Part shown: positions 1-64,000 of the stretch, one piece after another | How positions within the stretch are numbered: position 1 is the stretch's first letter | Layout of the letters: each line of letters opens with the position of its first letter | Source: Candidatus Latescibacterota bacterium | GTDB taxonomy: Bacteria; Latescibacterota; UBA2968; UBA8231 | Length of the DNA stretch: 64,000 nt | Direction of reading: 5' to 3' | NCBI GenBank assembly: GCA_965208105.1 | Contig: OZ242318.1 | Coordinates: forward strand, 4,768,001 to 4,832,000 | Program-made: the position numbers and the translations under genes | Notes under the pieces: model-generated | What the model was told of the DNA's origin: nothing | Database searches by the model: none | What the model saw: the letters and a program-made list of their open reading frames with translations, nothing else

Positions 1-1
1 G

Positions 2-688
2 CCCTATGCCGGGCGCACCCTGGTTTGCGCCAGGGGCAGGATTCTCTACCACCATGTCGTTGGCGAGAGGCCGGCCCTCGCCGCTCCCAAGGAGGTGCGA
101 ACGCAGCCAGACGGCTCGCTCTACCTTGAATACATGCCCCTGTTGGAGGACCTGGAGACGGAGACTCTATGCAGCTCTGCGACGGGTCTTTCCTGTTTCG
201 AGGTGGCTGACTGGGGGGAGTGGGAGGAGCGCGAGGGAAGGATCAGGGGAAAGGCGGCAAACGTGGGGTCGTCCTGCCGGATCGCGGCAGGGGTCTCGGA
301 TTTCCACCTGACCTGCACCGTTCGGATGATCTCGGCAGTCGGGGGCGGCGTGGTTCTGCGCCATCGCGATAATCGCGGAGTATGGATCTATTTCAACCGC
401 AGACTGCTGCAAATGGAGATGGGTGGAGCGAGTTACCGGCCATTCATGGGTTGGTCCGGCCTCGGCGGAGGCGACAAGTGGAGATGCCTCCTGGAGCCGG
501 GCAGGGAATACAACCTGCGCTGTTTCGCGCGTGATGAACATTTCGAGCTCTATCTCGACAACCGCTGGATTTTCACCCTGGTCCTTGCAGACGAGGCCAG
601 GGTGGGCGATATCGAGCTGTTCGTCGAGGGGGGAGAAGTGGAGTTCTCGAATGTGCGCATAGCCTCGATCGAACCTCTGGGAGAGTAG
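2..688 (+). CDS. 5'-truncated protein, probably the C-terminal part of a GH32-like glycoside hydrolase (end of beta-propeller plus beta-sandwich)
   Basis: Frame is open from base 2 (PYAGRTLV...ALAAPKEVRTQPDGSLYL). The remainder is beta-rich, ending in a concanavalin-like 'YNLRCF..DEHFELYLDNR...GDIELFVEGGEVEFSNV'. Confidence 0.45.
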   Translation, partial: PYAGRTLVCARGRILYHHVVGERPALAAPKEVRTQPDGSLYLEYMPLLEDLETETLCSSATGLSCFEVADWGEWEEREGRIRGKAANVGSSCRIAAGVSDFHLTCTVRMISAVGGGVVLRHRDNRGVWIYFNRRLLQMEMGGASYRPFMGWSGLGGGDKWRCLLEPGREYNLRCFARDEHFELYLDNRWIFTLVLADEARVGDIELFVEGGEVEFSNVRIASIEPLGE

Positions 689-739
689 GTGGCGCCTGCC
701 CATTCCATCGACGCTCGACGGGGTTGACGGTGGGCCCGC

Positions 740-1855
740 TCAGCCTGGATCCTTTCCCTGGGCAGCCCAGGAATCGAAGGGGTTGTCGTCCCTGTCGAGC
801 GGCAGCGCGACCCTGCTCCCGGCCATGTGGGCGGCGTGGGCGGCCATTGCCCATTGGACGTGACGACGTGCGGCTTTCCCCTGCAGCAACTCGAATTCGG
901 GCTCGCGTCCCTCGATCAGGTCGATCATGGATTTGGCCATTCGGTGATGGGCATTTACCCATTTGTCGTCGTCCGGCGGCGGCTCGGCAGGAATTATCTC
1001 CCAGCGGTCGTCGTTGAAAAGGCGCGGGGCGACGCGCGGATGATAGTAGATGTCGGGCTCATTGCTCATGGGTCCGGGCAGGGAGAGGGTCCCTGCCGTG
1101 CCGTGAATGTCGATCCGATAGGGGCGCCGTTCGTCGTGGTCTCCCTCGTAGGATTCGCAGGCGGCGGCGAACCCTCCTTCGAACTGGTAGTAGGCTCTGA
1201 TTCCGTTCCCGGCAACCAGTCCCATCCCCTCTGCGCCTTGCTTCAAATCGGCAGGGGCGGCGTCGCGGCCGTTCACGGTAATGTGGGCGCTGCACCAAAG
1301 CGGCTGGCCCCAGACCTGGTCGAGGAAATCGAAGAAGTGCGGGTATAGATCGATGAACATCTGGTCGCCGCCGTGGGGGCCGTCCATGCAGTGAATGCGG
1401 CCCAAGCGAGGCTCGCCGATCTTTCCTTCCTTGATGAGCGGAATGGCGACGTGCTGGATAGGGGGATGGCCGCGCCAGGGACAGGCGAGGACGAGCAACT
1501 TGCCATTTTTCTCACAAGCGGAGACCATCCGGTCGACCTCGGCGGGAGTAGCGGCGATCGGTTTTTCGAGATAGACGTGGGTGCCGAGTTCTCCTGCGGT
1601 GGTGACCAACTGGCAATGGTCGCCCATTTCGCGCGAAGCAACGACCGTGATGTCAGGTCGCTCCTTTTCGAGCATCTCCCGGAAATCGGCATATCCGCTT
1701 TTGGCACCTGTTTTTTCCAGGGCTATCCTGCGCCCTGCATCGTCCGGGTCGGCCAGAGCGACAATTTCGGCACCTTCGACCCCGACGAAGGCCAGGTCCA
1801 GAAAATGGCCATAGTTGCCACGGCCGGTATGTCCAACTATTGCGACCCTCTGCAT
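740..1855 (-). CDS. Gfo/Idh/MocA family oxidoreductase
   Basis: N-terminal Rossmann 'RVAIVGHTGRGNYGH'; 'HVYLEKPIA' motif. Confidence 0.9.
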   Translation of the reverse strand: MQRVAIVGHTGRGNYGHFLDLAFVGVEGAEIVALADPDDAGRRIALEKTGAKSGYADFREMLEKERPDITVVASREMGDHCQLVTTAGELGTHVYLEKPIAATPAEVDRMVSACEKNGKLLVLACPWRGHPPIQHVAIPLIKEGKIGEPRLGRIHCMDGPHGGDQMFIDLYPHFFDFLDQVWGQPLWCSAHITVNGRDAAPADLKQGAEGMGLVAGNGIRAYYQFEGGFAAACESYEGDHDERRPYRIDIHGTAGTLSLPGPMSNEPDIYYHPRVAPRLFNDDRWEIIPAEPPPDDDKWVNAHHRMAKSMIDLIEGREPEFELLQGKAARRHVQWAMAAHAAHMAGSRVALPLDRDDNPFDSWAAQGKDPG

Positions 1856-1874
1856 ATCTTCCTCCCGAAATGTC

Positions 1875-2882
1875 CTACAACCTGACGGCTCTGCGGCTCT
1901 CGAACGACTCGTAGATCGCGTCGATGATCTTCATCTGAGCAATGCTGTTCTGCGCGGAGATGCACGGTTCGGTCTTGCCATCGAGGACATCGCACATGTG
2001 CTCGAGCTGTGGCTGGAACTGGTTGACTGGATCGAAATGATAGCGCTCGGTCCTGCCCGTGGTCCGGTGGTCCAGCCAGGTGGGCACGGTCTCGTTGTTC
2101 CAGGCAGATTCGGTCTTGAGGATTCCGGTTGTGCCCATGACCTCGAATTCCTGGCTCGAGCTGGTCTCGAACCCGACGGTGATCTGGGCGATACCCCCGC
2201 CGGGAAAAACCAGTTGGATATTGGCGCTGTCGTCCACCTCGAAGCCGGACCGTCCGGTGGCGAACACCTCGACAGGTTCCTCTCCTATCACCCACCGGGC
2301 ATGGTGGATATTGTAGCAGGCGAGGTCGAAGATACTGCCGCCGCCTTTCTTCTTGTTGAATCTCCAGTTTACATCGGGCTTGCGTGCGACGGATGCCTTG
2401 TTGGTGCAGAAAGTACTGCGGACGGTCATTGGTTGGCCGACTTTTCCGGCTTCGACGAGTCCAATGGCCTTGAGGTGCATGGGGTGATGACGGAATTTGA
2501 AGGCCTCGACGATTACGGCCTCGCCGTCGTTCACCGCCTCGACCAGGCGTTCGGCTTGCGAGGCCGTTTGGGTGAATGGTTTCTCGCAAAGGATGGCCCT
2601 GACTTTCCCCGATTTGGCAAGGCGGGCTCCGATTTCGGCGTGGTAGGAGCCCCAGGTACAGATGATGGCCAGGTCGATCTCCTGCTCTGCCAGCATCCGA
2701 TCCAGGTCGAGATAGGTGGACTCGACCTCCGGGAAGAGTTCCTGGTATCCGTCAATGGATTTCTGCGATATGTCGCAGACGGCCACTATGCGGGCCCGGT
2801 CGGTGAGAGAGCAGGCAACCGAGTGTGAGCGAGAAATGCCGCCTACTCCGACCAGAGCAACGCGATATGGTGATAAGGACAT
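1875..2882 (-). CDS. Gfo/Idh/MocA family oxidoreductase
   Basis: 'RVALVGVGGIS', 'ILCEKPF', 'GGGSIFDLACY'. Start moved to ATG 2882 (MSLSPY). Confidence 0.9.
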   Translation of the reverse strand: MSLSPYRVALVGVGGISRSHSVACSLTDRARIVAVCDISQKSIDGYQELFPEVESTYLDLDRMLAEQEIDLAIICTWGSYHAEIGARLAKSGKVRAILCEKPFTQTASQAERLVEAVNDGEAVIVEAFKFRHHPMHLKAIGLVEAGKVGQPMTVRSTFCTNKASVARKPDVNWRFNKKKGGGSIFDLACYNIHHARWVIGEEPVEVFATGRSGFEVDDSANIQLVFPGGGIAQITVGFETSSSQEFEVMGTTGILKTESAWNNETVPTWLDHRTTGRTERYHFDPVNQFQPQLEHMCDVLDGKTEPCISAQNSIAQMKIIDAIYESFESRRAVRL

Positions 2883-2964
2883 GTGCTTCCGCCAGTTTGG
2901 ATGGAAAGCATACGAAGATCGCAGATGGAGAGCAAGCATGCATAGCCTCCGTCGGAGTCGGTCG

Positions 2965-4311
2965 CTAGGCGCAAGCGCGCTTCCACCGCGAGCAGATGAA
3001 TTGGGACAAGGCATAGGCCAACATCCCACCCAGAATGTTGGCGAGGGCGATTCCCCACAACAACCCAGGCAGTCCGGCGGTACGGCCACCCGCGAAGGCG
3101 AGGGGGACATAGAACAGAAACATGTGTATCAGCGTCTGCAGCGCTGCGGCCCGGGGCCGTCCTATTGCGTTCAGTGTTTCCTCGCTGACATTCAGCACTC
3201 CGTAGAGGGCGTAGCCGAAGGGGATGATCCACAGATAGCGGACGATTTCGCGTTGAACGGCCGGTTCGGCGCTGAAAATGGCGGCCAGGGGTTCTCCCGC
3301 CAGCCGCAGCAGTCCGAGCATAGCCACTCCCCAGGCGAGAGAGAAAAGATAGCCGTATCGCCGCGCCTGATGGACTCTGGAGTACTCCCGGGCGCCCCAG
3401 TTCTGTCCCACCAGGGGAACCAGGGCTGAGCAGACGGCGGAAACCGGTATCAGGGCGAATGCCGATATGCGCTCCCCGGCCCCCCAGGCGGCAACCGCTG
3501 GAGCACCGAATTGGGCGATCAGGCGCGTGGCGATTCCCATAGCCACCGGTTGCATGAAATTTGTCGCCGCGGTGGGCACCGCAATGCCCAGGACTGCCCT
3601 CCAGGAGCGCCAGACATGGGCGAGACTGGGAGGACGGAAGTCGAGCATGCGATCGCGGTAGTGAAGGATGGCCAGGGAGGCCACCATGGTGCCGGCGCGG
3701 GCGATGACCGTCGCCCACGCCGCGCCTTTGAGTTCCATCCGCGGGAAGCCGAACCAGCCGAAAATCAGGATCGGGTCCAGAGCCAGGTTGGTCAGCATGG
3801 AAGCCACCATGATCATCGCAGGGAAGCGGGTATCGCCCCCTGCCCGGATGGAGGCATTGGCGACCATTGGCACCACCAGAAAGGCAACACCGCCGTACCA
3901 GATCAGCATGTAGTCGCGGATGAGCGGAAGGATGTCCGGACCTGCTCCGAGCAGGCGGAACAAAGGGTCGATTGTAAGCATGCCCAACCCCGCAAGGAGG
4001 GCTACAACAAGGAAGGAAAGAGCAATACTGTCCGAAGCCAGCCGGCGGACCGCTGCCTCATTGCCTGCTCCAATGGCGCGCGAAACCTCCGAGGTCGTGC
4101 CGGTACTCAGGGAGAAAGATACGCCCAGCAACACCATGACCACGGGGAAGGTGAAGCTCATCGCCGCCAGGTGCCTGGTCCCCAGTTGCGCAACGAAGTA
4201 GGTATCGGCCAGGTTGAAGAAAAAAATGGAAAGGAGGCCGATGGTCATCGGGCCGGCCAGACGGATAATCACCCTCGATACGGGTCCCTGGGTAAGTCTG
4301 GCTCGATTCAT
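2965..4311 (-). CDS. MATE family efflux transporter
   Basis: 'LTQGPVSRVIIRLAGP..NLADTYFVAQLG', 'NLALDPILIFG..GAAWATVIA'; about 12 hydrophobic segments. Confidence 0.93.
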   Translation of the reverse strand: MNRARLTQGPVSRVIIRLAGPMTIGLLSIFFFNLADTYFVAQLGTRHLAAMSFTFPVVMVLLGVSFSLSTGTTSEVSRAIGAGNEAAVRRLASDSIALSFLVVALLAGLGMLTIDPLFRLLGAGPDILPLIRDYMLIWYGGVAFLVVPMVANASIRAGGDTRFPAMIMVASMLTNLALDPILIFGWFGFPRMELKGAAWATVIARAGTMVASLAILHYRDRMLDFRPPSLAHVWRSWRAVLGIAVPTAATNFMQPVAMGIATRLIAQFGAPAVAAWGAGERISAFALIPVSAVCSALVPLVGQNWGAREYSRVHQARRYGYLFSLAWGVAMLGLLRLAGEPLAAIFSAEPAVQREIVRYLWIIPFGYALYGVLNVSEETLNAIGRPRAAALQTLIHMFLFYVPLAFAGGRTAGLPGLLWGIALANILGGMLAYALSQFICSRWKRACA

Positions 4312-4459
4312 GCCACCTGCCGTCGTCCTCCGCTTCGAGCCCGCTCTTTCGCGCCGGGAGGAGTGCCGGCTGCCGGCCGGCCTTCCAATGGCCGTCCATT
4401 GCGCCAATGAGCGGTTGACCTGGGAGTAATCGGCACAGCTTCTCCCTTGGAGGCGGTAC

Positions 4460-4625
4460 TATCAGCCCGTTGAAATAGTCCATCCGGGCTGCGGCCGGCC
4501 CTGGCGTTCGAATACGGCGTTGCGCTCCCTCCCCGAATCCCCTCGATTCGCCTCGGTCGCACGCCTTGCCTTCGACCGCCATGCCTCGGCCTCGCCTGCA
4601 GAGCAACTTTATCAACGGGCTGCTA
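4460..4625. mobile_element. 166-bp TA-bounded hairpin/MITE-like element, copy 1
   Basis: 11-bp TIR CAGCCCGTTGA (4463-4473) / TCAACGGGCTG (4612-4622) with TA at both ends. Minus-strand core GCAAGGCG...GCAACGCCG is shared with the elements at 22886 and 40648. Confidence 0.75.
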
Positions 4626-6254
4626 TGGGCTGGTTGGTTCTTCCTTGACCATCACTTCGATGAGCGCCGGGCGGCCCTCGAGGTTTGCTCTAGCTCCTCG
4701 GTCGAAGGCTGGAACGAGCTGCTCCGGGGTTTCGACCCGTTCGCTGTGGGCGCCGAGGGCCGCGCCTATTCTGGCATAGTCTCCGGTCAAGCGGTTGCTG
4801 CCCCAGCGCTCGGTGGCAGCGGGCATGTAGTGGGAATAGTTGGTCATCAGGCCATTGTTCAGGACGACTGTCATAATGGGGATTTCCGCCCGCGCACCCG
4901 TCTCGACATCCATTCCCGCCATTCCGAAGGATGCGTCTCCCATGATGTTGATGACCTGTTTCTCCGGCGCCGCCAGCTTTGCCCCAAGCGCCAGTCCCAA
5001 CCCGTAGCCGAGCTGGGTCGACTTGCCCCATCCAAGATATCCCCTCGGCGCGACCGGCTCCCAGAACGGAACGAACTGGTCGCGGGGAAATCCCGAGTCG
5101 TGAGTGACGATCGCGTTGGCGGCGTCAACTGCCTTGGCCAGCTCGGTGATTACCCTGTAGGGGTTGATGGGGACCTCGTCGGAGTGCAGCTTGGCGCCCC
5201 ACTCCGCCAGGAATGCCCGCTTCGAGCTGGCAATAGCGGGGGCGATGTCACGGCGGTCCCCGCGTCGCTTCTCACCTCCCTGGCGCTTCACCTCCTCGAT
5301 CATCTGGCGCAGGACAATCCTCGCGTCGCCAATCGCACCGCAGCGCACGTTGCGGTTTTTGCCAAGGTCCTCGGCGCAGTTGGTTACCTGCCCCAGGGTG
5401 ACTCCTTCGGGCATGGAGGTATTGAAATGATTGTTGGAGAAACTGGTCCCCAGGCCGAGCACGAAGTCGGTCTTGTCGAGAAAATGACGCACCATGCCGG
5501 TGGCGGAATATGCGCCAGCGCCCAGTGCCAGGGGATGGGTTTCGGGGAATGAGCTCTTGCCGGCCAGGGTTGTGAGCACCGGAATCCGGGTCAGCTCGGC
5601 GAAGGCAAGCAGTTCGGGGGCTGCCTCGGCCCACAGTACACCGTGGCCGGCGTTGATGAGGGGAAAGGAGGCCTCCAGCAAGGTCTTGACCAGGTCTCGC
5701 ACATCGTCGGCATCGCCGGCAGACTTGAATGATCTCGAAGGCAGGTAGTCGAAGCCGGCGTCGGGGAAGGTCTCGGCGCCAACATCCACCGGAGTCTCCA
5801 AAAGGACCGGACCCGGCCGCCCGTGCTTCAGCTGGCTGAAGGCCATGTGCATGAATTCGGGGATACGGCTTGCCATGTTGACGTGGGCCGACCACTTGGT
5901 TATGCCGCGGTAGTTTTCAACAGAATCAAAGTTGGGGTGGGATTGGTTGACCGGACGCGCGTGCCCGGCAGGCAGCACCAGAATCGGAATGGAGTCGGCG
6001 TAGGCCTGCGCCACGCCGCCGTAGGCGTTTTCGGCTCCCGGACCTTGTTGCATGACGAATACGCCGAACCTCCTGCCGTTGGCGACCCGGCTGAAGCCAT
6101 CGGCTATATTCACGCCCGTTCTTTCATGGCGGGAGATGATCGGCCGTATGCCCTCTTTGACCACCGCGTCGATCAGCGCGTTGTTGGGAAATGCTGCGAC
6201 CCACTCGACCCCTTCGGCTTTCAGAATCTTCGCCAATACCTCGTTGCCCGTCAC
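4623..6254 (-). CDS. Thiamine pyrophosphate-dependent enzyme (acetolactate synthase-like)
   Basis: 'RHERTGVNIADGFSR', 'QQGPGAEN', TPP motif 'MGDASFGM...VLNN'. Confidence 0.9.
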   Translation of the reverse strand: MTGNEVLAKILKAEGVEWVAAFPNNALIDAVVKEGIRPIISRHERTGVNIADGFSRVANGRRFGVFVMQQGPGAENAYGGVAQAYADSIPILVLPAGHARPVNQSHPNFDSVENYRGITKWSAHVNMASRIPEFMHMAFSQLKHGRPGPVLLETPVDVGAETFPDAGFDYLPSRSFKSAGDADDVRDLVKTLLEASFPLINAGHGVLWAEAAPELLAFAELTRIPVLTTLAGKSSFPETHPLALGAGAYSATGMVRHFLDKTDFVLGLGTSFSNNHFNTSMPEGVTLGQVTNCAEDLGKNRNVRCGAIGDARIVLRQMIEEVKRQGGEKRRGDRRDIAPAIASSKRAFLAEWGAKLHSDEVPINPYRVITELAKAVDAANAIVTHDSGFPRDQFVPFWEPVAPRGYLGWGKSTQLGYGLGLALGAKLAAPEKQVINIMGDASFGMAGMDVETGARAEIPIMTVVLNNGLMTNYSHYMPAATERWGSNRLTGDYARIGAALGAHSERVETPEQLVPAFDRGARANLEGRPALIEVMVKEEPTSP

Positions 6255-6393
6255 GGTTCACCGTCCTGTAGGTTTGAATTTCGGAGCATGCCACGGCTGC
6301 TGGATCGCCCGGGGAAAAGAACGGCACCCGGCGATGAATTTCTCCGCGGGAACCATCCTCGGTAGTTCGTCCGGAGTTTCCAATCGGCGGCAA

Positions 6394-7155
6394 TCAAGCC
6401 GGCCCATCCACCCCGAAGGCGCGCATGTAAATGCGCGTGATCTCGTTCAGATTGCCGTAAAAGGACCGCACCTCCGGATCGAGGTGATACTTCCAGAAGG
6501 ATGGAGGGATCAACGAGTCATTGGCCAGGTAAGGGCGTCCCCGGTGGCCATAGTAGACCTGCACGGTCTTGCGCTCATTGCGGGTCGGGCGGGTGGTGGC
6601 GGTGTGCAGCAGCGCCACGTTGAAGAGGCATACCGTGCCGGCCGCGCCGTGGATATGGACGCAGCCGGCGCGCTGGAGCTGTTTTGCGTTGTCATCCAGG
6701 ACCGGATCGTCGATGGACTCGGGCGAAATTGAGAAGCAGTGGGTGGTCTGGTCGACATCCGTGAGGTAGAGCATGAGTTGTATATAGTCCATGCGCAGGG
6801 GATGAGCGTTCCAGTGTGGACGATCGCGGTGCCAGTGCTGCTTGACCTCGCCGTCGTATGGTCCCATGGAGCGAATGCCGATCTCACCGAAGCAGACGGG
6901 GCCGCCCATGAGCTCTTCAACGGCCTGCATGATGCGAGGATGGCGGACCACTGCGTCGAACTCAGGAGTGGTTACCAGGGCGTCGTAGTTGCCGTCCTGG
7001 GTGCCCCGTCGCATCCACCGAAAGGGGGCCTTCTTGCGATCGGCGTCGAAAAGACCGACGAACTCCCCTATTTCACGGGGATTCAGCAGGTCGGTGCGAA
7101 CCAGGTATCCCTTGTGGCGGAAGAAGTCCAGGTTATCTTGGGTGAGGATGGTCAT
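6394..7155 (-). CDS. Phytanoyl-CoA dioxygenase (PhyH)-family Fe(II)/2OG enzyme, canonical HxD...H
   Basis: 'FFRHKGYLV', 'WHRD', 'AGTVCLFNVALLH', 'ERK'. Confidence 0.85.
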   Translation of the reverse strand: MTILTQDNLDFFRHKGYLVRTDLLNPREIGEFVGLFDADRKKAPFRWMRRGTQDGNYDALVTTPEFDAVVRHPRIMQAVEELMGGPVCFGEIGIRSMGPYDGEVKQHWHRDRPHWNAHPLRMDYIQLMLYLTDVDQTTHCFSISPESIDDPVLDDNAKQLQRAGCVHIHGAAGTVCLFNVALLHTATTRPTRNERKTVQVYYGHRGRPYLANDSLIPPSFWKYHLDPEVRSFYGNLNEITRIYMRAFGVDGPA

Positions 7156-7445
7156 TTTGAAAGTGGCCTGGTCATGTAAGGGGAATTTATCGGCAGGGCA
7201 GGCCCATGCTGTGGCCGGCCGGACGAATATCATAGGCAACTTCGCTGCGGCAGTCCAGGCCGATGGAAACCTTCAGGCCGGAAAGGGAGCCCGGTTCCAT
7301 GGGGTAGACAGCCTCTGACCGGGCCCGGCGGACGACAGGGAGAAGGATCGTGAAAATAGCGGCAACAATCGGCTGGAAACTCGATGCGGCGAAGCCCGCC
7401 CAAAGGTAGGAGGGCCATGGTGCAAATTATCCACGGAGTGCGGAA

Positions 7446-8747
7446 ATGGACCTGACCAGGCAACCTCCACGCCGCCCTTCGAACGACAGTGTCGCCGGAA
7501 TTGTCGGGCTGGCGCGCATGATCGACAAGGCGCGCGGCCACAACGCCGGCACCATTGGCGAGTTCAAGTACGGAGACGACTCGGGCCTCGATGCCGAGGT
7601 TCTCCGATTCATCAACATGGAAGCCGCCGAGTTCGCCAGGTCGGCCGGCGAACTGGACGACGATTCCCTGGGCGAGCTGGCCCTGGATAAGGCCCGGAAG
7701 AGCCAGGCGGCGATCGCTGCCTTCAACGAGGAACACCTGACCCGCGAGCCCCAGGACGAATTGCACCATCGGCTGCTCGCGGAGCGGGTCGCCAGGTACG
7801 CCCCGGACCGCAGGGACGTCAGGACGGTGTTCTCCTCCATTGAATTGGATGACTGGGGGGCGTTCAGGGACTCGGACCTGACCCGCGAGCCTCCGCGCAG
7901 TCCCTATGTCCGCAGTGTATTCGGTGTGTTTGGAGCGGCCCGAATGGCCGACAAGGCCCGTGCAGCAACGTGCGGAAAGCTGGGCGAGTACCGCTATGGG
8001 GTCGATTCGGGCCAGGACAGGGCGATTCTGGACTTTCTGGGCCTGGACCAGGAGGTCTTTTGCCGAGTTGCGCGTGGAAATCCCAACGACGACGAGCTGA
8101 GTGAGGAAATCGCTCGCCGTTGCGGAAAATCGCCCGCCGAAAAAAGCGTTTTCAACGTCCGGCAGGCCAACCTCGGCCGCAGCGGGGCGATGCGCCAGCG
8201 GCTGGAAAGGCGCCGCTCGGAGGTCGCCCCCCAGTGCGGGGAAATCGAGACTTTCTTCGACCTGCAGGACCTCGACGACGAGTTGAGCTTCGGCTTGACC
8301 GACCTGCGCCGGCACCCGCCGCGCAGTCCCTTCGACCTGGGCGTCGGTGGCCTCGCCTGCCTGGCGCGGATGATCGACAAGTTCAGGGCGGCGCGCTGCA
8401 ATTGCCTGGGAGGGTACTGGTACGGGGAGGATTCAGGTCTGGACCGGGCGGTCCTCGAATTTCTCGGTATCGACCCGAAGATCTTCGCCGGGGCCATTGC
8501 CTCCTGCGCAAGCGACGAGGAGGTGACGGAGTGGCTCGATAGCCGGCTGTCAGGCAAAAGCGACAGTGAGAAGGCGCGCTTCAACGAAGGGCTGCTGGCA
8601 TTTGGTCCGCGCAGCGAAGGTCACTGGCGCTTCCTGCGCGGATCCCTTGCCCGGCTCGACCCATCGCGCACCGATATTCAAACCTTCGCCGCCCTTGTCC
8701 TCCTCGACGACAGGCTGACCTTTGCGAGGCTCAAGGCCGGCGTTTGA
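7446..8747 (+). CDS. Protein of three tandem DUF5069-like domains
   Basis: Three units of about 140 aa, each 'DL.R.PPR.P....G...LARMxDK.R......G.Y.YG.DSGLD...L.F...FN...T...LDD'. Confidence 0.8.
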   Translation: MDLTRQPPRRPSNDSVAGIVGLARMIDKARGHNAGTIGEFKYGDDSGLDAEVLRFINMEAAEFARSAGELDDDSLGELALDKARKSQAAIAAFNEEHLTREPQDELHHRLLAERVARYAPDRRDVRTVFSSIELDDWGAFRDSDLTREPPRSPYVRSVFGVFGAARMADKARAATCGKLGEYRYGVDSGQDRAILDFLGLDQEVFCRVARGNPNDDELSEEIARRCGKSPAEKSVFNVRQANLGRSGAMRQRLERRRSEVAPQCGEIETFFDLQDLDDELSFGLTDLRRHPPRSPFDLGVGGLACLARMIDKFRAARCNCLGGYWYGEDSGLDRAVLEFLGIDPKIFAGAIASCASDEEVTEWLDSRLSGKSDSEKARFNEGLLAFGPRSEGHWRFLRGSLARLDPSRTDIQTFAALVLLDDRLTFARLKAGV

Positions 8748-8921
8748 GGACCCGACCCTTCACAGGAAGCGGGTGCGGGTGGAACCGCAAGGCACCCGTG
8801 ATGAGACCTCTCCAGCAGAAGAGTGACAACCTTCCGGAAGCTCGGTCCCCAGGTCAGGGCAAACAGCCATCATCAGCCGGGCACCGGCACTCCCTTCATC
8901 CTTTCGGAACCCTCCAGTCAG

Positions 8922-10475
8922 TCAGGGGGATTGGCGCACCTCGCGGCGCAACCCCGACCAGACGCAGAAGGCTAATCCGAGGAGGACAATCGCAAAGGGG
9001 AAGCCGGTGGCGAGGGAGGCGGCCTGCAGCGAGTTCAGACCTCCACCGAGCAGGAGGGCTATTGCGACCAGTCCCTCGATGGTGCACCAGAATACCCGTT
9101 GGGCTACCGGAGCGTCGATTCTGCCGCCCGCGGCTATGGTGTCCAGGATCAGTGATCCCGAATCCGAAGAGGTGACGAAGAACAGGACCGTCAGAAGAAT
9201 GGCGAAGGACGAAAGCAGCGTCCCCATGGGAAGCTCGTCGAACATCTTGAACAGGGCGATCTCCAGGCGCCAGGCCTCGACGTTCTCGGTCACCCCGGTA
9301 TATCCACCGACGATATGCTGGTGCAGTGCGGTGCCGCCGAAGGTGCCGAACCACAGCAGGCCGGCCGCCACCGGCAGGATCAGCACGAAAATCATGAATT
9401 CGCGCACCGTGCGTCCTTTTGAAATGCGGGCAATGAAGGTGCCGACGAATGGGGCCCAGGCGAGCCACCATGCCCAGTAGAAGGTCGTCCAGCCATGCAG
9501 AAAATCGGTGTCCTCCCGCCCTGCCCAGTTGCTGAGAGGGGCGATCTTGGCGAGATAGCTGCCGAGGGCGTCGACCATGCCGGCGAAGATGTAGAGGGTA
9601 GGTCCGAGCGCGATGACTGACCCCAGCAAAAGGAAGCCCAGGATCATGTTCCACTGGCTGAGCCGCTTGATACCGGAATCCAGACCTGCCAGCACCGATG
9701 CCAGGGCAACGGCGGTTATCCCAACGATCAGGACCACCATGGTGGTGCCGGTCGCTGGAACACCGAACAGGTAGTTCAGGCCCGAGGTCAGCTGCTTGAC
9801 CCCCAGCCCCAGGGAGGTGGCGAGCCCGAACAGGCCGGCGAAGATCGCGAAGGTATCGATTACGTGCCCGGGCCAGCCCCAGATGCGGTCGCCGAACAGG
9901 GGATAAAACCCGGAGCGAATGGTGAAGGGAAGTCCCCGGTTGTAGGCGAAGTACCCGAGCGCCAGTCCGACGAGCCCGTATATGCCCCAGCCGTGAAGCC
10001 CCCAGTGGAAGACCGTGGCCGCGATGCCGAGGGCTGCCGCCTCCCCGGTTCCGGCGGTAATTCCCAGCGGCGGGTGCATATAGTAGTAGACCGGTTCCGC
10101 AACCCCGTAGAACAGCAGGCCTATTCCCACCCCCGCCGCAAAGAGCATGGAAAACCAGGTGATGTAGGAGTACTCCGGTTCTGCTTCCCTCCCGCCCAGC
10201 CGCACCCTGCCCAGAGGAGAGATGGCCACGTACAGGCAAAAGAGAAGGATGAGGTTGGTGGTGGTCATGAAGAACCAGTCCAACCTGGTGGTGAGCCACT
10301 CGCGGGTGTTTCCGAAAACTTCCGTCGCCGCTTCCCTGAACAGCAGCGTCCCGATGAGGAAGGCGACAATGATGATTGCGGAAATCACGAACACCGGAGT
10401 CAGATGGATATCCATTCCAAAAAGCTTCCGGTACTCCCGGTGGATCGGCAGATTTGCGGTTTCTATTCCGGGCAT
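8922..10475 (-). CDS. BCCT family (betaine/choline/carnitine) transporter
   Basis: 'WFSMLFAAGVGIGLLFYGVAEP', 'FHWGLHGW', 'WTTFYWAWWLAWAPFVG.FIARISKGRT.REF'. Confidence 0.95.
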   Translation of the reverse strand: MPGIETANLPIHREYRKLFGMDIHLTPVFVISAIIIVAFLIGTLLFREAATEVFGNTREWLTTRLDWFFMTTTNLILLFCLYVAISPLGRVRLGGREAEPEYSYITWFSMLFAAGVGIGLLFYGVAEPVYYYMHPPLGITAGTGEAAALGIAATVFHWGLHGWGIYGLVGLALGYFAYNRGLPFTIRSGFYPLFGDRIWGWPGHVIDTFAIFAGLFGLATSLGLGVKQLTSGLNYLFGVPATGTTMVVLIVGITAVALASVLAGLDSGIKRLSQWNMILGFLLLGSVIALGPTLYIFAGMVDALGSYLAKIAPLSNWAGREDTDFLHGWTTFYWAWWLAWAPFVGTFIARISKGRTVREFMIFVLILPVAAGLLWFGTFGGTALHQHIVGGYTGVTENVEAWRLEIALFKMFDELPMGTLLSSFAILLTVLFFVTSSDSGSLILDTIAAGGRIDAPVAQRVFWCTIEGLVAIALLLGGGLNSLQAASLATGFPFAIVLLGLAFCVWSGLRREVRQSP

Positions 10476-10964
10476 GAATCAGAGTGTGCTGAGAAGGCTT
10501 GTTTGCGTTTTTCGGTTAATTTGCCCCCGAACAGTAGTGGAAAGGGCAAGCATGAATGAACGGACCTGGAGGAATATGCGGCAAACCGCCGAACGCCGGA
10601 AAATGCCGTCCGAAGGCGGAGCATCCCCTGCAGGTCTGACCGGAAAAGGCCCGTTCATTCACCGGGGGGCAGGCGCTGCCCCAGGTTGGAATCCCTGGAG
10701 AGGAATGGGCAGATCCGACGGTCCCAGTCCCTCCTTTCCATGTCCCCCGTGTGGACAGGTAGGTCGGGCGGCTGATCAGGGCGCAGTCAGCCTGGTGGTG
10801 GCCGCCGGAATCGCGCCATTCTCACCGCGGCCATCTCCGTTGAGCCCCACATCGCATTTCCTGCGGGAACGTCTACAACGGTAGTACGCCGGCTTCAGGT
10901 GGCCCTTTGGTCAGGCGGTGCAGGCCGGTCCGCCCGGGCGGGACTGGTCCATTTGCCCTGGGCT

Positions 10965-13900
10965 CTACAGACCAATTTGCCAGGAAACCGCGAGCTTCAC
11001 CCTGCGCCCCTTGGGATCGTGGGTGAAGCCGTCGTAGGCCTGTTCGATGTTGACCAGAGGAGGCCTGGTGTCGAGCAGGTTCATTCCCGAGAGCACCATG
11101 TTGACGCCCCTGGGCAGGGTGTATAGAAAGCTTATGTCCCAGGTGACGTAGCGGTCGATGGTACCGAACAGGTCTTTGACGGCGGCATTGTCGGAGGCCA
11201 TCGAACCCCGGTCCTCGTAGGAGTGAATGTAGTTCAGGTAGCTCACGAGGCCATAGGACTGCCAGTGATAGCCTGCCGATGCCCGCCCCTTCAACTTGGG
11301 CAGGGAAGTCGCGATCGGATTGCCGAAGTTCAGGTAGCCGGCAGCGTCCGCGGCTTCCTGCAGCACCAGATCGCCCAGCATCAGGGCCTTGGTCTCGTAC
11401 TGGCGGATATAGCTGCCGTCCAGACTGGCCGAGAACTGCCCCGCGCCCGCGGGCATCCGCGAGCCCAGATGCATGTCGAATCCCGAAGTCCTCACCCCAG
11501 GCCAGTTGACGATATCCACCTGCACCCGCTCGAGCTCGGAGGCCGCGCAGGTGCCCGTGCCTACCCCATCCGGGCAGACGATGAACCGCTTCAGGGCATC
11601 CTTGTTGGCTTCATCGGCATACAAGGCGGTTATGGCCCCGTGCGGCATCGCACCGATTACATCGCTGAAATCGTAGCTCCAGTAGTCGAATGTAGCGTCA
11701 TAGCCCGCCTCGGTGACCACGACGATACCCGCGTTATAGGTAAATGCCCGTTCGGGTTTGAGGTCCTTGCTCCCGATCCGGTCCACCGTTTGATAAGCGC
11801 CCGTTTCATTGATCCACTCGAGGGTCGAGAGCGGGCTTTCGTTCACGTCGTCCAGCGACGGGGTGCGAAAGGTCGTCTGCAGCGAGCCGCGCAGAAACAC
11901 GGATTGGGTGGAGGATTCCACCAGCTGGTAGCGAAATCCGATCTTGGGGTCGAAACTGCTCGCCACATCGTGGAACTCGTAGTTGGCCGCGAGTTGGGTG
12001 TCGAAGCGCGAACCCAGGCTGAGGGGCACCTCGGCAAAGATGCGATGCACCGTCTGCGACTCATCGTAGGGCCGATTCACATTGGTGAAGGCATAGGGAC
12101 CGAACCTGTCCTCGGCTGAGCAGCTCTTGTCGCCGACGACCGGACAGGGGTTGATGGTGACGTCGCCTGGGTCGTTGGGATCGCCGCTGGCATTGAGGAG
12201 GCGGAGCTGATAGCCGGCGGCGTAACTGGCCACGTTCTCGATCCAGGTTCCGCTCAGGGTCGCATCGGCGACCAGCATGTCCGCCGTGCTCTGCAAATCG
12301 ACTTCCTGGTTCAGCCATTGCCGCAACTCCTCGCTGTTCCTGAGATCGCGCCGGTAACCGGGGTTCGGCCGGTTCTCGTAATCCGAGCCGTACTGATCGG
12401 TGAACTCGATGGCATTGCTGAAGGGGTTGTAGTACTGGCAGCCGCCCTGTCCGGCCACCTGGCCGTTGAGCGGGCCAAGCCGCATCCCGGCCAGGGATCC
12501 GGGGTCCGCCTCCACGCCGACGCCGCAATCGGGTCCGCCGAACCCGCGGAAGCCGAGGAAGAGCCGCTCGATGTACACCCCCGGCAGGTTGTAGTTGCCC
12601 TCGGTGCGGGAGTACGAGAGGCCCAGGTCGAATTGGGTCTCCCGGCCGCCGAATGACTTGAAGTCGCCATTCGCGGAGGCCGCCAGGCGCAAGGTCCTGG
12701 AATCGCGGCCCAGGGTGCGCCCGGGCCCCGAGTTGCCGAAGGGGCGGCCGTTGAAGTACCAGTTATCCTCGGCCTGGCACTCGTCATAGTAGAGGTCCCC
12801 ATCCTGGGCGCCGTAGTCCTCGCAGAAGGCCTGCCGGCCCGGGTGGCCGGGCGCGACCTCCTGGATGCTCGTGTCCGTCAGGGGAAAGGGTGGGTACGAG
12901 GGCGTGGTGTACCAGCTGGGGATTTCGGCCGCTGCCCACAGGCCCTCGAAGTGATACTCCGTGCCATTGCCGAGGGCACCGTTGATCTCGGCGAAACCAC
13001 GGGTATGGCTCATCTCCTCGATCAGGTTCTCGTACTGCTGGTAGCGGAAGCGGCAGGTCCAGGACTCCCGGAAGCCTCCGAACTCCGAGCAACGCGGGGC
13101 GTGGATGGCAGCGGTCCAGGGCGCCGGGGCGCCGACGGCAAAGGTGCCCGGGTTGCCGATGCTCGACCAGCCGAGGCGCTGCCCCCCGCCGTGCCACGGC
13201 TGCAGCAGGTAGTCCCTTTCGGTTGCCGGCAAGGCCCGGCGCCCGCGCCATTCGCCGGCCACGACCGCGTGGGCCCCGCCGAGCTTGCCGCCCCAAATGG
13301 CGCCGACGTCGGTGTCCCCTGCGCCGGCGATGTACTCGTGATTGGCGGAGACTTCAAATCCCGTGAAGTCGGAGCGGGTCAGGAAGTTGGCGACCCCGGC
13401 GACGGCGTCCGATCCATAGATGGCCGCGGCCCCTTCCTTGAGGACCTCGACCCGGTCGAGGGCGATGGAAGGGATGGCGTTCACATCGACGAAGCGGCCG
13501 CCGATCAGGCGCGCCGGGACATAGGTCTGGCGGCGGCTGTTGATCAACACCAGGGTCCGCGAGGCCCCCAGACCACGCAGGTTCACGTTGGCTATGCTCT
13601 CGGAAAGGGTGGCGGCCTGATTGGCGTTGTACCAACTGCTGCGCTCGCCGATCACCCCGTGGCTGGCACTCAGGTTCTTGAAGAAATCCACCGCCTGCGG
13701 CGACCCTTGCTCGGCCAACTCGTCGCGCCCGGTCACGGCGACTGCGTAGGTCGAGCTGATGTGGGAGTCCTTGATGGCGGTCCCGGTCACAGCGGTCTCA
13801 TCGAGGAGGATGGCCGAGGGTTTCATGCGCAACTCGACCACCGCCGTCTGCCCGGCCTGCACCACGACCGTCGCGGTCGCGCGCAGGTAGCCGATCAAGT

Positions 13901-14138
13901 CTGCCCTCACCTCGTGACCTCCTGCCGGCACCCCTACCATGGTGAAGCGGCCATTCTCGCCCGACAAGCCGCCAATGTCCATTCCCGGGATGTAGACCAG
14001 GGCCGATTCGAGCCCCTTCTCGTTGGAGTCGTCGACTATGGTGACCTCGATGGTTCCGGATGCCTGGGCATGCGCCGTGGCGGACATCAGCAAGGCCGCG
14101 CCTGCCGCAATCGAAATCCACCTTTTGCAGAGTCTCAT
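10965..14138 (-). CDS. TonB-dependent receptor with N-terminal carboxypeptidase-regulatory-like domain
   Basis: Signal peptide; plug motifs 'NVNLRGLGASRTLVLINSRR' and 'RVEVLKEGAAAIYGSDAVAGVANF'; barrel C-terminus. GGAGG SD upstream of ATG 14138. Confidence 0.92.
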   Translation of the reverse strand: MRLCKRWISIAAGAALLMSATAHAQASGTIEVTIVDDSNEKGLESALVYIPGMDIGGLSGENGRFTMVGVPAGGHEVRADLIGYLRATATVVVQAGQTAVVELRMKPSAILLDETAVTGTAIKDSHISSTYAVAVTGRDELAEQGSPQAVDFFKNLSASHGVIGERSSWYNANQAATLSESIANVNLRGLGASRTLVLINSRRQTYVPARLIGGRFVDVNAIPSIALDRVEVLKEGAAAIYGSDAVAGVANFLTRSDFTGFEVSANHEYIAGAGDTDVGAIWGGKLGGAHAVVAGEWRGRRALPATERDYLLQPWHGGGQRLGWSSIGNPGTFAVGAPAPWTAAIHAPRCSEFGGFRESWTCRFRYQQYENLIEEMSHTRGFAEINGALGNGTEYHFEGLWAAAEIPSWYTTPSYPPFPLTDTSIQEVAPGHPGRQAFCEDYGAQDGDLYYDECQAEDNWYFNGRPFGNSGPGRTLGRDSRTLRLAASANGDFKSFGGRETQFDLGLSYSRTEGNYNLPGVYIERLFLGFRGFGGPDCGVGVEADPGSLAGMRLGPLNGQVAGQGGCQYYNPFSNAIEFTDQYGSDYENRPNPGYRRDLRNSEELRQWLNQEVDLQSTADMLVADATLSGTWIENVASYAAGYQLRLLNASGDPNDPGDVTINPCPVVGDKSCSAEDRFGPYAFTNVNRPYDESQTVHRIFAEVPLSLGSRFDTQLAANYEFHDVASSFDPKIGFRYQLVESSTQSVFLRGSLQTTFRTPSLDDVNESPLSTLEWINETGAYQTVDRIGSKDLKPERAFTYNAGIVVVTEAGYDATFDYWSYDFSDVIGAMPHGAITALYADEANKDALKRFIVCPDGVGTGTCAASELERVQVDIVNWPGVRTSGFDMHLGSRMPAGAGQFSASLDGSYIRQYETKALMLGDLVLQEAADAAGYLNFGNPIATSLPKLKGRASAGYHWQSYGLVSYLNYIHSYEDRGSMASDNAAVKDLFGTIDRYVTWDISFLYTLPRGVNMVLSGMNLLDTRPPLVNIEQAYDGFTHDPKGRRVKLAVSWQIGL

Positions 14139-14285
14139 ATATACCTCCATATGGTTCTGGTTCAGGGTTTCGGGGAACTGACGGACCCCGAGGTCCCATT
14201 TTTGGGAGGGTCCGAACAGCTTCCCTGCACAATCGCTCGATGTGCAGTGTTGCATTTTCCTAGCCTGATTCGGGCGAGCATGTCT

Positions 14286-15044
14286 TTATTCGACAATGGC
14301 CTCTCGCAGCGAGAGAATCTGACCCTCGCTCATCCCGATGTTGCGGGCGTAGCCCACCACGCCGCAATAGCGCTCTTCGAGGGTGCGAAGGACGGCGAGC
14401 ATGGTATCGGGACGGCAATGCCGGTCCTGGTGGTCCTCCAGTGTGTAGGTGGCGGGGCTGAGCTCGGGATGGTTCGCCAGGTGCTGCGCGTAGGTGAGGC
14501 GGGCAGTCAGGGCGAAGTCGGCGGCTATGGTCTCCTCCGGTACACCGGCGATGCCGAGGACGAGGGCGATGATGAGCCCGGTCCTTTCGGTGCCTCCGGC
14601 GCAGTGGACCAGGGCGGGAAGAGTGCCGCGCTGTCCCAGAAGGCAGAGGGTGTCGTGAATATGGGACTTGCGCCGGTCCAGGACCACGGAGTAGGACCAT
14701 CGCATGTGCTCGACATAGTCCAGTGAGGGGGGAATACTCTCGCGTTCCCTGATCAGGGTGTCTCCCACCATATTCTGGTGGAAGTACTGAAGGGCGTTCG
14801 AGCAGAGGAAGACGTTGCGCTTTTCCTGCATCTCCGCGCTCTTTCTGAGGTCGAGGACCGAGCGCAGGCCATAGTCCAGGAGGACCTGCTGGGAATCGGG
14901 GGAAAGGTTGTGCAGGGAGTCCGAGCGCAGCAGCCTTCCCCAGCGGGTCTGCCTTCCGTCGCTGGTGGCATATCCCCCGATGTCCCTGGTATTGCAGGTG
15001 CCTTCGAGTTCGAGGTGCCGTCTCGGGTCCAGGTCGCTGGTCAT
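14286..15044 (-). CDS. Tyrosine/lipid phosphatase (Y_phosphatase3 family)
   Basis: 'NTRDIGGY', 'LLRSD', 'LDLR', CX5R loop 'HCAGGTERTG'. Confidence 0.88.
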   Translation of the reverse strand: MTSDLDPRRHLELEGTCNTRDIGGYATSDGRQTRWGRLLRSDSLHNLSPDSQQVLLDYGLRSVLDLRKSAEMQEKRNVFLCSNALQYFHQNMVGDTLIRERESIPPSLDYVEHMRWSYSVVLDRRKSHIHDTLCLLGQRGTLPALVHCAGGTERTGLIIALVLGIAGVPEETIAADFALTARLTYAQHLANHPELSPATYTLEDHQDRHCRPDTMLAVLRTLEERYCGVVGYARNIGMSEGQILSLREAIVE

Positions 15045-15079
15045 GATTGTCTCTCCTTCAACATCCGTGATCTCCTATT

Positions 15080-15943
15080 TTATCGGACCGGCTCGGGATG
15101 GCGCCGGGGGAAAAATGAGTTCCCGGGGTGATCCCGCTCACCGGGATTGACGCGGTTGTCCTGACAGTAGACAGGCCGGACCAGGGTCCGGCGCTTGGGC
15201 GCAAGGGCCTGGAGTACTTCCTCGGGGGGCTCCCAGACATGCCACTTGCTGCCCACCGTGTTGTAGCAGTTGAAGACGGCGCAGCGCTCCCGCTCTTTGC
15301 TCTTCCAGACGACGCCGGTATGGGTGATGGCCTCGGTGAAGAAAAGAACGGAGCCCGCCGGGCACTCATAGGTTTCCCAGAGTGGATGGTCCTCATGATC
15401 GGTTACCGGGGGACGGTCAAAGGCCGCTTTATGGCTGCCCGACAAAAAGCGGGTGCCGCCATCCCCTTTCAGGATGGGATTGAGTTCCCAGACCACCCGG
15501 GTGAGGCCGCTGTTGGCCCTGCCGGGCCTGAGGTGGTAGGTGTGGTGATTGCCGGGAAAGTTGAGCAGCCCGCTGCCGCCGTGAGGTCGAAAGGTCTTGT
15601 TGCCTGGACCCCAGGGCCTGATGGTCAGGTTGGACCCATCGAGGCGGAAGCCGTAGCCATCCTCCGAGGCCAGCGGTTCGTGGGCAACGAACTCGTTCAT
15701 GAAGCCGATGACCACGGGATGGTCCATCAGCCTTTGCAGGGGTCCGCCTATGGAGGAGCGGGCGCTGACCGGAATCGAATCCGGGTCCCTGGCAAGCTGG
15801 TAGGAGAAATCGCGCATTTCGGCGATGTCACCGGCTCCAAGGACGGCTGGAATACAGAGCCAGCCCCGGGTGTCGAAGACATAGCGCTGCTCTGCGCTCA
15901 ACTCGATGGCGGGAAGTCCGTCGGCATTGGTGGATGCAGACAT
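15080..15943 (-). CDS. PhyH-like Fe/2OG enzyme with HGG in place of HxD
   Basis: 'QRYVFDTRGWL', 'PHGG', 'DGGTRFLSGSHK', 'AGSVLFFTEAITH'. Confidence 0.82.
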   Translation of the reverse strand: MSASTNADGLPAIELSAEQRYVFDTRGWLCIPAVLGAGDIAEMRDFSYQLARDPDSIPVSARSSIGGPLQRLMDHPVVIGFMNEFVAHEPLASEDGYGFRLDGSNLTIRPWGPGNKTFRPHGGSGLLNFPGNHHTYHLRPGRANSGLTRVVWELNPILKGDGGTRFLSGSHKAAFDRPPVTDHEDHPLWETYECPAGSVLFFTEAITHTGVVWKSKERERCAVFNCYNTVGSKWHVWEPPEEVLQALAPKRRTLVRPVYCQDNRVNPGERDHPGNSFFPRRHPEPVR

Positions 15944-16095
15944 GTCCTTTCTTTCATGACCTGGCATGGAAGATGCTGTCGTGCTGGCTATTGCCGCGGG
16001 GCAGCCCTTGACAAGCGCGGGTTGAGCCGGCCTTCTATCACCAGGGAGGCTGCCCGCCGGTAAGGGGGAGTTTTGGGGTCGGCTGTCGGGGCGGT

Positions 16096-16926
16096 CTAGC
16101 CGTGAAGCTCGAGATGTTTTCGCACCACTTCCTTCAGATCGCCCTTGAGGCCCTTTTCCGTAATGCTCATAAGGTCGATGGTTTCCGGGTCCAGTTCGAT
16201 GTTGGCGTCGCGCGCTCTCTGGATGTCTGTGTCCGGGCCCGGGCTGTACACGTCCTGGGGACCGAAGGTGTAGAACATCATTCTCCGGTCCCGGTCCGTC
16301 GGCCGCCATTTGTGCGCGCCGTGTACCAGCCGCAGGGGCATGATGATGACATCCCCGGCGTTGACGGTCACGGTGACGGCTCCATGCATATCCAGGGGGT
16401 AGGGATTCTCCTTGGGATAGTAGAACTCGGATTTGTGCGATCCGGGAATCACCACCAGTCCGCCGTCCCCGGGACGCACATCGGTCAAATAGAGAAAAGC
16501 GGTGAACAGATCGCAGTAGATCGACTTGGTTCCGTAGTTGGCAAAGAACCCGGGGGCGTCTTCGGGCCTGTATCGATCGATCTCTTTCTGGCAGTGGAAT
16601 CCGTGGTCGGTGTGGTGCGCGCAGTTGAGCATCAGCTGGCCGCCGCGGAGGCGGGGCAAGTTGTTGAGCAGGGCACAGGCGTAACCAAGGATTTTTCGAC
16701 TGCGGGGCAGCCTCTCCAGGGTCTTGTCGAAGATGAAGGCCCCGGAGTACTTTGCCCCGTAGTGGGCGTCCTGGTAGAGCTCGGGGTGATCCCTGACCAC
16801 TCGCTCCGAGGCTTCGAATGCTTCCTTGACGGTCTCCTCGTCTATTGCCTGTTCGATCTTGAGGTATCCGAAAGTGTCGAAGAAATAAAGTTCCTCATCG
16901 GTCATTATCTTGTCGTCGTCCGCCAT
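16096..16926 (-). CDS. PhyH-like Fe/2OG enzyme with HCQ in place of HxD
   Basis: 'YFFDTFGYL', 'FHCQKE', 'DGGLVVIPGSHK', 'AGDVIIMPLRLVHG', 'DRR'. Confidence 0.82.
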   Translation of the reverse strand: MADDDKIMTDEELYFFDTFGYLKIEQAIDEETVKEAFEASERVVRDHPELYQDAHYGAKYSGAFIFDKTLERLPRSRKILGYACALLNNLPRLRGGQLMLNCAHHTDHGFHCQKEIDRYRPEDAPGFFANYGTKSIYCDLFTAFLYLTDVRPGDGGLVVIPGSHKSEFYYPKENPYPLDMHGAVTVTVNAGDVIIMPLRLVHGAHKWRPTDRDRRMMFYTFGPQDVYSPGPDTDIQRARDANIELDPETIDLMSITEKGLKGDLKEVVRKHLELHG

Positions 16927-17056
16927 GATTCAGGCAACCTCTCGGATTTGTTGGTGAGCTTTGTTGGTGAGCGAGGAAAGTAACAGAATCTGAGAGAATA
17001 TAATCCAAGGTATGGAATTATCAAGGTTTATCGCATTCATCGCTTAATGGGTCCTG

Positions 17057-17086
17057 TTGACACGGCGCTTTGAAGATGGTTACCTT
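17057..17086 (+). promoter_or_regulatory. Putative sigma70 promoter for top6B-top6A
   Basis: TTGACA (17057-17062), 18-nt spacer, TACCTT (17081-17086) in an AT-rich divergent intergenic region. Confidence 0.45.
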
Positions 17087-17198
17087 ATTTCATCCTCGGG
17101 CGTCCTGCCCACCTGTCCCTCTCCCCTGATAGTGCAGTGGGCCCGGCCCATCCAGGCCGCGGCGACGTCGACAATCGGCTCCTCCCCTGGAATTTCAA

Positions 17199-18824
17199 AT
17201 GACTGAAATCACCTCATCTGAACCCCCCGCAGCGCGAGGAGGTCCCGGAAAGCCGCGGCGGAGGGCTTCGGCGAACGGCCGGGAGACCGCCCAGTCCATG
17301 GCCGCCCGCCAGCGCGAGATCTCGGTCTCCGAATTCTTCAGCCGCAACCGCCACCTGCTCGGCTTCGACAACCCGCGAAGGGCGTTGCTCACCGGGGTAA
17401 AGGAAGCCGTGGACAACAGCCTCGACGCCTGCGAGGAGGCGGGAATCCTCCCCAGAATCCAGGTAGGCATCAGGCAGTTTGGCGAAGATCGCTACGTCAT
17501 GCGGGTGGAGGACAATGGCCCCGGCATCGTCAAGAGCCAGATCCCCAACATATTCGGCAAACTGCTCTACGGATCCAAGTTCCATCGCCTCAAGATGTCG
17601 CGCGGCCAGCAGGGCATGGGCATCTCGGCGGCCAGCATGTACGGGCAGTTGACTACCGGCAAGCCAACCCGGATCGTCTCGCGGACCGGACCGCGGAGCC
17701 CTGCCCACCAGTACGAGATTCAGATCAACACCACCAGGAACAAGCCCGAAATCGTCCGGGAAGAGGACGTTGAATGGGACTCCCCCCGGGGAACGGTGGT
17801 GGAGATCGAGATGGAGGCGCGCTATTTGCGCGGACGCCAATCCGTCGACGAGTACCTGCGCCAGACGGCGCTGGCCAATCCTCACCTGCACCTGACCTAC
17901 GCCGCACCGGACGGCCGCAGGACATCCTACGAAAACTCGGCCAGCGCATTGCCGCCGGAACCTGCGGAGGTCAGGCCCCATCCGCACGGCATCGAATTGG
18001 GAGTGCTGATGAAGATGCTGCAGTCCACGCCCCATCGCAGCTTGCAGGGATTCCTGACCAGGGAGTTTTGCCGCGTCTCGGTGCGGGCGGCCAAGGAAAT
18101 CTGCCAGCGCTCCGACCTCGCCCCCGACTCCCGGCCCAGACGCATCGCCCGGGGGGAGAGCGACCGGCTATTCAAGGTCATAAACGCCACCAGGCTGATG
18201 AAGCCTCCCACCGACTGCATCGTGCCTATCGGAGCCGATCTGCTTCAGAACAGCCTGCAACAGAGCGTCCAGGCGGCGTTCTACACGTCGGGGACCCGGC
18301 CGCCCGGGGTCTACCGCGGGAATCCGTTTCAGGTCGAGGTGGCCATGGCCTTCGGCGGCGATATCGATCCGGAAGGGAACGTGGGACTTATGCGCTTCGC
18401 CAACCGCGTGCCTCTGCTCTACCAGCAGTCCGCCTGTGCCATTGCGAGAACAATGATCGGGGTGGAATGGCGCAACTACCGGATCAGCCAGAGCTCGGGA
18501 GCCATGCCCACCGGGCCGCTCCTCGTCGCGGTGCACGTGGCTTCGGTGTGGGTGCCCTTCACCTCGGAGAGCAAAGAGGCCATCGCCCACTACCCCGAGA
18601 TCATGAGGGAGATCCGCCTGGGATTGCAGGAATGCGGCCGGCGGGTGGGAGAGCACATCGGCCGCGAGCGGCGGGCGGCCGACGCCGCCCGCAGGAAGTC
18701 CTACATAGGGCAGTACATGGGCCACATCGCCCAGGCTCTGCAGGACATCACGGGAGACGGTGCAGATAAAAGAAACCAGATCGAGGAAAATCTTCAGTCC
18801 ATGCTTGAGAGGAGCCGCTCGTGA
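17199..18824 (+). CDS. top6B: DNA topoisomerase VI subunit B
   Basis: '[15 protein letters not shown]'; GHKL motifs '[10 protein letters not shown]', 'EDNGPGI', '[10 protein letters not shown]'; also '[11 protein letters not shown]' and '[12 protein letters not shown]'. Confidence 0.97.
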
Positions 18825-19906
18825 ACCGGTTGATCAGACAGATTGAATTGGAGGGCGGAAAGATCCGCGACAAGATTCTGCGCAGGCAAAAACCCTCCAT
18901 GCGCTTTCCGCTGCGCAGCCTGAGCAATGTGCGCTTCGATCCCAGAACCGGATTTTTCGAGATGGGTCGCAAGACCAAGGAGCGCACCCTGACGGTATCC
19001 ACGGTCAAGACCTTCGCCCAGTCGCTCAAGATGATCGCTCTTTCGAAGACCCTGATCGAAACCGACGATATCGCCACCAAGCGCGAGGCGTATTACGTCG
19101 CAAAGGGATGGAGCGAGGAGATCCGCTTCGCCGAACAGGTCGAGTCGGACACGGTGCTGGACGACGTTGAATCACTGTTCCTGGTCAACCGCGAGCAGCT
19201 CGGGTTCGTCCCCGAGGAAAAGGGCGGTGAGGTGGCCGGCAATCTGATCGTGGTCGACCGCGACCGCGACAGCGGCGAAGAACTGGAGATCGACTGCACC
19301 CGATTCGGCTCCGGCGCCTACTCGATCCCCATTTCGGTCGAGGAGCTCCGTTTCGAGTCGGACGCCAGGTTCGTTCTGGCCATCGAGACCGCGGGGATGT
19401 TTCAGCGCCTGGTCAAGCACAGTTTCTGGCGCGTGGCCCAGTGCATTCTGGTGTCGATGGGAGGGGTGCCGACGAGAGCGACGCGGCGTTTCATTCGCCG
19501 CCTCTCCGACGACCTCGGGATACCGGTCTACGCCTTTGTGGACTGCGATCCCTACGGCATCTGCAACATCTACCGGACCCTCAAGGTCGGTTCGGGCAAC
19601 GCCGCCCACATCAACGAGTTCTTCTGCGTGCCCAAAGCCAGGTTCCTCGGCGTTACGCCGGACGACATCAGACGCTACGGCCTGCCGACCCATAGAATGA
19701 CCGAGGTGGATATCAAGCGCATCGACGACGCCCTCAGGAACGACCCCTTCGTTCAGCATTACAAGAGGTGGCAGAAGGCCCTCGCCGCGCTGAGGGAATC
19801 CGGCTACCGGGCGGAGCAGCAGGCATTCGCGGTACACAACCTCAACCATGTGATCAGCACCTACCTCCCGGAGAAACTGGAGGACCCGAACACCTTTCTG
19901 CCTTGA
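18821..19906 (+). CDS. top6A: DNA topoisomerase VI subunit A (Spo11-like)
   Basis: 'TKREAYY' catalytic Tyr region; TOPRIM 'AIETAG', 'GGVP', 'DCDPYG', 'AEQQA'. 4-nt GTGA overlap with top6B. Confidence 0.96.
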
Positions 19907-19999
19907 AGACCAGGGGTGTCTGGACGGGACGGGGAGCCGGGAGAAGTCCTGAGGGAAAGGTGCAGGAGAAGGGGAGTGCCCTGCAGGAACAGGCCGGGA

Positions 20000-20620
20000 T
20001 CAGGAGGTGATGAGAAACAGGGCCAGGAGGATGATCCAAACCACCTCGAGGAAGTGCCAGTAGTTGGTCCAGAGCTGGAGGGAGGGTATTCGCACCCTGT
20101 CCAGGCCATGGCGCAAGGCTTGCAGGGTCAACCAGCTCAGGGGAACCATGCCTCCGATCACGTGCAGGGCGTGGATGAGGATGAGAGCTGCGGCAATTCC
20201 GTAGATACTTGCATTCTTCTGCTCCAGCGCCACCTCGTGGGATCTGAGCAAGTCCACCATGCACGGGGCCTGAATGGCCATGAAGACCGCGCCAAGCACC
20301 CAGGTCGAGCTCAACCAGCGGCGCAGGTCGTCGGCGCTGCCGCGGCGCAGGCCGCCAAGGGCAGCGCGGGTGGTCAACCCGGATACCAGCAGGACTGCGG
20401 TTGATGCCCACAGCCCTGCCGGAAGCTCGATCGAGCCGGGAGGCAGAGCGGATCCGCTGTTGCCGCGGATGACCAGATAGCCGACGACCCCCGCTGCAAA
20501 GAGCACCGCGAGCGACGCCAGGAACAGCCGCATCCCCATGCGCAGGGCGGCGGAGGAACCCTCAGTGTGAGGGTTGGGGGTGCCGGCAGCCTTGGCATCT
20601 TCCTGTCCGGGTTGCTTCAC
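20000..20620 (-). CDS. Heme-copper oxidase subunit III-like membrane protein
   Basis: 'GMRLFLASLAVLF', 'STAVLLVSG', 'HALHVIGG', 'YWHFLEVVW'; 5 TM segments. Confidence 0.85.
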   Translation of the reverse strand: MKQPGQEDAKAAGTPNPHTEGSSAALRMGMRLFLASLAVLFAAGVVGYLVIRGNSGSALPPGSIELPAGLWASTAVLLVSGLTTRAALGGLRRGSADDLRRWLSSTWVLGAVFMAIQAPCMVDLLRSHEVALEQKNASIYGIAAALILIHALHVIGGMVPLSWLTLQALRHGLDRVRIPSLQLWTNYWHFLEVVWIILLALFLITS

Positions 20621-20628
20621 GTCAACCC

Positions 20629-21813
<1,185 letters not shown>

Positions 21814-21830
21814 GTGGACCTCCCTCTGTT

Positions 21831-22868
21831 TCAGTCGCTCCAGTGGAGAATGACCTTGCCGGAGCGGCCGGACCGCATGACTTCGAATCCTTCCTCGAAT
21901 GAAGCATAGGGGAAGTGATGGGTGATCACCGGCGAAATGTCCAGACCGCTCTGAATCATGCTCGTCATCTTGTACCAGGTCTCGTACATCTCGCGGCCAT
22001 AGACGCCCTTGATGGTCAGGCCGTTGAAGATCACCGCGTTCCAGTCGATGGAAATTCTCGACTCCGGTATGCCGAGCAAGGCAACCTTGCCCCCGTGGCA
22101 CATGTTCGCCAGCATGTCCTCGACGGCCGCCTCGCTTCCCGACATCTCCAGTCCGACGTCGAAACCTTCCTTCATGCCGAGCTCGCCGGCCACGTCCCCG
22201 ACCCGCTTGGAAGTCACGTCGACGGTGCGCGTGGCGCCCATTCTGCGGGCGAGCTCCAGCCTGTAGGGGTTGACGTCGGTCGCCACTACGTAGCGCGCGC
22301 CGGCGTGCCTGGCGACGGCCACCGCCATGATGCCGATGGGACCGGCTCCGGTGACGAGCACGTCCTCGCCGAGCACGTCGAAGGACAGGGCGGTGTGGGT
22401 GGCGTTGCCGAGGGGGTCGAAGCACGAGAGTATGTCGGTTGGGATGCCGGGGTCGCAGTGCCATACATTGCTCACCGGCAGGCACAGGTACTCTGCAAAG
22501 GCGCCGTCGCGCTCGATTCCCACACCGCTCGTACGCGCGCACAGATGTCTGCGTCCGGCGAGGCAGTTGCGGCAGCGACCGCAGACGATATGTCCCTCCC
22601 CGCTGACCAGGTCGCCCGGCTTGAACTCGCCGACGTTTCCCCCGGTCTCTTCCACAGTGCCGACGAATTCGTGACCCGTTACCATGGGGGTCGGAATGGT
22701 CCGTTGCGCCCACGCATCCCAGTTGTAGATGTGGACGTCCGATCCGCAGATGGAACTCTTCATCACCTTGATCAGGACGTCGCTCCCATCCACGTGCGGA
22801 ACCGGAACCTCCTCGAGCCACAGGCCCGGTTCGGGAAATTTCTTCACCAGGGCTTTCATTTTCTTCAT
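21831..22868 (-). CDS. tdh: L-threonine 3-dehydrogenase
   Basis: '[17 protein letters not shown]', 'GHEF', '[12 protein letters not shown]', '[12 protein letters not shown]', '[11 protein letters not shown]'; adjacent to kbl. Confidence 0.97.
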
Positions 22869-22885
22869 AACGGATCCGGAGGTTC

Positions 22886-23053
22886 CTAGTGTCCCGTCGC
22901 AGAGATAGGTTGACGAAATTGGGCCGCCGAGGCGCCCGGCTCACAAGGCGCCTGAGCGAGTCGTACCAGTGGTGTACGGCGAGTGAAGGCAACGCCGTGA
23001 GCCGGGATGGATCGGCGGAATAATGGCGACATATTTCTGCGACGGGACACTAG
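22886..23053. mobile_element. CTAG-bounded hairpin/MITE-like element, copy 2 (166 bp TA to TA)
   Basis: 18-bp perfect TIR CTAGTGTCCCGTCGCAGA / TCTGCGACGGGACACTAG; inner stem CCCGGCTCAC/GTGAGCCGGG; 78-nt core 71/78 identical to copy 3. Confidence 0.88.
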
Positions 23054-23811
23054 AGCATCAGGTCGCCGCCGTTTATATCGATGGACGCCCCGGTGGTGTA
23101 GGGAGAATCCGCAGCCAGGAAGAGGGCGAGCCGGGCGACCTCCCCCGGCGTGCCGAGTCTGGGAATGGGGAAACTTTGCTCGTAGGCGCGCAGCTTCTCC
23201 GTGTCGCAGTTCCGGCGCACCATCTCGGTGTCGATCAGGCCGGGACAGATGGCGTTGGCCGTGATGCCGTGGGGCGCCATTTCCTTCGCCAGCGCCCTGG
23301 TAAAACCGAGGACTCCCGCTTTGGCGCTGGTGTAGTGGGCGCCTCCCAGGGTACTGACGCTCCTCCCGGCGGAAGAGGACATGTTGATGATGCGGCCGAA
23401 TCCGTTCCGTTTCATGGTGGCGAGAACGGCCTGGGAGCACAGAAAAGTGGCTCTCAAATTAACCTCCATTACCAGGTCCCACTCCTCCGGAGATATGGCC
23501 TCGATGCGGGTCGAGTGCAGGATGCCCGCATTGTTCACCAGGATGTGAATGGATCCGAACTCGTCGAGCACGGCTTCCACCATGGCCGCGACCTGGTCTT
23601 CCTTGCCTACGTCCGTCGGCAGGGCCAGGACCTCTGCCCCGTCTCCTTCGATGCGGGCAGCAGCCTCTCTGAGGCCGTCGCCGGAGATATCGCACAAGGC
23701 GACGCGGGCGCCTTCCCGTGCCATCAGCGAGGCGATGGCGAATCCCATACCCTGAGCAGCGCCGGTCACGATGGCGACCTTGTCGTCCAGTTTTCCACGC
23801 GGTGCTGCCAT
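23050..23811 (-). CDS. SDR family oxidoreductase (FabG-like)
   Basis: 'TGAAQGMG', 'LVNNAG', 'YTSAK', 'ICPG.IDT'. GGAGG SD. Confidence 0.93.
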   Translation of the reverse strand: MAAPRGKLDDKVAIVTGAAQGMGFAIASLMAREGARVALCDISGDGLREAAARIEGDGAEVLALPTDVGKEDQVAAMVEAVLDEFGSIHILVNNAGILHSTRIEAISPEEWDLVMEVNLRATFLCSQAVLATMKRNGFGRIINMSSSAGRSVSTLGGAHYTSAKAGVLGFTRALAKEMAPHGITANAICPGLIDTEMVRRNCDTEKLRAYEQSFPIPRLGTPGEVARLALFLAADSPYTTGASIDINGGDLML

Positions 23812-24013
23812 GGACGGGCAATCCTCCTTGCCGCGCAAGGTGGGCTGTGCTCCACAGGCCCTCAAGGGTGGCTTGCGGGGTCGCGCGGCCTATTGAATAT
23901 GACAACAAATGCCCGCCCGTCCAGACGTTTGCAGGAGGGGGCTGCACGTGGAGGTGGGGGCCCGGTCCCGGGATGTCGCCGGGAAGGGATTCTCATCTTC
24001 CGGGAAGGCTGCC

Positions 24014-24394
24014 TCAGACTGCGGCTATGGCGTCGAAGGCCACCTGGCATCCACCGGGAAATTCCTTGCAGGCGATGGTGGTCCGCGCCGGCCGGTGGTC
24101 GCCGAAAACTTCGAGGTAGGCCTCGTTCATCTCCGCAAAGTACTGAAAATCGCTGAGATAGACGGTGACCTTGAGCACCCGCGAGAGGTCGCTCCCCGCG
24201 GCGCGCAGAATCTCGACGATGCTGGCGAAGGCGCGCTGGGTCTGGTCCGCGATCGATCCCGTCTCTTCACCCGGGGCGGGAGAACCCAGCTGGGAAGAGA
24301 TGTAGGCGGTTCCGTCGTGCACTGCGACGTGAGAGTAGGGTCCGGGCGGGTTCGCTTTGGGGACCACGATGAATTTGATTTGAGGGTTCGCCAT
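24014..24394 (-). CDS. RidA/YjgF/UK114 family imine deaminase
   Basis: 'GPYSH', 'LKVTVYL', 'FAEMNEAY..F...PART' (catalytic Arg). Confidence 0.9.
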   Translation of the reverse strand: MANPQIKFIVVPKANPPGPYSHVAVHDGTAYISSQLGSPAPGEETGSIADQTQRAFASIVEILRAAGSDLSRVLKVTVYLSDFQYFAEMNEAYLEVFGDHRPARTTIACKEFPGGCQVAFDAIAAV

Positions 24395-24426
24395 TTCGCC
24401 TCCTGTGTTTCGGGTGATTTTTGAAA

Positions 24427-26070
24427 TCAATCCTCTTCCATAGCGCCGGCCCGCTCCGGGCCGCGTCCGGGTCTCGAACCCGGGGCAGGCGCCGCGACGC
24501 TGTCGATGATGACGTTGATGCAGGCGGGTAGTCCGGAGGTCACCGCCCGTTCCACCGCCGCGGCGAGGTCGTTGGGGTGGCGTACCGCCTCGCCGTGGCC
24601 TCCTGCGGCCTCGGCCACCTTTTCGTAGCTGGAGTGCAGCAGCCCGCAGCCGACCAGACGGTCCTCGCCGTATTGCCGGAGCTGGAGCTGCCACTCGGCA
24701 TTCCAGCGGGCATCGTTGCCGACGATGACGATCACGGGCAGGTTGTAGCGCCGCGCCGTGTCGAATTCCAGCGGGTGGAAACCGAATGTCCCGTCTCCCA
24801 TGAAGATGACGACCTGGCGCTCGGGATGCGCCATCTTGGCCGCCAGTCCCAGGGAGAAGGCGCTTCCGATCGAGCCCGATGGTCCGTTGATGAGGCGGCC
24901 TTCGGGCGCGTCTATACCGGCCTGGACCCACTGGCCGAACTCCCCGCCGTCGCAGACCAGGAAGGCCCCGGCGGCGATGAGGGGTTGCAAGGCGGCGCAC
25001 AGGCGCAGAGGATGGATGGGAACATCGCTGCGGCCGGAGACCCGGTCCCAGGCGGCAGGGACCGTCCGCCGCGCCGCCTCGACTTCCCGGCGCCAGGCGT
25101 CGTGCTGCCAGCGGCGTTCCGAGGCAGATGCTGCCAGGTTCTCCATCACGGAGGACGGGTCGGCGCGAAGCTGGAGCAGGGCGCGCTCGTTGGGGCGCAG
25201 CTCCTGCTGGTCGGCGTCGATCTGGATGAAGCGGCACGCGGCGGAAAAGGGGGCCTGTCCGAAGCGGAGGCTGAAATCCAATCTTTTTCCGGCGAGCAGC
25301 ACCAGATCGGCGCTCCCCAGGCAATCACCCGCTGCGCGCAGCCACGGGTCATCAGTGCCGCGCGGGCTTTCCATGGGCAGGAGGGGGATCCCGGCGGCCA
25401 GGGACAGCCGCCTGGCGCCGGACCATCGCCGCGCACGAGCCATGGCCGGTCCGCAGAGGATCAGGGGCCGTCGAGCCCTTCCCAAACGGTCGAGGATCTC
25501 CTCCAGGACAGCCGCGTCCGGGACTTGGCAGGAGGCAGGGGCAGGGGAGGCCGGCGCCTCGGTTTTCACCGGGGCCTCCAGCACGTCGCTGGGCAGGCTG
25601 ATGTGGACGGGCCCGGGACGTCCTTCCCGGCTCAGGGTGAGGGCGGCTGCGATTTCCGCCCCAAGTGACGCGCTGTCCCGCGCCAGCCAGGAGGCCTTGG
25701 CAAGAGGTGCGGCCATGGCTACCTGGTCCATTTCCTGGAAGGCCCCCTGGCCGAGCTGGGAGAGTGGGGAGTGCCCGCTCAAGAGCAGGAGGGGCGATTC
25801 GGCCATGCGCGCGGTATAGAGCGCGGACAGGGCGTTGCAGTGACCCGGTCCTGCGGTCACCAGGGCGACGCCGGGCGCCTCGGTTATCCTGCCCCAGCCG
25901 TCGGCCATGTGCACGGCGGCGGCCTCGTGCCGGGTGTGAACGATCTCGATGTCACTTCCTATGGTAGCGTCGAAAATGGACAGTATCTGGTTGCCGGAGA
26001 CCGAGAACATGTATCTGGTGCCGGCGGCGGCGAGGGTTTCGACCAGGAGTTCGGCCCCGGTTCTGGACAT
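24427..26070 (-). CDS. Thiamine pyrophosphate-dependent enzyme (2-hydroxyacyl-CoA lyase/ALS-like)
   Basis: 'TRHEAAAVHMADGWGR', 'TAGPGHCN', 'MGDGTFGF...VGND'. Confidence 0.9.
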   Translation of the reverse strand: MSRTGAELLVETLAAAGTRYMFSVSGNQILSIFDATIGSDIEIVHTRHEAAAVHMADGWGRITEAPGVALVTAGPGHCNALSALYTARMAESPLLLLSGHSPLSQLGQGAFQEMDQVAMAAPLAKASWLARDSASLGAEIAAALTLSREGRPGPVHISLPSDVLEAPVKTEAPASPAPASCQVPDAAVLEEILDRLGRARRPLILCGPAMARARRWSGARRLSLAAGIPLLPMESPRGTDDPWLRAAGDCLGSADLVLLAGKRLDFSLRFGQAPFSAACRFIQIDADQQELRPNERALLQLRADPSSVMENLAASASERRWQHDAWRREVEAARRTVPAAWDRVSGRSDVPIHPLRLCAALQPLIAAGAFLVCDGGEFGQWVQAGIDAPEGRLINGPSGSIGSAFSLGLAAKMAHPERQVVIFMGDGTFGFHPLEFDTARRYNLPVIVIVGNDARWNAEWQLQLRQYGEDRLVGCGLLHSSYEKVAEAAGGHGEAVRHPNDLAAAVERAVTSGLPACINVIIDSVAAPAPGSRPGRGPERAGAMEED

Positions 26071-26168
26071 TGGGCGATTCCTTGCAGTGGATGGGAGGAG
26101 GAATATTGAGGAAACAGGAGGAGAAGGTCAAGGCGGCTCAGGCCGCGCCGGAGATCGGATCGAGAACC

Positions 26169-26537
26169 TCAGTCGTAGCCGTATCGGGCAAGGATGTCCT
26201 CGTCGAAACCCATGAAGTGGGCGATTTCGTGGACCAGGGTGATCTCCACCTCGCGCTCCAGTTCGTCGGGATCGGGAAAATCTTCCTCCAGCGGACCCCG
26301 GTAGAGGTGTATCACCGCCGGCAGGTCGGCCCGGTCCTCGATGCTGCGCTCGGGGAGGGGTACTCCTGAGAACAGTCCATAGAGCAGCTCGTCGGGATCG
26401 CCGGTGGTCTCTTCCACGAGATTCGGATCGGGCCAGTCTTCGACGACGATGGCCAGGTTTTCCATGGCGTCGAGGAAGGGCGAGGGAATCTTGGCCAGGG
26501 CCTTGTCGACCAGGGCATCGAACTTGCTGGGGCTCAT
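26169..26537 (-). CDS. Zincin-like metallopeptidase (Zincin_1)
   Basis: 'FDALVDKALAKIP', 'LYGLFSGVP', 'ITLVHEIAHFMG'. ATGA overlap with the upstream gene. Confidence 0.88.
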   Translation of the reverse strand: MSPSKFDALVDKALAKIPSPFLDAMENLAIVVEDWPDPNLVEETTGDPDELLYGLFSGVPLPERSIEDRADLPAVIHLYRGPLEEDFPDPDELEREVEITLVHEIAHFMGFDEDILARYGYD

Positions 26538-27607
26538 TTGATGCGGGCCGCCCGGGCCTGGGCTTGCAGACTGAGCTGGGCGGCGAGGAAGGTGTGCTCC
26601 TGGGTCATGGCCTTCTCGCTGCCCTCGAGGCAGTCGAGGATGAGCTCCCCGAAGTAGGGGAATCCGGTCTGGCCTTCGGCTGAATAGTGCCGCGTCCCTT
26701 CTCCGTTGACCAGGTATACCTGGTTCCCCACCAGGCTGTGCCCCAGGTCGATGTACTTGCGCAGCTCGATGTAACCTTCCGTGCCCAGAATGAAGGTCCT
26801 GCCGTCCCCCCATACATCGAGGCCGTCGGGGGTGAACCAGTCGACGCGGAAATAGTTGGTGGCGCCGTTGTCGCCGACGAGGACGGCATCGCCGAAGTCT
26901 TCGAGCTCCGGATGCTGCGGGTGGTTGAAGTTTGCCACCTGGCTGTGCACCACGCGGGCGCTTTCGACATTGGCGAAATGGAGGAATTGTTCGACCTGGT
27001 GGCTGCCGATGTCGCACAGGATGCCGCCGTAGCTCGCCTTCCTGAAGAACCAGCCGGGGCGGCTGGGCGCGTCGAGGCGGTGAGGTCCCGTGCCCATAAC
27101 CTGCAGGACGCGGCCTACCGCGCCCGCATCGATGAGCTGCCCGGCGAATACGGCCGCCTCGTTCTGCACCCTCTCGCTGTAGCAGACGGCCCATTTGAGC
27201 TTGGCTTCAGCCACCTTGGCGCGGGCCTCCTCCAGCTGTTCCAGGGTGGTGAACGGGGCCTTGTCGCTGAAGTAGTGCTTGCCGTGGTCCAGGACGCGCA
27301 GACCCAGAGGTCCGCGCTCGGCGGTGATGGCCGCACTGGCCACCATCTGGATGGATCGGTCCTCGAGGATCTCGGCTTCGCAGCGGGCCACGCGGGCACC
27401 GGGAAACAGCCTGGAGAAGGCCTGGACCTTGGCGGGGTCGCGGTCGTAAACCGCCGCTGCCTCGGCACCGGCGTCTGCGAGGCAGGTGCTCATGCCGAAT
27501 ACGTGGCCGTGGTCGAGCCCGATGGCGGCAAAGCGGAACTCGCCTTCTTCGCATACCGGCTCGGCCTTGCCGCGAGGAGCGTAGTTCATCCCGTCGGCGG
27601 AACTCAT
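26534..27607 (-). CDS. Gfo/Idh/MocA family oxidoreductase
   Basis: 'FAAIGLDHGHVFGM', 'YFSDKAP', 'YGGILCDIGSHQ', 'RVDWFTPDGL..WGDGR'. Confidence 0.9.
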   Translation of the reverse strand: MSSADGMNYAPRGKAEPVCEEGEFRFAAIGLDHGHVFGMSTCLADAGAEAAAVYDRDPAKVQAFSRLFPGARVARCEAEILEDRSIQMVASAAITAERGPLGLRVLDHGKHYFSDKAPFTTLEQLEEARAKVAEAKLKWAVCYSERVQNEAAVFAGQLIDAGAVGRVLQVMGTGPHRLDAPSRPGWFFRKASYGGILCDIGSHQVEQFLHFANVESARVVHSQVANFNHPQHPELEDFGDAVLVGDNGATNYFRVDWFTPDGLDVWGDGRTFILGTEGYIELRKYIDLGHSLVGNQVYLVNGEGTRHYSAEGQTGFPYFGELILDCLEGSEKAMTQEHTFLAAQLSLQAQARAARIK

Positions 27608-27706
27608 GATCCTCCCCACCGCAGGGGAATCAAGGCCCTTGCGGGGACCGGCGAAAGCGGAAAGGGGAGGAGCTCCATCGCATGGGGGTTCTCCCGGGGA
27701 GCCTGG

Positions 27707-28411
27707 TTAAAATTCATAGCCGAACATCTCTATGGTCCTGTGAAAGCGCTCGGCCACGATCCGCCTGGTTTCCTCGCTGTAGTATTCCCTGTAGGATGCC
27801 CTGCGCTCGGTGCGGTTCATGTGGGGAAGTTGACGCCGCGGCGCGCCGATTCGATCGCAGATCCTGTCCCAGTCTTCCTGGAGGGATTCAAAGCGGCCCA
27901 CGAAGTCGACGATTATCCTTCCGTCCTCGGATATCCAGTCGAATATGTCGCCCTCCGACCTGTTGATCATCCTCCTGCCGTAGCGTGAGTGCATGAAGGC
28001 GGAAAAGCTGCCCATGCTTTCGATTTCCCTGACGTTGAGGTGGAACTTCTTCCACTTGTGCGCTTTCTGCAGCCACCAGCCATAGGAGGAAACCATGAGG
28101 TCCCAGGGGTTGCGCACGAAGGCGAAGCTGAAGTACTCCTCCCACAGGGGATCTCCGACGACCCCTTTGACCTCCGCCGCTTTCGCGTGCTTGGGATATT
28201 TTACCGGCGGGAATTCAGCCGCTGCTCTGCGTTGGGGAAGGGAGTTGAGAGAGGCCATGATGCTGTTGCCCCCGGTTTTGGGGATGTGGACGAAGATGCA
28301 TCTGTAGCCGTGCAGAATTCTCTCCTTGCCCGGTTTCCCGGTCAGCCTCCTCCATGCGTCTCTGGCTTTCCCGGCAAGGTTTATTTTCGCGTCGAGGGAC
28401 GATGTGGCCAC
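27707..28411 (-). CDS. Sulfotransferase family 2 protein
   Basis: 5'-PAPS motif 'FVHIPKTGGNSI'; 3'-motif 'FVRNPWDLMVSSY'; 'DFVGRFESL'. Confidence 0.88.
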   Translation of the reverse strand: MATSSLDAKINLAGKARDAWRRLTGKPGKERILHGYRCIFVHIPKTGGNSIMASLNSLPQRRAAAEFPPVKYPKHAKAAEVKGVVGDPLWEEYFSFAFVRNPWDLMVSSYGWWLQKAHKWKKFHLNVREIESMGSFSAFMHSRYGRRMINRSEGDIFDWISEDGRIIVDFVGRFESLQEDWDRICDRIGAPRRQLPHMNRTERRASYREYYSEETRRIVAERFHRTIEMFGYEF

Positions 28412-28585
28412 TGCGGCTGCCTTTCACCCGGCCTGACGGCTTGGCGGTTGTCATTCGAGCAATGAAACTATGCTAAAGAAGCATGAGAGTAAAGCAATGG
28501 GGAAGGGCAAGTGACAGGTGGTTGCCGCCGCCGTATATTCCACATCATCGCAGTGCAAAATTCTGTACTCCAGCGGGAGGTCGCC

Positions 28586-29599
28586 ATGCTGAAAGTAGCA
28601 GTCGTTGGAATGCGCGCCATCGGCAACAACCACGCCCAGGTCTACCACCGGAGCGACAAAGCCTCCCTGGTGGCCGTCTGCGACCTGGTCGCCGAAAGGG
28701 CGCAGGCGGCGGCAGAGACCTACGGCGCAACGGCCTATACCGACCTGGAGGAGATGCTGGCCAACGAGGATCTCGACGCGGTGAGCGTGGCGACGGGGGG
28801 CGCCGAAAACGGCGGAGATCACTACCTCCCCACCATGGCCAGCCTCGAGGCGGGAAAGCACGTGCTGTGCGAGAAGCCCATCTCCAACGATATCGACCAT
28901 GCCCGGCAGATGGTGCGCAAGGCGGAGGAGATGGGGCTGTGCTTCGGCATCGATCTGAACCACCGCTTCGTGCCCCCTGCGGCCAGGGCGCGGGCCTGGA
29001 TCGACGACGGCCAATTGGGCGACCTGCTCCTGATCAACATGACCATGTGGATCGACAATCCCAACGAGAGCTCGGAGTGGTTCCACCTGCGCGCCCTGCA
29101 CCCCCATTCCATCGACATCATGCGCTACTTCTGCGGCGACGTGAAGCGGGTGCAGGCCTTTCTCAACCGCGCTCCGGGGCGCGTCTGCTGGTCCAACGCC
29201 CAGATCAACATGGAGTTCGACAACGGCGTGGTGGGGCATCTGACCGGAAGCTACGACGCCGCGCCGCGCCACAACCTCGAGCGCTGCGAGGTCATGGGCA
29301 GCGCCGGCCGCTTCGTGCTGGACAACTGCTTCGAGGAGCTGACCTTCTATCCCCGCCGCGGCGAGGAGCTGACCGTGGTGCGCAACAGCATCATGGGGGG
29401 AATCAGCGGATTCGGCGCCACCTTCCACAGCCGCATCGACCGCTGGATCGAGCAGGTGAGCGACGGCGCGGCGCCGGAGGAGATCGAGGCATCGGGGGCG
29501 GACGGACTGGCGGTTCAGGAGGTCATCGAGGCGGCCATCCGGTCCTGGCGCGAAGGGATTATCGCGGAAGTGGAGAAGCCCGCACCCAGGGCAGTATAG
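28586..29599 (+). CDS. Gfo/Idh/MocA family oxidoreductase
   Basis: 'KVAVVGMRAIG', 'GKHVLCEKPI'. GGAGG SD before ATG 28586. Confidence 0.9.
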   Translation: MLKVAVVGMRAIGNNHAQVYHRSDKASLVAVCDLVAERAQAAAETYGATAYTDLEEMLANEDLDAVSVATGGAENGGDHYLPTMASLEAGKHVLCEKPISNDIDHARQMVRKAEEMGLCFGIDLNHRFVPPAARARAWIDDGQLGDLLLINMTMWIDNPNESSEWFHLRALHPHSIDIMRYFCGDVKRVQAFLNRAPGRVCWSNAQINMEFDNGVVGHLTGSYDAAPRHNLERCEVMGSAGRFVLDNCFEELTFYPRRGEELTVVRNSIMGGISGFGATFHSRIDRWIEQVSDGAAPEEIEASGADGLAVQEVIEAAIRSWREGIIAEVEKPAPRAV

Positions 29600-29765
29600 G
29601 GGTTGCAGGTCCGCAGCTTCACGGGGCGCCGGGAGCCTTAGAAGGGCCAGCGGCTGCAACTCAGGCGGGGGAGGTCCCCTGGTGGAACAGCCGCGCCTCC
29701 TTTTGTTTACAGAAAAGCAGGGGTTTGCTATTTTTCCGGAGAGGATGGATCGCAGAAAGGACCCT

Positions 29766-30479
29766 ATGGCCGCCAGGAAAAGAGAAAGAGGACCGGGAGG
29801 CGTCAGAGACTATGTTTCTTCCATTCTCGTCGCCGTGTGCCTGGCGCTGTTGATCCGCACCGCGGTGGTCCAGGCCTTCTTCATTCCCTCGGGTTCCATG
29901 GAGGATACCCTGCACGTGGGCGACTACCTCCTGGCCAATAAGTTCATCTACGGCGCTCCCATCGACATCATCGGCACCAACATCACCTTGCTGCGCCTGC
30001 CGCCGCTGCGCGAACCCCAACCCGGCGACATCGTCATTTTCCGCTCTCCCGCCGACCGGGACCGGGACCTGATCAAGCGCTGCGTGGCCGTGGGAGGGCA
30101 GCAGGTGGAGATCGTCGACAAGGTGCTCCACGTGGACGGGGAGCCATTCCTCGACCCCCCCAGGGCGAAGTACGCCGATCCCAGGACCTATTCCGCGGCG
30201 CTGCACGGGCGCGACAATTTCGGGCCATACTCCGTCCCCGAGGACCACTTCTTCATGATGGGGGACAACCGCGACAACAGCCAGGACAGCCGCTACTGGG
30301 GGCCGGTGCCGAGGGAGTTGATAAAGGGCAAGGCCATGATCATCTACTGGTCGTGGCGCGCCGACCGCCGGGGGCCGTATTACACCGGACCCGCTTCCAT
30401 TCCCGAGGTCATAGGAACCTATCTGTGGCGGCTTCCCGGCCGCATTCGCTATGGCCATCTCGGCGATGTCATCTACTGA
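29766..30479 (+). CDS. lepB: Signal peptidase I
   Basis: TM anchor, 'FFIPSGSMEDTL' (Ser), 'LIKR' (Lys), 'MMGDNRDNSQDSRYWG'. Confidence 0.95.
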   Translation: MAARKRERGPGGVRDYVSSILVAVCLALLIRTAVVQAFFIPSGSMEDTLHVGDYLLANKFIYGAPIDIIGTNITLLRLPPLREPQPGDIVIFRSPADRDRDLIKRCVAVGGQQVEIVDKVLHVDGEPFLDPPRAKYADPRTYSAALHGRDNFGPYSVPEDHFFMMGDNRDNSQDSRYWGPVPRELIKGKAMIIYWSWRADRRGPYYTGPASIPEVIGTYLWRLPGRIRYGHLGDVIY

Positions 30480-30506
30480 TCCTTCTTTCCCCCAGGATAC
30501 GGCCCC

Positions 30507-32225
30507 ATGAGCAGAGAAGATTTCCCCCACCAACGCGGCAGGGAGCCCGAGGAGTACGACCAGGATTCCGCCTGGGAAGATGGCTCCGACGGCGAGGTTC
30601 TGGAGATGGTGGACAAGCTCCTGTCCCTGGCCCCGGAGAGGGACCCCATGCGCCCGCTGCTCTACCGGCTGCGGCGCCAGCTCATGGAGCGGGAGATCAC
30701 CTACCAGGAGGCCCGGCGCACCATGGTCGAACTGGAAGGGGCCCTGGAGAAGGTGACGGCGCCGGCCAACCGCGTCGGGATCTACCTGGGCTCTCCCAGG
30801 GCGGGGATTGCCACCGTCTTCGTCGGCGGCTCGGAGTACTATGCCAACGTGGACCCGCGCCTAGACGCCGCCCGCCTCCAGGTGGGCGCCAGGGTCCTCA
30901 TCAACGAGGCCTACGCGGTCGTTGGTGACCTGGGCTACAGTCCCTCAGGTCCGGTGGCCAAGATCGTCAATCTCCTCGACGGGAACAGGCTGCGGGTGGC
31001 CCAGGAGCACAGTACTCAGGAAATCGTCCTCGAGCGCTCGGCGCGGCTCAGGGAGGTGAACCTCAAGGTGGGAGACGAGGTGCGTCTGGACCCCGCCTTC
31101 AAGGTTGCCCTGGAACGCCTGCAGGCGCGCAATTCCAGGGAGTATTTCCTCGAGGACGTGCCCAGCATGGACTGGTCCGAAATCGGCGGCCAGCAGGAGG
31201 CGATCCAGGCGATTCGCGATACCATCGAGCTGCCCGCGCTGCATCCCCAGCTGTTCGACAAGTTCCAGTATTCCACTCCCAAGGGCTTTCTGCTCTACGG
31301 GCCGCCCGGTTGCGGCAAGACTCTCATCGGCAAGGCCACCGCCTACAGTCTCGTCCAGCATCTCCGCCGCGAGGAGGGAATCGAGGTCGAAGAGTATTTC
31401 ATGCACATCAAGGGGCCGGAAATCCTCAACATGTGGCTGGGAGAGACCGAGCGCATGGTGCGCGAGGTTTTCGCCCAGGCCCGCGAGAAGCGCAAAGAGG
31501 GCTACCTGCCCTTCATCTTCATCGACGAGGCCGAATCCATCCTGGGGACGCGCCGCTCCATGCGCTCGCACCACATCGCCAACACCGTCGTTCCCATGTT
31601 CTGCACCGAGATGGACGGCATCGAGTCCCTGCACGACGCGGTCGTCATTCTGGCTTCAAACCGCCACGACCTCATCGACCCGGCCATTCTGCGGCCGGGA
31701 AGGGTCGACCGCAAGATCAAGGTCAGTCGGCCGGACCTCGAAGCTTCGCGCGACATCCTGGGGATCTACCTGAAGCCGGACCTGCCCCTGGATCCGCAGG
31801 AGGTTGCCAGGCACGGCAGCTCGGAGGCGGCTCGAGAGGCCCTCATCGCAACGACCATCGAGACCTTCTTCGCCAGGAACGAAGAGACCAGGTTCCTCGA
31901 GGTCGCCCTGCGCAGCGGCCGCCACGAGACCCTTCACTTCGGGGACCTCGCCAGCGGCGCCCTCATCGCCTCGATCGTCCAGCGGGCAAAGGAGACCGCC
32001 ATCAAGAACGCCATCGCGACCTCCGACGCCAGCGCCGGACTGCGGCAGATGGACCTGCTGGATGCGATGCGGGCGGAGTTCCGCGAGAACGAGGTTTTCC
32101 CTCCCTCCGACAGCGTCGAGGACTGGTTGAAGCTCCTCGACTACGAGCCCGAGAACGTCGTCCGCGTCATTCCCGTCCGCGCCCGGGACAAGGCGCAGGA
32201 AGCGCCGGGGCAGAAGGTTATCTGA
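30507..32225 (+). CDS. arc: Proteasome-associated AAA+ ATPase (ARC/Mpa-like)
   Basis: N-terminal coiled coil and OB region; Walker A 'GPPGCGKT'; 'IKGPEILNMWLGETER'; Walker B 'IFIDE'; 'SNRHDLIDPAILRPGR'. Confidence 0.93.
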   Translation: MSREDFPHQRGREPEEYDQDSAWEDGSDGEVLEMVDKLLSLAPERDPMRPLLYRLRRQLMEREITYQEARRTMVELEGALEKVTAPANRVGIYLGSPRAGIATVFVGGSEYYANVDPRLDAARLQVGARVLINEAYAVVGDLGYSPSGPVAKIVNLLDGNRLRVAQEHSTQEIVLERSARLREVNLKVGDEVRLDPAFKVALERLQARNSREYFLEDVPSMDWSEIGGQQEAIQAIRDTIELPALHPQLFDKFQYSTPKGFLLYGPPGCGKTLIGKATAYSLVQHLRREEGIEVEEYFMHIKGPEILNMWLGETERMVREVFAQAREKRKEGYLPFIFIDEAESILGTRRSMRSHHIANTVVPMFCTEMDGIESLHDAVVILASNRHDLIDPAILRPGRVDRKIKVSRPDLEASRDILGIYLKPDLPLDPQEVARHGSSEAAREALIATTIETFFARNEETRFLEVALRSGRHETLHFGDLASGALIASIVQRAKETAIKNAIATSDASAGLRQMDLLDAMRAEFRENEVFPPSDSVEDWLKLLDYEPENVVRVIPVRARDKAQEAPGQKVI

Positions 32226-32233
32226 GCGGGTCT

Positions 32234-33760
32234 ATGAAGCGGCTCCTGGGCTTGGAAACCGAGTACGGAATACAGGTGGACGGGGTGGAACGCATGGATG
32301 TGGTGGTCGAGTCCATGCAGCTCATCCGCTGCTACGACGAGCGGGATTTCGTGGCGCTGTGGGACTACGAGCGCGAGAACCCGCGCCAGGACATGCGCGG
32401 CTTCGAGGTGGGTGAACTGCTCAACGACAAGGACGAGACCGTCCACCTGCAGCAGGACCGCCGCCGCAAGATTCCCCTCAAGGATCTGAAAAGCGATCTC
32501 ATCATCAGCAACGGCGCACGCCTCTACAACGACCACACCCACCCGGAATACTCCACTCCTGAATGCCGCCAACTCGCCGACCTGGTGGCCTCGGACCGTG
32601 CCGGAGACCGCATCCTGCTCAACTGCGCCCGGCGGCGCAGCGCAGGCCGCGGGTCCGGGGTAGTGCGGCTTTACAAGAACAACACCGATTTCGAAGGGCA
32701 CAGCTACGGGTGTCACGAGAACTACCTGATCAGCCGCCGGCTTCCCTTCCAGCAGATCATCGACGGGCTGCTGCCATTCGTGGTGACGCGGCAGATCTTT
32801 GCCGGCGCCGGCAAGGTGGGTGTGGAAACGGGGAGAAAGACCGGGGTTACCACCTACCAGCTGTCCCAGCGCGCTGACTTTTTCGAGACCATCGCCAGCG
32901 TCGACACCATGCACCGGCGCCCTCTGATCAACACCCGCGACGAGCCCCATGCAGACCCCAGGCGCTACCGCCGCCTTCATCTGATCATCGGCGACGCCAA
33001 CATGTGCGAGTATGCCACGGCGCTGAAGGTGGGCAGCGCCGATCTGGTGCTGGAGTTGCTCGAAGCCGGTCTGCTGCCCCGCCTGGACCTGGCCGATCCC
33101 GTGGGTGCGCTGAAGGAAATCTCGCGGGATATGTCGCGCCAGTGGGTGGTAGAGCTGCAGGACGGCAGCAAGAGGTCGGCCCTGGAGATTCAAAGGGCCT
33201 ACCTGGAGCGCGCCCGCAGCCTGGCGGCCGGCCGCGACCAGGAAACGGATTGGGTCCTTGCCGAGTGGAACCGGGTGCTGGACTCCCTTGGGCGCGATCC
33301 GCAGGAGCTGGTGGGGGTCTGTGACTGGATCACCAAGAAGTGGCTGCTTGACGCCTTCGCCGAATCCGAGGGGTTGGACTGGGAGAATCCGGGGCATCTG
33401 GCCTGGCTCCAGAGCCAGGATCTGGAATATCACAATATCGACCCGGAGGAGGGGCTCTTCCTGCTCCTGGAAGAACAGGACAGGGTTGCGCGGTTGAGCG
33501 ACGAGAGAAGGATTCTGCGGGCGATGGTGGAGCCGCCGGGGGACACGCGGGCATACTTTCGCGGCAAGTGCCTGGAAAAGTTCGGGGACGCCGTGGTTTC
33601 TCTGAACTGGGACAGCATCGAGTTCCAGCTCAATGGGCGCGTGGAGGTCCTCCAGCTGAAGGATTGCGTAGACACCGAGAGTATTACTTGTTATAATCAG
33701 ATTCTGGACGCCAGTCGCAGCGTGGAGGACCTGATGAACAGGATCCCGTCGGCGGAATAG
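32234..33760 (+). CDS. dop: Dop-like deamidase/depupylase (Pup-ligase family)
   Basis: 'LGLETEYG', Dop-type 'NGARLYNDHTHPEYSTPEC', 'KNNTD..G.SYGCHENY', 'NTRDEPHA', 'DLEYH', 'TRAYFRG'. Confidence 0.88.
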   Translation: MKRLLGLETEYGIQVDGVERMDVVVESMQLIRCYDERDFVALWDYERENPRQDMRGFEVGELLNDKDETVHLQQDRRRKIPLKDLKSDLIISNGARLYNDHTHPEYSTPECRQLADLVASDRAGDRILLNCARRRSAGRGSGVVRLYKNNTDFEGHSYGCHENYLISRRLPFQQIIDGLLPFVVTRQIFAGAGKVGVETGRKTGVTTYQLSQRADFFETIASVDTMHRRPLINTRDEPHADPRRYRRLHLIIGDANMCEYATALKVGSADLVLELLEAGLLPRLDLADPVGALKEISRDMSRQWVVELQDGSKRSALEIQRAYLERARSLAAGRDQETDWVLAEWNRVLDSLGRDPQELVGVCDWITKKWLLDAFAESEGLDWENPGHLAWLQSQDLEYHNIDPEEGLFLLLEEQDRVARLSDERRILRAMVEPPGDTRAYFRGKCLEKFGDAVVSLNWDSIEFQLNGRVEVLQLKDCVDTESITCYNQILDASRSVEDLMNRIPSAE

Positions 33761-33897
33761 CGGGCATCCCGGAGGTTATCGAGGCCGTTGTTCCGGCGCC
33801 TTCGACCACACCCTGGCCCGGGAACGGCGGCGGGAAGCAGGGGCCGACTCAGCGGCGGCGGCAGAGGTCCACGCCTTGATTTCGGCAGGAGGTAGCA

Positions 33898-34098
33898 ATG
33901 AAGAAGGATCAGTTGCTGCAGTTTCGCGACCGGGCGCCGCGCCCGGTCAGGCCCATGGACGAGGACCAGGGACCGGGCGAGGACGAGGGCCCCAGGCGCC
34001 CCAAAGTCGACCGCCCCGGGTCGGACGATATCCTGCGGCGCATGCGCAGGGTTGATCCCAACCAGGCGCGGCGCTACCGCCAGCGCACGGGCCAGTAG
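33898..34098 (+). CDS. ubact: Ubiquitin-like protein UBact (Pup analogue)
   Basis: 66 aa, disordered and charged; C-terminus 'RMRRVDPNQARRYRQRTGQ' fits the UBact R[TS]G[EQ] end. GGAGG SD; lies between dop and prcB. Confidence 0.92.
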   Translation: MKKDQLLQFRDRAPRPVRPMDEDQGPGEDEGPRRPKVDRPGSDDILRRMRRVDPNQARRYRQRTGQ

Positions 34099-34101
34099 GG
34101 A

Positions 34102-34887
34102 ATGGAGAGCTGCGATTTTCTCTCCCTGCTCAAAGAGCATGGTCAGATGCCCGCGGCCCCGGCGGCGGCGGTCGAAATGCACGGCGACGGCGTGCAAGGG
34201 GCGGAGGGTACGACCATCCTGGCACTGCGCTACGGCGCCGGGGTACTGGTGGCGGGGGACCGCCGCGCCACCATGGGCAACGTGGTGGTCTACGACCGCG
34301 CCGACAAGGTCCTCTGCATCGACGACGATGCCGTGATGGCGCTCTCGGGTTCCCCCGCCATTGCCGTCGAGGTCGCCCGCATGCTGGAAGTCTCGTTTCA
34401 GCACTATCGCCGCAGCCAGTTGCAGGAGTTGAGCCTGGATGGCAAGCTGCGCATCCTGTCGCGCCTGCTGCGCGAGAACTTGCCCATGGCGGTGCAGGGA
34501 ATCGGGGCCGTCGTCCCCATCTTCGCCGCCTTTGACGCCGCTGCCGCCAGCGGCAAGATCTTCTTCTACGATATCCTGGGAGCCCAGTTCGAATCGGTAG
34601 ATTTCTGTACCACGGGCTCCGGGTCGCCCATCATCCGCGGCGCGCTCTACCACCTGAATCGCTGGGGAGACCAGCCTTTGGCCTCCATGGACGAGCGCAC
34701 TTCACTCACCCTCATTCTCAAGATGCTGGAAACGGCGGCCGAGTACGATACGGCCACCGGCGGCTACAAACCCAGCGCCAGGATTTATCCACAGGTCATG
34801 CGCATCACCGCCGACGGAATCGATGCGGTCGCGGAACCCGAGCTGGAAGCGCTCTACCGGACCGCCCTGGGTGCGGCAGCCGATTAG
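34102..34887 (+). CDS. prcB: 20S proteasome beta subunit
   Basis: Propeptide ending AEG|TTILAL. Counting from Thr1 gives Asp17 (GDRR) and Lys33 (ADKV). Also 'TGSGS' and 'DTATGG'. Confidence 0.93.
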   Translation: MESCDFLSLLKEHGQMPAAPAAAVEMHGDGVQGAEGTTILALRYGAGVLVAGDRRATMGNVVVYDRADKVLCIDDDAVMALSGSPAIAVEVARMLEVSFQHYRRSQLQELSLDGKLRILSRLLRENLPMAVQGIGAVVPIFAAFDAAAASGKIFFYDILGAQFESVDFCTTGSGSPIIRGALYHLNRWGDQPLASMDERTSLTLILKMLETAAEYDTATGGYKPSARIYPQVMRITADGIDAVAEPELEALYRTALGAAAD

Positions 34888-34911
34888 TGTTCCCGGCGGG
34901 ACAGGTCCATC

Positions 34912-35676
34912 ATGCTCGAAGAACCTTATCGCTGGGTAGAGGCCATTCAAAATCGGCGCGACTACCTCGACCACCAGCTCCAGGACGCGAGCCCCGTGGT
35001 GGGCATGGGCTATGACAACGGAATTGTGCTGCTGACCACGACGCCGGGGCCGAGGAAGCTCTTCGAGGTCTACGACCAACTGGCCTTCGCCGCCATCGGG
35101 CACCCCGCGGATATCGAGAAACTGCGCAAGGCCGCCATCGACATTGCCCATCTCGAAGCGTTCAACTTTTCAGCCAGCGACGTAACCTTGCAGCGGCTGG
35201 TGAGTTTCGGCCTGGGCCCGGTCATCAAGGGGGCCTTCGACGAGATCTTCCGCTCGCCCTACACGGCCCGCATTCTCATGGCAGAGCTCGATCCTCCCGG
35301 CGAGCAGGATGCCTTTTTCACCATAGACCCCGACGGGTCGTTCATCAACTCGAGCGGCAGCGCCGTGGTGTCGGGATCAGAGGAGAGTGCCGCGGCCATG
35401 CGCAGACATCTACAGCGGTATGAAGGAGAAGAGCCGGACCTCGAAGAGGCTCTCAGGCAGGGGATGGAAGCATGGGGAGCAGGCCGCCTCCAGGCCGCGG
35501 GGGAAGAGGACCACCAGCCTGATGGCGAGGAGATCAGGGACTTTCTGGGTGAGGCCTTGAAAGGTCAGCGGATCGAGGCGGCGGTGCTCGATCGCACCCG
35601 GCCCACCCGGACCAAATTTCGTCTGCTGCAGGCGGCCGAGTGCGAAGCAATCCTGGCTGCCCCCGGCGACTCCTGA
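34912..35676 (+). CDS. prcA: 20S proteasome alpha subunit
   Basis: 'EEPYRW', 'SPVV', 'RKLFEVYDQLAFAAIG', 'IEAAVLDR....KFR'; operon context. Confidence 0.88.
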   Translation: MLEEPYRWVEAIQNRRDYLDHQLQDASPVVGMGYDNGIVLLTTTPGPRKLFEVYDQLAFAAIGHPADIEKLRKAAIDIAHLEAFNFSASDVTLQRLVSFGLGPVIKGAFDEIFRSPYTARILMAELDPPGEQDAFFTIDPDGSFINSSGSAVVSGSEESAAAMRRHLQRYEGEEPDLEEALRQGMEAWGAGRLQAAGEEDHQPDGEEIRDFLGEALKGQRIEAAVLDRTRPTRTKFRLLQAAECEAILAAPGDS

Positions 35677-35747
35677 CGGCGGCTGCCGATCAGGGGTGAA
35701 TCCCAGGCAGGGACTGCCTGGACGGACCCTCAGCACGGACGCGGGAA

Positions 35748-37166
35748 ATGGAAGATCGCATCTTTGGAATCGAGGTCGAGTACGGTTGCCTGCCTCCCGA
35801 ATCGGACCCCTTCCTCAGTCCTGACTTCATTTCGGTCAAGGCCAAGGATTGCCTGTTCTACCGCGAAGGCCTGGGAATCGTCGACATTCACTACCGCGGC
35901 AGGGATGAACCCCCGGGCAACGGGGGATTTCTGTTCAACGGCGGGCGAATCTACATCGACATGGGGCACGTGGAATACGCCACTCCCGAATGCAAGGGGA
36001 TATTCGACCTGGTGGCCGCCGACCGCGCCGGGGAAGTGGTGATTCAGCGCGCCCTGGAGCAACTGGGCCTGGCAGAGGGCGCCGCCTTCTTCAAGAACAA
36101 CATCGACCACTATACCGGGGCCACCTTCGGCTGTCACGAGAACTATCTCGTGCGGCGCGAGGTGTCCTTCTCGCAGGTATTGCTGCCGGCCATGCTGCCC
36201 TTCTTCGTGACTCGCCAGATTTTCGCGGGGGCGGGGAGGGTGGGATGCCACACGGACATCTTCGAATACGGCCGGGGAGAGGAAGGAGAGATCAACTATC
36301 AGATCTCGCAGCGGGCTGATCACATCGTCACCGAGATCTACCAGTGGATTCAGTTCAGCCGGGCGATTATCAACACCCGCGACGAACCGCTGGCCGACTG
36401 GGAGTTCTACCGCCGGCTCCACCTTCTGGTCGGCGACTCCAATATGTCCGAGTACGTCACCGCTCTGAAGGTGGGCACCACCGCTCTGTTGCTCGACTTG
36501 CTGGAGGAGAACATCATTCCCAGGGTGAAGCTCCTCGACCCGGTTGCGGCCATCCGCGTCATCTCCCGCGATATGCGCTTCAAGTGGGAGGTGCAGCTCG
36601 AGGACGGCCACTATACCAACGCCATTGAAATCCAGCGCCAATATCTCGAGCTGGCCGAGCGCTACTTGCGCGGCAAGGACGAGGAGGTGAATTGGGTCCT
36701 CGACGAATGGCGTTTCGTCATCGACGGCCTCGAGTACGACCCCATGAGCCTGATCGACCGCGTCGATTGGATCGCAAAGAAGTGGCTGCTGGAAAACTTC
36801 ATGGAGGCGGAAGGGTTGGACTGGCGCGATCCAATGATCCAGAGTCTCGATCTGGAGTACCACAACCTCAATCCGGGCAAAGGTCTCTACTTCGATTTGC
36901 GCGACCGCGGCCTTACCAAGCGGGTCGTGGACGAAGGGCTCGTTAACAATGCGATTGTAACGCCGCCCCAGGACACCCGCGCCAGGGCGCGTTCGGCGGT
37001 CATGCGCGCCCTGACCGATCAGAAGACCCGCTATGTCATCGATTGGGACTCCATCTACGTGGAGGACGAGAAATACCTCAACCTGGACGATCCCTTCCTC
37101 ACATACGCCGACGAGACCGCTGAATTCATCGAGGAGTGCCGTCAACCCACCCCCCGCCTGCTTTGA
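35748..37166 (+). CDS. pafA: PafA-like UBact/Pup-protein ligase
   Basis: 'RIFGIEVEYG', PafA-type 'FLFNGGRIYIDMGHVEYATPEC', 'KNN.D', 'GCHENY', 'NTRDEPLAD', 'RRLHLLVGDSNM', 'DLEYH'. Confidence 0.88.
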   Translation: MEDRIFGIEVEYGCLPPESDPFLSPDFISVKAKDCLFYREGLGIVDIHYRGRDEPPGNGGFLFNGGRIYIDMGHVEYATPECKGIFDLVAADRAGEVVIQRALEQLGLAEGAAFFKNNIDHYTGATFGCHENYLVRREVSFSQVLLPAMLPFFVTRQIFAGAGRVGCHTDIFEYGRGEEGEINYQISQRADHIVTEIYQWIQFSRAIINTRDEPLADWEFYRRLHLLVGDSNMSEYVTALKVGTTALLLDLLEENIIPRVKLLDPVAAIRVISRDMRFKWEVQLEDGHYTNAIEIQRQYLELAERYLRGKDEEVNWVLDEWRFVIDGLEYDPMSLIDRVDWIAKKWLLENFMEAEGLDWRDPMIQSLDLEYHNLNPGKGLYFDLRDRGLTKRVVDEGLVNNAIVTPPQDTRARARSAVMRALTDQKTRYVIDWDSIYVEDEKYLNLDDPFLTYADETAEFIEECRQPTPRLL

Positions 37167-37228
37167 ACCGCGCCCTTCCTCTCAGTCCGGATGCCGAGTC
37201 ATCCGGAATTCCCCCTTCCGGGTTTGGA

Positions 37229-40200
37229 ATGGCGGAATTCCTGCGTCCGTCTTTCGGCTCCATCCTCGTTGTTGCTGCCTCCCTGTTGGGGGCCTGGGGA
37301 CCTGCCCGGGGGGATTTCCTCTGTGCCGGCAAGGACGACTCCGTCCCCCCGCGGGGAAAGCCGGCCGTGCGCACCACCGGATCGCTTAACGCGCTGGTTA
37401 TATTCGCCAAATTCCAGGGAGAGGCGCCAGGCAACGACCGGGCGCCTTCCTGGGCACCGGACCTGTTCAACAGGCAGAGGCCCGGCAGCTTTGCCCATTT
37501 CTACGACGAGATGTCCAGGGGGCAGTTGCGGGTGGACGGGCAGGTCCTGCCGCGGCGCTACAGTTCTCGGCGGGATGCTTCGGCCTACCTGGCCCCGGGG
37601 GCCGGCCTCAGGGGCCGGTTCGGGCAGTTCAACCTGGAGATTCTGGAGCAGGCCGATCTGGATGTGGACCTGGGGCGCTTCGACAACGACGGCGCCGACG
37701 GAGTCCCGAACTCCGGTGACGACGATGGCTACGTGGACGTCGTTTTCATCAACCTGCTTACGGTCCCCGAGAACTTCTTCGTTTCCAGGGCCACCGGGTT
37801 GGCCTCCCTCGGCCTGGAGACCGATTTCATCAGCGATGACCCTGCGGCGGGCGGCGGATGGATTCGCATCCCCAGCCGGTTCACCGGCTTCGGGGGCACG
37901 ACACAGCGCGGCCACGTGTTCAGCGTCACGGCTGCAACCATGTGCCACGAGTTCGGCCACATTCTTGGATTGCCCGACCTGTTCGATCAGACTTCGATTT
38001 ACGCCGGCGCCGAACTCGACCCCGCCGAGGACAGCGCGGGAATCGGCAAGTGGGGATTGATGGGGCTGGGAACTCTGGGCTGGGGGGAGGTGGACGGCCC
38101 CAATGCCTTCTGCGCCTGGTCGCTGGCGCAACTGGGCTGGGTTGGGGTCGGCAACGAGCATCTGATCGAGGTCGAACAGAGCCTCATCGGTGCCGTCTTC
38201 GATGACATCGACAGCGGCGGCAAAGTCTACAAGATCCCGGTGGGCGCGGAGGAGTACTTCCTTCTGGAGAATCGCCAGAATTCGTCATCCTTCTACAATC
38301 GAAACATTCCGGCCGGCGGAATCCTGGTCTGGCACGTGGACGACGGCGCCGACAACGACGAGGAGCGCCACAAGCAGGTGGACCTGGTCTGTGCCGACGG
38401 GTTGTACGCGGACCGCGGTTTCCCCGCCCTTCGTCCCGATCCGGTGTGGGGCAGGGACAATCTGGACTTCTGGTCTCGCGACCAAGCCTACGCCACGGCT
38501 CACAACGGCAACCAGGGCGACGCCGGCGATCCCTTCGACGGGGTCGCCCGGACTCGCTTTGCCCACGACACCAACCCGGGGTTCAGCGCCCACGCGGGGT
38601 TGAGTCGCAATCTGCCCCTGGGTTTCGCGGTTGAGAATATCCGCGCCCGGGGTACCCGATTGACAGCTGACATTCTGGTGGGGCAGCCACTGGATGGGCA
38701 TGTGCATGCGGACACCACCTGGTCCGGCGAGGTGATTGTCGGCGGTGACGTCGTGGTGCAGCCGGGAGCGACCCTTACCCTGGCGCCGGGTACGACAGTG
38801 CGCATCCCGAGGGGGGACGGTCGCCGGACGGGGTTTTACCCGGAGCGCTCGGAATTTCTGGTCTTCGGCGACCTGGTGCTGCAGGGAAGCACCGGGAATC
38901 CTCTGTCCTTCGTTTCGGGCGCCGCGTCGCCTCGGAGCGGCGATTGGGCCGGACTCTTTCTTATGAACGCCCAGGATCCGGACTTGCGTGAGGTCCACAT
39001 CGAGAACGCGGCGCATGGTGTTGTGCGCTCCCACCTGCCGCCTGGCAGTACGCGCTGGTCCGGAATCCGGACCCTGCCGCGGGACCTGACCGTACCCGCA
39101 GACGCGGAGCTGGTTATCGAGGCGGGGACGAGGGTGGGCTTCGCCAGCACGGACCTGGGTGCAGGCGGCCGCAGCCCGCAATTGACGGAGCTGATCGTCG
39201 AAGGCCGGCTGCGGGTGGAAGGGAGTGACGCCCAGGCGGTGCGCTTCGACCTGGCCTCCGGCAGCCCTGATTCGGTCTGGTTCGGGGTGCGCCTGCGGCC
39301 GGGCGCCCAGGTGGAAATCCGCCACCTTCAGGAGGAGCAGTGCGTCATCGGCTTCAGCGGGGAGGTCACCGAAGCCGGAGCTTTGAGCATCGCCGACAGC
39401 CGCATCGCCACCACGGCCGGAAATGGTCTGCGTCTTGCGATCAACGGCACGGTGGAGGTTGATCGCACCATCTTCAGAGGTCATCCACTACAGGGCATAT
39501 TTGCCGAGGGCAGCGGCCGACTTCTGCTGCGCAACTCCACCGTGCGGGAAAACGGCCAGGAAGGGATCTTCCTGGGCAATTGTTCCCTGGAGGCGATCCG
39601 CACGACCGTAGAGGAGAACGGCCTGTTGCAGGCGGAGGACCCGCGCCCCGGCCTGCGGGCGGTGGGTGGACGGGGACAGAAGATCGAGTTGTGGAACTGC
39701 GCGGTAGGGCGCAATACCCTGCATGGCCTCGACCTGGGGTCCTGGGAGGGAGTCCTGGAATTGCACCGCAGCGAGGTCAGCGCAAATCGCGGCAACGGCC
39801 TGGTGCTGGCCGCCCTGGAGCGGGTGATTTTCGAGGACGTGAAGGTGAGGCGCAACCTGGGAACCGGGGTGGAAAGCAAAGCCGCTCCGGTGGAGATCTG
39901 GACCACGGAATTCGTCGACAATATCGGCCCCGGTCTGATCCTCGGCGAGGGGACCACGGGAGCGATCGAGATGTGCCATTTCCGCAACAACACCGGCCTC
40001 CGCCTGGAGAGCGCGGGAGAGCTGTTTGTGCGCACCAGCACGTTCGAGAACACCGCCTTGGGCCTGGCATCCCTGAACTCGGCACCCAGGCTCTTCGGAA
40101 ACCGCTTCAGCAACAATCTCAAGGCCATCGAGGTGAGCGGAACGATGGTTCCGGCGGAGATTGTCCGCAATGTCTTTGTCGACAATCGCACCGCCATCGA

Positions 40201-40639
40201 CAACAGCACGAATCTGACCCTGGTGGCACGGGACAATTACTGGGGAACGGTGGACACGACGGCCATAGCGGCCCTGTTCAGGGGTGCAGTCGAATGGGCG
40301 CCTTTTCTCGAGGAAGATCCGGGCGAGACCGACCTCGCCGCCGAGGTCGGCGCGCAGCCGGCGCAGTTCGCACTGCATGCAGCTTTCCCCAATCCATTCA
40401 ACGGACAGACCACCATACGGTTCGACATTGCCGCGCCGGTGTCCGCCGAGCTCGTGGTGTACAACCTCGGGGGACAACCTGTGCGCAGGCTTCTGCGCCG
40501 GGACCTGCATCCCGGTTTCTATGCAGGGGTCTGGGATGGACGCGGGGATAACGGCCGGAAGGTGGCTTCCGGCGTGTATCTCTACCGTCTGCGGGCGGGA
40601 TCTTTTTCAGCTAGCGGCCGGGTGCTGGTATTGCGCTGA
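37229..40639 (+). CDS. Secreted M6 (immune inhibitor A-like) metalloprotease with beta-helix region and FlgD-Ig/T9SS-CTD-like domain
   Basis: 'HEFGHILGLPDL', 'GIGKWGLMG.G', 'EYFLLENR', parallel beta-helix repeats, 'PNPFN..TTIRF..VYNLGGQ..WDG....G..VASGVY.YRL'. Start uncertain. Confidence 0.85.
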   Translation: MAEFLRPSFGSILVVAASLLGAWGPARGDFLCAGKDDSVPPRGKPAVRTTGSLNALVIFAKFQGEAPGNDRAPSWAPDLFNRQRPGSFAHFYDEMSRGQLRVDGQVLPRRYSSRRDASAYLAPGAGLRGRFGQFNLEILEQADLDVDLGRFDNDGADGVPNSGDDDGYVDVVFINLLTVPENFFVSRATGLASLGLETDFISDDPAAGGGWIRIPSRFTGFGGTTQRGHVFSVTAATMCHEFGHILGLPDLFDQTSIYAGAELDPAEDSAGIGKWGLMGLGTLGWGEVDGPNAFCAWSLAQLGWVGVGNEHLIEVEQSLIGAVFDDIDSGGKVYKIPVGAEEYFLLENRQNSSSFYNRNIPAGGILVWHVDDGADNDEERHKQVDLVCADGLYADRGFPALRPDPVWGRDNLDFWSRDQAYATAHNGNQGDAGDPFDGVARTRFAHDTNPGFSAHAGLSRNLPLGFAVENIRARGTRLTADILVGQPLDGHVHADTTWSGEVIVGGDVVVQPGATLTLAPGTTVRIPRGDGRRTGFYPERSEFLVFGDLVLQGSTGNPLSFVSGAASPRSGDWAGLFLMNAQDPDLREVHIENAAHGVVRSHLPPGSTRWSGIRTLPRDLTVPADAELVIEAGTRVGFASTDLGAGGRSPQLTELIVEGRLRVEGSDAQAVRFDLASGSPDSVWFGVRLRPGAQVEIRHLQEEQCVIGFSGEVTEAGALSIADSRIATTAGNGLRLAINGTVEVDRTIFRGHPLQGIFAEGSGRLLLRNSTVRENGQEGIFLGNCSLEAIRTTVEENGLLQAEDPRPGLRAVGGRGQKIELWNCAVGRNTLHGLDLGSWEGVLELHRSEVSANRGNGLVLAALERVIFEDVKVRRNLGTGVESKAAPVEIWTTEFVDNIGPGLILGEGTTGAIEMCHFRNNTGLRLESAGELFVRTSTFENTALGLASLNSAPRLFGNRFSNNLKAIEVSGTMVPAEIVRNVFVDNRTAIDNSTNLTLVARDNYWGTVDTTAIAALFRGAVEWAPFLEEDPGETDLAAEVGAQPAQFALHAAFPNPFNGQTTIRFDIAAPVSAELVVYNLGGQPVRRLLRRDLHPGFYAGVWDGRGDNGRKVASGVYLYRLRAGSFSASGRVLVLR

Positions 40640-40647
40640 GATCCGGC

Positions 40648-40814
40648 CTAGTGCCTGCTTGCGCAATTCCGCGTGAATTCGGCCGCCGCTGCATCCCGGC
40701 TCGCGGCGTTGCCCTCCCTCGCCGTACACTCCAGGTACGACTCGCTCAGGCGCCTTGCGAGCCGGGCGCTTCTGCGCCCTCGTTCGTACGCTTACTTACG
40801 CAAGCAGGCACTAG
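40648..40814. mobile_element. CTAG-bounded hairpin/MITE-like element, copy 3 (165 bp TA to TA)
   Basis: 16-bp perfect TIR CTAGTGCCTGCTTGCG / CGCAAGCAGGCACTAG. Core is the reverse complement of copy 2 (71/78 nt). Lies between convergent genes. Confidence 0.88.
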
Positions 40815-40848
40815 AAATCCCTGGCGCCCGCGGAAAAGTTCCTGCGGC

Positions 40849-42279
40849 TCAGCCCTCCAGTTGCCTCCTCAGCAACTCTTCCACAAGGCGGGGGTTGGCC
40901 TTGCCGCGGGTGGCCCTCATGACCTGTCCCATCAGGAATTTTACCGGCTTGTCATTGCCGCCCCTGATCTTTTCCACGGCGTCGGGATTTTCTTCCATGG
41001 TCCTGACCAGGACCGCCTCGAGCTCCGCAGCGTCGGAAATCTGCCGCAGGCCGCGCGCAGCCACGATTTCGGCCACCTTGCCTCCCTCTTCCCACAGCAC
41101 CGCGAATATCTCCTTGGCCGCGTTCTGGTTGATCGTGCCTTCTTTCACCAGGGCGAGCAGCTCCACCAGGGCCTCGGGATCTACCCGGATGTCCGGCGCT
41201 TCGGCGCCAACCTCCTTGAGCCGGCGAAAGACCTCGCCGGAGACCCAGTTGCTGACTTGCTTGGGATCGGCATTGCCGATACCCGCGCAGTCCTCGAAGT
41301 AGTCTGCGATGTTGCGGTCCTCGACCAGAAGGCCGGTGTCCCGGGCGTTGAGGCCGTAGTCGGCGGCAAAGCGGACTGCCTTTGCAGCGGGCAACTCGGG
41401 CAGCTGCCGCCGCAGCCTGGCGAGCCTTTCTTCTTCGATTTCGAGATTGAGGAGGTCGGGTTCGGGAAAATAGCGGTAGTCCTCGGAGGTCTCCTTGCTG
41501 CGTTGTTCCCGGGTGATGGAGGCGTCTTCGTCCCACCCCATGGTGACCTGGATCACGGTGCCGCCGCCATCGAGGATGCGGGTCTGGCGCTGGACTTCAT
41601 AGGCAATGGCGTTGCGCACCGAGCGGAACGAGTTGAGGTTCTTGACCTCGACCTTGGTGCCGTAGGCACTGGATCCCGCGGGTCGCACCGAGATGTTGGC
41701 CTCGCAGCGCATGGCCCCTTTTTCCATGTCGCCGCTCGAAACCCCCAGATAGCGTGCCATCTGCCGAATCCTCTGCAGGAAATCGCAGGCCTCCGCCGCC
41801 GAGCGCAAGGAGGAGTCGGACACGATCTCCATGAGCGGAACCCCGGCGCGGTTGTAGTCCACCAGGCTGGCGTTGCCCTCGTGCACCAGCTTGCCGGTGT
41901 CCTCTTCGAGATGGACGCGGACAATCCCGATTTGCTTTTCGCCTTCAGTGGCCTCGACGGCAACCCATCCCTCGACGCAGAGGGGTTCTTCATACTGGGA
42001 GATCTGGTAGCCCTTGGGCAGGTCGGGGTAGACGTAGTTCTTGCGCGCGAAGACACTGCGGGGACGGATCTCGCAGTTCAGGGCCATGCCGGCCATCAAC
42101 GTCAACTCCACCGCGCGCTCGTTGATCACCGGCAGTGAGCCGGGTTGGGCGGTACACACCGGGCAGATATTGCGGTTGGGAGGTACCTGGAAATGGGCGG
42201 CAGAGCAGGCACAGAACATCTTCGAGGCCGTTTCCAATTCCAGGTGGACTTCCATGCCGATAACGGGTTCGTAGGGCAC
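40849..42279 (-). CDS. gatB: Asp-tRNA(Asn)/Glu-tRNA(Gln) amidotransferase subunit B
   Basis: 'YEPVIGMEVH', 'SKMFC', 'RKNYVYPDLPKGYQISQ', 'HLEEDTGK', 'NRAGVPLMEIV', 'DYRYFPEPDL'. Start is GTG 42279 (GAGG SD) or TTG 42306. Confidence 0.97.
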   Translation of the reverse strand: MPYEPVIGMEVHLELETASKMFCACSAAHFQVPPNRNICPVCTAQPGSLPVINERAVELTLMAGMALNCEIRPRSVFARKNYVYPDLPKGYQISQYEEPLCVEGWVAVEATEGEKQIGIVRVHLEEDTGKLVHEGNASLVDYNRAGVPLMEIVSDSSLRSAAEACDFLQRIRQMARYLGVSSGDMEKGAMRCEANISVRPAGSSAYGTKVEVKNLNSFRSVRNAIAYEVQRQTRILDGGGTVIQVTMGWDEDASITREQRSKETSEDYRYFPEPDLLNLEIEEERLARLRRQLPELPAAKAVRFAADYGLNARDTGLLVEDRNIADYFEDCAGIGNADPKQVSNWVSGEVFRRLKEVGAEAPDIRVDPEALVELLALVKEGTINQNAAKEIFAVLWEEGGKVAEIVAARGLRQISDAAELEAVLVRTMEENPDAVEKIRGGNDKPVKFLMGQVMRATRGKANPRLVEELLRRQLEG

Positions 42280-42302
42280 GCCGGATTCCTCAGAATGGTG
42301 TT

Positions 42303-44186
42303 TCAAGCAAAAATCACGTGTCGCTTCAGGAACTCCTCCACCGCATCGTAGTAGGCCTCTATCGTCTCGGGCCGGCCCCAGCCGTGGCCTTCACCCTCGA
42401 AGACGTGGTAGGCGTGCGGAATGTTTCTGCTGCGCAGGATCTCGACGATCTGCCCGGCTTGTTCCAGGGGTACTACCCGGTCCTCGCTGCCGTGAAAGAT
42501 GGCGATGGGGTCCTGCAGCTTCTCCGCTGAGAACAGGGGCGATCGCTCGCGGTATACCCGCCCGGTCTCGGGCAGAGGGCCGAGGAGCGAATCCAGGTAG
42601 TGTGCTTCGAATTTGTGGGTGTCCGCTGCAAGGGCGAGGAGGTTGGAGATGCCGTATGAGCAGATGGCGGCGCGGAAAAATCCCGGTCTTGTGGTCAGAG
42701 CGCGCAAAACGGTGAAGCCACCGGCGCTGCCACCCATTATGACCAGCCGGTCGCCGTCCGCCCGGCCGGAGTCCACGAGGAATCGGGCGCCGCTTACGGC
42801 GTCCTCGACATCGTGGATTCCCCAGTTGCCGCGCAGGGCCAGGGCGTAATTGCGGCCATATCCCGTGCTGCCGCGGTAGTTGACGTCGAGGACGGCATAG
42901 CCCCGGGTAGCGAAGAACTGATTGCAAGGGTCGAACCCTGCGTCGGCCTGGCCTGTCGGTCCTCCATGAACCATCACGATGGCGGGGGGTCGTCCCCGGC
43001 TTCTGCATCCGGTGCTGGTCGGCGGATAGTATATTCCGTGCACTTCGATGCCTTCGGCATCCCGCCATGAAATGGCCTGGGGCTGGGCAAGTTGGGCGGC
43101 GTCCACCGTTTCTCCGCTGGAGCGGGCGTGAATCCGCACCTCGCCGCCGCGGCAACTCACGACGCGGGGCGGCACTCGACTCGACGATGCGATACAGGCC
43201 AGAGTTCCTCCCCTGGGAGCCGCGGTTATCTGTTCGATCCTGGTGTAAGAGGCGAGTTCTGCAACCGGAGAGACGCGGCGGCCGGACAGGTCGCAGCAGA
43301 AGGCCCGGCGGATTCCCGACTCGCTGCGGGTGAAGTAGAGACAGCGGCCATCTGCGCCGAAGCAGAAGACCCGCATGCCCTGTTGCCAGGCGGGGAGGGC
43401 GATGTCCGACTCGCCGGCGGTCAGACGGGAATGGGTGCGGCTGCGCAGGTCGAACAGCCACAGGTTGCTCCAGCCGTCCCGGTCCGAGACATAGGCCAGG
43501 GTGCGCCCGTCCGGTGAGAACTGGGGTTGGAAGTGCGCGGTCTCCGCATCTCCGGCGAGGACGGTGGCCTCGGTCAAGCGGGGAAGTCCGTGCCGGCTTG
43601 TGCGCATCCTGCCCAGCATCAGCCGGGTGCCGTCCCAGGGCATCTGGGGGTGATTCCATTCGATCCAGGCCAGCAGGCGGCCCCGGGGATGCCAGGTGGG
43701 TTGCATGTAGAAGTCGGATCCCTCGACCAGTCGCTGGGGCCAGAGTTTGCCGGCGCTGTCGACGATGGCGAGGCAGTCCAGGTCGCCGTCCGAGTGGACG
43801 TAGACGATCCAGTGGCCGTCCCGGGAAACGGCCGGCGCGGCGGCAAGGCCGAAGGAGGGGGTCAGAGGCCGGGCAGGTCCGGCCTCCAGACCCTGGCGGT
43901 AGAGGATGCCGTTGCGTTCGGCAAAGAATACCCGGCCTCGAGAAACGGTGAAGTCGCCGCCTCCGTATCCCACCTGGGCGCGGACCGAAAGGGCGTTGTC
44001 GAGGACGCGGGGAGCCTGGTGGCCGCGCTGGCAGACCAGCACCCCGTCGCTGCCGCGTCTCTCGAGCCAGACGAGGGTCTGCCCGTCCACGTCCCAGGCC
44101 ACCTCCTTCAGGCTGGTGATCCGGGCGAGATCGGAGCTCTGGATGGGACTGTCCCATAGTCCGAACGGACGGGTCTGCAGGGTCAA
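42303..44186 (-). CDS. S9 family peptidase (prolyl oligopeptidase/acylaminoacyl-peptidase-like)
   Basis: Beta-propeller plus 'HGGPT', 'VNYRGSTGYG', 'GGSAGG', 'DRVV', 'GEGHG'. Confidence 0.93.
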   Translation of the reverse strand: MTLQTRPFGLWDSPIQSSDLARITSLKEVAWDVDGQTLVWLERRGSDGVLVCQRGHQAPRVLDNALSVRAQVGYGGGDFTVSRGRVFFAERNGILYRQGLEAGPARPLTPSFGLAAAPAVSRDGHWIVYVHSDGDLDCLAIVDSAGKLWPQRLVEGSDFYMQPTWHPRGRLLAWIEWNHPQMPWDGTRLMLGRMRTSRHGLPRLTEATVLAGDAETAHFQPQFSPDGRTLAYVSDRDGWSNLWLFDLRSRTHSRLTAGESDIALPAWQQGMRVFCFGADGRCLYFTRSESGIRRAFCCDLSGRRVSPVAELASYTRIEQITAAPRGGTLACIASSSRVPPRVVSCRGGEVRIHARSSGETVDAAQLAQPQAISWRDAEGIEVHGIYYPPTSTGCRSRGRPPAIVMVHGGPTGQADAGFDPCNQFFATRGYAVLDVNYRGSTGYGRNYALALRGNWGIHDVEDAVSGARFLVDSGRADGDRLVIMGGSAGGFTVLRALTTRPGFFRAAICSYGISNLLALAADTHKFEAHYLDSLLGPLPETGRVYRERSPLFSAEKLQDPIAIFHGSEDRVVPLEQAGQIVEILRSRNIPHAYHVFEGEGHGWGRPETIEAYYDAVEEFLKRHVIFA

Positions 44187-45118
44187 GCAGAAATTCTCCC
44201 GCTAGCGGCCAGGGTCCAGGCCTGGTCCAGATAGCGAATGGAATCTTCTATGACTTCCAGGGAGGTCTCTCCGCCGCAAGGTTTGACCTCGAAGGACAGG
44301 GGCTTCCTGCCGTGGTCGAAGAACCCCACCCGCGCCAGGGTCCGCAGGAACTCGACCAGTTCCTCCAGGCCGTTTTCCCCCTCGGGGATTCCAAAGCGGG
44401 GATGGTTGTCGCCGTAGGCTTCGTGCTGCGGATGGCGAACGACGCAGTTGCCGACATGGGCGTGGACCAGAAATTCTTCGAGGACGCTCAGGCAATGATC
44501 GGGAGTTTCGTTCAGGATGGTCATGTGAGCCTGGTCCACGAGAATGCCGAAGGAGGGGTGTTCGGCTCTGACCGCGCGCGCCAGTTCGGCTACTTCTTCG
44601 CTGGGTCCCACCAGGCAATTCTTGGCAAAATCGGAGCGGTCGAATGGCTCCAGCAGGATGGGCATTTCCCCCTTGGAGGCGGAGTAGGCGCACAGCTCCT
44701 TCAGCGATTCGGCAAATCGGACCCGGGCGGCCCTGCGCTCTGCCTCCCCTGGATCCGGTCCGGAGAGCAGAGCCAGGCCGCGGGCGTTCCACTGGTAGGC
44801 CTCGTCGATGTCAATTTTCAGAGCATCCACCCCCATTTGCCTCGTAGCGGCGTCGGGATGATGGAGGTTGAGCTTGTTGTTGAGGATGTTGGGGTGGGCG
44901 CCGAAGGCCACGGATTTATCGTTTTGCGCGATCATCTCCTGGCAACGCAGGCGTACCCGGGGGTCCTCTATGTGGGTGATTTCAAGGAGTTGGAAGTAGT
45001 CGTGTGCAGCCATGGCCGCAAGACTCTCCTCCACCGGACCTGTTCCCGCACCAAGGGCGGGGAAAGCCATGAAGGTCACGATGCCGATGTCCGCCCTTTC
45101 CTGAATTCTTCCGTCCAT
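44183..45118 (-). CDS. Sugar phosphate isomerase/epimerase (xylose isomerase-like TIM barrel)
   Basis: 'ILLEPFD', 'VDQAH', 'HAHVGN', 'SFEVKP'. Confidence 0.8.
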   Translation of the reverse strand: MDGRIQERADIGIVTFMAFPALGAGTGPVEESLAAMAAHDYFQLLEITHIEDPRVRLRCQEMIAQNDKSVAFGAHPNILNNKLNLHHPDAATRQMGVDALKIDIDEAYQWNARGLALLSGPDPGEAERRAARVRFAESLKELCAYSASKGEMPILLEPFDRSDFAKNCLVGPSEEVAELARAVRAEHPSFGILVDQAHMTILNETPDHCLSVLEEFLVHAHVGNCVVRHPQHEAYGDNHPRFGIPEGENGLEELVEFLRTLARVGFFDHGRKPLSFEVKPCGGETSLEVIEDSIRYLDQAWTLAASGRISA

Positions 45119-45258
45119 TCCTCACCTCCCGTGGTTGCCGGTGAATTCAAATATGGACAAATGTCCACGTGATTTCAAGAAGTGTGCCCGCCCGGGACGG
45201 CCCCCCGTGGATTTGCCCCAACATCCGGTTATTGGTACACTTGGCACGGAGGCCGGAT

Positions 45259-45891
45259 ATGGGAACGAGGAATCCAGAAGCGAGCGTCGATCCCCAGTGG
45301 GGCAACCTGTTCCGCCATCAGATCACCCACGAGGAGTCCCTGCTCGACAGTCTTCGACGCGTACCCTTCTTCAGCCTGCTCGACGATGAAGAGTTGGCCC
45401 TGCTGGGGCGATTGGTTTACATCCGCCGCTTCGAGGCGGGTGAGACCGTTGTTCGGAGCGGAGTCGAGCAATCCGGTTGTTATCTGATCCGCTATGGATC
45501 TGTGGACATGGTAGGTTATGGGTCCGACGGGGAGAGGGATGTCGTGGGCACCCTGGGGGCGAACGAGCTTCTGGGGGAGTTCGCTCTCCTGGACGGCACT
45601 CCCCTCGGTCTGTCCCTGGTGGCGGCCGAACCCAGCGAGCTGGTCGGTTTCTTCAGGCTGGATCTGATGAAAATCCTCAAAACCCATCCTTCCATGGGGT
45701 GCAAAATACTCCTGCGCCTGACGGAGGACATGGCCGAAAGGATGCAGTCGGATTACGCCGAGTTGCGCGCCCTGGGCTACAGCTTTCTCGAAGAGCCTCC
45801 CAAATCCTTCCGACAGGCCAACCCGACCCCTGTCAAGGGGACGCCGGAGAAATTGCCTTTCCTCGCCCGCCTGTTCAGAGGGAAAATTTGA
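45259..45891 (+). CDS. Stand-alone cyclic nucleotide-binding domain protein
   Basis: 'LRRVPFFSLL..EEL', 'FEAGETVV..G', 'YLIRYGSV', 'LGEFALLDG'. No HTH seen. Confidence 0.85.
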   Translation: MGTRNPEASVDPQWGNLFRHQITHEESLLDSLRRVPFFSLLDDEELALLGRLVYIRRFEAGETVVRSGVEQSGCYLIRYGSVDMVGYGSDGERDVVGTLGANELLGEFALLDGTPLGLSLVAAEPSELVGFFRLDLMKILKTHPSMGCKILLRLTEDMAERMQSDYAELRALGYSFLEEPPKSFRQANPTPVKGTPEKLPFLARLFRGKI

Positions 45892-46043
45892 CCCTCCCTG
45901 CCCCGTGACCCCATTTCACCGCTGGAGGTCGCCGCGGCCTGGACGGATCGAGGGCCGCAGGTGGATTCCTGGTTCGGCTCGAAGAGATGCGGCAGGCGCT
46001 CCGCAAAGGCTGCCTGGTCCGAACCTTCCCCGCCGGGGGCATC

Positions 46044-46874
46044 TCAACCCCTCGCAGCCAGCGTAGTTTCCACTCCTTTGAGGTAGGCCAGGCTTCCCGC
46101 CGCAATGGTGCGCGGGTCCGGGGAAAAGTCGAAGACCTCTACCGAGATATAGCGATCGTAGTTCAGCTCTCTCAAGGCGCCGAGGATGTCGACGAAATCG
46201 GTTTGGCCGAAACCTGGACCCCGTTTGTTGGCGTCGTTGACGTGGACGTGATAGAGATGGGGGGCGGTGTCCTGCAGAAGGCGGGAAACGGGGAGGTCCT
46301 CGGTTGAGCCGCTGCACACATCCACCATGGTCTGGAAGTGTGGATTGTCGATCTCGGCAACCATCTTGCAGGCCTCCGCAGCCGTGGTGATGAAGTTGGT
46401 CTGGTCTTTGCTCAAAGGCTCGATGCAGAGATAGACGCCGCAGGCTTCGGCCAGGGGAAGGCAGTCTTCGTAGACTCGGCGGGTCCTCTCCCAGGTTTCG
46501 CGATAGCCCCAGCCTTCCTGCACGGTGCGCTGTTTGGGAGAGCCGATGATCATTACCTTGCCTCCCAGGTCCCCGCAGCATCGTATAAGCGATTTGAAAT
46601 AGTCCCTGGTCCTGTGGCGCAGGTCGTCGTCTGGATGATTGGTATAGAGGCCTTCCGGGCTTATGAGGAGCCAGTGAAGGCCGATGATCTCCACTCCGGC
46701 GGTCTCCGCGGCCTGGCGGATTTGCCGGCGGCGCCCCGCTCCAATGTCATCGACCGAGTAGGCCAGCGTATAGGGAGCGATCTCGACTCCATCGTATCCG
46801 ATGGAGGCGGCATAGTCGAAGATTTCTTCGATTGGCCAGCCTTCGAAGTACTCGTTGCAGGTGCCGAATTTCAT
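46044..46874 (-). CDS. Sugar phosphate isomerase/epimerase (D-psicose/tagatose 3-epimerase-like)
   Basis: 'GYDGVEIAP', 'CIEPL', 'MVD', 'HVHVND', 'GPGFG', 'SVEVF'. Confidence 0.85.
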   Translation of the reverse strand: MKFGTCNEYFEGWPIEEIFDYAASIGYDGVEIAPYTLAYSVDDIGAGRRRQIRQAAETAGVEIIGLHWLLISPEGLYTNHPDDDLRHRTRDYFKSLIRCCGDLGGKVMIIGSPKQRTVQEGWGYRETWERTRRVYEDCLPLAEACGVYLCIEPLSKDQTNFITTAAEACKMVAEIDNPHFQTMVDVCSGSTEDLPVSRLLQDTAPHLYHVHVNDANKRGPGFGQTDFVDILGALRELNYDRYISVEVFDFSPDPRTIAAGSLAYLKGVETTLAARG

Positions 46875-47063
46875 GGCCTCTCTTTTCCTTTGATAGTTTG
46901 GAAACCTGATAAGATAGCCCATGATGAACCCTGTTCAAGTCTTCCACGGCAATTGTAGTCCTGGGGGAATGCGTGTGTGGGATTTGAAACATTGTCCCTG
47001 GAACTACCGCGGGAGATGCGGCCTGGTATGCATATTGCCTCTCTTTCAGCGGGAGGAAGTGGA

Positions 47064-48632
47064 ATGCGGACCTGGTGCATTGCCCCGGTGCTTTTGCTTC
47101 TGTCCGCCGCCGACGGATCGGAGGACCCGCCGCCGTTTCTCGAGGGGGAGGAAACGGGGGCTCTGGAGAGCAGTCTGGCCGACCGTCCCCGCCAACGGTG
47201 GCTGGCACTGCGCTGGCGCCTGCAGGGATCATCCCTGCGGCCGCGGCAAACCCGCATCTATCAGCGCTTCGAGTGGCGATGGGGCCCGGGGCGGGAGGCC
47301 TACCTTATCGCCGAAAAAGATCCGGGTGAATCCCGGTTGGCAGACTTCCTCGCTTTCTACATGCGCTGGAAGAGCTCCGGGCGACCGCTGGAGTTCGTCG
47401 TTGGGAACCTGCGTCCCGGATTTGCAAGAGGTGTGGTATTCGGCCGCGCCCAGGTCCGTGGAGGCATTCCATCTCTCCGTCTGGGAGGTGACAGCGAGCG
47501 GATCGGCCATCGTTCCAGCGCCGAGAATCCGGGCTTGCGCGGATTGGCGGTGCGCTATCGCGGCAAAAAATTTGCCGCAGTCGTTCTGGGCGGCCGGATG
47601 CGGCTCGACGCCCGCGAGGACGAGAAGGGCCGGGTAATCTCCCTGCCGGAGACCGGATTGCATATAACGGCGCGGGAGCGCGAAGGAAGGGCCCTGCTGG
47701 GCGGCCGCCTTCTCGGGGTTCGACTGGGCTGTCAGGGAGGTCGGGGCGAGGTTGGCATGGTGATGCAGGCTCTGAGCTTCGAACGTTTCCTGGACCTGCG
47801 GCGCCCCAGGAGAATGCCGTGGGCATTCCAGGGAAGAGTTCAGCAGGTGTGGGCGCTGGATGCGCGGATAACCGCCGGCCCCGGGAGCGGCGTTGTTGAA
47901 ATTGCCAGAGACCGGAAGGGCCATTGGGGCCTGCTCGCCGCGATTCGATCGGGGAGGAGGCAGGTCCGGACAAGTGTTCTGCTGCGCTACTACGCTCCCG
48001 GTTTCCACAGCTTCTACGGAGGGTCATCGAGTGCGGCGGATATGCGCAACGAACAGGGATATCAGTTGACCTTGGCCGGAAGAGTGAGATTCTGGCGATG
48101 GCGCCTCTACCTGGACCAGTTCAGGCGGCCGCAGCCGGGTTATTTCAGTCCCCTACCCCAGGTGGGTGAGGTGTGGGGTATGGAGCTTGGCAGCCGGCTG
48201 CGGCGCGGCTGGAAGTGGCGCGCCGCTTACCAGCAGCGCCTGCGGCCGCCGTCACAGTCTCCCGGCCGGCGCGCCAGGATGGACCTGGAGAAGGGGACCC
48301 GGCTGCGCCTGCGGCTGGAAAGCCGCTGGTTGAGCGGCGGCGGGGAGCGGGGAGATATGGCCTCGGTGCGCTGGAGGGAAAGGTGGAAGAGTTGGAGTTG
48401 CGTCTTCCATTTCAGCCGGTTTTCCACCCCATCCTACGGGACCCGTATTTATGAGTTCGAGTACGACCTCCCCGGAGCAGTGAGCATCAGGCCGCTCTAC
48501 GGATCCGGCTGGAGGTTCTATGCCGTGTTGGGCGTGGAGCGGAGCGGGCTGCGCCTGGCCGGGCGCTACCGCTTGCAGCGCGATGCCGGGGCGCGGCACT
48601 ACGCTGGCTTGCAATTCGATGTGAATCTGTGA
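47064..48632 (+). CDS. Putative outer-membrane beta-barrel protein resembling the C-terminal region of FCB-group ComEA/HhH-associated proteins
   Basis: Signal peptide; 'AEKDPGE', 'VVGNL..GFARGV', 'RNEQG', 'YGTRIYEFEYDL.....PLYG.G.RFY'; alternating amphipathic strands. Confidence 0.6.
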   Translation: MRTWCIAPVLLLLSAADGSEDPPPFLEGEETGALESSLADRPRQRWLALRWRLQGSSLRPRQTRIYQRFEWRWGPGREAYLIAEKDPGESRLADFLAFYMRWKSSGRPLEFVVGNLRPGFARGVVFGRAQVRGGIPSLRLGGDSERIGHRSSAENPGLRGLAVRYRGKKFAAVVLGGRMRLDAREDEKGRVISLPETGLHITAREREGRALLGGRLLGVRLGCQGGRGEVGMVMQALSFERFLDLRRPRRMPWAFQGRVQQVWALDARITAGPGSGVVEIARDRKGHWGLLAAIRSGRRQVRTSVLLRYYAPGFHSFYGGSSSAADMRNEQGYQLTLAGRVRFWRWRLYLDQFRRPQPGYFSPLPQVGEVWGMELGSRLRRGWKWRAAYQQRLRPPSQSPGRRARMDLEKGTRLRLRLESRWLSGGGERGDMASVRWRERWKSWSCVFHFSRFSTPSYGTRIYEFEYDLPGAVSIRPLYGSGWRFYAVLGVERSGLRLAGRYRLQRDAGARHYAGLQFDVNL

Positions 48633-48677
48633 TGACGATGCAGGTTCTGTCGGTTCCCAGGGGCGGGTGGATTCACG

Positions 48678-49700
48678 TCACGGCGTGGGCGCGTCCTGGC
48701 GCAGCAGGCCCTCGGCCTTCAGTTCCGCCCAGAGATCCGCCGGGATCGGACGCCGGAACCGCGCTCTGTTTTCGCGGACCTGTTCCGCTGCGAAGGCGCC
48801 GGGAATCACGGTGGCAACAATGGGATGGGCGAGCGGGAACTGCATGGCTGCAGCGGCCATGGGCGTGTCATGGCGCCGGCACACCGCTTCGATGCCCCTG
48901 GTCTTTTCCAGGATTTTCCCAGGCGCCGGGGCGTAGGCGTAGGTGGATCCCTTCACAGGACCTGTTGCCAGGATTCCCGAGGCGAATACCGCTCCGACGA
49001 CCACCCCGACGCCGCGCTCGGCGCAACGCGGAAATTCCTGGTCGAGGACCTCCTGGTCGAGGAGGGTGTAGGGCAGAGCGACGAGGAAGAAGTCCAGGTC
49101 CACCACGTCGAGAAAGCGGGGCATCATGCCCAGTTCGTTAATGCCCGCCCCAACCCCCTTGATATCCCCGCTGGAGCGCAACTGCTCGAGGGCGCGCCAA
49201 CCGCTGGTTGACAGTTGCCCGAGGTAGGCGTTGACCAGGGCCTCGGTCTTGTGGAACCAGAAGTCGAGGTCGTGGATGACCAGCAGATCGACGGAAGGGA
49301 GTCCAAGCCGCTGCAGGCTGTCTTCAAAGGATCGCATGATGCCGTCGTAGCTGTAGTCGAATTCCAGGTCGAAGGGAAGGCCTCCCGCCCAGAACCCCGG
49401 GTCAAAGGAATCGAGATTCGATGTGGGTTTGAGGACGCGGCCGACCTTGGTGGAAATGGTGTATTCGCGGCGCGGCTGCTGGCGGAGGAAATGCCCGACG
49501 CGGTGTTCGCTCTTTCCGTAGCCATAGAACGGGGCAGTGTCGAAATAACGGATGCCGGCCTCCCAAGCGGCCTGCAGAACCATTTGGGCCTGCTCCTCGC
49601 TGATAACTTCGAAGTGGTCGCCCAGGGGGGCGCCGCCGAGCCCCATGCTGGTCACGACGGCGTCGGATTTTCCAATCTTCCGGGTTGCAATATCCTGCAT
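48678..49700 (-). CDS. Aldo/keto reductase (aldose/pyridoxal dehydrogenase-like)
   Basis: 'GLGGAPLG', 'YFDTAPFYGYGKSE', 'STKVGR', 'DSLQRLG..VDLLVIHD'. Confidence 0.9.
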   Translation of the reverse strand: MQDIATRKIGKSDAVVTSMGLGGAPLGDHFEVISEEQAQMVLQAAWEAGIRYFDTAPFYGYGKSEHRVGHFLRQQPRREYTISTKVGRVLKPTSNLDSFDPGFWAGGLPFDLEFDYSYDGIMRSFEDSLQRLGLPSVDLLVIHDLDFWFHKTEALVNAYLGQLSTSGWRALEQLRSSGDIKGVGAGINELGMMPRFLDVVDLDFFLVALPYTLLDQEVLDQEFPRCAERGVGVVVGAVFASGILATGPVKGSTYAYAPAPGKILEKTRGIEAVCRRHDTPMAAAAMQFPLAHPIVATVIPGAFAAEQVRENRARFRRPIPADLWAELKAEGLLRQDAPTP

Positions 49701-49726
49701 TGGTGCGTCCTCCTTTCCGGGCGGAA

Positions 49727-50557
49727 TTACTGAATCCAGCCAGGTGCGACTTCCCCGTTCTCCACGATTGTTTTGACCTGGTCCTGGGAGGCAGGTTCGA
49801 CCAGCTCGCGGGTCTCCGGCGCCAGGCGGCCCCTGATTTCCGCAGGGATCTGCAGGGAGGAAAAAGTGGTGCAGTACTGAGGCCGGTAGCGCAGGATCAG
49901 GACCCGGCGATCGCGCTCGACCGGCTTCCACGGAAGGGTCCCATGGGTGAGAAGTTCGGAGATGATTACCAGGTCGCCCGCCTTTGGTATTATGTTGACG
50001 ACCCCTGGTGGAATATGGCTGCTGATGCCGTTGTCGGCGTAGAACATCCCGGGAGGTCTGGGGAATTCCGCCTTGTGCGAGCCGGGAACTACAATCAGGC
50101 CGCCGTCGCCGGGATGGACGTCGGTCAAGTAGGGGAAGATCACGAAGTTGTTGCAGAATATGCGTCCGTCGCGGCATTCGTAGCGGGTGGTCTGCCATGA
50201 GCCTTCGCGTGCGCAGTGCAGGCGGGTTCCGGGCCGGTCGTGAGTGTTGACCTGCAGGGTGCCGCTGGTAAGCCGAGGGCGGTTCCCGGTCAGTTCCTTG
50301 ACAATGGGCCAGGTCTTGGGATGGAGGGCAAGTGACTCGAGGGCGCGGTCGAAGGCGAAACCGTGAAGGTAGCGCCGGGAGGAAGAATTGATCTTTCCCG
50401 AGTCGTCGAGTTCAAAGCCGGGTGGCAATTCGTCAGGGGGAGTGTGGATGTAGCGGTCGGCGGCCTCCTGGGCCTGTTTCAACTCATCGTCGTCCAGGGC
50501 TTTTTCCAGGTGGATATAGCCGCTGACATCGAAGAAGTATCGCTGTTCGGGTGTCAT
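49727..50557 (-). CDS. PhyH-like Fe/2OG enzyme with HCA in place of HxD
   Basis: 'QRYFFDVSGY', 'LHCARE', 'DGGLIVVPGSHK', 'AGDLVIISELLTHG', 'DRR'. Confidence 0.82.
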   Translation of the reverse strand: MTPEQRYFFDVSGYIHLEKALDDDELKQAQEAADRYIHTPPDELPPGFELDDSGKINSSSRRYLHGFAFDRALESLALHPKTWPIVKELTGNRPRLTSGTLQVNTHDRPGTRLHCAREGSWQTTRYECRDGRIFCNNFVIFPYLTDVHPGDGGLIVVPGSHKAEFPRPPGMFYADNGISSHIPPGVVNIIPKAGDLVIISELLTHGTLPWKPVERDRRVLILRYRPQYCTTFSSLQIPAEIRGRLAPETRELVEPASQDQVKTIVENGEVAPGWIQ

Positions 50558-50723
50558 CAATGGCTGCAGCCGTGGTTGAAACGCGTGCCGGCGTTTGATT
50601 CCCCTCTGTCATTCGCTGCGGTCGGCCTGCAGCGACTCGAAAGGTAGAACTATTTCATGCTCCCTACAATGATGCAGAGCCGCCTTCGGCGATGGGAAAT
50701 TCCCGGCGCATGCGCAATCTACT

Positions 50724-51908
50724 CTATTCCTCGATGATCGACGGTTTGTCGTCTATGGGCAGGTGCAGAACGGCGGCCAACAGGCCCAGTGCGATAGCGG
50801 CTATCCAGATGTTTGCGTACGAACCGGTCAGGTCGTAGATGATTCCTCCCAACCAGATGCCGGCGAAGCTTCCGAGTTGGTGGCTGAAGAAGACGATTCC
50901 GTACAGGGTGGACAGGTAGCGAGCGCCGAAAATCTGGGCCACCGTCCCGCTGGTCAAGGGAACGGTGGCCAGCCACAGGAGTCCGATGGCGCCGCTGAAA
51001 AGGAGGGCGGAATCATTGGATAGGGGAAAAAGGATGAACAGGCTGATTGCGATCGCACGGCTGAAGTACAGCATGCTGAGGAGATATTTTTTGCGGTAAC
51101 GGTCTCCCAGGATGCCAAATAGATATGAACCAACGATGTTGAAAAACCCAATCAGTGCCAGTGAAGCCGCACCGGTTGCCGGTGACAGTCCGCTGTCGGT
51201 GAGAAATGCGGGAAGGTGGGTGGCGATAAAGGAAACGTGGAAGCCGCACACGAAGAAGCCCCCCGTGAGCAGCCAATAGCCCGAATGCCGGAGAGCCCGT
51301 CGAAGGGTCTGGGAAAAAGTCGGTTCCAGCTTTCCCGATTCGCTGGCCGTCGCTGATTGACGCGGAAAGCCAAAAGAAGCAATGATGATTATGCCGGCGG
51401 GAATCGACAGGAGGGTGAATGAGACCTGCCATCCGAAGTTGGAAATCAGCCAGTGTATGGCAGGAACCAGGGCGAAGGTGCCGCAGGAACCTGCCGCCGT
51501 GACCATGCCGAAGGCGGACCCGCGCCGCTCCTGCGGCACCAACCGGGCGACGGCTCCAAGCACCACGACGTAGGTTATGCTGCTCAGAGCAAGTCCCTTC
51601 AGGATGCCCAGCACGAGGTACAGGTCCAGGGGAGTCTCGGCGGCAGGGAGGAGCAGAAATCCCGCTCCGTAGAGGAATCCTCCGGCCAGGACCACCCAAC
51701 GGGCCCCGAAGCGGTCGGCGACCAGGGCCAGCAGGGGCAGGCCGAAGATCAGGTTTTGAAGCGCGAGGGCAAGACTGAATACCTTGCGGCCTGATTCGAG
51801 ATCCTGGCTTACGGGCTGCAGGAAGAGGCCGAATGACTGGCGCACTCCCATGCTGATAATGACCGTGAGGGCGCCGCAGAAAATGGCGATTTTTGCCTGG
51901 CGAGTCAT
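50724..51908 (-). CDS. MFS transporter
   Basis: 'GVRQSFGLF', 'ADRFG', 'FFVCGFHV.FI.THLP', 'HQLGSF.G.WLGG'; 12 TM. Confidence 0.92.
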   Translation of the reverse strand: MTRQAKIAIFCGALTVIISMGVRQSFGLFLQPVSQDLESGRKVFSLALALQNLIFGLPLLALVADRFGARWVVLAGGFLYGAGFLLLPAAETPLDLYLVLGILKGLALSSITYVVVLGAVARLVPQERRGSAFGMVTAAGSCGTFALVPAIHWLISNFGWQVSFTLLSIPAGIIIIASFGFPRQSATASESGKLEPTFSQTLRRALRHSGYWLLTGGFFVCGFHVSFIATHLPAFLTDSGLSPATGAASLALIGFFNIVGSYLFGILGDRYRKKYLLSMLYFSRAIAISLFILFPLSNDSALLFSGAIGLLWLATVPLTSGTVAQIFGARYLSTLYGIVFFSHQLGSFAGIWLGGIIYDLTGSYANIWIAAIALGLLAAVLHLPIDDKPSIIEE

Positions 51909-52075
51909 GGCGTGGCAGGTGAAGATCAGGGGCAGGTCCCGGACTGGTGCTTCATCGTCTCTCACCGACCGGAAAGGTCAGCAGAAGGGCCGGCCCCGAA
52001 TCGATCCCGGGCATGGCCGGACGAAGGCGACATGTCCTGCCTTCTGCGATATCGATCCGGAATTGGGGCGGGTGC

Positions 52076-53083
52076 TCAGGCAGCCGCGAGGACCTCTCTG
52101 GCCGCGGTCGTCGTTTCTCTGACCTGGTCCAGGGTCCCCATCCCGAACATGCATGTCGCCACCTCCATCTGGTCGAAGGCGAATTCGAATGCCTTGTGCC
52201 CCAGGTAGCGGCCCCCGGCCAGGGCTTTGATGGCGATGATGGGTTTATTGACATTGCGGATAGCGTCCAGGGCGATTTCAGGGGTTGGGAACATGGAAAC
52301 ACCGGGACGGTTGACGATGGTGAGGTAGCCATCCACGGGAATATTCTCGGCTTCCAGCAGAGGCAGGGTGGTCCCGGCGTGATGGACGCTGGTGATGACC
52401 GTGTGGAAGCGGGCGCGCAGGAATTCGAGGTACTGGCGGATCAGATCGAAGCGCCCGGTCATGGCCAGGAGGTCGATTTCCGCCCCCGGGTCTGCCACCA
52501 GGATGTCACACCCGGCGAAGAAACCCAGGTAGCGCTCCAGAGTCCCGTAATCGATCTCGAGGCGGTCTATCTCGGCTTCGGTCAGGGGAGGGACCTTTTC
52601 CGGGGTGACCAGATTCTTCAGGGACCCTCCGATATTGTAGCGGATGATCTCGTCCCGGCGGATGTGGTCTCGGAAGGCCTGGCCGCCCACGCGCTCGTCG
52701 TGAGCGTAGAAGGTGGCATGGGCGCGGGGGGAATAGGACACGATCTCACCGTCCAGGGTCACCGGAATCAGGATGTAGGCCACCATGCCGATCTGGGTAT
52801 CCGTTGCCTGTTCGGCTTCCCAGACCGCCTGCAGGTGGAGGCGATCGAGAGCGGGCAGCATGTGATCCACCTGGACGGCTGTCACTCCGGCCTCTTCCAC
52901 GGCGTAGCGGATGACCTGCGCTACCTTGCCGACGCGGTCGAAGCTGCGAAAATTGTCGGCGTCGCGCTCCGGGCTCTGGTAGGAGCACCCGTCGTAGGGG
53001 TGAATGCCCATGATCAGACGCGGGACCTCGGTGGATCCGATACGCGTGGTGGGTACGCCACAGCCTTCCAGGTAGCTCTTCAT
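52076..53083 (-). CDS. Uncharacterised aldo/keto-reductase-like TIM-barrel protein
   Basis: 'IGSTEVPRLIMG', 'KPIIAIKALAGG', 'CMFGM' resemble the AKR-fold ends; catalytic tetrad not evident. GGAG SD. Confidence 0.55.
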   Translation of the reverse strand: MKSYLEGCGVPTTRIGSTEVPRLIMGIHPYDGCSYQSPERDADNFRSFDRVGKVAQVIRYAVEEAGVTAVQVDHMLPALDRLHLQAVWEAEQATDTQIGMVAYILIPVTLDGEIVSYSPRAHATFYAHDERVGGQAFRDHIRRDEIIRYNIGGSLKNLVTPEKVPPLTEAEIDRLEIDYGTLERYLGFFAGCDILVADPGAEIDLLAMTGRFDLIRQYLEFLRARFHTVITSVHHAGTTLPLLEAENIPVDGYLTIVNRPGVSMFPTPEIALDAIRNVNKPIIAIKALAGGRYLGHKAFEFAFDQMEVATCMFGMGTLDQVRETTTAAREVLAAA

Positions 53084-53294
53084 TCTCCGAATCTCCTTGT
53101 TTTCAATAGAGGCGCCGATGCGGGGTTTGGCCTCCGGAATTGAATGATAAAGACTGGCCATTCCACAATCAAGGCAAGGTTGGGAGTCCAAGGCGGGAGA
53201 TGGAGTTGCTCCGGTGTGGGACTCTACTTAGAATATGCCACCGGGAAAGGTCGTTTCACCAATTCAGGCTCCATAAGATACAGAGGAACACAGG

Positions 53295-54893
53295 ATGATC
53301 TACGCGGTTCAGAATTGCATGGCCGAGTGGTCCTATTCATCGGTGAAGGCTTATAAGGACCCTTTCAACGAAGTGGAAATGGACTTGATCTGCACCGACC
53401 CTGACGGGGAGGAGAGGACCGTGCCGGCCTTCTGGGCGGGAGAACAGACCTGGCGGGTGCGTTACTCGTCTCCCAAGGTGGGCAGGCACTCCTTTCGCAC
53501 CTCGTGCTCGGATGTGGGAAATCCTGACCTGCATGGCCGCGAAGGCGATCTGGAGGTGGGCCCCTACGAGGGGGAAAATCCGCTTCTGCTGCATGGACCG
53601 CTGCGGGTCAGCCGTGGCCGGCGCCATCTGGAGCACTTGGACGGGACGCCCTTCTTCTGGCTCGGGGACACCTGGTGGATGGGCCTGTGCAAGCGCTGGT
53701 CCTGGCCCCGGGATCTGCGCGCCATGGTGGCCGACCGGCAGTCCAAGGGCTTCAGCGTGATCCAGATCGTGGCGGGGTTGTATCCGGACATGCCGCCATT
53801 CGACGAGCGTGGAGCGAATGAAGCAGGATATCCCTGGGAGGCGGGCTACGAGCGCATAAACCCGGCCTATTTCGACATGGCCGACCTGCGCATGGCCTAC
53901 CTGGTGCAGTCGGGCTTGCTGCCCTGCATCGTGGGATTCTGGGGCTACTTCCTCAAATTCGCCGGTGCCGAGGTGCTCAGGAAGCATTGGCGCTATTTGG
54001 TGGCGCGATGGGGCGCCTACCCGGTCGTCTGGTGTACGGCGGGCGAGGGACTCATGCCCTACTACCTCGACCGCAACGAGGTCACCCAGGGAGACGAGTA
54101 CCAGAACATGCTGCGCGCCGCCTGGTCTGACATGGTGCGCTACATCCGCTCGATCGACGGCTACGGGCACCCGGTCACCATTCATCCGACCCGACTGGGA
54201 CACGACCAGGTGGACGACCCCGAGGTCCTCGACATCGACATGCTGCAGACCGGACATATTGACGGACGGGCAAATACGGTGGATTCGCTCATCGCTTCGC
54301 TCGACCTCGAGCCGAAGCTGCCGGTACTCATCGCCGAGGTTGGCTACGAGGGCATTCTGGAATCGAACCGGGAGGAGTTCCAGCGCTTCTTTTTCTGGTC
54401 ATCCATGCTGTCGGGCGCCATGGGCTTCACCTATGGAGCCAACGGCATCTGGCAGATAAATCGCCGCGGCAAGCCCTTTGGACCATCACCGCACGGCAAT
54501 GAGTGGGGCGATTTGCCCTGGGAGGACGCCTGCCTGCTTCCCGGTTCGCAACAGGTGGGACTGGGCAAGCGTCTCCTGGAGCGCTATCGCTGGTGGGAGC
54601 TCGAGCCCCACCCGGAGTGGGTGGAGCCGCACCACACCGGGGAGGACAGGCTGCAACCCTACGCGGCAGGAATCCCGGGCCAGGTGCGGTTGATCTACCT
54701 GCCTTTCCCGCGGAGTGGAGACTTGAAGGTGACCGGGCTCGCATCGGGAGGCGAGTACCGTTCATACTTCTACGACCCGAAGAGCGGGCGTGAGGAGGAC
54801 CGGGGCCGGGTTGTGGCAGATGCGCAGGGCGAATTCCTCGTCGATCGCCCGTCCCTCTGGCGCGACTGGGTCCTGGTCCTGGAAGAGGCGTAG
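53295..54893 (+). CDS. DUF5060/DUF4038 (apiosidase-like) putative glycoside hydrolase, paralog 1
   Basis: 'DPFNEVE', 'WRVRYS', 'DGTPFFWLGDTWW', 'KGFSVIQ', 'RYLVARWGAYPVVW..AGE', 'GFTYGANGIW'. Confidence 0.85.
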   Translation: MIYAVQNCMAEWSYSSVKAYKDPFNEVEMDLICTDPDGEERTVPAFWAGEQTWRVRYSSPKVGRHSFRTSCSDVGNPDLHGREGDLEVGPYEGENPLLLHGPLRVSRGRRHLEHLDGTPFFWLGDTWWMGLCKRWSWPRDLRAMVADRQSKGFSVIQIVAGLYPDMPPFDERGANEAGYPWEAGYERINPAYFDMADLRMAYLVQSGLLPCIVGFWGYFLKFAGAEVLRKHWRYLVARWGAYPVVWCTAGEGLMPYYLDRNEVTQGDEYQNMLRAAWSDMVRYIRSIDGYGHPVTIHPTRLGHDQVDDPEVLDIDMLQTGHIDGRANTVDSLIASLDLEPKLPVLIAEVGYEGILESNREEFQRFFFWSSMLSGAMGFTYGANGIWQINRRGKPFGPSPHGNEWGDLPWEDACLLPGSQQVGLGKRLLERYRWWELEPHPEWVEPHHTGEDRLQPYAAGIPGQVRLIYLPFPRSGDLKVTGLASGGEYRSYFYDPKSGREEDRGRVVADAQGEFLVDRPSLWRDWVLVLEEA

Positions 54894-54984
54894 ATTCATT
54901 GATTGCAGCTTCAAGTGCCGCATGGGGTCCATTTCCTTGACCGACGCTCCCACCCGGTGATTCCCGCCGAAAGAGGAAATTTTC

Positions 54985-56595
54985 ATGGCCGCAGCGAAGG
55001 TGGCCGCGCAGCGACAGGCATGCGAGTGGAGTTACATCTCCCGGAAGCCCTACGGCGATCCCTTCAACGAGGTGGAACTGGATGTGGTCTTCACTCACGA
55101 GGACGGCGACAGCCTGAGGCTGCCCTGTTATTGGGGAGGAGGCGGTGAATGGCGCGTGCGCTTCGCTCCCCCCAAGGCCGGAACCTACGAATACCGCACC
55201 CGGTGCACGGACGTTTCCAATGCAGACCTGCACGAGAAGAAGGGGACGTTGGAAGCAGCCCCGTACGCCGGGGAGAATCTGCTTCTGCAACGCGGTGCGC
55301 TGCGGCTCAGTTCCGACCAGCGCCACTTCGAGCACGAGGATGGAACCCCGTTCTTCTGGCTGGGTGACACCTGGTGGATGGGGTTGAGCAGGCGCTGGTC
55401 ATGGCCCGAGGATTTCCAGGAGCTGACGGCCGACCGTAAAGAAAAGGGATTCACCCTGATCCAGATCGTCGCCGGCCTTTACCCGGACATGCTGGCCTTC
55501 GACCGTCGAGGCGCCAACGAATCCGGCTTCCCCTGGGAAGAGGACTTCGGCCGCATAAACCCGGCCTACTTCGACGAGGCCGACCTTCGCATCCAGTGGC
55601 TGGTCAAGTGTGGTCTGGTGCCCTGTATCTTTGCCTGCTGGGGCTGGTACATCGCGCTGATGGGCGTCGAGAGGATGAAGAAGCACTGGCGCTACCTGAT
55701 CGCCCGCTGGGGTGCCTATCCGGTTGTGTGGTGCCTGGCCGGGGAGGCCCTCGCCGCATACTACGAGTCCGGGGACCTCGAGGGGGACAGGGAGGTGCAA
55801 CGCCGAGGCTGGACCGCGGTAGGGCAATACCTGCGCGCCAATGATCCCTACCGGCGCCTGATCACCATTCACCCCTCCTCCTTGCGCGACTCGCGCGACC
55901 AGCTCGAGGATTCATCCTGCCTCGACTTCGGCATGCTTCAACTCAGTCACCGGGGCTACGATCACCTGCCCGCTCAGGTGCGGATTCTCAGCGACGCGGT
56001 AAATCTCAGGCCGCGGATTCCGGTGGTGAACGCCGAGTCCAACTACGAGGGAATAAAGGGAGCGCATCACGCTGATGTGCAGCGCTTCGGGTTTTGGAGC
56101 TCAATGCTGTCGGGGGCGGCCGGTTTCACATATGGTGCCAATGGAATGTGGCAGATCAACCGCAGGGGAGATCCTTTCGGTCCCTCCCCCCACGGCGCCG
56201 CGTGGGGTAACACGCCCTGGGAGGAGGCCTGCCAACTTCCTGGAGGCAGGCAGGTGGCTCTGGGCCGGCGAATTCTGGAAGGGCTTCCATGGCGCCGGTT
56301 CGAGCCCCACCCGGAGTGGATAGAGTCCCCGCCAGGCAGCAAAGAGGCACTTCGGCCCCTGGCGGCCGGGATCCCTTCCAGGTGCCGCGTGTTCTACTTT
56401 CCGACTCCGATTTCTCCCCTCGGCAGGAGACCGCTGGTAAAGGGGATAGAGGCAGGCAGGACCTATCGCGCCCGCTACGTGAATCCGGCGGACGGAGAGG
56501 AGTATCCCTTGGGCGCGGTCAGGCCGAACCGTCGCGGCGAATGGGAGACCGGTGCAGCGCCCATCATGCACGACCTGGTCTTGATCATGGATTGA
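54985..56595 (+). CDS. DUF5060/DUF4038 (apiosidase-like) putative glycoside hydrolase, paralog 2
   Basis: Same motifs as the preceding gene, collinear along its length. Confidence 0.85.
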   Translation: MAAAKVAAQRQACEWSYISRKPYGDPFNEVELDVVFTHEDGDSLRLPCYWGGGGEWRVRFAPPKAGTYEYRTRCTDVSNADLHEKKGTLEAAPYAGENLLLQRGALRLSSDQRHFEHEDGTPFFWLGDTWWMGLSRRWSWPEDFQELTADRKEKGFTLIQIVAGLYPDMLAFDRRGANESGFPWEEDFGRINPAYFDEADLRIQWLVKCGLVPCIFACWGWYIALMGVERMKKHWRYLIARWGAYPVVWCLAGEALAAYYESGDLEGDREVQRRGWTAVGQYLRANDPYRRLITIHPSSLRDSRDQLEDSSCLDFGMLQLSHRGYDHLPAQVRILSDAVNLRPRIPVVNAESNYEGIKGAHHADVQRFGFWSSMLSGAAGFTYGANGMWQINRRGDPFGPSPHGAAWGNTPWEEACQLPGGRQVALGRRILEGLPWRRFEPHPEWIESPPGSKEALRPLAAGIPSRCRVFYFPTPISPLGRRPLVKGIEAGRTYRARYVNPADGEEYPLGAVRPNRRGEWETGAAPIMHDLVLIMD

Positions 56596-56625
56596 CGGCG
56601 TCGAGGTATTTCCGGCCTGCCGGAA

Positions 56626-57369
56626 TCAGGAGCTCTTTTCCTTCTTTCCGGAACCATAGGCGTGTCCCTCCAGGATGCTTCTGACCTCCCCCGCTGTACT
56701 GGCTTCCCTCAAAACGCTCAGGCGGGCTGCCTCCTCCTCGAGCAGGGCTTTCACGTTGGCGTGGACGGAGGGAAGTTTGTCTGCGGGGAACTTGCAGGCC
56801 CCGTTTTCATCCATGTGGACGATTTCCCCCGGAGAAACGTCCATCCCGGCAACGCTGACGGGTACGTTTACCGCGTGAACGGCCATGTCTCCATGTCCGG
56901 GAGTGACGCCGCTGAGCATGAGCTGGAAGTTCATCGGGCGGATTTCGTCTATGTCGCGCGAAGGGCCGTTGGACAGGAGCCCGATGCAGCCCACGGCTTT
57001 CATGGCGGTGGTCATGTTGCCGCCGACCAGGCCCACCTTTCCGGCCACTTCAGGAGGGTACTTCTGTTGCAGGACCAGAATTGTCGGCTTGGGCGAGGCA
57101 TACAGGGCGTCGATCACGTCCATGAAGCTCAGGCGGGTGAAGTTCGGATCGGGAAGGCCATAGACGCAGGTTACGGCGTGGCCGGCCGTTCTTCCCAGTT
57201 CCGGATAGATGCAGCGGACGGTGTGATCAGTGTACCAATTCTCGGTCCACGGGTTGTAGAGCCCGAGACAAAGAGGGTTTTTGGGGTAGGTGGCAACCAC
57301 ATTGGTTATGGAGGGAGTGTCGTAGTTGCACAACTCTTTCAATATCTTCCCATCGGTCGATTTTTCCAT
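56626..57369 (-). CDS. RraA/HMG-aldolase family protein
   Basis: 'DTPSITN', 'GHAVT', 'VGGNM', 'NGPSRDIDE', 'VAGMDVSPGEIVHMDENG'. Confidence 0.85.
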   Translation of the reverse strand: MEKSTDGKILKELCNYDTPSITNVVATYPKNPLCLGLYNPWTENWYTDHTVRCIYPELGRTAGHAVTCVYGLPDPNFTRLSFMDVIDALYASPKPTILVLQQKYPPEVAGKVGLVGGNMTTAMKAVGCIGLLSNGPSRDIDEIRPMNFQLMLSGVTPGHGDMAVHAVNVPVSVAGMDVSPGEIVHMDENGACKFPADKLPSVHANVKALLEEEAARLSVLREASTAGEVRSILEGHAYGSGKKEKSS

Positions 57370-57570
57370 TGATGCTCTCCTGGTTGCTAGGTGCGATTTC
57401 AGATTGACTGCCAGACATTGCGGGCCTGATTACATTACATACTAAAGCAGCGGGGCGGGTCCATCAAGCTGCAGGGGAGGCGGCGGCATTCTGCGCGGAT
57501 TCATTGGATGCCGCGGTTGGATCTACCTGCGGGCAAGGCGGCAAGTCCCTTCAAAGCCAAAGGGGAGAAA

Positions 57571-58959
57571 ATGGGAACTCTACCAAACGAACGAGAATAC
57601 ACAGGCGAACGAGAATACAACGGGAAAACGCCCACGTCGAGAGCTCTGTATCAGCGCGCCCTCAAGGTGTTTCCCGGGGGGATCACCCATGATTCCAGGC
57701 TCATGCGGCCCTATCCTATCTACATCGCCAGGGCGAGGGGAGCGCGGAAATGGGACGTGGACGGCAACGAATACGTGGATTATTTCGGTGGACACGGAGC
57801 CCTCCTTCTGGGACACGCTCATCCTGAGGTGGTCGAAGCGGTGCGGAGGCAGAGCGCCAGGGGGACGCAGTACGGGGCGTCGCACGAGCTGGAGCTGGAA
57901 TGGGCGGAACTGATCGTCGAAATGGTGCCTTGCGCCGAGAAGGTGCGCTTCACCAGCTCCGGCACCGAGGCCAGCATGCTGGGCATCCGGCTTGCCAGGG
58001 CTTTCAGCGGCAAGGACAAGATCGTTCGCTTCGTTACCAATTTCCACGGCTGGCACGACCAGGTTGCCTTCGCCTCCGTTTCCCACTTCGACGGGTCCAT
58101 CCCCGCGGGCATCCCCGCGGGGACCGTCGAAAATATCATTCTCTGCCCACCCAACGATATCGAGCAGTTGACCCGAGTTTGCAATGAGCGCGACGATATT
58201 GCCGCCGTCATGATCGAGCCCACCGGCTCGGGATTCGGCCACGTGCCCACCGGGGGTGAGTTTCTCGCCCAGGTGCGTAAGCTCACCCGGGACCGGAATA
58301 TTCTGCTGATATTCGACGAGGTGATATCGGGATTTCGCGTCGCTCCGGGGGGCGCCCAGGAGCACTACGGGGTAATCCCCGATCTGACCCTTCTTGCCAA
58401 GATCGTAGCGGGGGGCTATCCGGGCGGGGCCCTGGTTGGCCGTGCGGACATCCTCGATGTCCTGGAAGTGAAGCGCGATCCAAGGTGGAATCACGAGCAC
58501 AGGGTCTCCCATCACGGAACCTTCAACGCCAACCCCCTGGCTGCCAGCGCGGGCATTACTGCCCTCAAGCTGGTCTCCGGCACTGACGTTATCCAGAGGG
58601 CAAACCGCAGCGGCCGGATGCTGCGCAATGCCTTGAACCAGGTCGTGAGGGACGAGGGGGTCAACTGGATTGTATATGGAGAGTTTTCCGATTTTCACAT
58701 ATTCACCAACCAGGACAACGAGGATGTGACCCTGGAGGATATCCATGCGGGAAGAGTGCACTACACCAGGTTGAAGGAAGGGACCCCTGCGCATTTGGGA
58801 TTCGGGATCCGCGCCGGATTCATCGTCCGGGGAGTGGACATCGCCGGCTGGCCTGGAGGAATGCTCTCGGGTGTCCATTGCGAGACGGATATCGAGCATA
58901 CGGCCACGGCATTCAGGGAAATGATCGTCCAATTCAAGCAAGAAGGGCAGGTGGCTTGA
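57571..58959 (+). CDS. Class III PLP aminotransferase (GSA aminomutase-like)
   Basis: 'DVDGNEYVDY', 'FTSSGTEA', 'FHGW', 'IFDEVISGFR', 'AKIVAGGYP', 'GTFNANP'. Confidence 0.9.
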   Translation: MGTLPNEREYTGEREYNGKTPTSRALYQRALKVFPGGITHDSRLMRPYPIYIARARGARKWDVDGNEYVDYFGGHGALLLGHAHPEVVEAVRRQSARGTQYGASHELELEWAELIVEMVPCAEKVRFTSSGTEASMLGIRLARAFSGKDKIVRFVTNFHGWHDQVAFASVSHFDGSIPAGIPAGTVENIILCPPNDIEQLTRVCNERDDIAAVMIEPTGSGFGHVPTGGEFLAQVRKLTRDRNILLIFDEVISGFRVAPGGAQEHYGVIPDLTLLAKIVAGGYPGGALVGRADILDVLEVKRDPRWNHEHRVSHHGTFNANPLAASAGITALKLVSGTDVIQRANRSGRMLRNALNQVVRDEGVNWIVYGEFSDFHIFTNQDNEDVTLEDIHAGRVHYTRLKEGTPAHLGFGIRAGFIVRGVDIAGWPGGMLSGVHCETDIEHTATAFREMIVQFKQEGQVA

Positions 58960-59007
58960 GGAGCTGCTCCCATGGCCGGAAAGCGGTGATTCCACCTGCA
59001 CACTTCC

Positions 59008-60198
59008 ATGCCCGATCACAGTAAATTCTCTTCGCGGATCCACCTGAGGTGGTGCTGCCTGCTCCATCTCATAACCGACGGCCACAGCGCCAGCCTGTCC
59101 CTGCTGCTGCCATTCATTACTGCTGACCTGGGTCTGAGCTATGCCCAGTCCGGTCTGCTCAGGAGCGCCAGCCACGGGGCCATCAGCGTCGCCCAGATTC
59201 CCGCGGGCCTGCTGGCGGAGCGCATCGGCTCGGTTTGGATGCTGGGGCTGGGAACGGCGCTCCAGAGCGCCGGCTACATTGCCCTGTTGCTGGCCGTTGG
59301 CTATCCCCTGACACTGATACTGATCCTTGCCGCCGGAATCGGGGGCGGGGTCTATCATCCTGTGGGCACCGGCCTGGTCTCCAACCTTTATCCGCCGGAG
59401 AGAACAGGTCCGCCGATCGGCACACTGAACTTCTTCGGCGATGTCGGCAAGGTGATCTTTCCCGCTCTGGCGGGCGTACTGGTCGTCCGGGTGGGCTGGC
59501 AGGGAAGCTTCGCCTCCCTCGGATGTATAGGAATGGCCGTGGCTCTTCTCTACCTTTTCTTCTTCCGCAGGGAGCTCTTCCCCGTGCGGGAGAAGCGGCC
59601 AAAAAGGAATAGAGGCGGAAGAGGGTCGTGGAAGAAGGGGATCAGGCAGCCGGTCCAGTTCTCCATTTATTCCACCCTGGGATTCCTGGATGAGACCATC
59701 CGCAGCGGCTCTTTCACCTTCCTCGGGTTCATGCTTATCGCCAACGGCATCGAGAAAGGGGACATCGGCTGGTACCTGTCTTTGACCTTCTTCGGCGGCG
59801 CCTGCGGCAAGCTACTCTGCGGCATGCCGATCGCGAGATTGGGAGCAAGGCGGATCATTGTAATCACCGAACTGCTCGTAGTGGCCGGCTGCCTGGCGCT
59901 ACCGTCCATGTCTTCCGGGTGGCTGCTGTTCGTTCTCCTGCCGCTTTTCGGCTTTGTCCTCAATGGAACATCTTCGGTGATTTATATCGGGCTTGTGCCT
60001 ACCCTGGAGGCGGAGTACAGGAGCCGGGGCTACGCCCTGTACTACACCATAAGTTTCATCGCCGCGGCCATTGCACCGTATATCTTTGGACTCGTGGCTG
60101 ATATGTTCGGCCTCAACGCGGTCTACTATGGCGCCGCGCTGGTTCTGCTGTTGGGTCTGCCCCTGGCGGCTTTTCTCAAGGAGGGAAGGCAAGGATGA
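59008..60198 (+). CDS. MFS transporter (Fsr-like)
   Basis: 'HLITDG', 'AGLLAERIG', 'GGVYHPVG', 'FGLVADMFG'; 12 TM. Confidence 0.9.
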   Translation: MPDHSKFSSRIHLRWCCLLHLITDGHSASLSLLLPFITADLGLSYAQSGLLRSASHGAISVAQIPAGLLAERIGSVWMLGLGTALQSAGYIALLLAVGYPLTLILILAAGIGGGVYHPVGTGLVSNLYPPERTGPPIGTLNFFGDVGKVIFPALAGVLVVRVGWQGSFASLGCIGMAVALLYLFFFRRELFPVREKRPKRNRGGRGSWKKGIRQPVQFSIYSTLGFLDETIRSGSFTFLGFMLIANGIEKGDIGWYLSLTFFGGACGKLLCGMPIARLGARRIIVITELLVVAGCLALPSMSSGWLLFVLLPLFGFVLNGTSSVIYIGLVPTLEAEYRSRGYALYYTISFIAAAIAPYIFGLVADMFGLNAVYYGAALVLLLGLPLAAFLKEGRQG

Positions 60199-60316
60199 TG
60201 GCTTCGGCCACAGGCGCTCACTGCCGACGGGGAAGATCAATACCGTGAATGCAATCGGGCTGTGGGCAATCTTCTTCGGGATACCATGCAGGCCGCGGCT
60301 GCCGCACCAGAGTGGA

Positions 60317-61219
60317 TTGCGGAAGCACGGAGCGTCTGGTGCCGTGAACCTGGCCGTTGTTGCATGGCTGGCAGGCTGCGGGGCGGACGGCGGCATATCT
60401 CCCTCCGGTCCGGTGGTCCTCGAAGGCGACTATGCGATCAGGTCTCGGGAGGACATCGCCAGCCTCCGCAAGCTCGGAGGGGATTCTTTCAGCATTACCG
60501 GAGGCCTGCTCATCATGCGCTCGGACCTGACTTCCCTGGAGGGTCTGGGCAATCTCACCGGTATAGGGAGGTCCCTGGAAATCCGCTTCAACGAGTCGCT
60601 GACATCCCTCAATGGCCTTGACAGACTCACAAGCGTGGGGGACAGCCTCATGGATACCGGGACTCCCCTGGGTCAGTCACCGGCCCCTGAGATTCAGCCG
60701 CAGGCATCGAACGCGAAACGCGCTCACGTGGTAGAGGGTTTCATCGTTACGGACAATCCGCTGCTGACCACCATGGAAGGGGTCGAAAGACTCGCCTTCG
60801 TGGGTGGGGGACTGTCCCTTATTTACAACAGCACCTTGCACTCTCTTCAGGCTCTGAGCAATCTCACCCACATCAGGGGGAGTGTCGATATTCTGGCCAA
60901 CGATGCTCTGGCCAGTCTGGATGGATTGCAGCAGCTCACCGGAGTGGAGGGCTATTTCGAGGTGGGGGTAAACCGGTCGTTGCGGGACCTGGACGGATTG
61001 AGAAATCTGGCGGAGGTCGGGTCTGACCTCGTGATCTGGTTCAACGACTCCCTGCGCAATCTCGAAGGACTGGACAAACTGGCCCGCATAGGTGGCCAGG
61101 TGATTCTGGACCACAACCCGGTTCTTCCGGACGATCTTGTGCAGGAGTTCGTGAAAAAGATCCGGGCAAGCGGGTACAGCGGCGAGATCATTATTCCCCA
61201 GAGGCCTTCACCCGATTGA
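60317..61219 (+). CDS. Lipoprotein with receptor-L-domain/LRR-like repeats
   Basis: Lipobox 'WLAGC'; repeats of about 25 aa 'L.SL.GL.NL..(I/V)G..L.I..N..L'. Start uncertain (TTG 60317 chosen). Confidence 0.75.
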   Translation: MRKHGASGAVNLAVVAWLAGCGADGGISPSGPVVLEGDYAIRSREDIASLRKLGGDSFSITGGLLIMRSDLTSLEGLGNLTGIGRSLEIRFNESLTSLNGLDRLTSVGDSLMDTGTPLGQSPAPEIQPQASNAKRAHVVEGFIVTDNPLLTTMEGVERLAFVGGGLSLIYNSTLHSLQALSNLTHIRGSVDILANDALASLDGLQQLTGVEGYFEVGVNRSLRDLDGLRNLAEVGSDLVIWFNDSLRNLEGLDKLARIGGQVILDHNPVLPDDLVQEFVKKIRASGYSGEIIIPQRPSPD

Positions 61220-61231
61220 TCGGGGCCTCCC

Positions 61232-61711
61232 TCAGGGATCTGTGCAGGTGAAGTCCCGGCCCTCGGTGCAGCCGGTGTGGCAGCCGATACAGGAAGGCAG
61301 CTGGCCCGATTCCAGGATCTCCCTGTTGGAGTCGAGTTCCTGCCATTCCCAGTCCCCTCCGGAGGGGGCGGTTCCGCTGCTGCCTTTGCGCATGGCGACG
61401 TAGCCTGCCAGCTTTCTACACCCTGGGTCGCTGTGCAGGACTTTCACCAGCACAGTGCCCTGAGCCAGGGGATAGTCTCCATCGACATAGGCCCCGGCCT
61501 GCTCGGGGCTGGCGTAGACGAGGATGTTGTGGCCGTCGTGCGCGCTGCTGAAGCGACAGTCGCGCACCTGGATGTAGGTATCGGTGAATCGCGGCGGAAA
61601 GAGGGCTTCCTCGAGGCCGGCATCGGCGGATTTGCCGCTGCAGGCCATCCCGGCAAACAGCGGGGAAAGGAGCAGGGCGATCCACCGCAGGCGATCGAGT
61701 CCGGAGCTCAC
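61232..61711 (-). CDS. Cytochrome P460-family monoheme lipoprotein
   Basis: Lipobox-like 'GMAC', 'GTVLVK', 'AMRK', 'GDWEW', C-terminal CxxCH 'CIGCH' followed by 'DF'. Confidence 0.75.
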   Translation of the reverse strand: MSSGLDRLRWIALLLSPLFAGMACSGKSADAGLEEALFPPRFTDTYIQVRDCRFSSAHDGHNILVYASPEQAGAYVDGDYPLAQGTVLVKVLHSDPGCRKLAGYVAMRKGSSGTAPSGGDWEWQELDSNREILESGQLPSCIGCHTGCTEGRDFTCTDP

Positions 61712-62925
61712 TTGTAGACGATTCTGATGCGGTTGTTGTGGGTGTCGGCAATGTAGAGGTTGCCCTCGCGGTCCAGCGCCACCCCGTATGGACGATTGAG
61801 TTTCGCCTCTCGGGGATGCCCGCCGTCACCGCCGTAACCAATCTCGCCGCAATTGCCTGCGACCGTGGTGATGATGTTGTTGGTGTCGACCATGCGGACG
61901 CAGTGGTTGAAGGTGTCGGCGATGAAGACGTTGCCCTCCAGGTCGACGGCCACGTCGCAAGGCCAGCCTAGGCTGGCTTCGGTGGCAAGGGTGCCCTCCC
62001 CGGAGTACTCGACCTGCTCGGACAAGCTGCTCAACTGGTGGCTCTCGATTTCGATATCGCCGGTCTGTATTTCTTCGTCGAAGAGCTTGAAGCCGGCGAT
62101 GGTCGTGATAATGCCGGTCTCCGCGTCTATCCTGCGGATGCGGTTGTTGAGAGTGTCCGCAACGTAGATGTTGCCGAACCAGTCGGTGGCGATGCGGCTG
62201 GTGGGCTGTGCCGACTGGCCTGTGGGGGCGTAGAGCTGGGCATTGGAGGCCGGACCGCCGTCGCCTCCGAATCCAGGATCTCCATTGCCCGCAATGGTTG
62301 TGATGATGCCGTTGAGATCGACCATGCGGATGCGCTGGCTGGCCTGGTCCGAAATGTACATGCGGCCTGCCGGATCGAAGGCGGTGGAGCTGGGCAGATT
62401 GACACTGGCGGAGACGGCCTGGCCGCCGTCTCCGCCGTATTCGCGGGCGCCGGTGCCGCATATGGGTTGGATGTAGCCGGTCCCGGGGTCGTAGCGCAGG
62501 ATCTTCGAGTTGTGCCAGGCCGACATGACCAGGCGTCCCTGCGGATCGAAGGAGATGTGAGTCGGATGGTTGAGGCCGATCTGTAGAGCCGGACCGGGTG
62601 GCGCCGACCCCAGCTCGCCGGTGCCGATGAAGGTCCAGATGAGGCCGCCGTCGACGACGCGCACGCGGTGGTTGTTCCAGTCCAGGAGGTAGAGGCGATC
62701 GTCGGGGCCGATGGTCATGTCCATGGGCAGGTAGAGTTCGGAATCCAGGGGCGGAACCCCCTCCCCGCCGAGCCCGGCTTGCCCGGTTCCAACCACGGTA
62801 GTGATGAAGGAATAGGAATCCTCCGAGTCGCCGGGAGAGGAAGGGGAGAGGTCGCAGGCCGCCGCGCAAAGTGCCATCAGGAAGGCCAGCGCGGTCCATG
62901 CGGGCTGACGCCCGAAGCCCATCAT
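61708..62925 (-). CDS. NHL-repeat beta-propeller lipoprotein
   Basis: 'AAACD' lipobox; repeats 'AG.G..G.GGDGG.A..A.L..P......GN.YIADT.N.RIR'. Confidence 0.88.
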   Translation of the reverse strand: MMGFGRQPAWTALAFLMALCAAACDLSPSSPGDSEDSYSFITTVVGTGQAGLGGEGVPPLDSELYLPMDMTIGPDDRLYLLDWNNHRVRVVDGGLIWTFIGTGELGSAPPGPALQIGLNHPTHISFDPQGRLVMSAWHNSKILRYDPGTGYIQPICGTGAREYGGDGGQAVSASVNLPSSTAFDPAGRMYISDQASQRIRMVDLNGIITTIAGNGDPGFGGDGGPASNAQLYAPTGQSAQPTSRIATDWFGNIYVADTLNNRIRRIDAETGIITTIAGFKLFDEEIQTGDIEIESHQLSSLSEQVEYSGEGTLATEASLGWPCDVAVDLEGNVFIADTFNHCVRMVDTNNIITTVAGNCGEIGYGGDGGHPREAKLNRPYGVALDREGNLYIADTHNNRIRIVYK

Positions 62926-64000
62926 GGGTGCCTCTGCTCCGGCAGGTTTACCCGGCGAATGCGGTGGTTGTAGGTGTCGGCAATGTAGAGGCGCCCCCGG
63001 GCGTCGAACTCAATTCCCGCGGGCCGGTTCAAGGAAGCTTGCTGGGCAGGTCCCCCGTCACCCGAGAAACCGGCAAGCCCGTTGCCTGCAACGGTAGTGA
63101 TGGTCCCGGTGGACAGGTCCAGGGCGCGGACGCGGTGATTGTGCTCGTCGGCAATGTAAAGACGGCCATCGGGGCCAAACTGTATGTCGCGCGGATTGTC
63201 GAAGGAGGCCGCAAGGGCGTCGCCGCCGTCGCCTCCAAACCCGGCGAATCCGTTGCCGGCCACCGTTTCGATTAGATTGAGGGCGAAATCCACCCGTCGA
63301 ATGCGATTGTTCATGCTGTCGGATATGTAGAGGCGATCCTGCGGTCCGAAGAAGAGCGCACCCGCAGGTGGGGGGTTGCTGCCTGCCGGCATGCGGATTT
63401 TCGCCCACAGCGGGGGACCGCCGTCACCTCCGAAGCCCGCCTCTCCCGTTCCCACGACGGTTCTGATTATGCGGTCGACTGGATCGATCCGGCGCACGCG
63501 CTGGTTGCGCTGATCCAGTATGTAGAGCCCGGCGTCCGGACCGAGCACGGTCTGGCTCGGCTGGCTCAGAAGGGCGGAGCGGGCAGGTCCGCCGTCGCCC
63601 TCGAAGCCCGCGTCGGCGCCGCACATCACCTGCACCAGGCCGGTTGCGGGGTCGTAGGTGCGCAGCTTGTGGTTGTGCCATGCCGTCAACAGCAGGAGGC
63701 CGTCGGGCAGGGGCTGGAGGTGGGTTGGGTGGTTGAGCAGCACGGTTGGACCGGGGGCACCCGGGGGTATCTGATCGGACTCGTCGTAGGGTCCGTCCCC
63801 CACAAAGTCGGCACCGATCACCGTTTCCAGGGTGCCGTCCCCGGCGGCGCGGCGTACTCGGTGGTTGTTCCAGTCGAGGACGTAGATCTCACCCGCGGAA
63901 GTGATGGTGAGATCAACAGGCCAGTAGAATCTGGAGCTTAGAAGGGGTTGGCCATCGCCGTCCCAACCCTGCCTGCCCGTACCCGCCCAGGTGCAGATGG
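62922..64000 (-). CDS. NHL-repeat protein, 5' end outside the window
   Basis: Same GDGG/NHL repeats; the frame continues toward the window end (ICTWAGTGRQGWDGDG...DWNNHRVR). Confidence 0.85.
   Translation of the reverse strand, partial: ICTWAGTGRQGWDGDGQPLLSSRFYWPVDLTITSAGEIYVLDWNNHRVRRAAGDGTLETVIGADFVGDGPYDESDQIPPGAPGPTVLLNHPTHLQPLPDGLLLLTAWHNHKLRTYDPATGLVQVMCGADAGFEGDGGPARSALLSQPSQTVLGPDAGLYILDQRNQRVRRIDPVDRIIRTVVGTGEAGFGGDGGPPLWAKIRMPAGSNPPPAGALFFGPQDRLYISDSMNNRIRRVDFALNLIETVAGNGFAGFGGDGGDALAASFDNPRDIQFGPDGRLYIADEHNHRVRALDLSTGTITTVAGNGLAGFSGDGGPAQQASLNRPAGIEFDARGRLYIADTYNHRIRRVNLPEQRHP

Follow-up and report, generated by a model that had tools for sequence, protein, structure and literature searches.

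A probable IS630-type family of ~166-bp hairpin MITEs in Candidatus Latescibacterota, with a shared core and differing ends

Three hairpin elements found in a 64,000-nucleotide stretch of Candidatus Latescibacterota DNA (the window) belong to three subfamilies, c1, c2 and c3, of one MITE family. With a probability that we put at roughly three in four, they form a single phylum-wide family of ~166-bp non-autonomous transposons, most likely mobilised in trans by IS630/Tc1-type DDE transposases. The IS630-type MITE is a known kind of element; the present family stands out by a core that the subfamilies share while their ends differ, and by a strand-specific pairing.

The three copies of the window and their family

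The elements and their neighbours lie in the window as follows.

22887..23052, plus strand: c2 copy, 166 bp with the duplicated TA of both ends counted
22887..22907, plus strand: left TA and TIR of c2 (GTGTCCCGTCGCAGAGA...), whose partner in helix 1 is 23032-23052
22922..23018, plus strand: conserved asymmetric core of c2 (element positions 36-132; 87.6% identity with c3)
23032..23052, plus strand: right TIR and TA of c2, of which 23050-23052 (CTA) serves the SDR gene as stop codon
23050-23865, minus strand: SDR gene, its stop codon supplied by the c2 end
40649..40813, minus strand: c3 copy, 165 bp, family forward orientation on the minus strand; flanked by two convergent genes, 37136-40639 (plus) and gatB 40849-42306 (minus)
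40683..40779, minus strand: conserved core of c3 (element positions 35-131)
4460..4625, minus strand: c1 copy, 166 bp, family forward orientation on the minus strand
4462..4492, minus strand: 31-bp terminal mini-palindrome of c1 (GCAGCCCG...CGGGCTGC), first base mutated in the window copy
4494..4590, minus strand: core of c1, with centre motifs as in c2 and c3 and other complementary sequences as inner and apical stems
4623-6254, minus strand: TPP-enzyme gene, its stop codon (4623-4625, CTA) inside c1

The coordinates, TA-to-TA lengths (166, 166 and 165 bp) and terminal stems of the original prediction were all reproduced, and the CAAGGCG...GCAACGCCG centre that it attributed to the three elements aligns once c1 and c3 are reverse-complemented. 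It had counted 71 identities out of 78 nt between the c2 and c3 cores, for which BLAST gives 87.6% over 97 nt; the three-way alignment also shows the compensatory pair (A-T/G-C), the three differences in the apical loop and the stems that c1 has exchanged for others. Two details are corrected: the family consensus of the c1 end is TA-GCAGCCCGTTGA, the window copy being substituted at the first element base (window 4462), and the C and G outside the TA belong to the CTAG target and not to the element. The c2 copy of the window, which does not differ from the one at genome position 613262, is consensus-like for the largest subfamily. Solitary copies of the c1 mini-palindrome occur elsewhere in the genome.

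A search of the genome with BLASTN and with the core, proposed along with the prediction, returned many further copies, well beyond what chance would give: 186 loci in 4.85 Mb for the three elements, including 119 full copies (alignments of at least 150 nt at at least 85% identity), namely 90 c2, 15 c3 and 14 c1, and 144 nhmmer matches for the core. The family is thus short (165-166 bp), non-coding and multi-copy, it has subfamily-specific TIRs of 12-21 bp and a TA duplication, and filled and empty sites attest movement for c1, c2 and c3. Chimeras between subfamilies occur: the subfamilies recombine with one another. Each of them, taken alone, conserves its ends as ordinary TIRs do, so that the contrast with classical MITEs, drawn originally from the unlike termini of the three elements, does not hold; nor are self-complementary termini a special feature, since any TIR pair has matching arms. 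A covariance model, also proposed originally, detects the family in 48 of the 151 sampled genomes of the phylum, with lengths of 163-169 nt among the matches listed.

Target site and empty sites

Insertion takes place at TA, mostly within CTAG, and the TA is duplicated. For the 48 c2 copies bounded by TA on either side, which served as the test set, a 2-bp TA duplication is consistent with 48/48, against 46/48 for a 3-bp CTA duplication and 34/48 for a 4-bp CTAG duplication, both of which were rejected. CTAG stands at both flanks of 34/48 c2 and 14/15 c3 copies; in 14/48 c2 copies the 4-mers at the two ends are unlike, with the inner G and C invariant, so that a 4-bp duplication fails. The element begins with G and ends with C, so that insertion restores both CTAG and the stop codon. 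The preferred target is the TA of CTAG, a rare tetramer and frequently a TAG stop codon, and 67 of the 119 copies provide the TAG stop codon of an adjacent predicted gene.

Empty TA/CTAG sites at orthologous loci, predicted for a mobile element, are present in the congeneric genome G001 for all three copies: the c2 site is clean, with a single CTAG, ~165 bp are absent at the c1 site, and c3 is absent at its own. In another metagenome (DNA run X5) a 1810-nt contig joins 22885 to 23050, which is a precise empty c2 allele. The mobile repeat family proposed originally is therefore borne out by copies and empty sites, with no match in Rfam; and none of the outcomes named beforehand as fatal to it was found, be it a lack of further copies, a lack of covariation or a known family explaining all three TIRs.

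Within the genome, c2 is commoner between convergent genes (32/83 vs 664/3678, p=2e-5) and rarer between divergent ones (7/83). Element orientation is random relative to the gene reading into it (29 same, 37 opposite); it tracks the replichore in two genomes, not in a third.

Probable origin of the ends

IS630-family (DDE_3) IS with TA-GTG...CAC-TA ends occur in this genome and in relatives. The TA duplication and CTAG preference of IS630/Tc1-mariner elements are both found in the MITEs, and the resident IS630-family ISA (9 copies) has CTAG flanks like theirs. The right end of c2 matches the end of a 1173-bp IS630-family IS of G016 at 20/22 nt (E=3.5e-4), and that of c3 the end of a 1398-bp IS of G001, also at 20/22 nt (E=0.05, a weak score alone). 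Homology to the ends of DDE_3 IS, retrieved via PF13358 matches, was thus found for c2 and c3, while c1 is without match, its TIR standing at no IS end among the 44 IS loci retrieved.

In this genome, the ends of resident ISA, ISB and ISC are common with those of the MITEs only as far as TAGTG, TIR pairs at IS-like spacing are only pairs of separate MITEs, and tblastn with the matching transposases of relatives gave no close homologue (identity <=33%). The search for a transposase whose IS has matching ends, suggested originally, gave a match for c2 (G016) and c3 (G001) and none for c1 or in this genome, such autonomous elements being found in relatives only. The core has no match in the 8 IS examined. 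Mariner-type Transposase_1 (PF01359) gave 0 matches, the control likewise being without match in any genome; Y1 transposase (PF01797) gave 0 matches in this genome, with a control matched in 6/14 genomes.

These alignments indicate that each subfamily consists of ends like those of a different IS630-family IS and of a common core unmatched in the IS examined. The variation of the ends, read originally as the reverse of the classical MITE pattern, is then a difference between subfamilies that tracks the ends of different IS630-family IS. Judged from sequence, c1, c2 and c3 are most likely mobilised in trans by IS630/Tc1-type DDE transposases.

Two observations speak against this explanation: c1 has no partner IS, and no end-matching IS was found in this 94%-complete assembly although the identity among several c2 copies reaches 99-100%.

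Hairpin structure and covariation between lineages

A long asymmetric hairpin with covarying pairs spans the whole element, and the folded molecule may be RNA or DNA. In 21 sequences from 10 genomes, aligned over 56 hairpin pairs in 8 helices, 91.5% of the cells are paired. Changes on both sides affect 41/56 pairs, against 14-20 when partners are slid and 21.0±2.7 in shuffles (0/500 reach 41), a shuffle control that ignores the kinship among the 21 sequences. All 8 helices covary, those outside the ends included; in the terminal helix this may merely reflect both ends following one transposase. G:T pairs greatly exceed A:C between lineages (96 vs 21; G:T excess at 27 pairs, A:C excess at 7, p=0.0008), and conservation across the 10 genomes is highest in the columns of the unpaired motifs CAAGGCG, GAGCGA, GCAACG and GGGATGGATCGG. 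The long hairpin, the fixed asymmetric motifs and the near-fixed length, which were the heart of the original prediction, are thus conserved, with strong covariation in 8/8 helices.

No gathering-level Rfam match lies in the window. A permissive scan gave only MIR918 for c2, at 19 bits vs a cut-off of 268 (a chance plant-miRNA hairpin), and nothing for c1; of the usual marks of a structured RNA family, the secondary structure supported by covariation is present and the curated Rfam match is absent.

Resident copies and alternative explanations

Resident copies decay neutrally. Their mutation frequency is 0.042 at paired and 0.046 at unpaired positions, broken pairs are in large excess over compensated ones, and in c2 residents G:T (102) equals A:C (91). 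This bears on the reading of the hairpin as a host-level RNA element at gene 3' ends (mRNA stabiliser, processing site or terminator, roles suggested for Correia, ERIC and REP repeats), its structure being kept by selection on the host. Such roles have been described for MITE RNA hairpins (PMC10969869) and would fit the 67/119 copies that adjoin a stop codon, the excess of c2 between convergent genes and its deficit between divergent ones, and the very stable predicted RNA folds (-84 to -107 kcal/mol). Contigs of RNA libraries also contain MITE pieces fused to various flanks, but they do not prove transcription: in runs X16 and X17 the contigs over the repeat are all short and reveal neither transcripts nor RNA ends. 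The location after genes is equally explained by the CTAG/TAG target together with the loss of harmful promoter insertions, the residents carry no purifying signal, and the orientation relative to the incoming gene is random. Altogether a host-level RNA function seems quite unlikely, and the regulatory role suggested originally is unsupported, as residents decay neutrally with an orientation independent of transcription. Nor does the hairpin look like an intrinsic terminator: no T-run follows it in c1, c2 or c3.

The structure might also persist under no selection at all. The palindrome would then be kept symmetrical by template switching, or by one arm correcting mismatches in the other, and the terminal covariation would come from two TIRs that follow one transposase. 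TIR covariation between IS lineages is indeed normal, and the 90 c2 copies hold 22 compensated doubles vs 4.6±2.0 expected (0/2000 shuffles reach 22), copies with a common double mostly having no other mutation in common. One copy, moreover, shows a complementary TG...CA instead of the TA...TA duplication, inexplicable by a transposase and agreeing with such correction. Nevertheless, 19 of these doubles fall in the terminal 19 pairs and 3 in the 44 inner pairs (single-sided changes: 128 and 242), from which it follows that correction does not maintain the inner helices of residents, and these helices still covary between lineages. Under correction between arms, asymmetric bulges should besides be lost, and yet conservation peaks in the unpaired motifs; correction also predicts equal G:T and A:C, which is not what lineages display. 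We consider this reading unlikely. Far less probable are elements that duplicate the whole CTAG (MITEs of IS1380/IS5/IS1182-type) or REPIN-like elements that depend on a Y1 transposase (RAYT/IS200) for their movement. The CTAG on both sides of most copies would suit the former, and strand-specific pairing with replichore-linked orientation resembles single-strand transposition; but the unlike 4-mers of 14/48 c2 copies, where TA suits 48/48, ends that match DDE_3 (IS630-family) IS, and the absence of a Y1 transposase from the genome largely refute this reading. To our knowledge REPINs make no target duplication; with TA duplicated and no Y1 match in the genome, a REPIN/RAYT system was rejected. 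Integron attC sites, where structure is conserved over sequence and bases are bulged, were also rejected, the copies being dispersed, with TA duplication and IS630-type ends.

A proposed mechanism

If the elements are MITEs mobilised by IS630/Tc1-type transposases, selection would maintain the structure in the still-transposing lineages and not in resident copies. The least certain step is that the fold of one strand may assist the mobilisation of so short an element, e.g. by holding its ends close to each other. According to textbooks, IS630/Tc1 elements transpose by double-stranded cut-and-paste, from which neither strand-specific G:T pairing nor replichore-linked orientation would follow, and this counts against the explanation. 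A further and rather doubtful supposition is that a length-locked asymmetric hairpin "chassis", unmatched in the IS examined, spread through Latescibacterota by repeatedly acquiring the ends of different IS630-family IS, its propagation depending on the hairpin of one DNA strand. If true, a Tc1/IS630-type MITE would pass through a single-stranded or cruciform stage, tied to the direction of replication, while it is mobilised or retained; our searches of the main texts of papers found no description of such a stage for the Tc1/IS630 superfamily, and no paper on MITEs in Latescibacteria.

Comparison with known systems

MITEs are usually regarded as decayed IS fragments whose ends are the sole functional parts. 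The reverse is found here: from genus to genus and family to family the ends change, while a core unmatched in the IS examined is retained together with its covarying helices, invariant bulges and constant length. The RUP of Streptococcus pneumoniae is reportedly an IS630/Tc1-mariner-derived MITE attributed to IS630-Spn1. The present elements are like RUP-type MITEs in being short, non-coding and multi-copy, with TA duplication, IS630-like TIRs and presumed mobilisation in trans; compared by description only, they differ from RUP in a near-fixed length of ~166 bp, covarying inner helices, strand-specific pairing and a phylum-wide core that carries many IS630-type ends. Correia elements also duplicate TA, and we know of no parent IS for them; they are not known outside one proteobacterial genus, whereas the present family extends across a phylum. 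Correia/NEMIS elements of Neisseria (PMC2649163, PMC10969869) resemble it as abundant ~100-200-bp MITEs whose ends are inverted repeats and whose core is conserved, with subtypes of differing ends and transcripts that contain long hairpins; they differ in that promoters, an IHF site and cleavage by RNase III are on record for them.

REPINs, doublets of REP that form hairpins (PMC3116915), are similar in that their structure is credited with importance for their own replication when the DNA is single-stranded, but are linked to RAYT (Y1) transposases, in place of the TA duplication and IS630-type ends without Y1 found here. ERIC and bcr1 are likewise imperfect intergenic palindromes, of ~127-155 bp (PMC10969869, PMC3184786); ERIC acts at gene 3' ends and the RNA structure of bcr1 is reportedly kept by compensatory changes. 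They belong to other taxa and have other sequences, bcr1 with 5-bp direct repeats, and evidence for an RNA-level role exists for ERIC/bcr1 only and not for the Latescibacterota MITEs. MITEPsy1, from the only paper found that combines MITE, IS630 and CTAG (PMC3189936), is IS5-like with a 4-nt duplication.

The family offers a natural experiment on the requirements of a very short transposon beyond its ends, and on how non-autonomous elements switch transposases. If the strand-specific pairing and the orientation by replichore are upheld, they would point to a single-strand step missing from current IS630/Tc1 models. In practice, the covariance model labels >100 repeats per genome in Latescibacterota MAGs, and such repeats disrupt short-read assemblies and provide many TAG stop codons.

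The elements and their movement

The three elements, c1, c2 and c3, lie in the window where the original prediction placed them, and their TA-to-TA lengths are indeed 166, 166 and 165 bp. Their surroundings are as follows.

4460-4625, forward orientation on the minus strand: c1
4623-6254, minus strand: TPP-enzyme gene, which takes its stop codon from the c1 end
22887-23052: c2
23050-23865, minus strand: SDR gene, which takes its stop codon from the c2 end
start 18 nt past the opposite c2 end: Zn-dehydrogenase gene
37136-40639, plus strand: beta-helix protein gene
40649-40813, forward orientation on the minus strand: c3, between the beta-helix protein gene and gatB

Once c1 and c3 are reverse-complemented and aligned with c2, the three have CAAGGCG...GCAACGCCG as their common centre, and the stems and compensatory differences claimed for them are visible. 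Many further copies were found in the genome (G000; one contig, 4.85 Mb, 61.6% G+C): BLASTN with c1, c2 and c3 as queries gave 186 loci, and nhmmer 144 matches to the core (element positions ~35-132). Full copies (alignment of at least 150 nt, at least 85% identity) number 119, i.e. 90 of the c2 subfamily, 15 of c3 and 14 of c1, with identities to the window copy of 88-100%, 98-100% and 92-100% respectively. The right end of c1 (window 4462-4492) is by itself a 31-bp palindrome (GCAGCCCG...CGGGCTGC), also present solo and flanked by TA or CTAG at ~19 genome sites counted by eye (e.g. G000:C1:4253151-4253181), its CTAG often being occupied by an inserted c2 or c3; exact pattern matches number 15, of which 6 are solo.

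That the elements are mobile is settled by the empty sites which the original prediction had proposed to look for. The congeneric genome G001 has neither c1 nor c2: at the c2 site the flanks are contiguous over a single CTAG, and at the c1 site ~165 bp are missing, the sequence reading ...GGAGGCACTAGGGGCT.... A relative's locus (L022) lacks c3, with 30 bp against 193 bp, c3 included, in the window. A 1810-nt contig of a DNA sequencing run from another study (X5) links window position 22885 to 23050 and leaves out 164 nt; the joint has 4 ambiguous letters, and the ~1050 aligned letters contain 12 further differences. As this contig spans the c2 site without c2, the insertion of c2 is polymorphic among close strains.

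One core on many ends

DDE_3 (IS630-family) matches in G000 amount to 13, which comprise the insertion sequences ISA, ISB and ISC and some fragments. These resident IS have TA-GTG... ends in CTAG, and their ends have nothing in common with those of c1, c2 and c3 beyond the first few bases. ISA, of 1162 bp, has 9 full copies that are 99.5-100% alike (e.g. G000:C1:2041413-2042574); its HTH and DDE_3 are encoded in separate reading frames that a frameshift may connect, and the CTAG of a c2 end is the exact insertion point of two ISA copies.

An IS sharing its ends with the elements, which the original prediction had suggested looking for, was found for two subfamilies and only in relatives. The right end of c2 matches the end (TAGTGTCCCGTCCCAGGAATAT) of a G016 IS (1173 bp, 360-aa transposase) at 20/22 nt (E=3.5e-4), and the right end of c3 matches that (TAGTGCTGCTTGGCGCAATTC) of a 1398-bp IS of G001 at 20/22 nt across one gap (E=0.05, by itself a weak score). 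Among the IS examined none has c1 ends, G000 itself provided no partner, and no close homologue of the G016 and G001 transposases was found there (identity at most 33%). The elements are therefore, judging from sequence, IS630-type MITEs whose matching partner IS are seen in relatives and not in G000. The likeness of c2 and c3 to these IS is confined to the terminal 20-33 nt, and the core has no match in the 8 IS examined.

The family is present in 15 of 41 related genomes (BLAST, c2 query), and all 97 fetched matches contain the core; 32 of them have TA-bounded ends 155-175 bp apart and alike at 12 or more of 16 terminal positions. The ends themselves diverge widely by lineage, e.g. GTGTCGCGTCTCAGG, GTGTGCTGTCGCAG, GTGCCCTGTTCAATAAC and GTGCCCCGCGGCG, or, similar to the ISA end, GTGCTCCGTTAAGGAAAT in G020; every example shows a concerted change of both arms and a retained core. 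Chimeras occur in G000 too: c3-left/c2-right (two copies), c2-left/c3-right, c2-left/c1-right, and a c1 apex within c2 ends. A covariance model, also suggested by the original prediction and here based on 21 sequences, found matches in 48 of 151 sampled genomes of the phylum Candidatus Latescibacterota, distributed by family as f1 29/63, f4 16/19, f3 1/2 and f7 1/1, with 0/30 in f2 and none in the remaining families sampled. Among the matches listed the length is 163-169 nt; G014 has additional variants of 202-203 nt.

Pairing, and where selection probably acts

The original inference that structure is conserved holds. Our alignment (A2) combines c1, c2 and c3 of the window with 18 relatives mutually less than 92% identical, 21 sequences in all, drawn from 10 genomes; RNAalifold predicts from it 56 pairs in 8 helices. 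Pairs changed on both sides number 41/56, against 21.0±2.7 in shuffles (0/500 reach 41), a control blind to kinship. Sliding the partners by 1-3 columns, a control that does take kinship into account, gives 14-20, though the structure was itself derived from A2. Covariation is present in every helix, with 7/7 pairs in apical helix 8, and 91.5% of cells are paired versus 77.8% in shuffles. Conservation by column is highest in motifs that are unpaired or asymmetric: CAAGGCG, GAGCGA, GCAACG and GGGATGGATCGG.

The pairing is specific to one strand: A2 has 96 G:T and 21 A:C cells when read on the forward strand, and G:T exceeds A:C at 27 pairs, the reverse being true at 7 (p=0.0008). Its predicted fold, too, is more stable for the forward strand than for the complement: -106.8 versus -84.0 kcal/mol for c2 with RNA parameters, and -53.3 versus -47.3 with DNA parameters.

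No structural constraint was seen among the 90 resident c2 copies: changes at consensus pairs gave 102 G:T and 91 A:C, mutation frequency is 0.042 at paired and 0.046 at unpaired positions, and 279 single-sided breaks stand against 24 compensated doubles. Since the family covaries while its resident copies show no constraint, we read selection as acting on the lineages that still spread and not on each inserted copy, a reading that speaks against the copies having a host-level function; the regulatory role originally envisaged receives no support. One result runs counter to this absence of constraint: compensated doubles in c2 exceed expectation (22 versus 4.6±2.0; 0/2000 shuffles reach 22). 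Of these, 19 fall in the terminal 19 pairs and 3 in the 44 inner pairs, and most copies with a common double have no other mutation in common. Either correction of one arm by the other or the presence of small sub-lineages that have variant ends could explain the excess.

Orientation relative to replication

For G000, dnaA (2.98 Mb) and the minimum of the cumulative GC skew (2.97 Mb) place the origin consistently, the skew maximum being at 0.39 Mb. The forward strand of the element is on the lagging-sense strand in 79/119 copies (p=0.0004), so that the less stably folding complement is on the lagging-strand template, and orientation switches at ~3.0 Mb. Gene direction does not account for it: of the 66 copies into which a single gene reads, 50 obey the replication rule regardless of gene direction, and only 29 are co-directional with their gene. 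The replication rule also holds for 28/36 copies of G008 (p=0.001; hand count, two opposite-strand duplicate rows removed, dnaA as origin and terminus assumed opposite). The rule fails in G141, where 41/88 copies follow it with dnaA taken as origin, and 33/88 by sampled GC-skew sign, i.e. a reverse tendency (p=0.02) on a replication map that is unclear. Forty 20-kb windows sampled along this complete 5.84-Mb chromosome show a positive GC skew only within ~3.64-5.3 Mb, and dnaA, at 2.67 Mb, is away from any switch; very unequal replichores, rearrangement or misassembly are possible reasons. We treat the replichore bias as real in two genomes, G000 and G008; candidate causes are orientation-specific insertion and the loss of copies in which the lagging-strand template carries the more stable hairpin.

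Comparison with known elements

The elements are real, abundant and mobile, and form an IS630-type MITE family that is ordinary in kind, the same general kind as Correia, ERIC and RUP. RUP is a bacterial MITE with TA duplication, hairpin transcripts and a conserved core. Such features are described, for Correia and ERIC among others, in PMC10969869 and PMC2649163. For REPINs and bcr1, too, compensatory changes have been reported (PMC3116915 and PMC3184786). What is unusual is that the covarying, conserved part is a core unmatched in the IS examined, on ends that are exchangeable. Rfam has no match for the elements. The literature searched, supplements aside, contains no single IS-unmatched core on many IS630-type ends across a phylum, no strand-specific pairing or replichore-linked orientation of such an element, and no MITE in Latescibacteria; the 2024 review PMC10969869 contains none of the terms IS630, stop codon, chimeric and lagging.

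Target site and neighbourhood

Nearly all c2 and c3 copies end as C-TA-GTG...CAC-TA-G. Duplication length was scored on the 48 c2 copies in which neither terminal TA has been lost. CTAG is the left 4-mer of 46; at the right it is found in 36, with CTAA in 7, CTAT in 4 and TTAG in 1. A TA duplication fits 48/48 copies and CTA 46/48; a 4-bp CTAG duplication, consistent with only 34/48, was rejected. In element orientation the outer flank is C at the left in 46/48 and G at the right in 37/48 (Fisher p=0.014); because this G is rarer than the C, the target would seem to be C-TA-N and not the symmetric CTAG. CTAG occurs at 1649 sites in G000, 0.10 of the base-composition expectation, and 142 of them are at ends of the 119 full copies.

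According to a crude custom caller (3679 genes in G000), 81/85 c2 copies are intergenic. Convergent gene pairs are enriched for c2 (32/83 versus 664/3678 intergenic spaces, p=2e-5) and divergent pairs depleted (7/83 versus 663/3678, p=0.02). In 50/90 c2, 10/15 c3 and 7/14 c1 copies the adjacent predicted gene takes its stop codon from the terminal TAG/CTA; as the element begins with G and finishes with C, CTAG and the stop codon are restored at either end upon insertion. Overall TAG ends 1057 of the 3679 predicted genes, 319 having CTAG at the gene end. The 1167-aa beta-helix protein, with c3 lying 9 nt past its stop codon, combines beta-helix/NosD and peptidase M6-like regions with a FlgD_ig-type domain at the C terminus; its tail resembles a type IX secretion sorting signal.

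The MITE ends seem to be a target in turn. An IS110-family IS of ~1.55 kb (DEDD_Tnp_IS110 and Transposase_20) has 12 copies in G000, all outside the window, e.g. C1:181884-183437 (L021), and in 10 of them the target is the outermost bases of a c2 end, the remaining two targets having the similar endings ...ACCACT or ...AACACT. The junction is also a loose end in another DNA sequencing run (X7), and this IS appears to home site-specifically on the MITE terminus.
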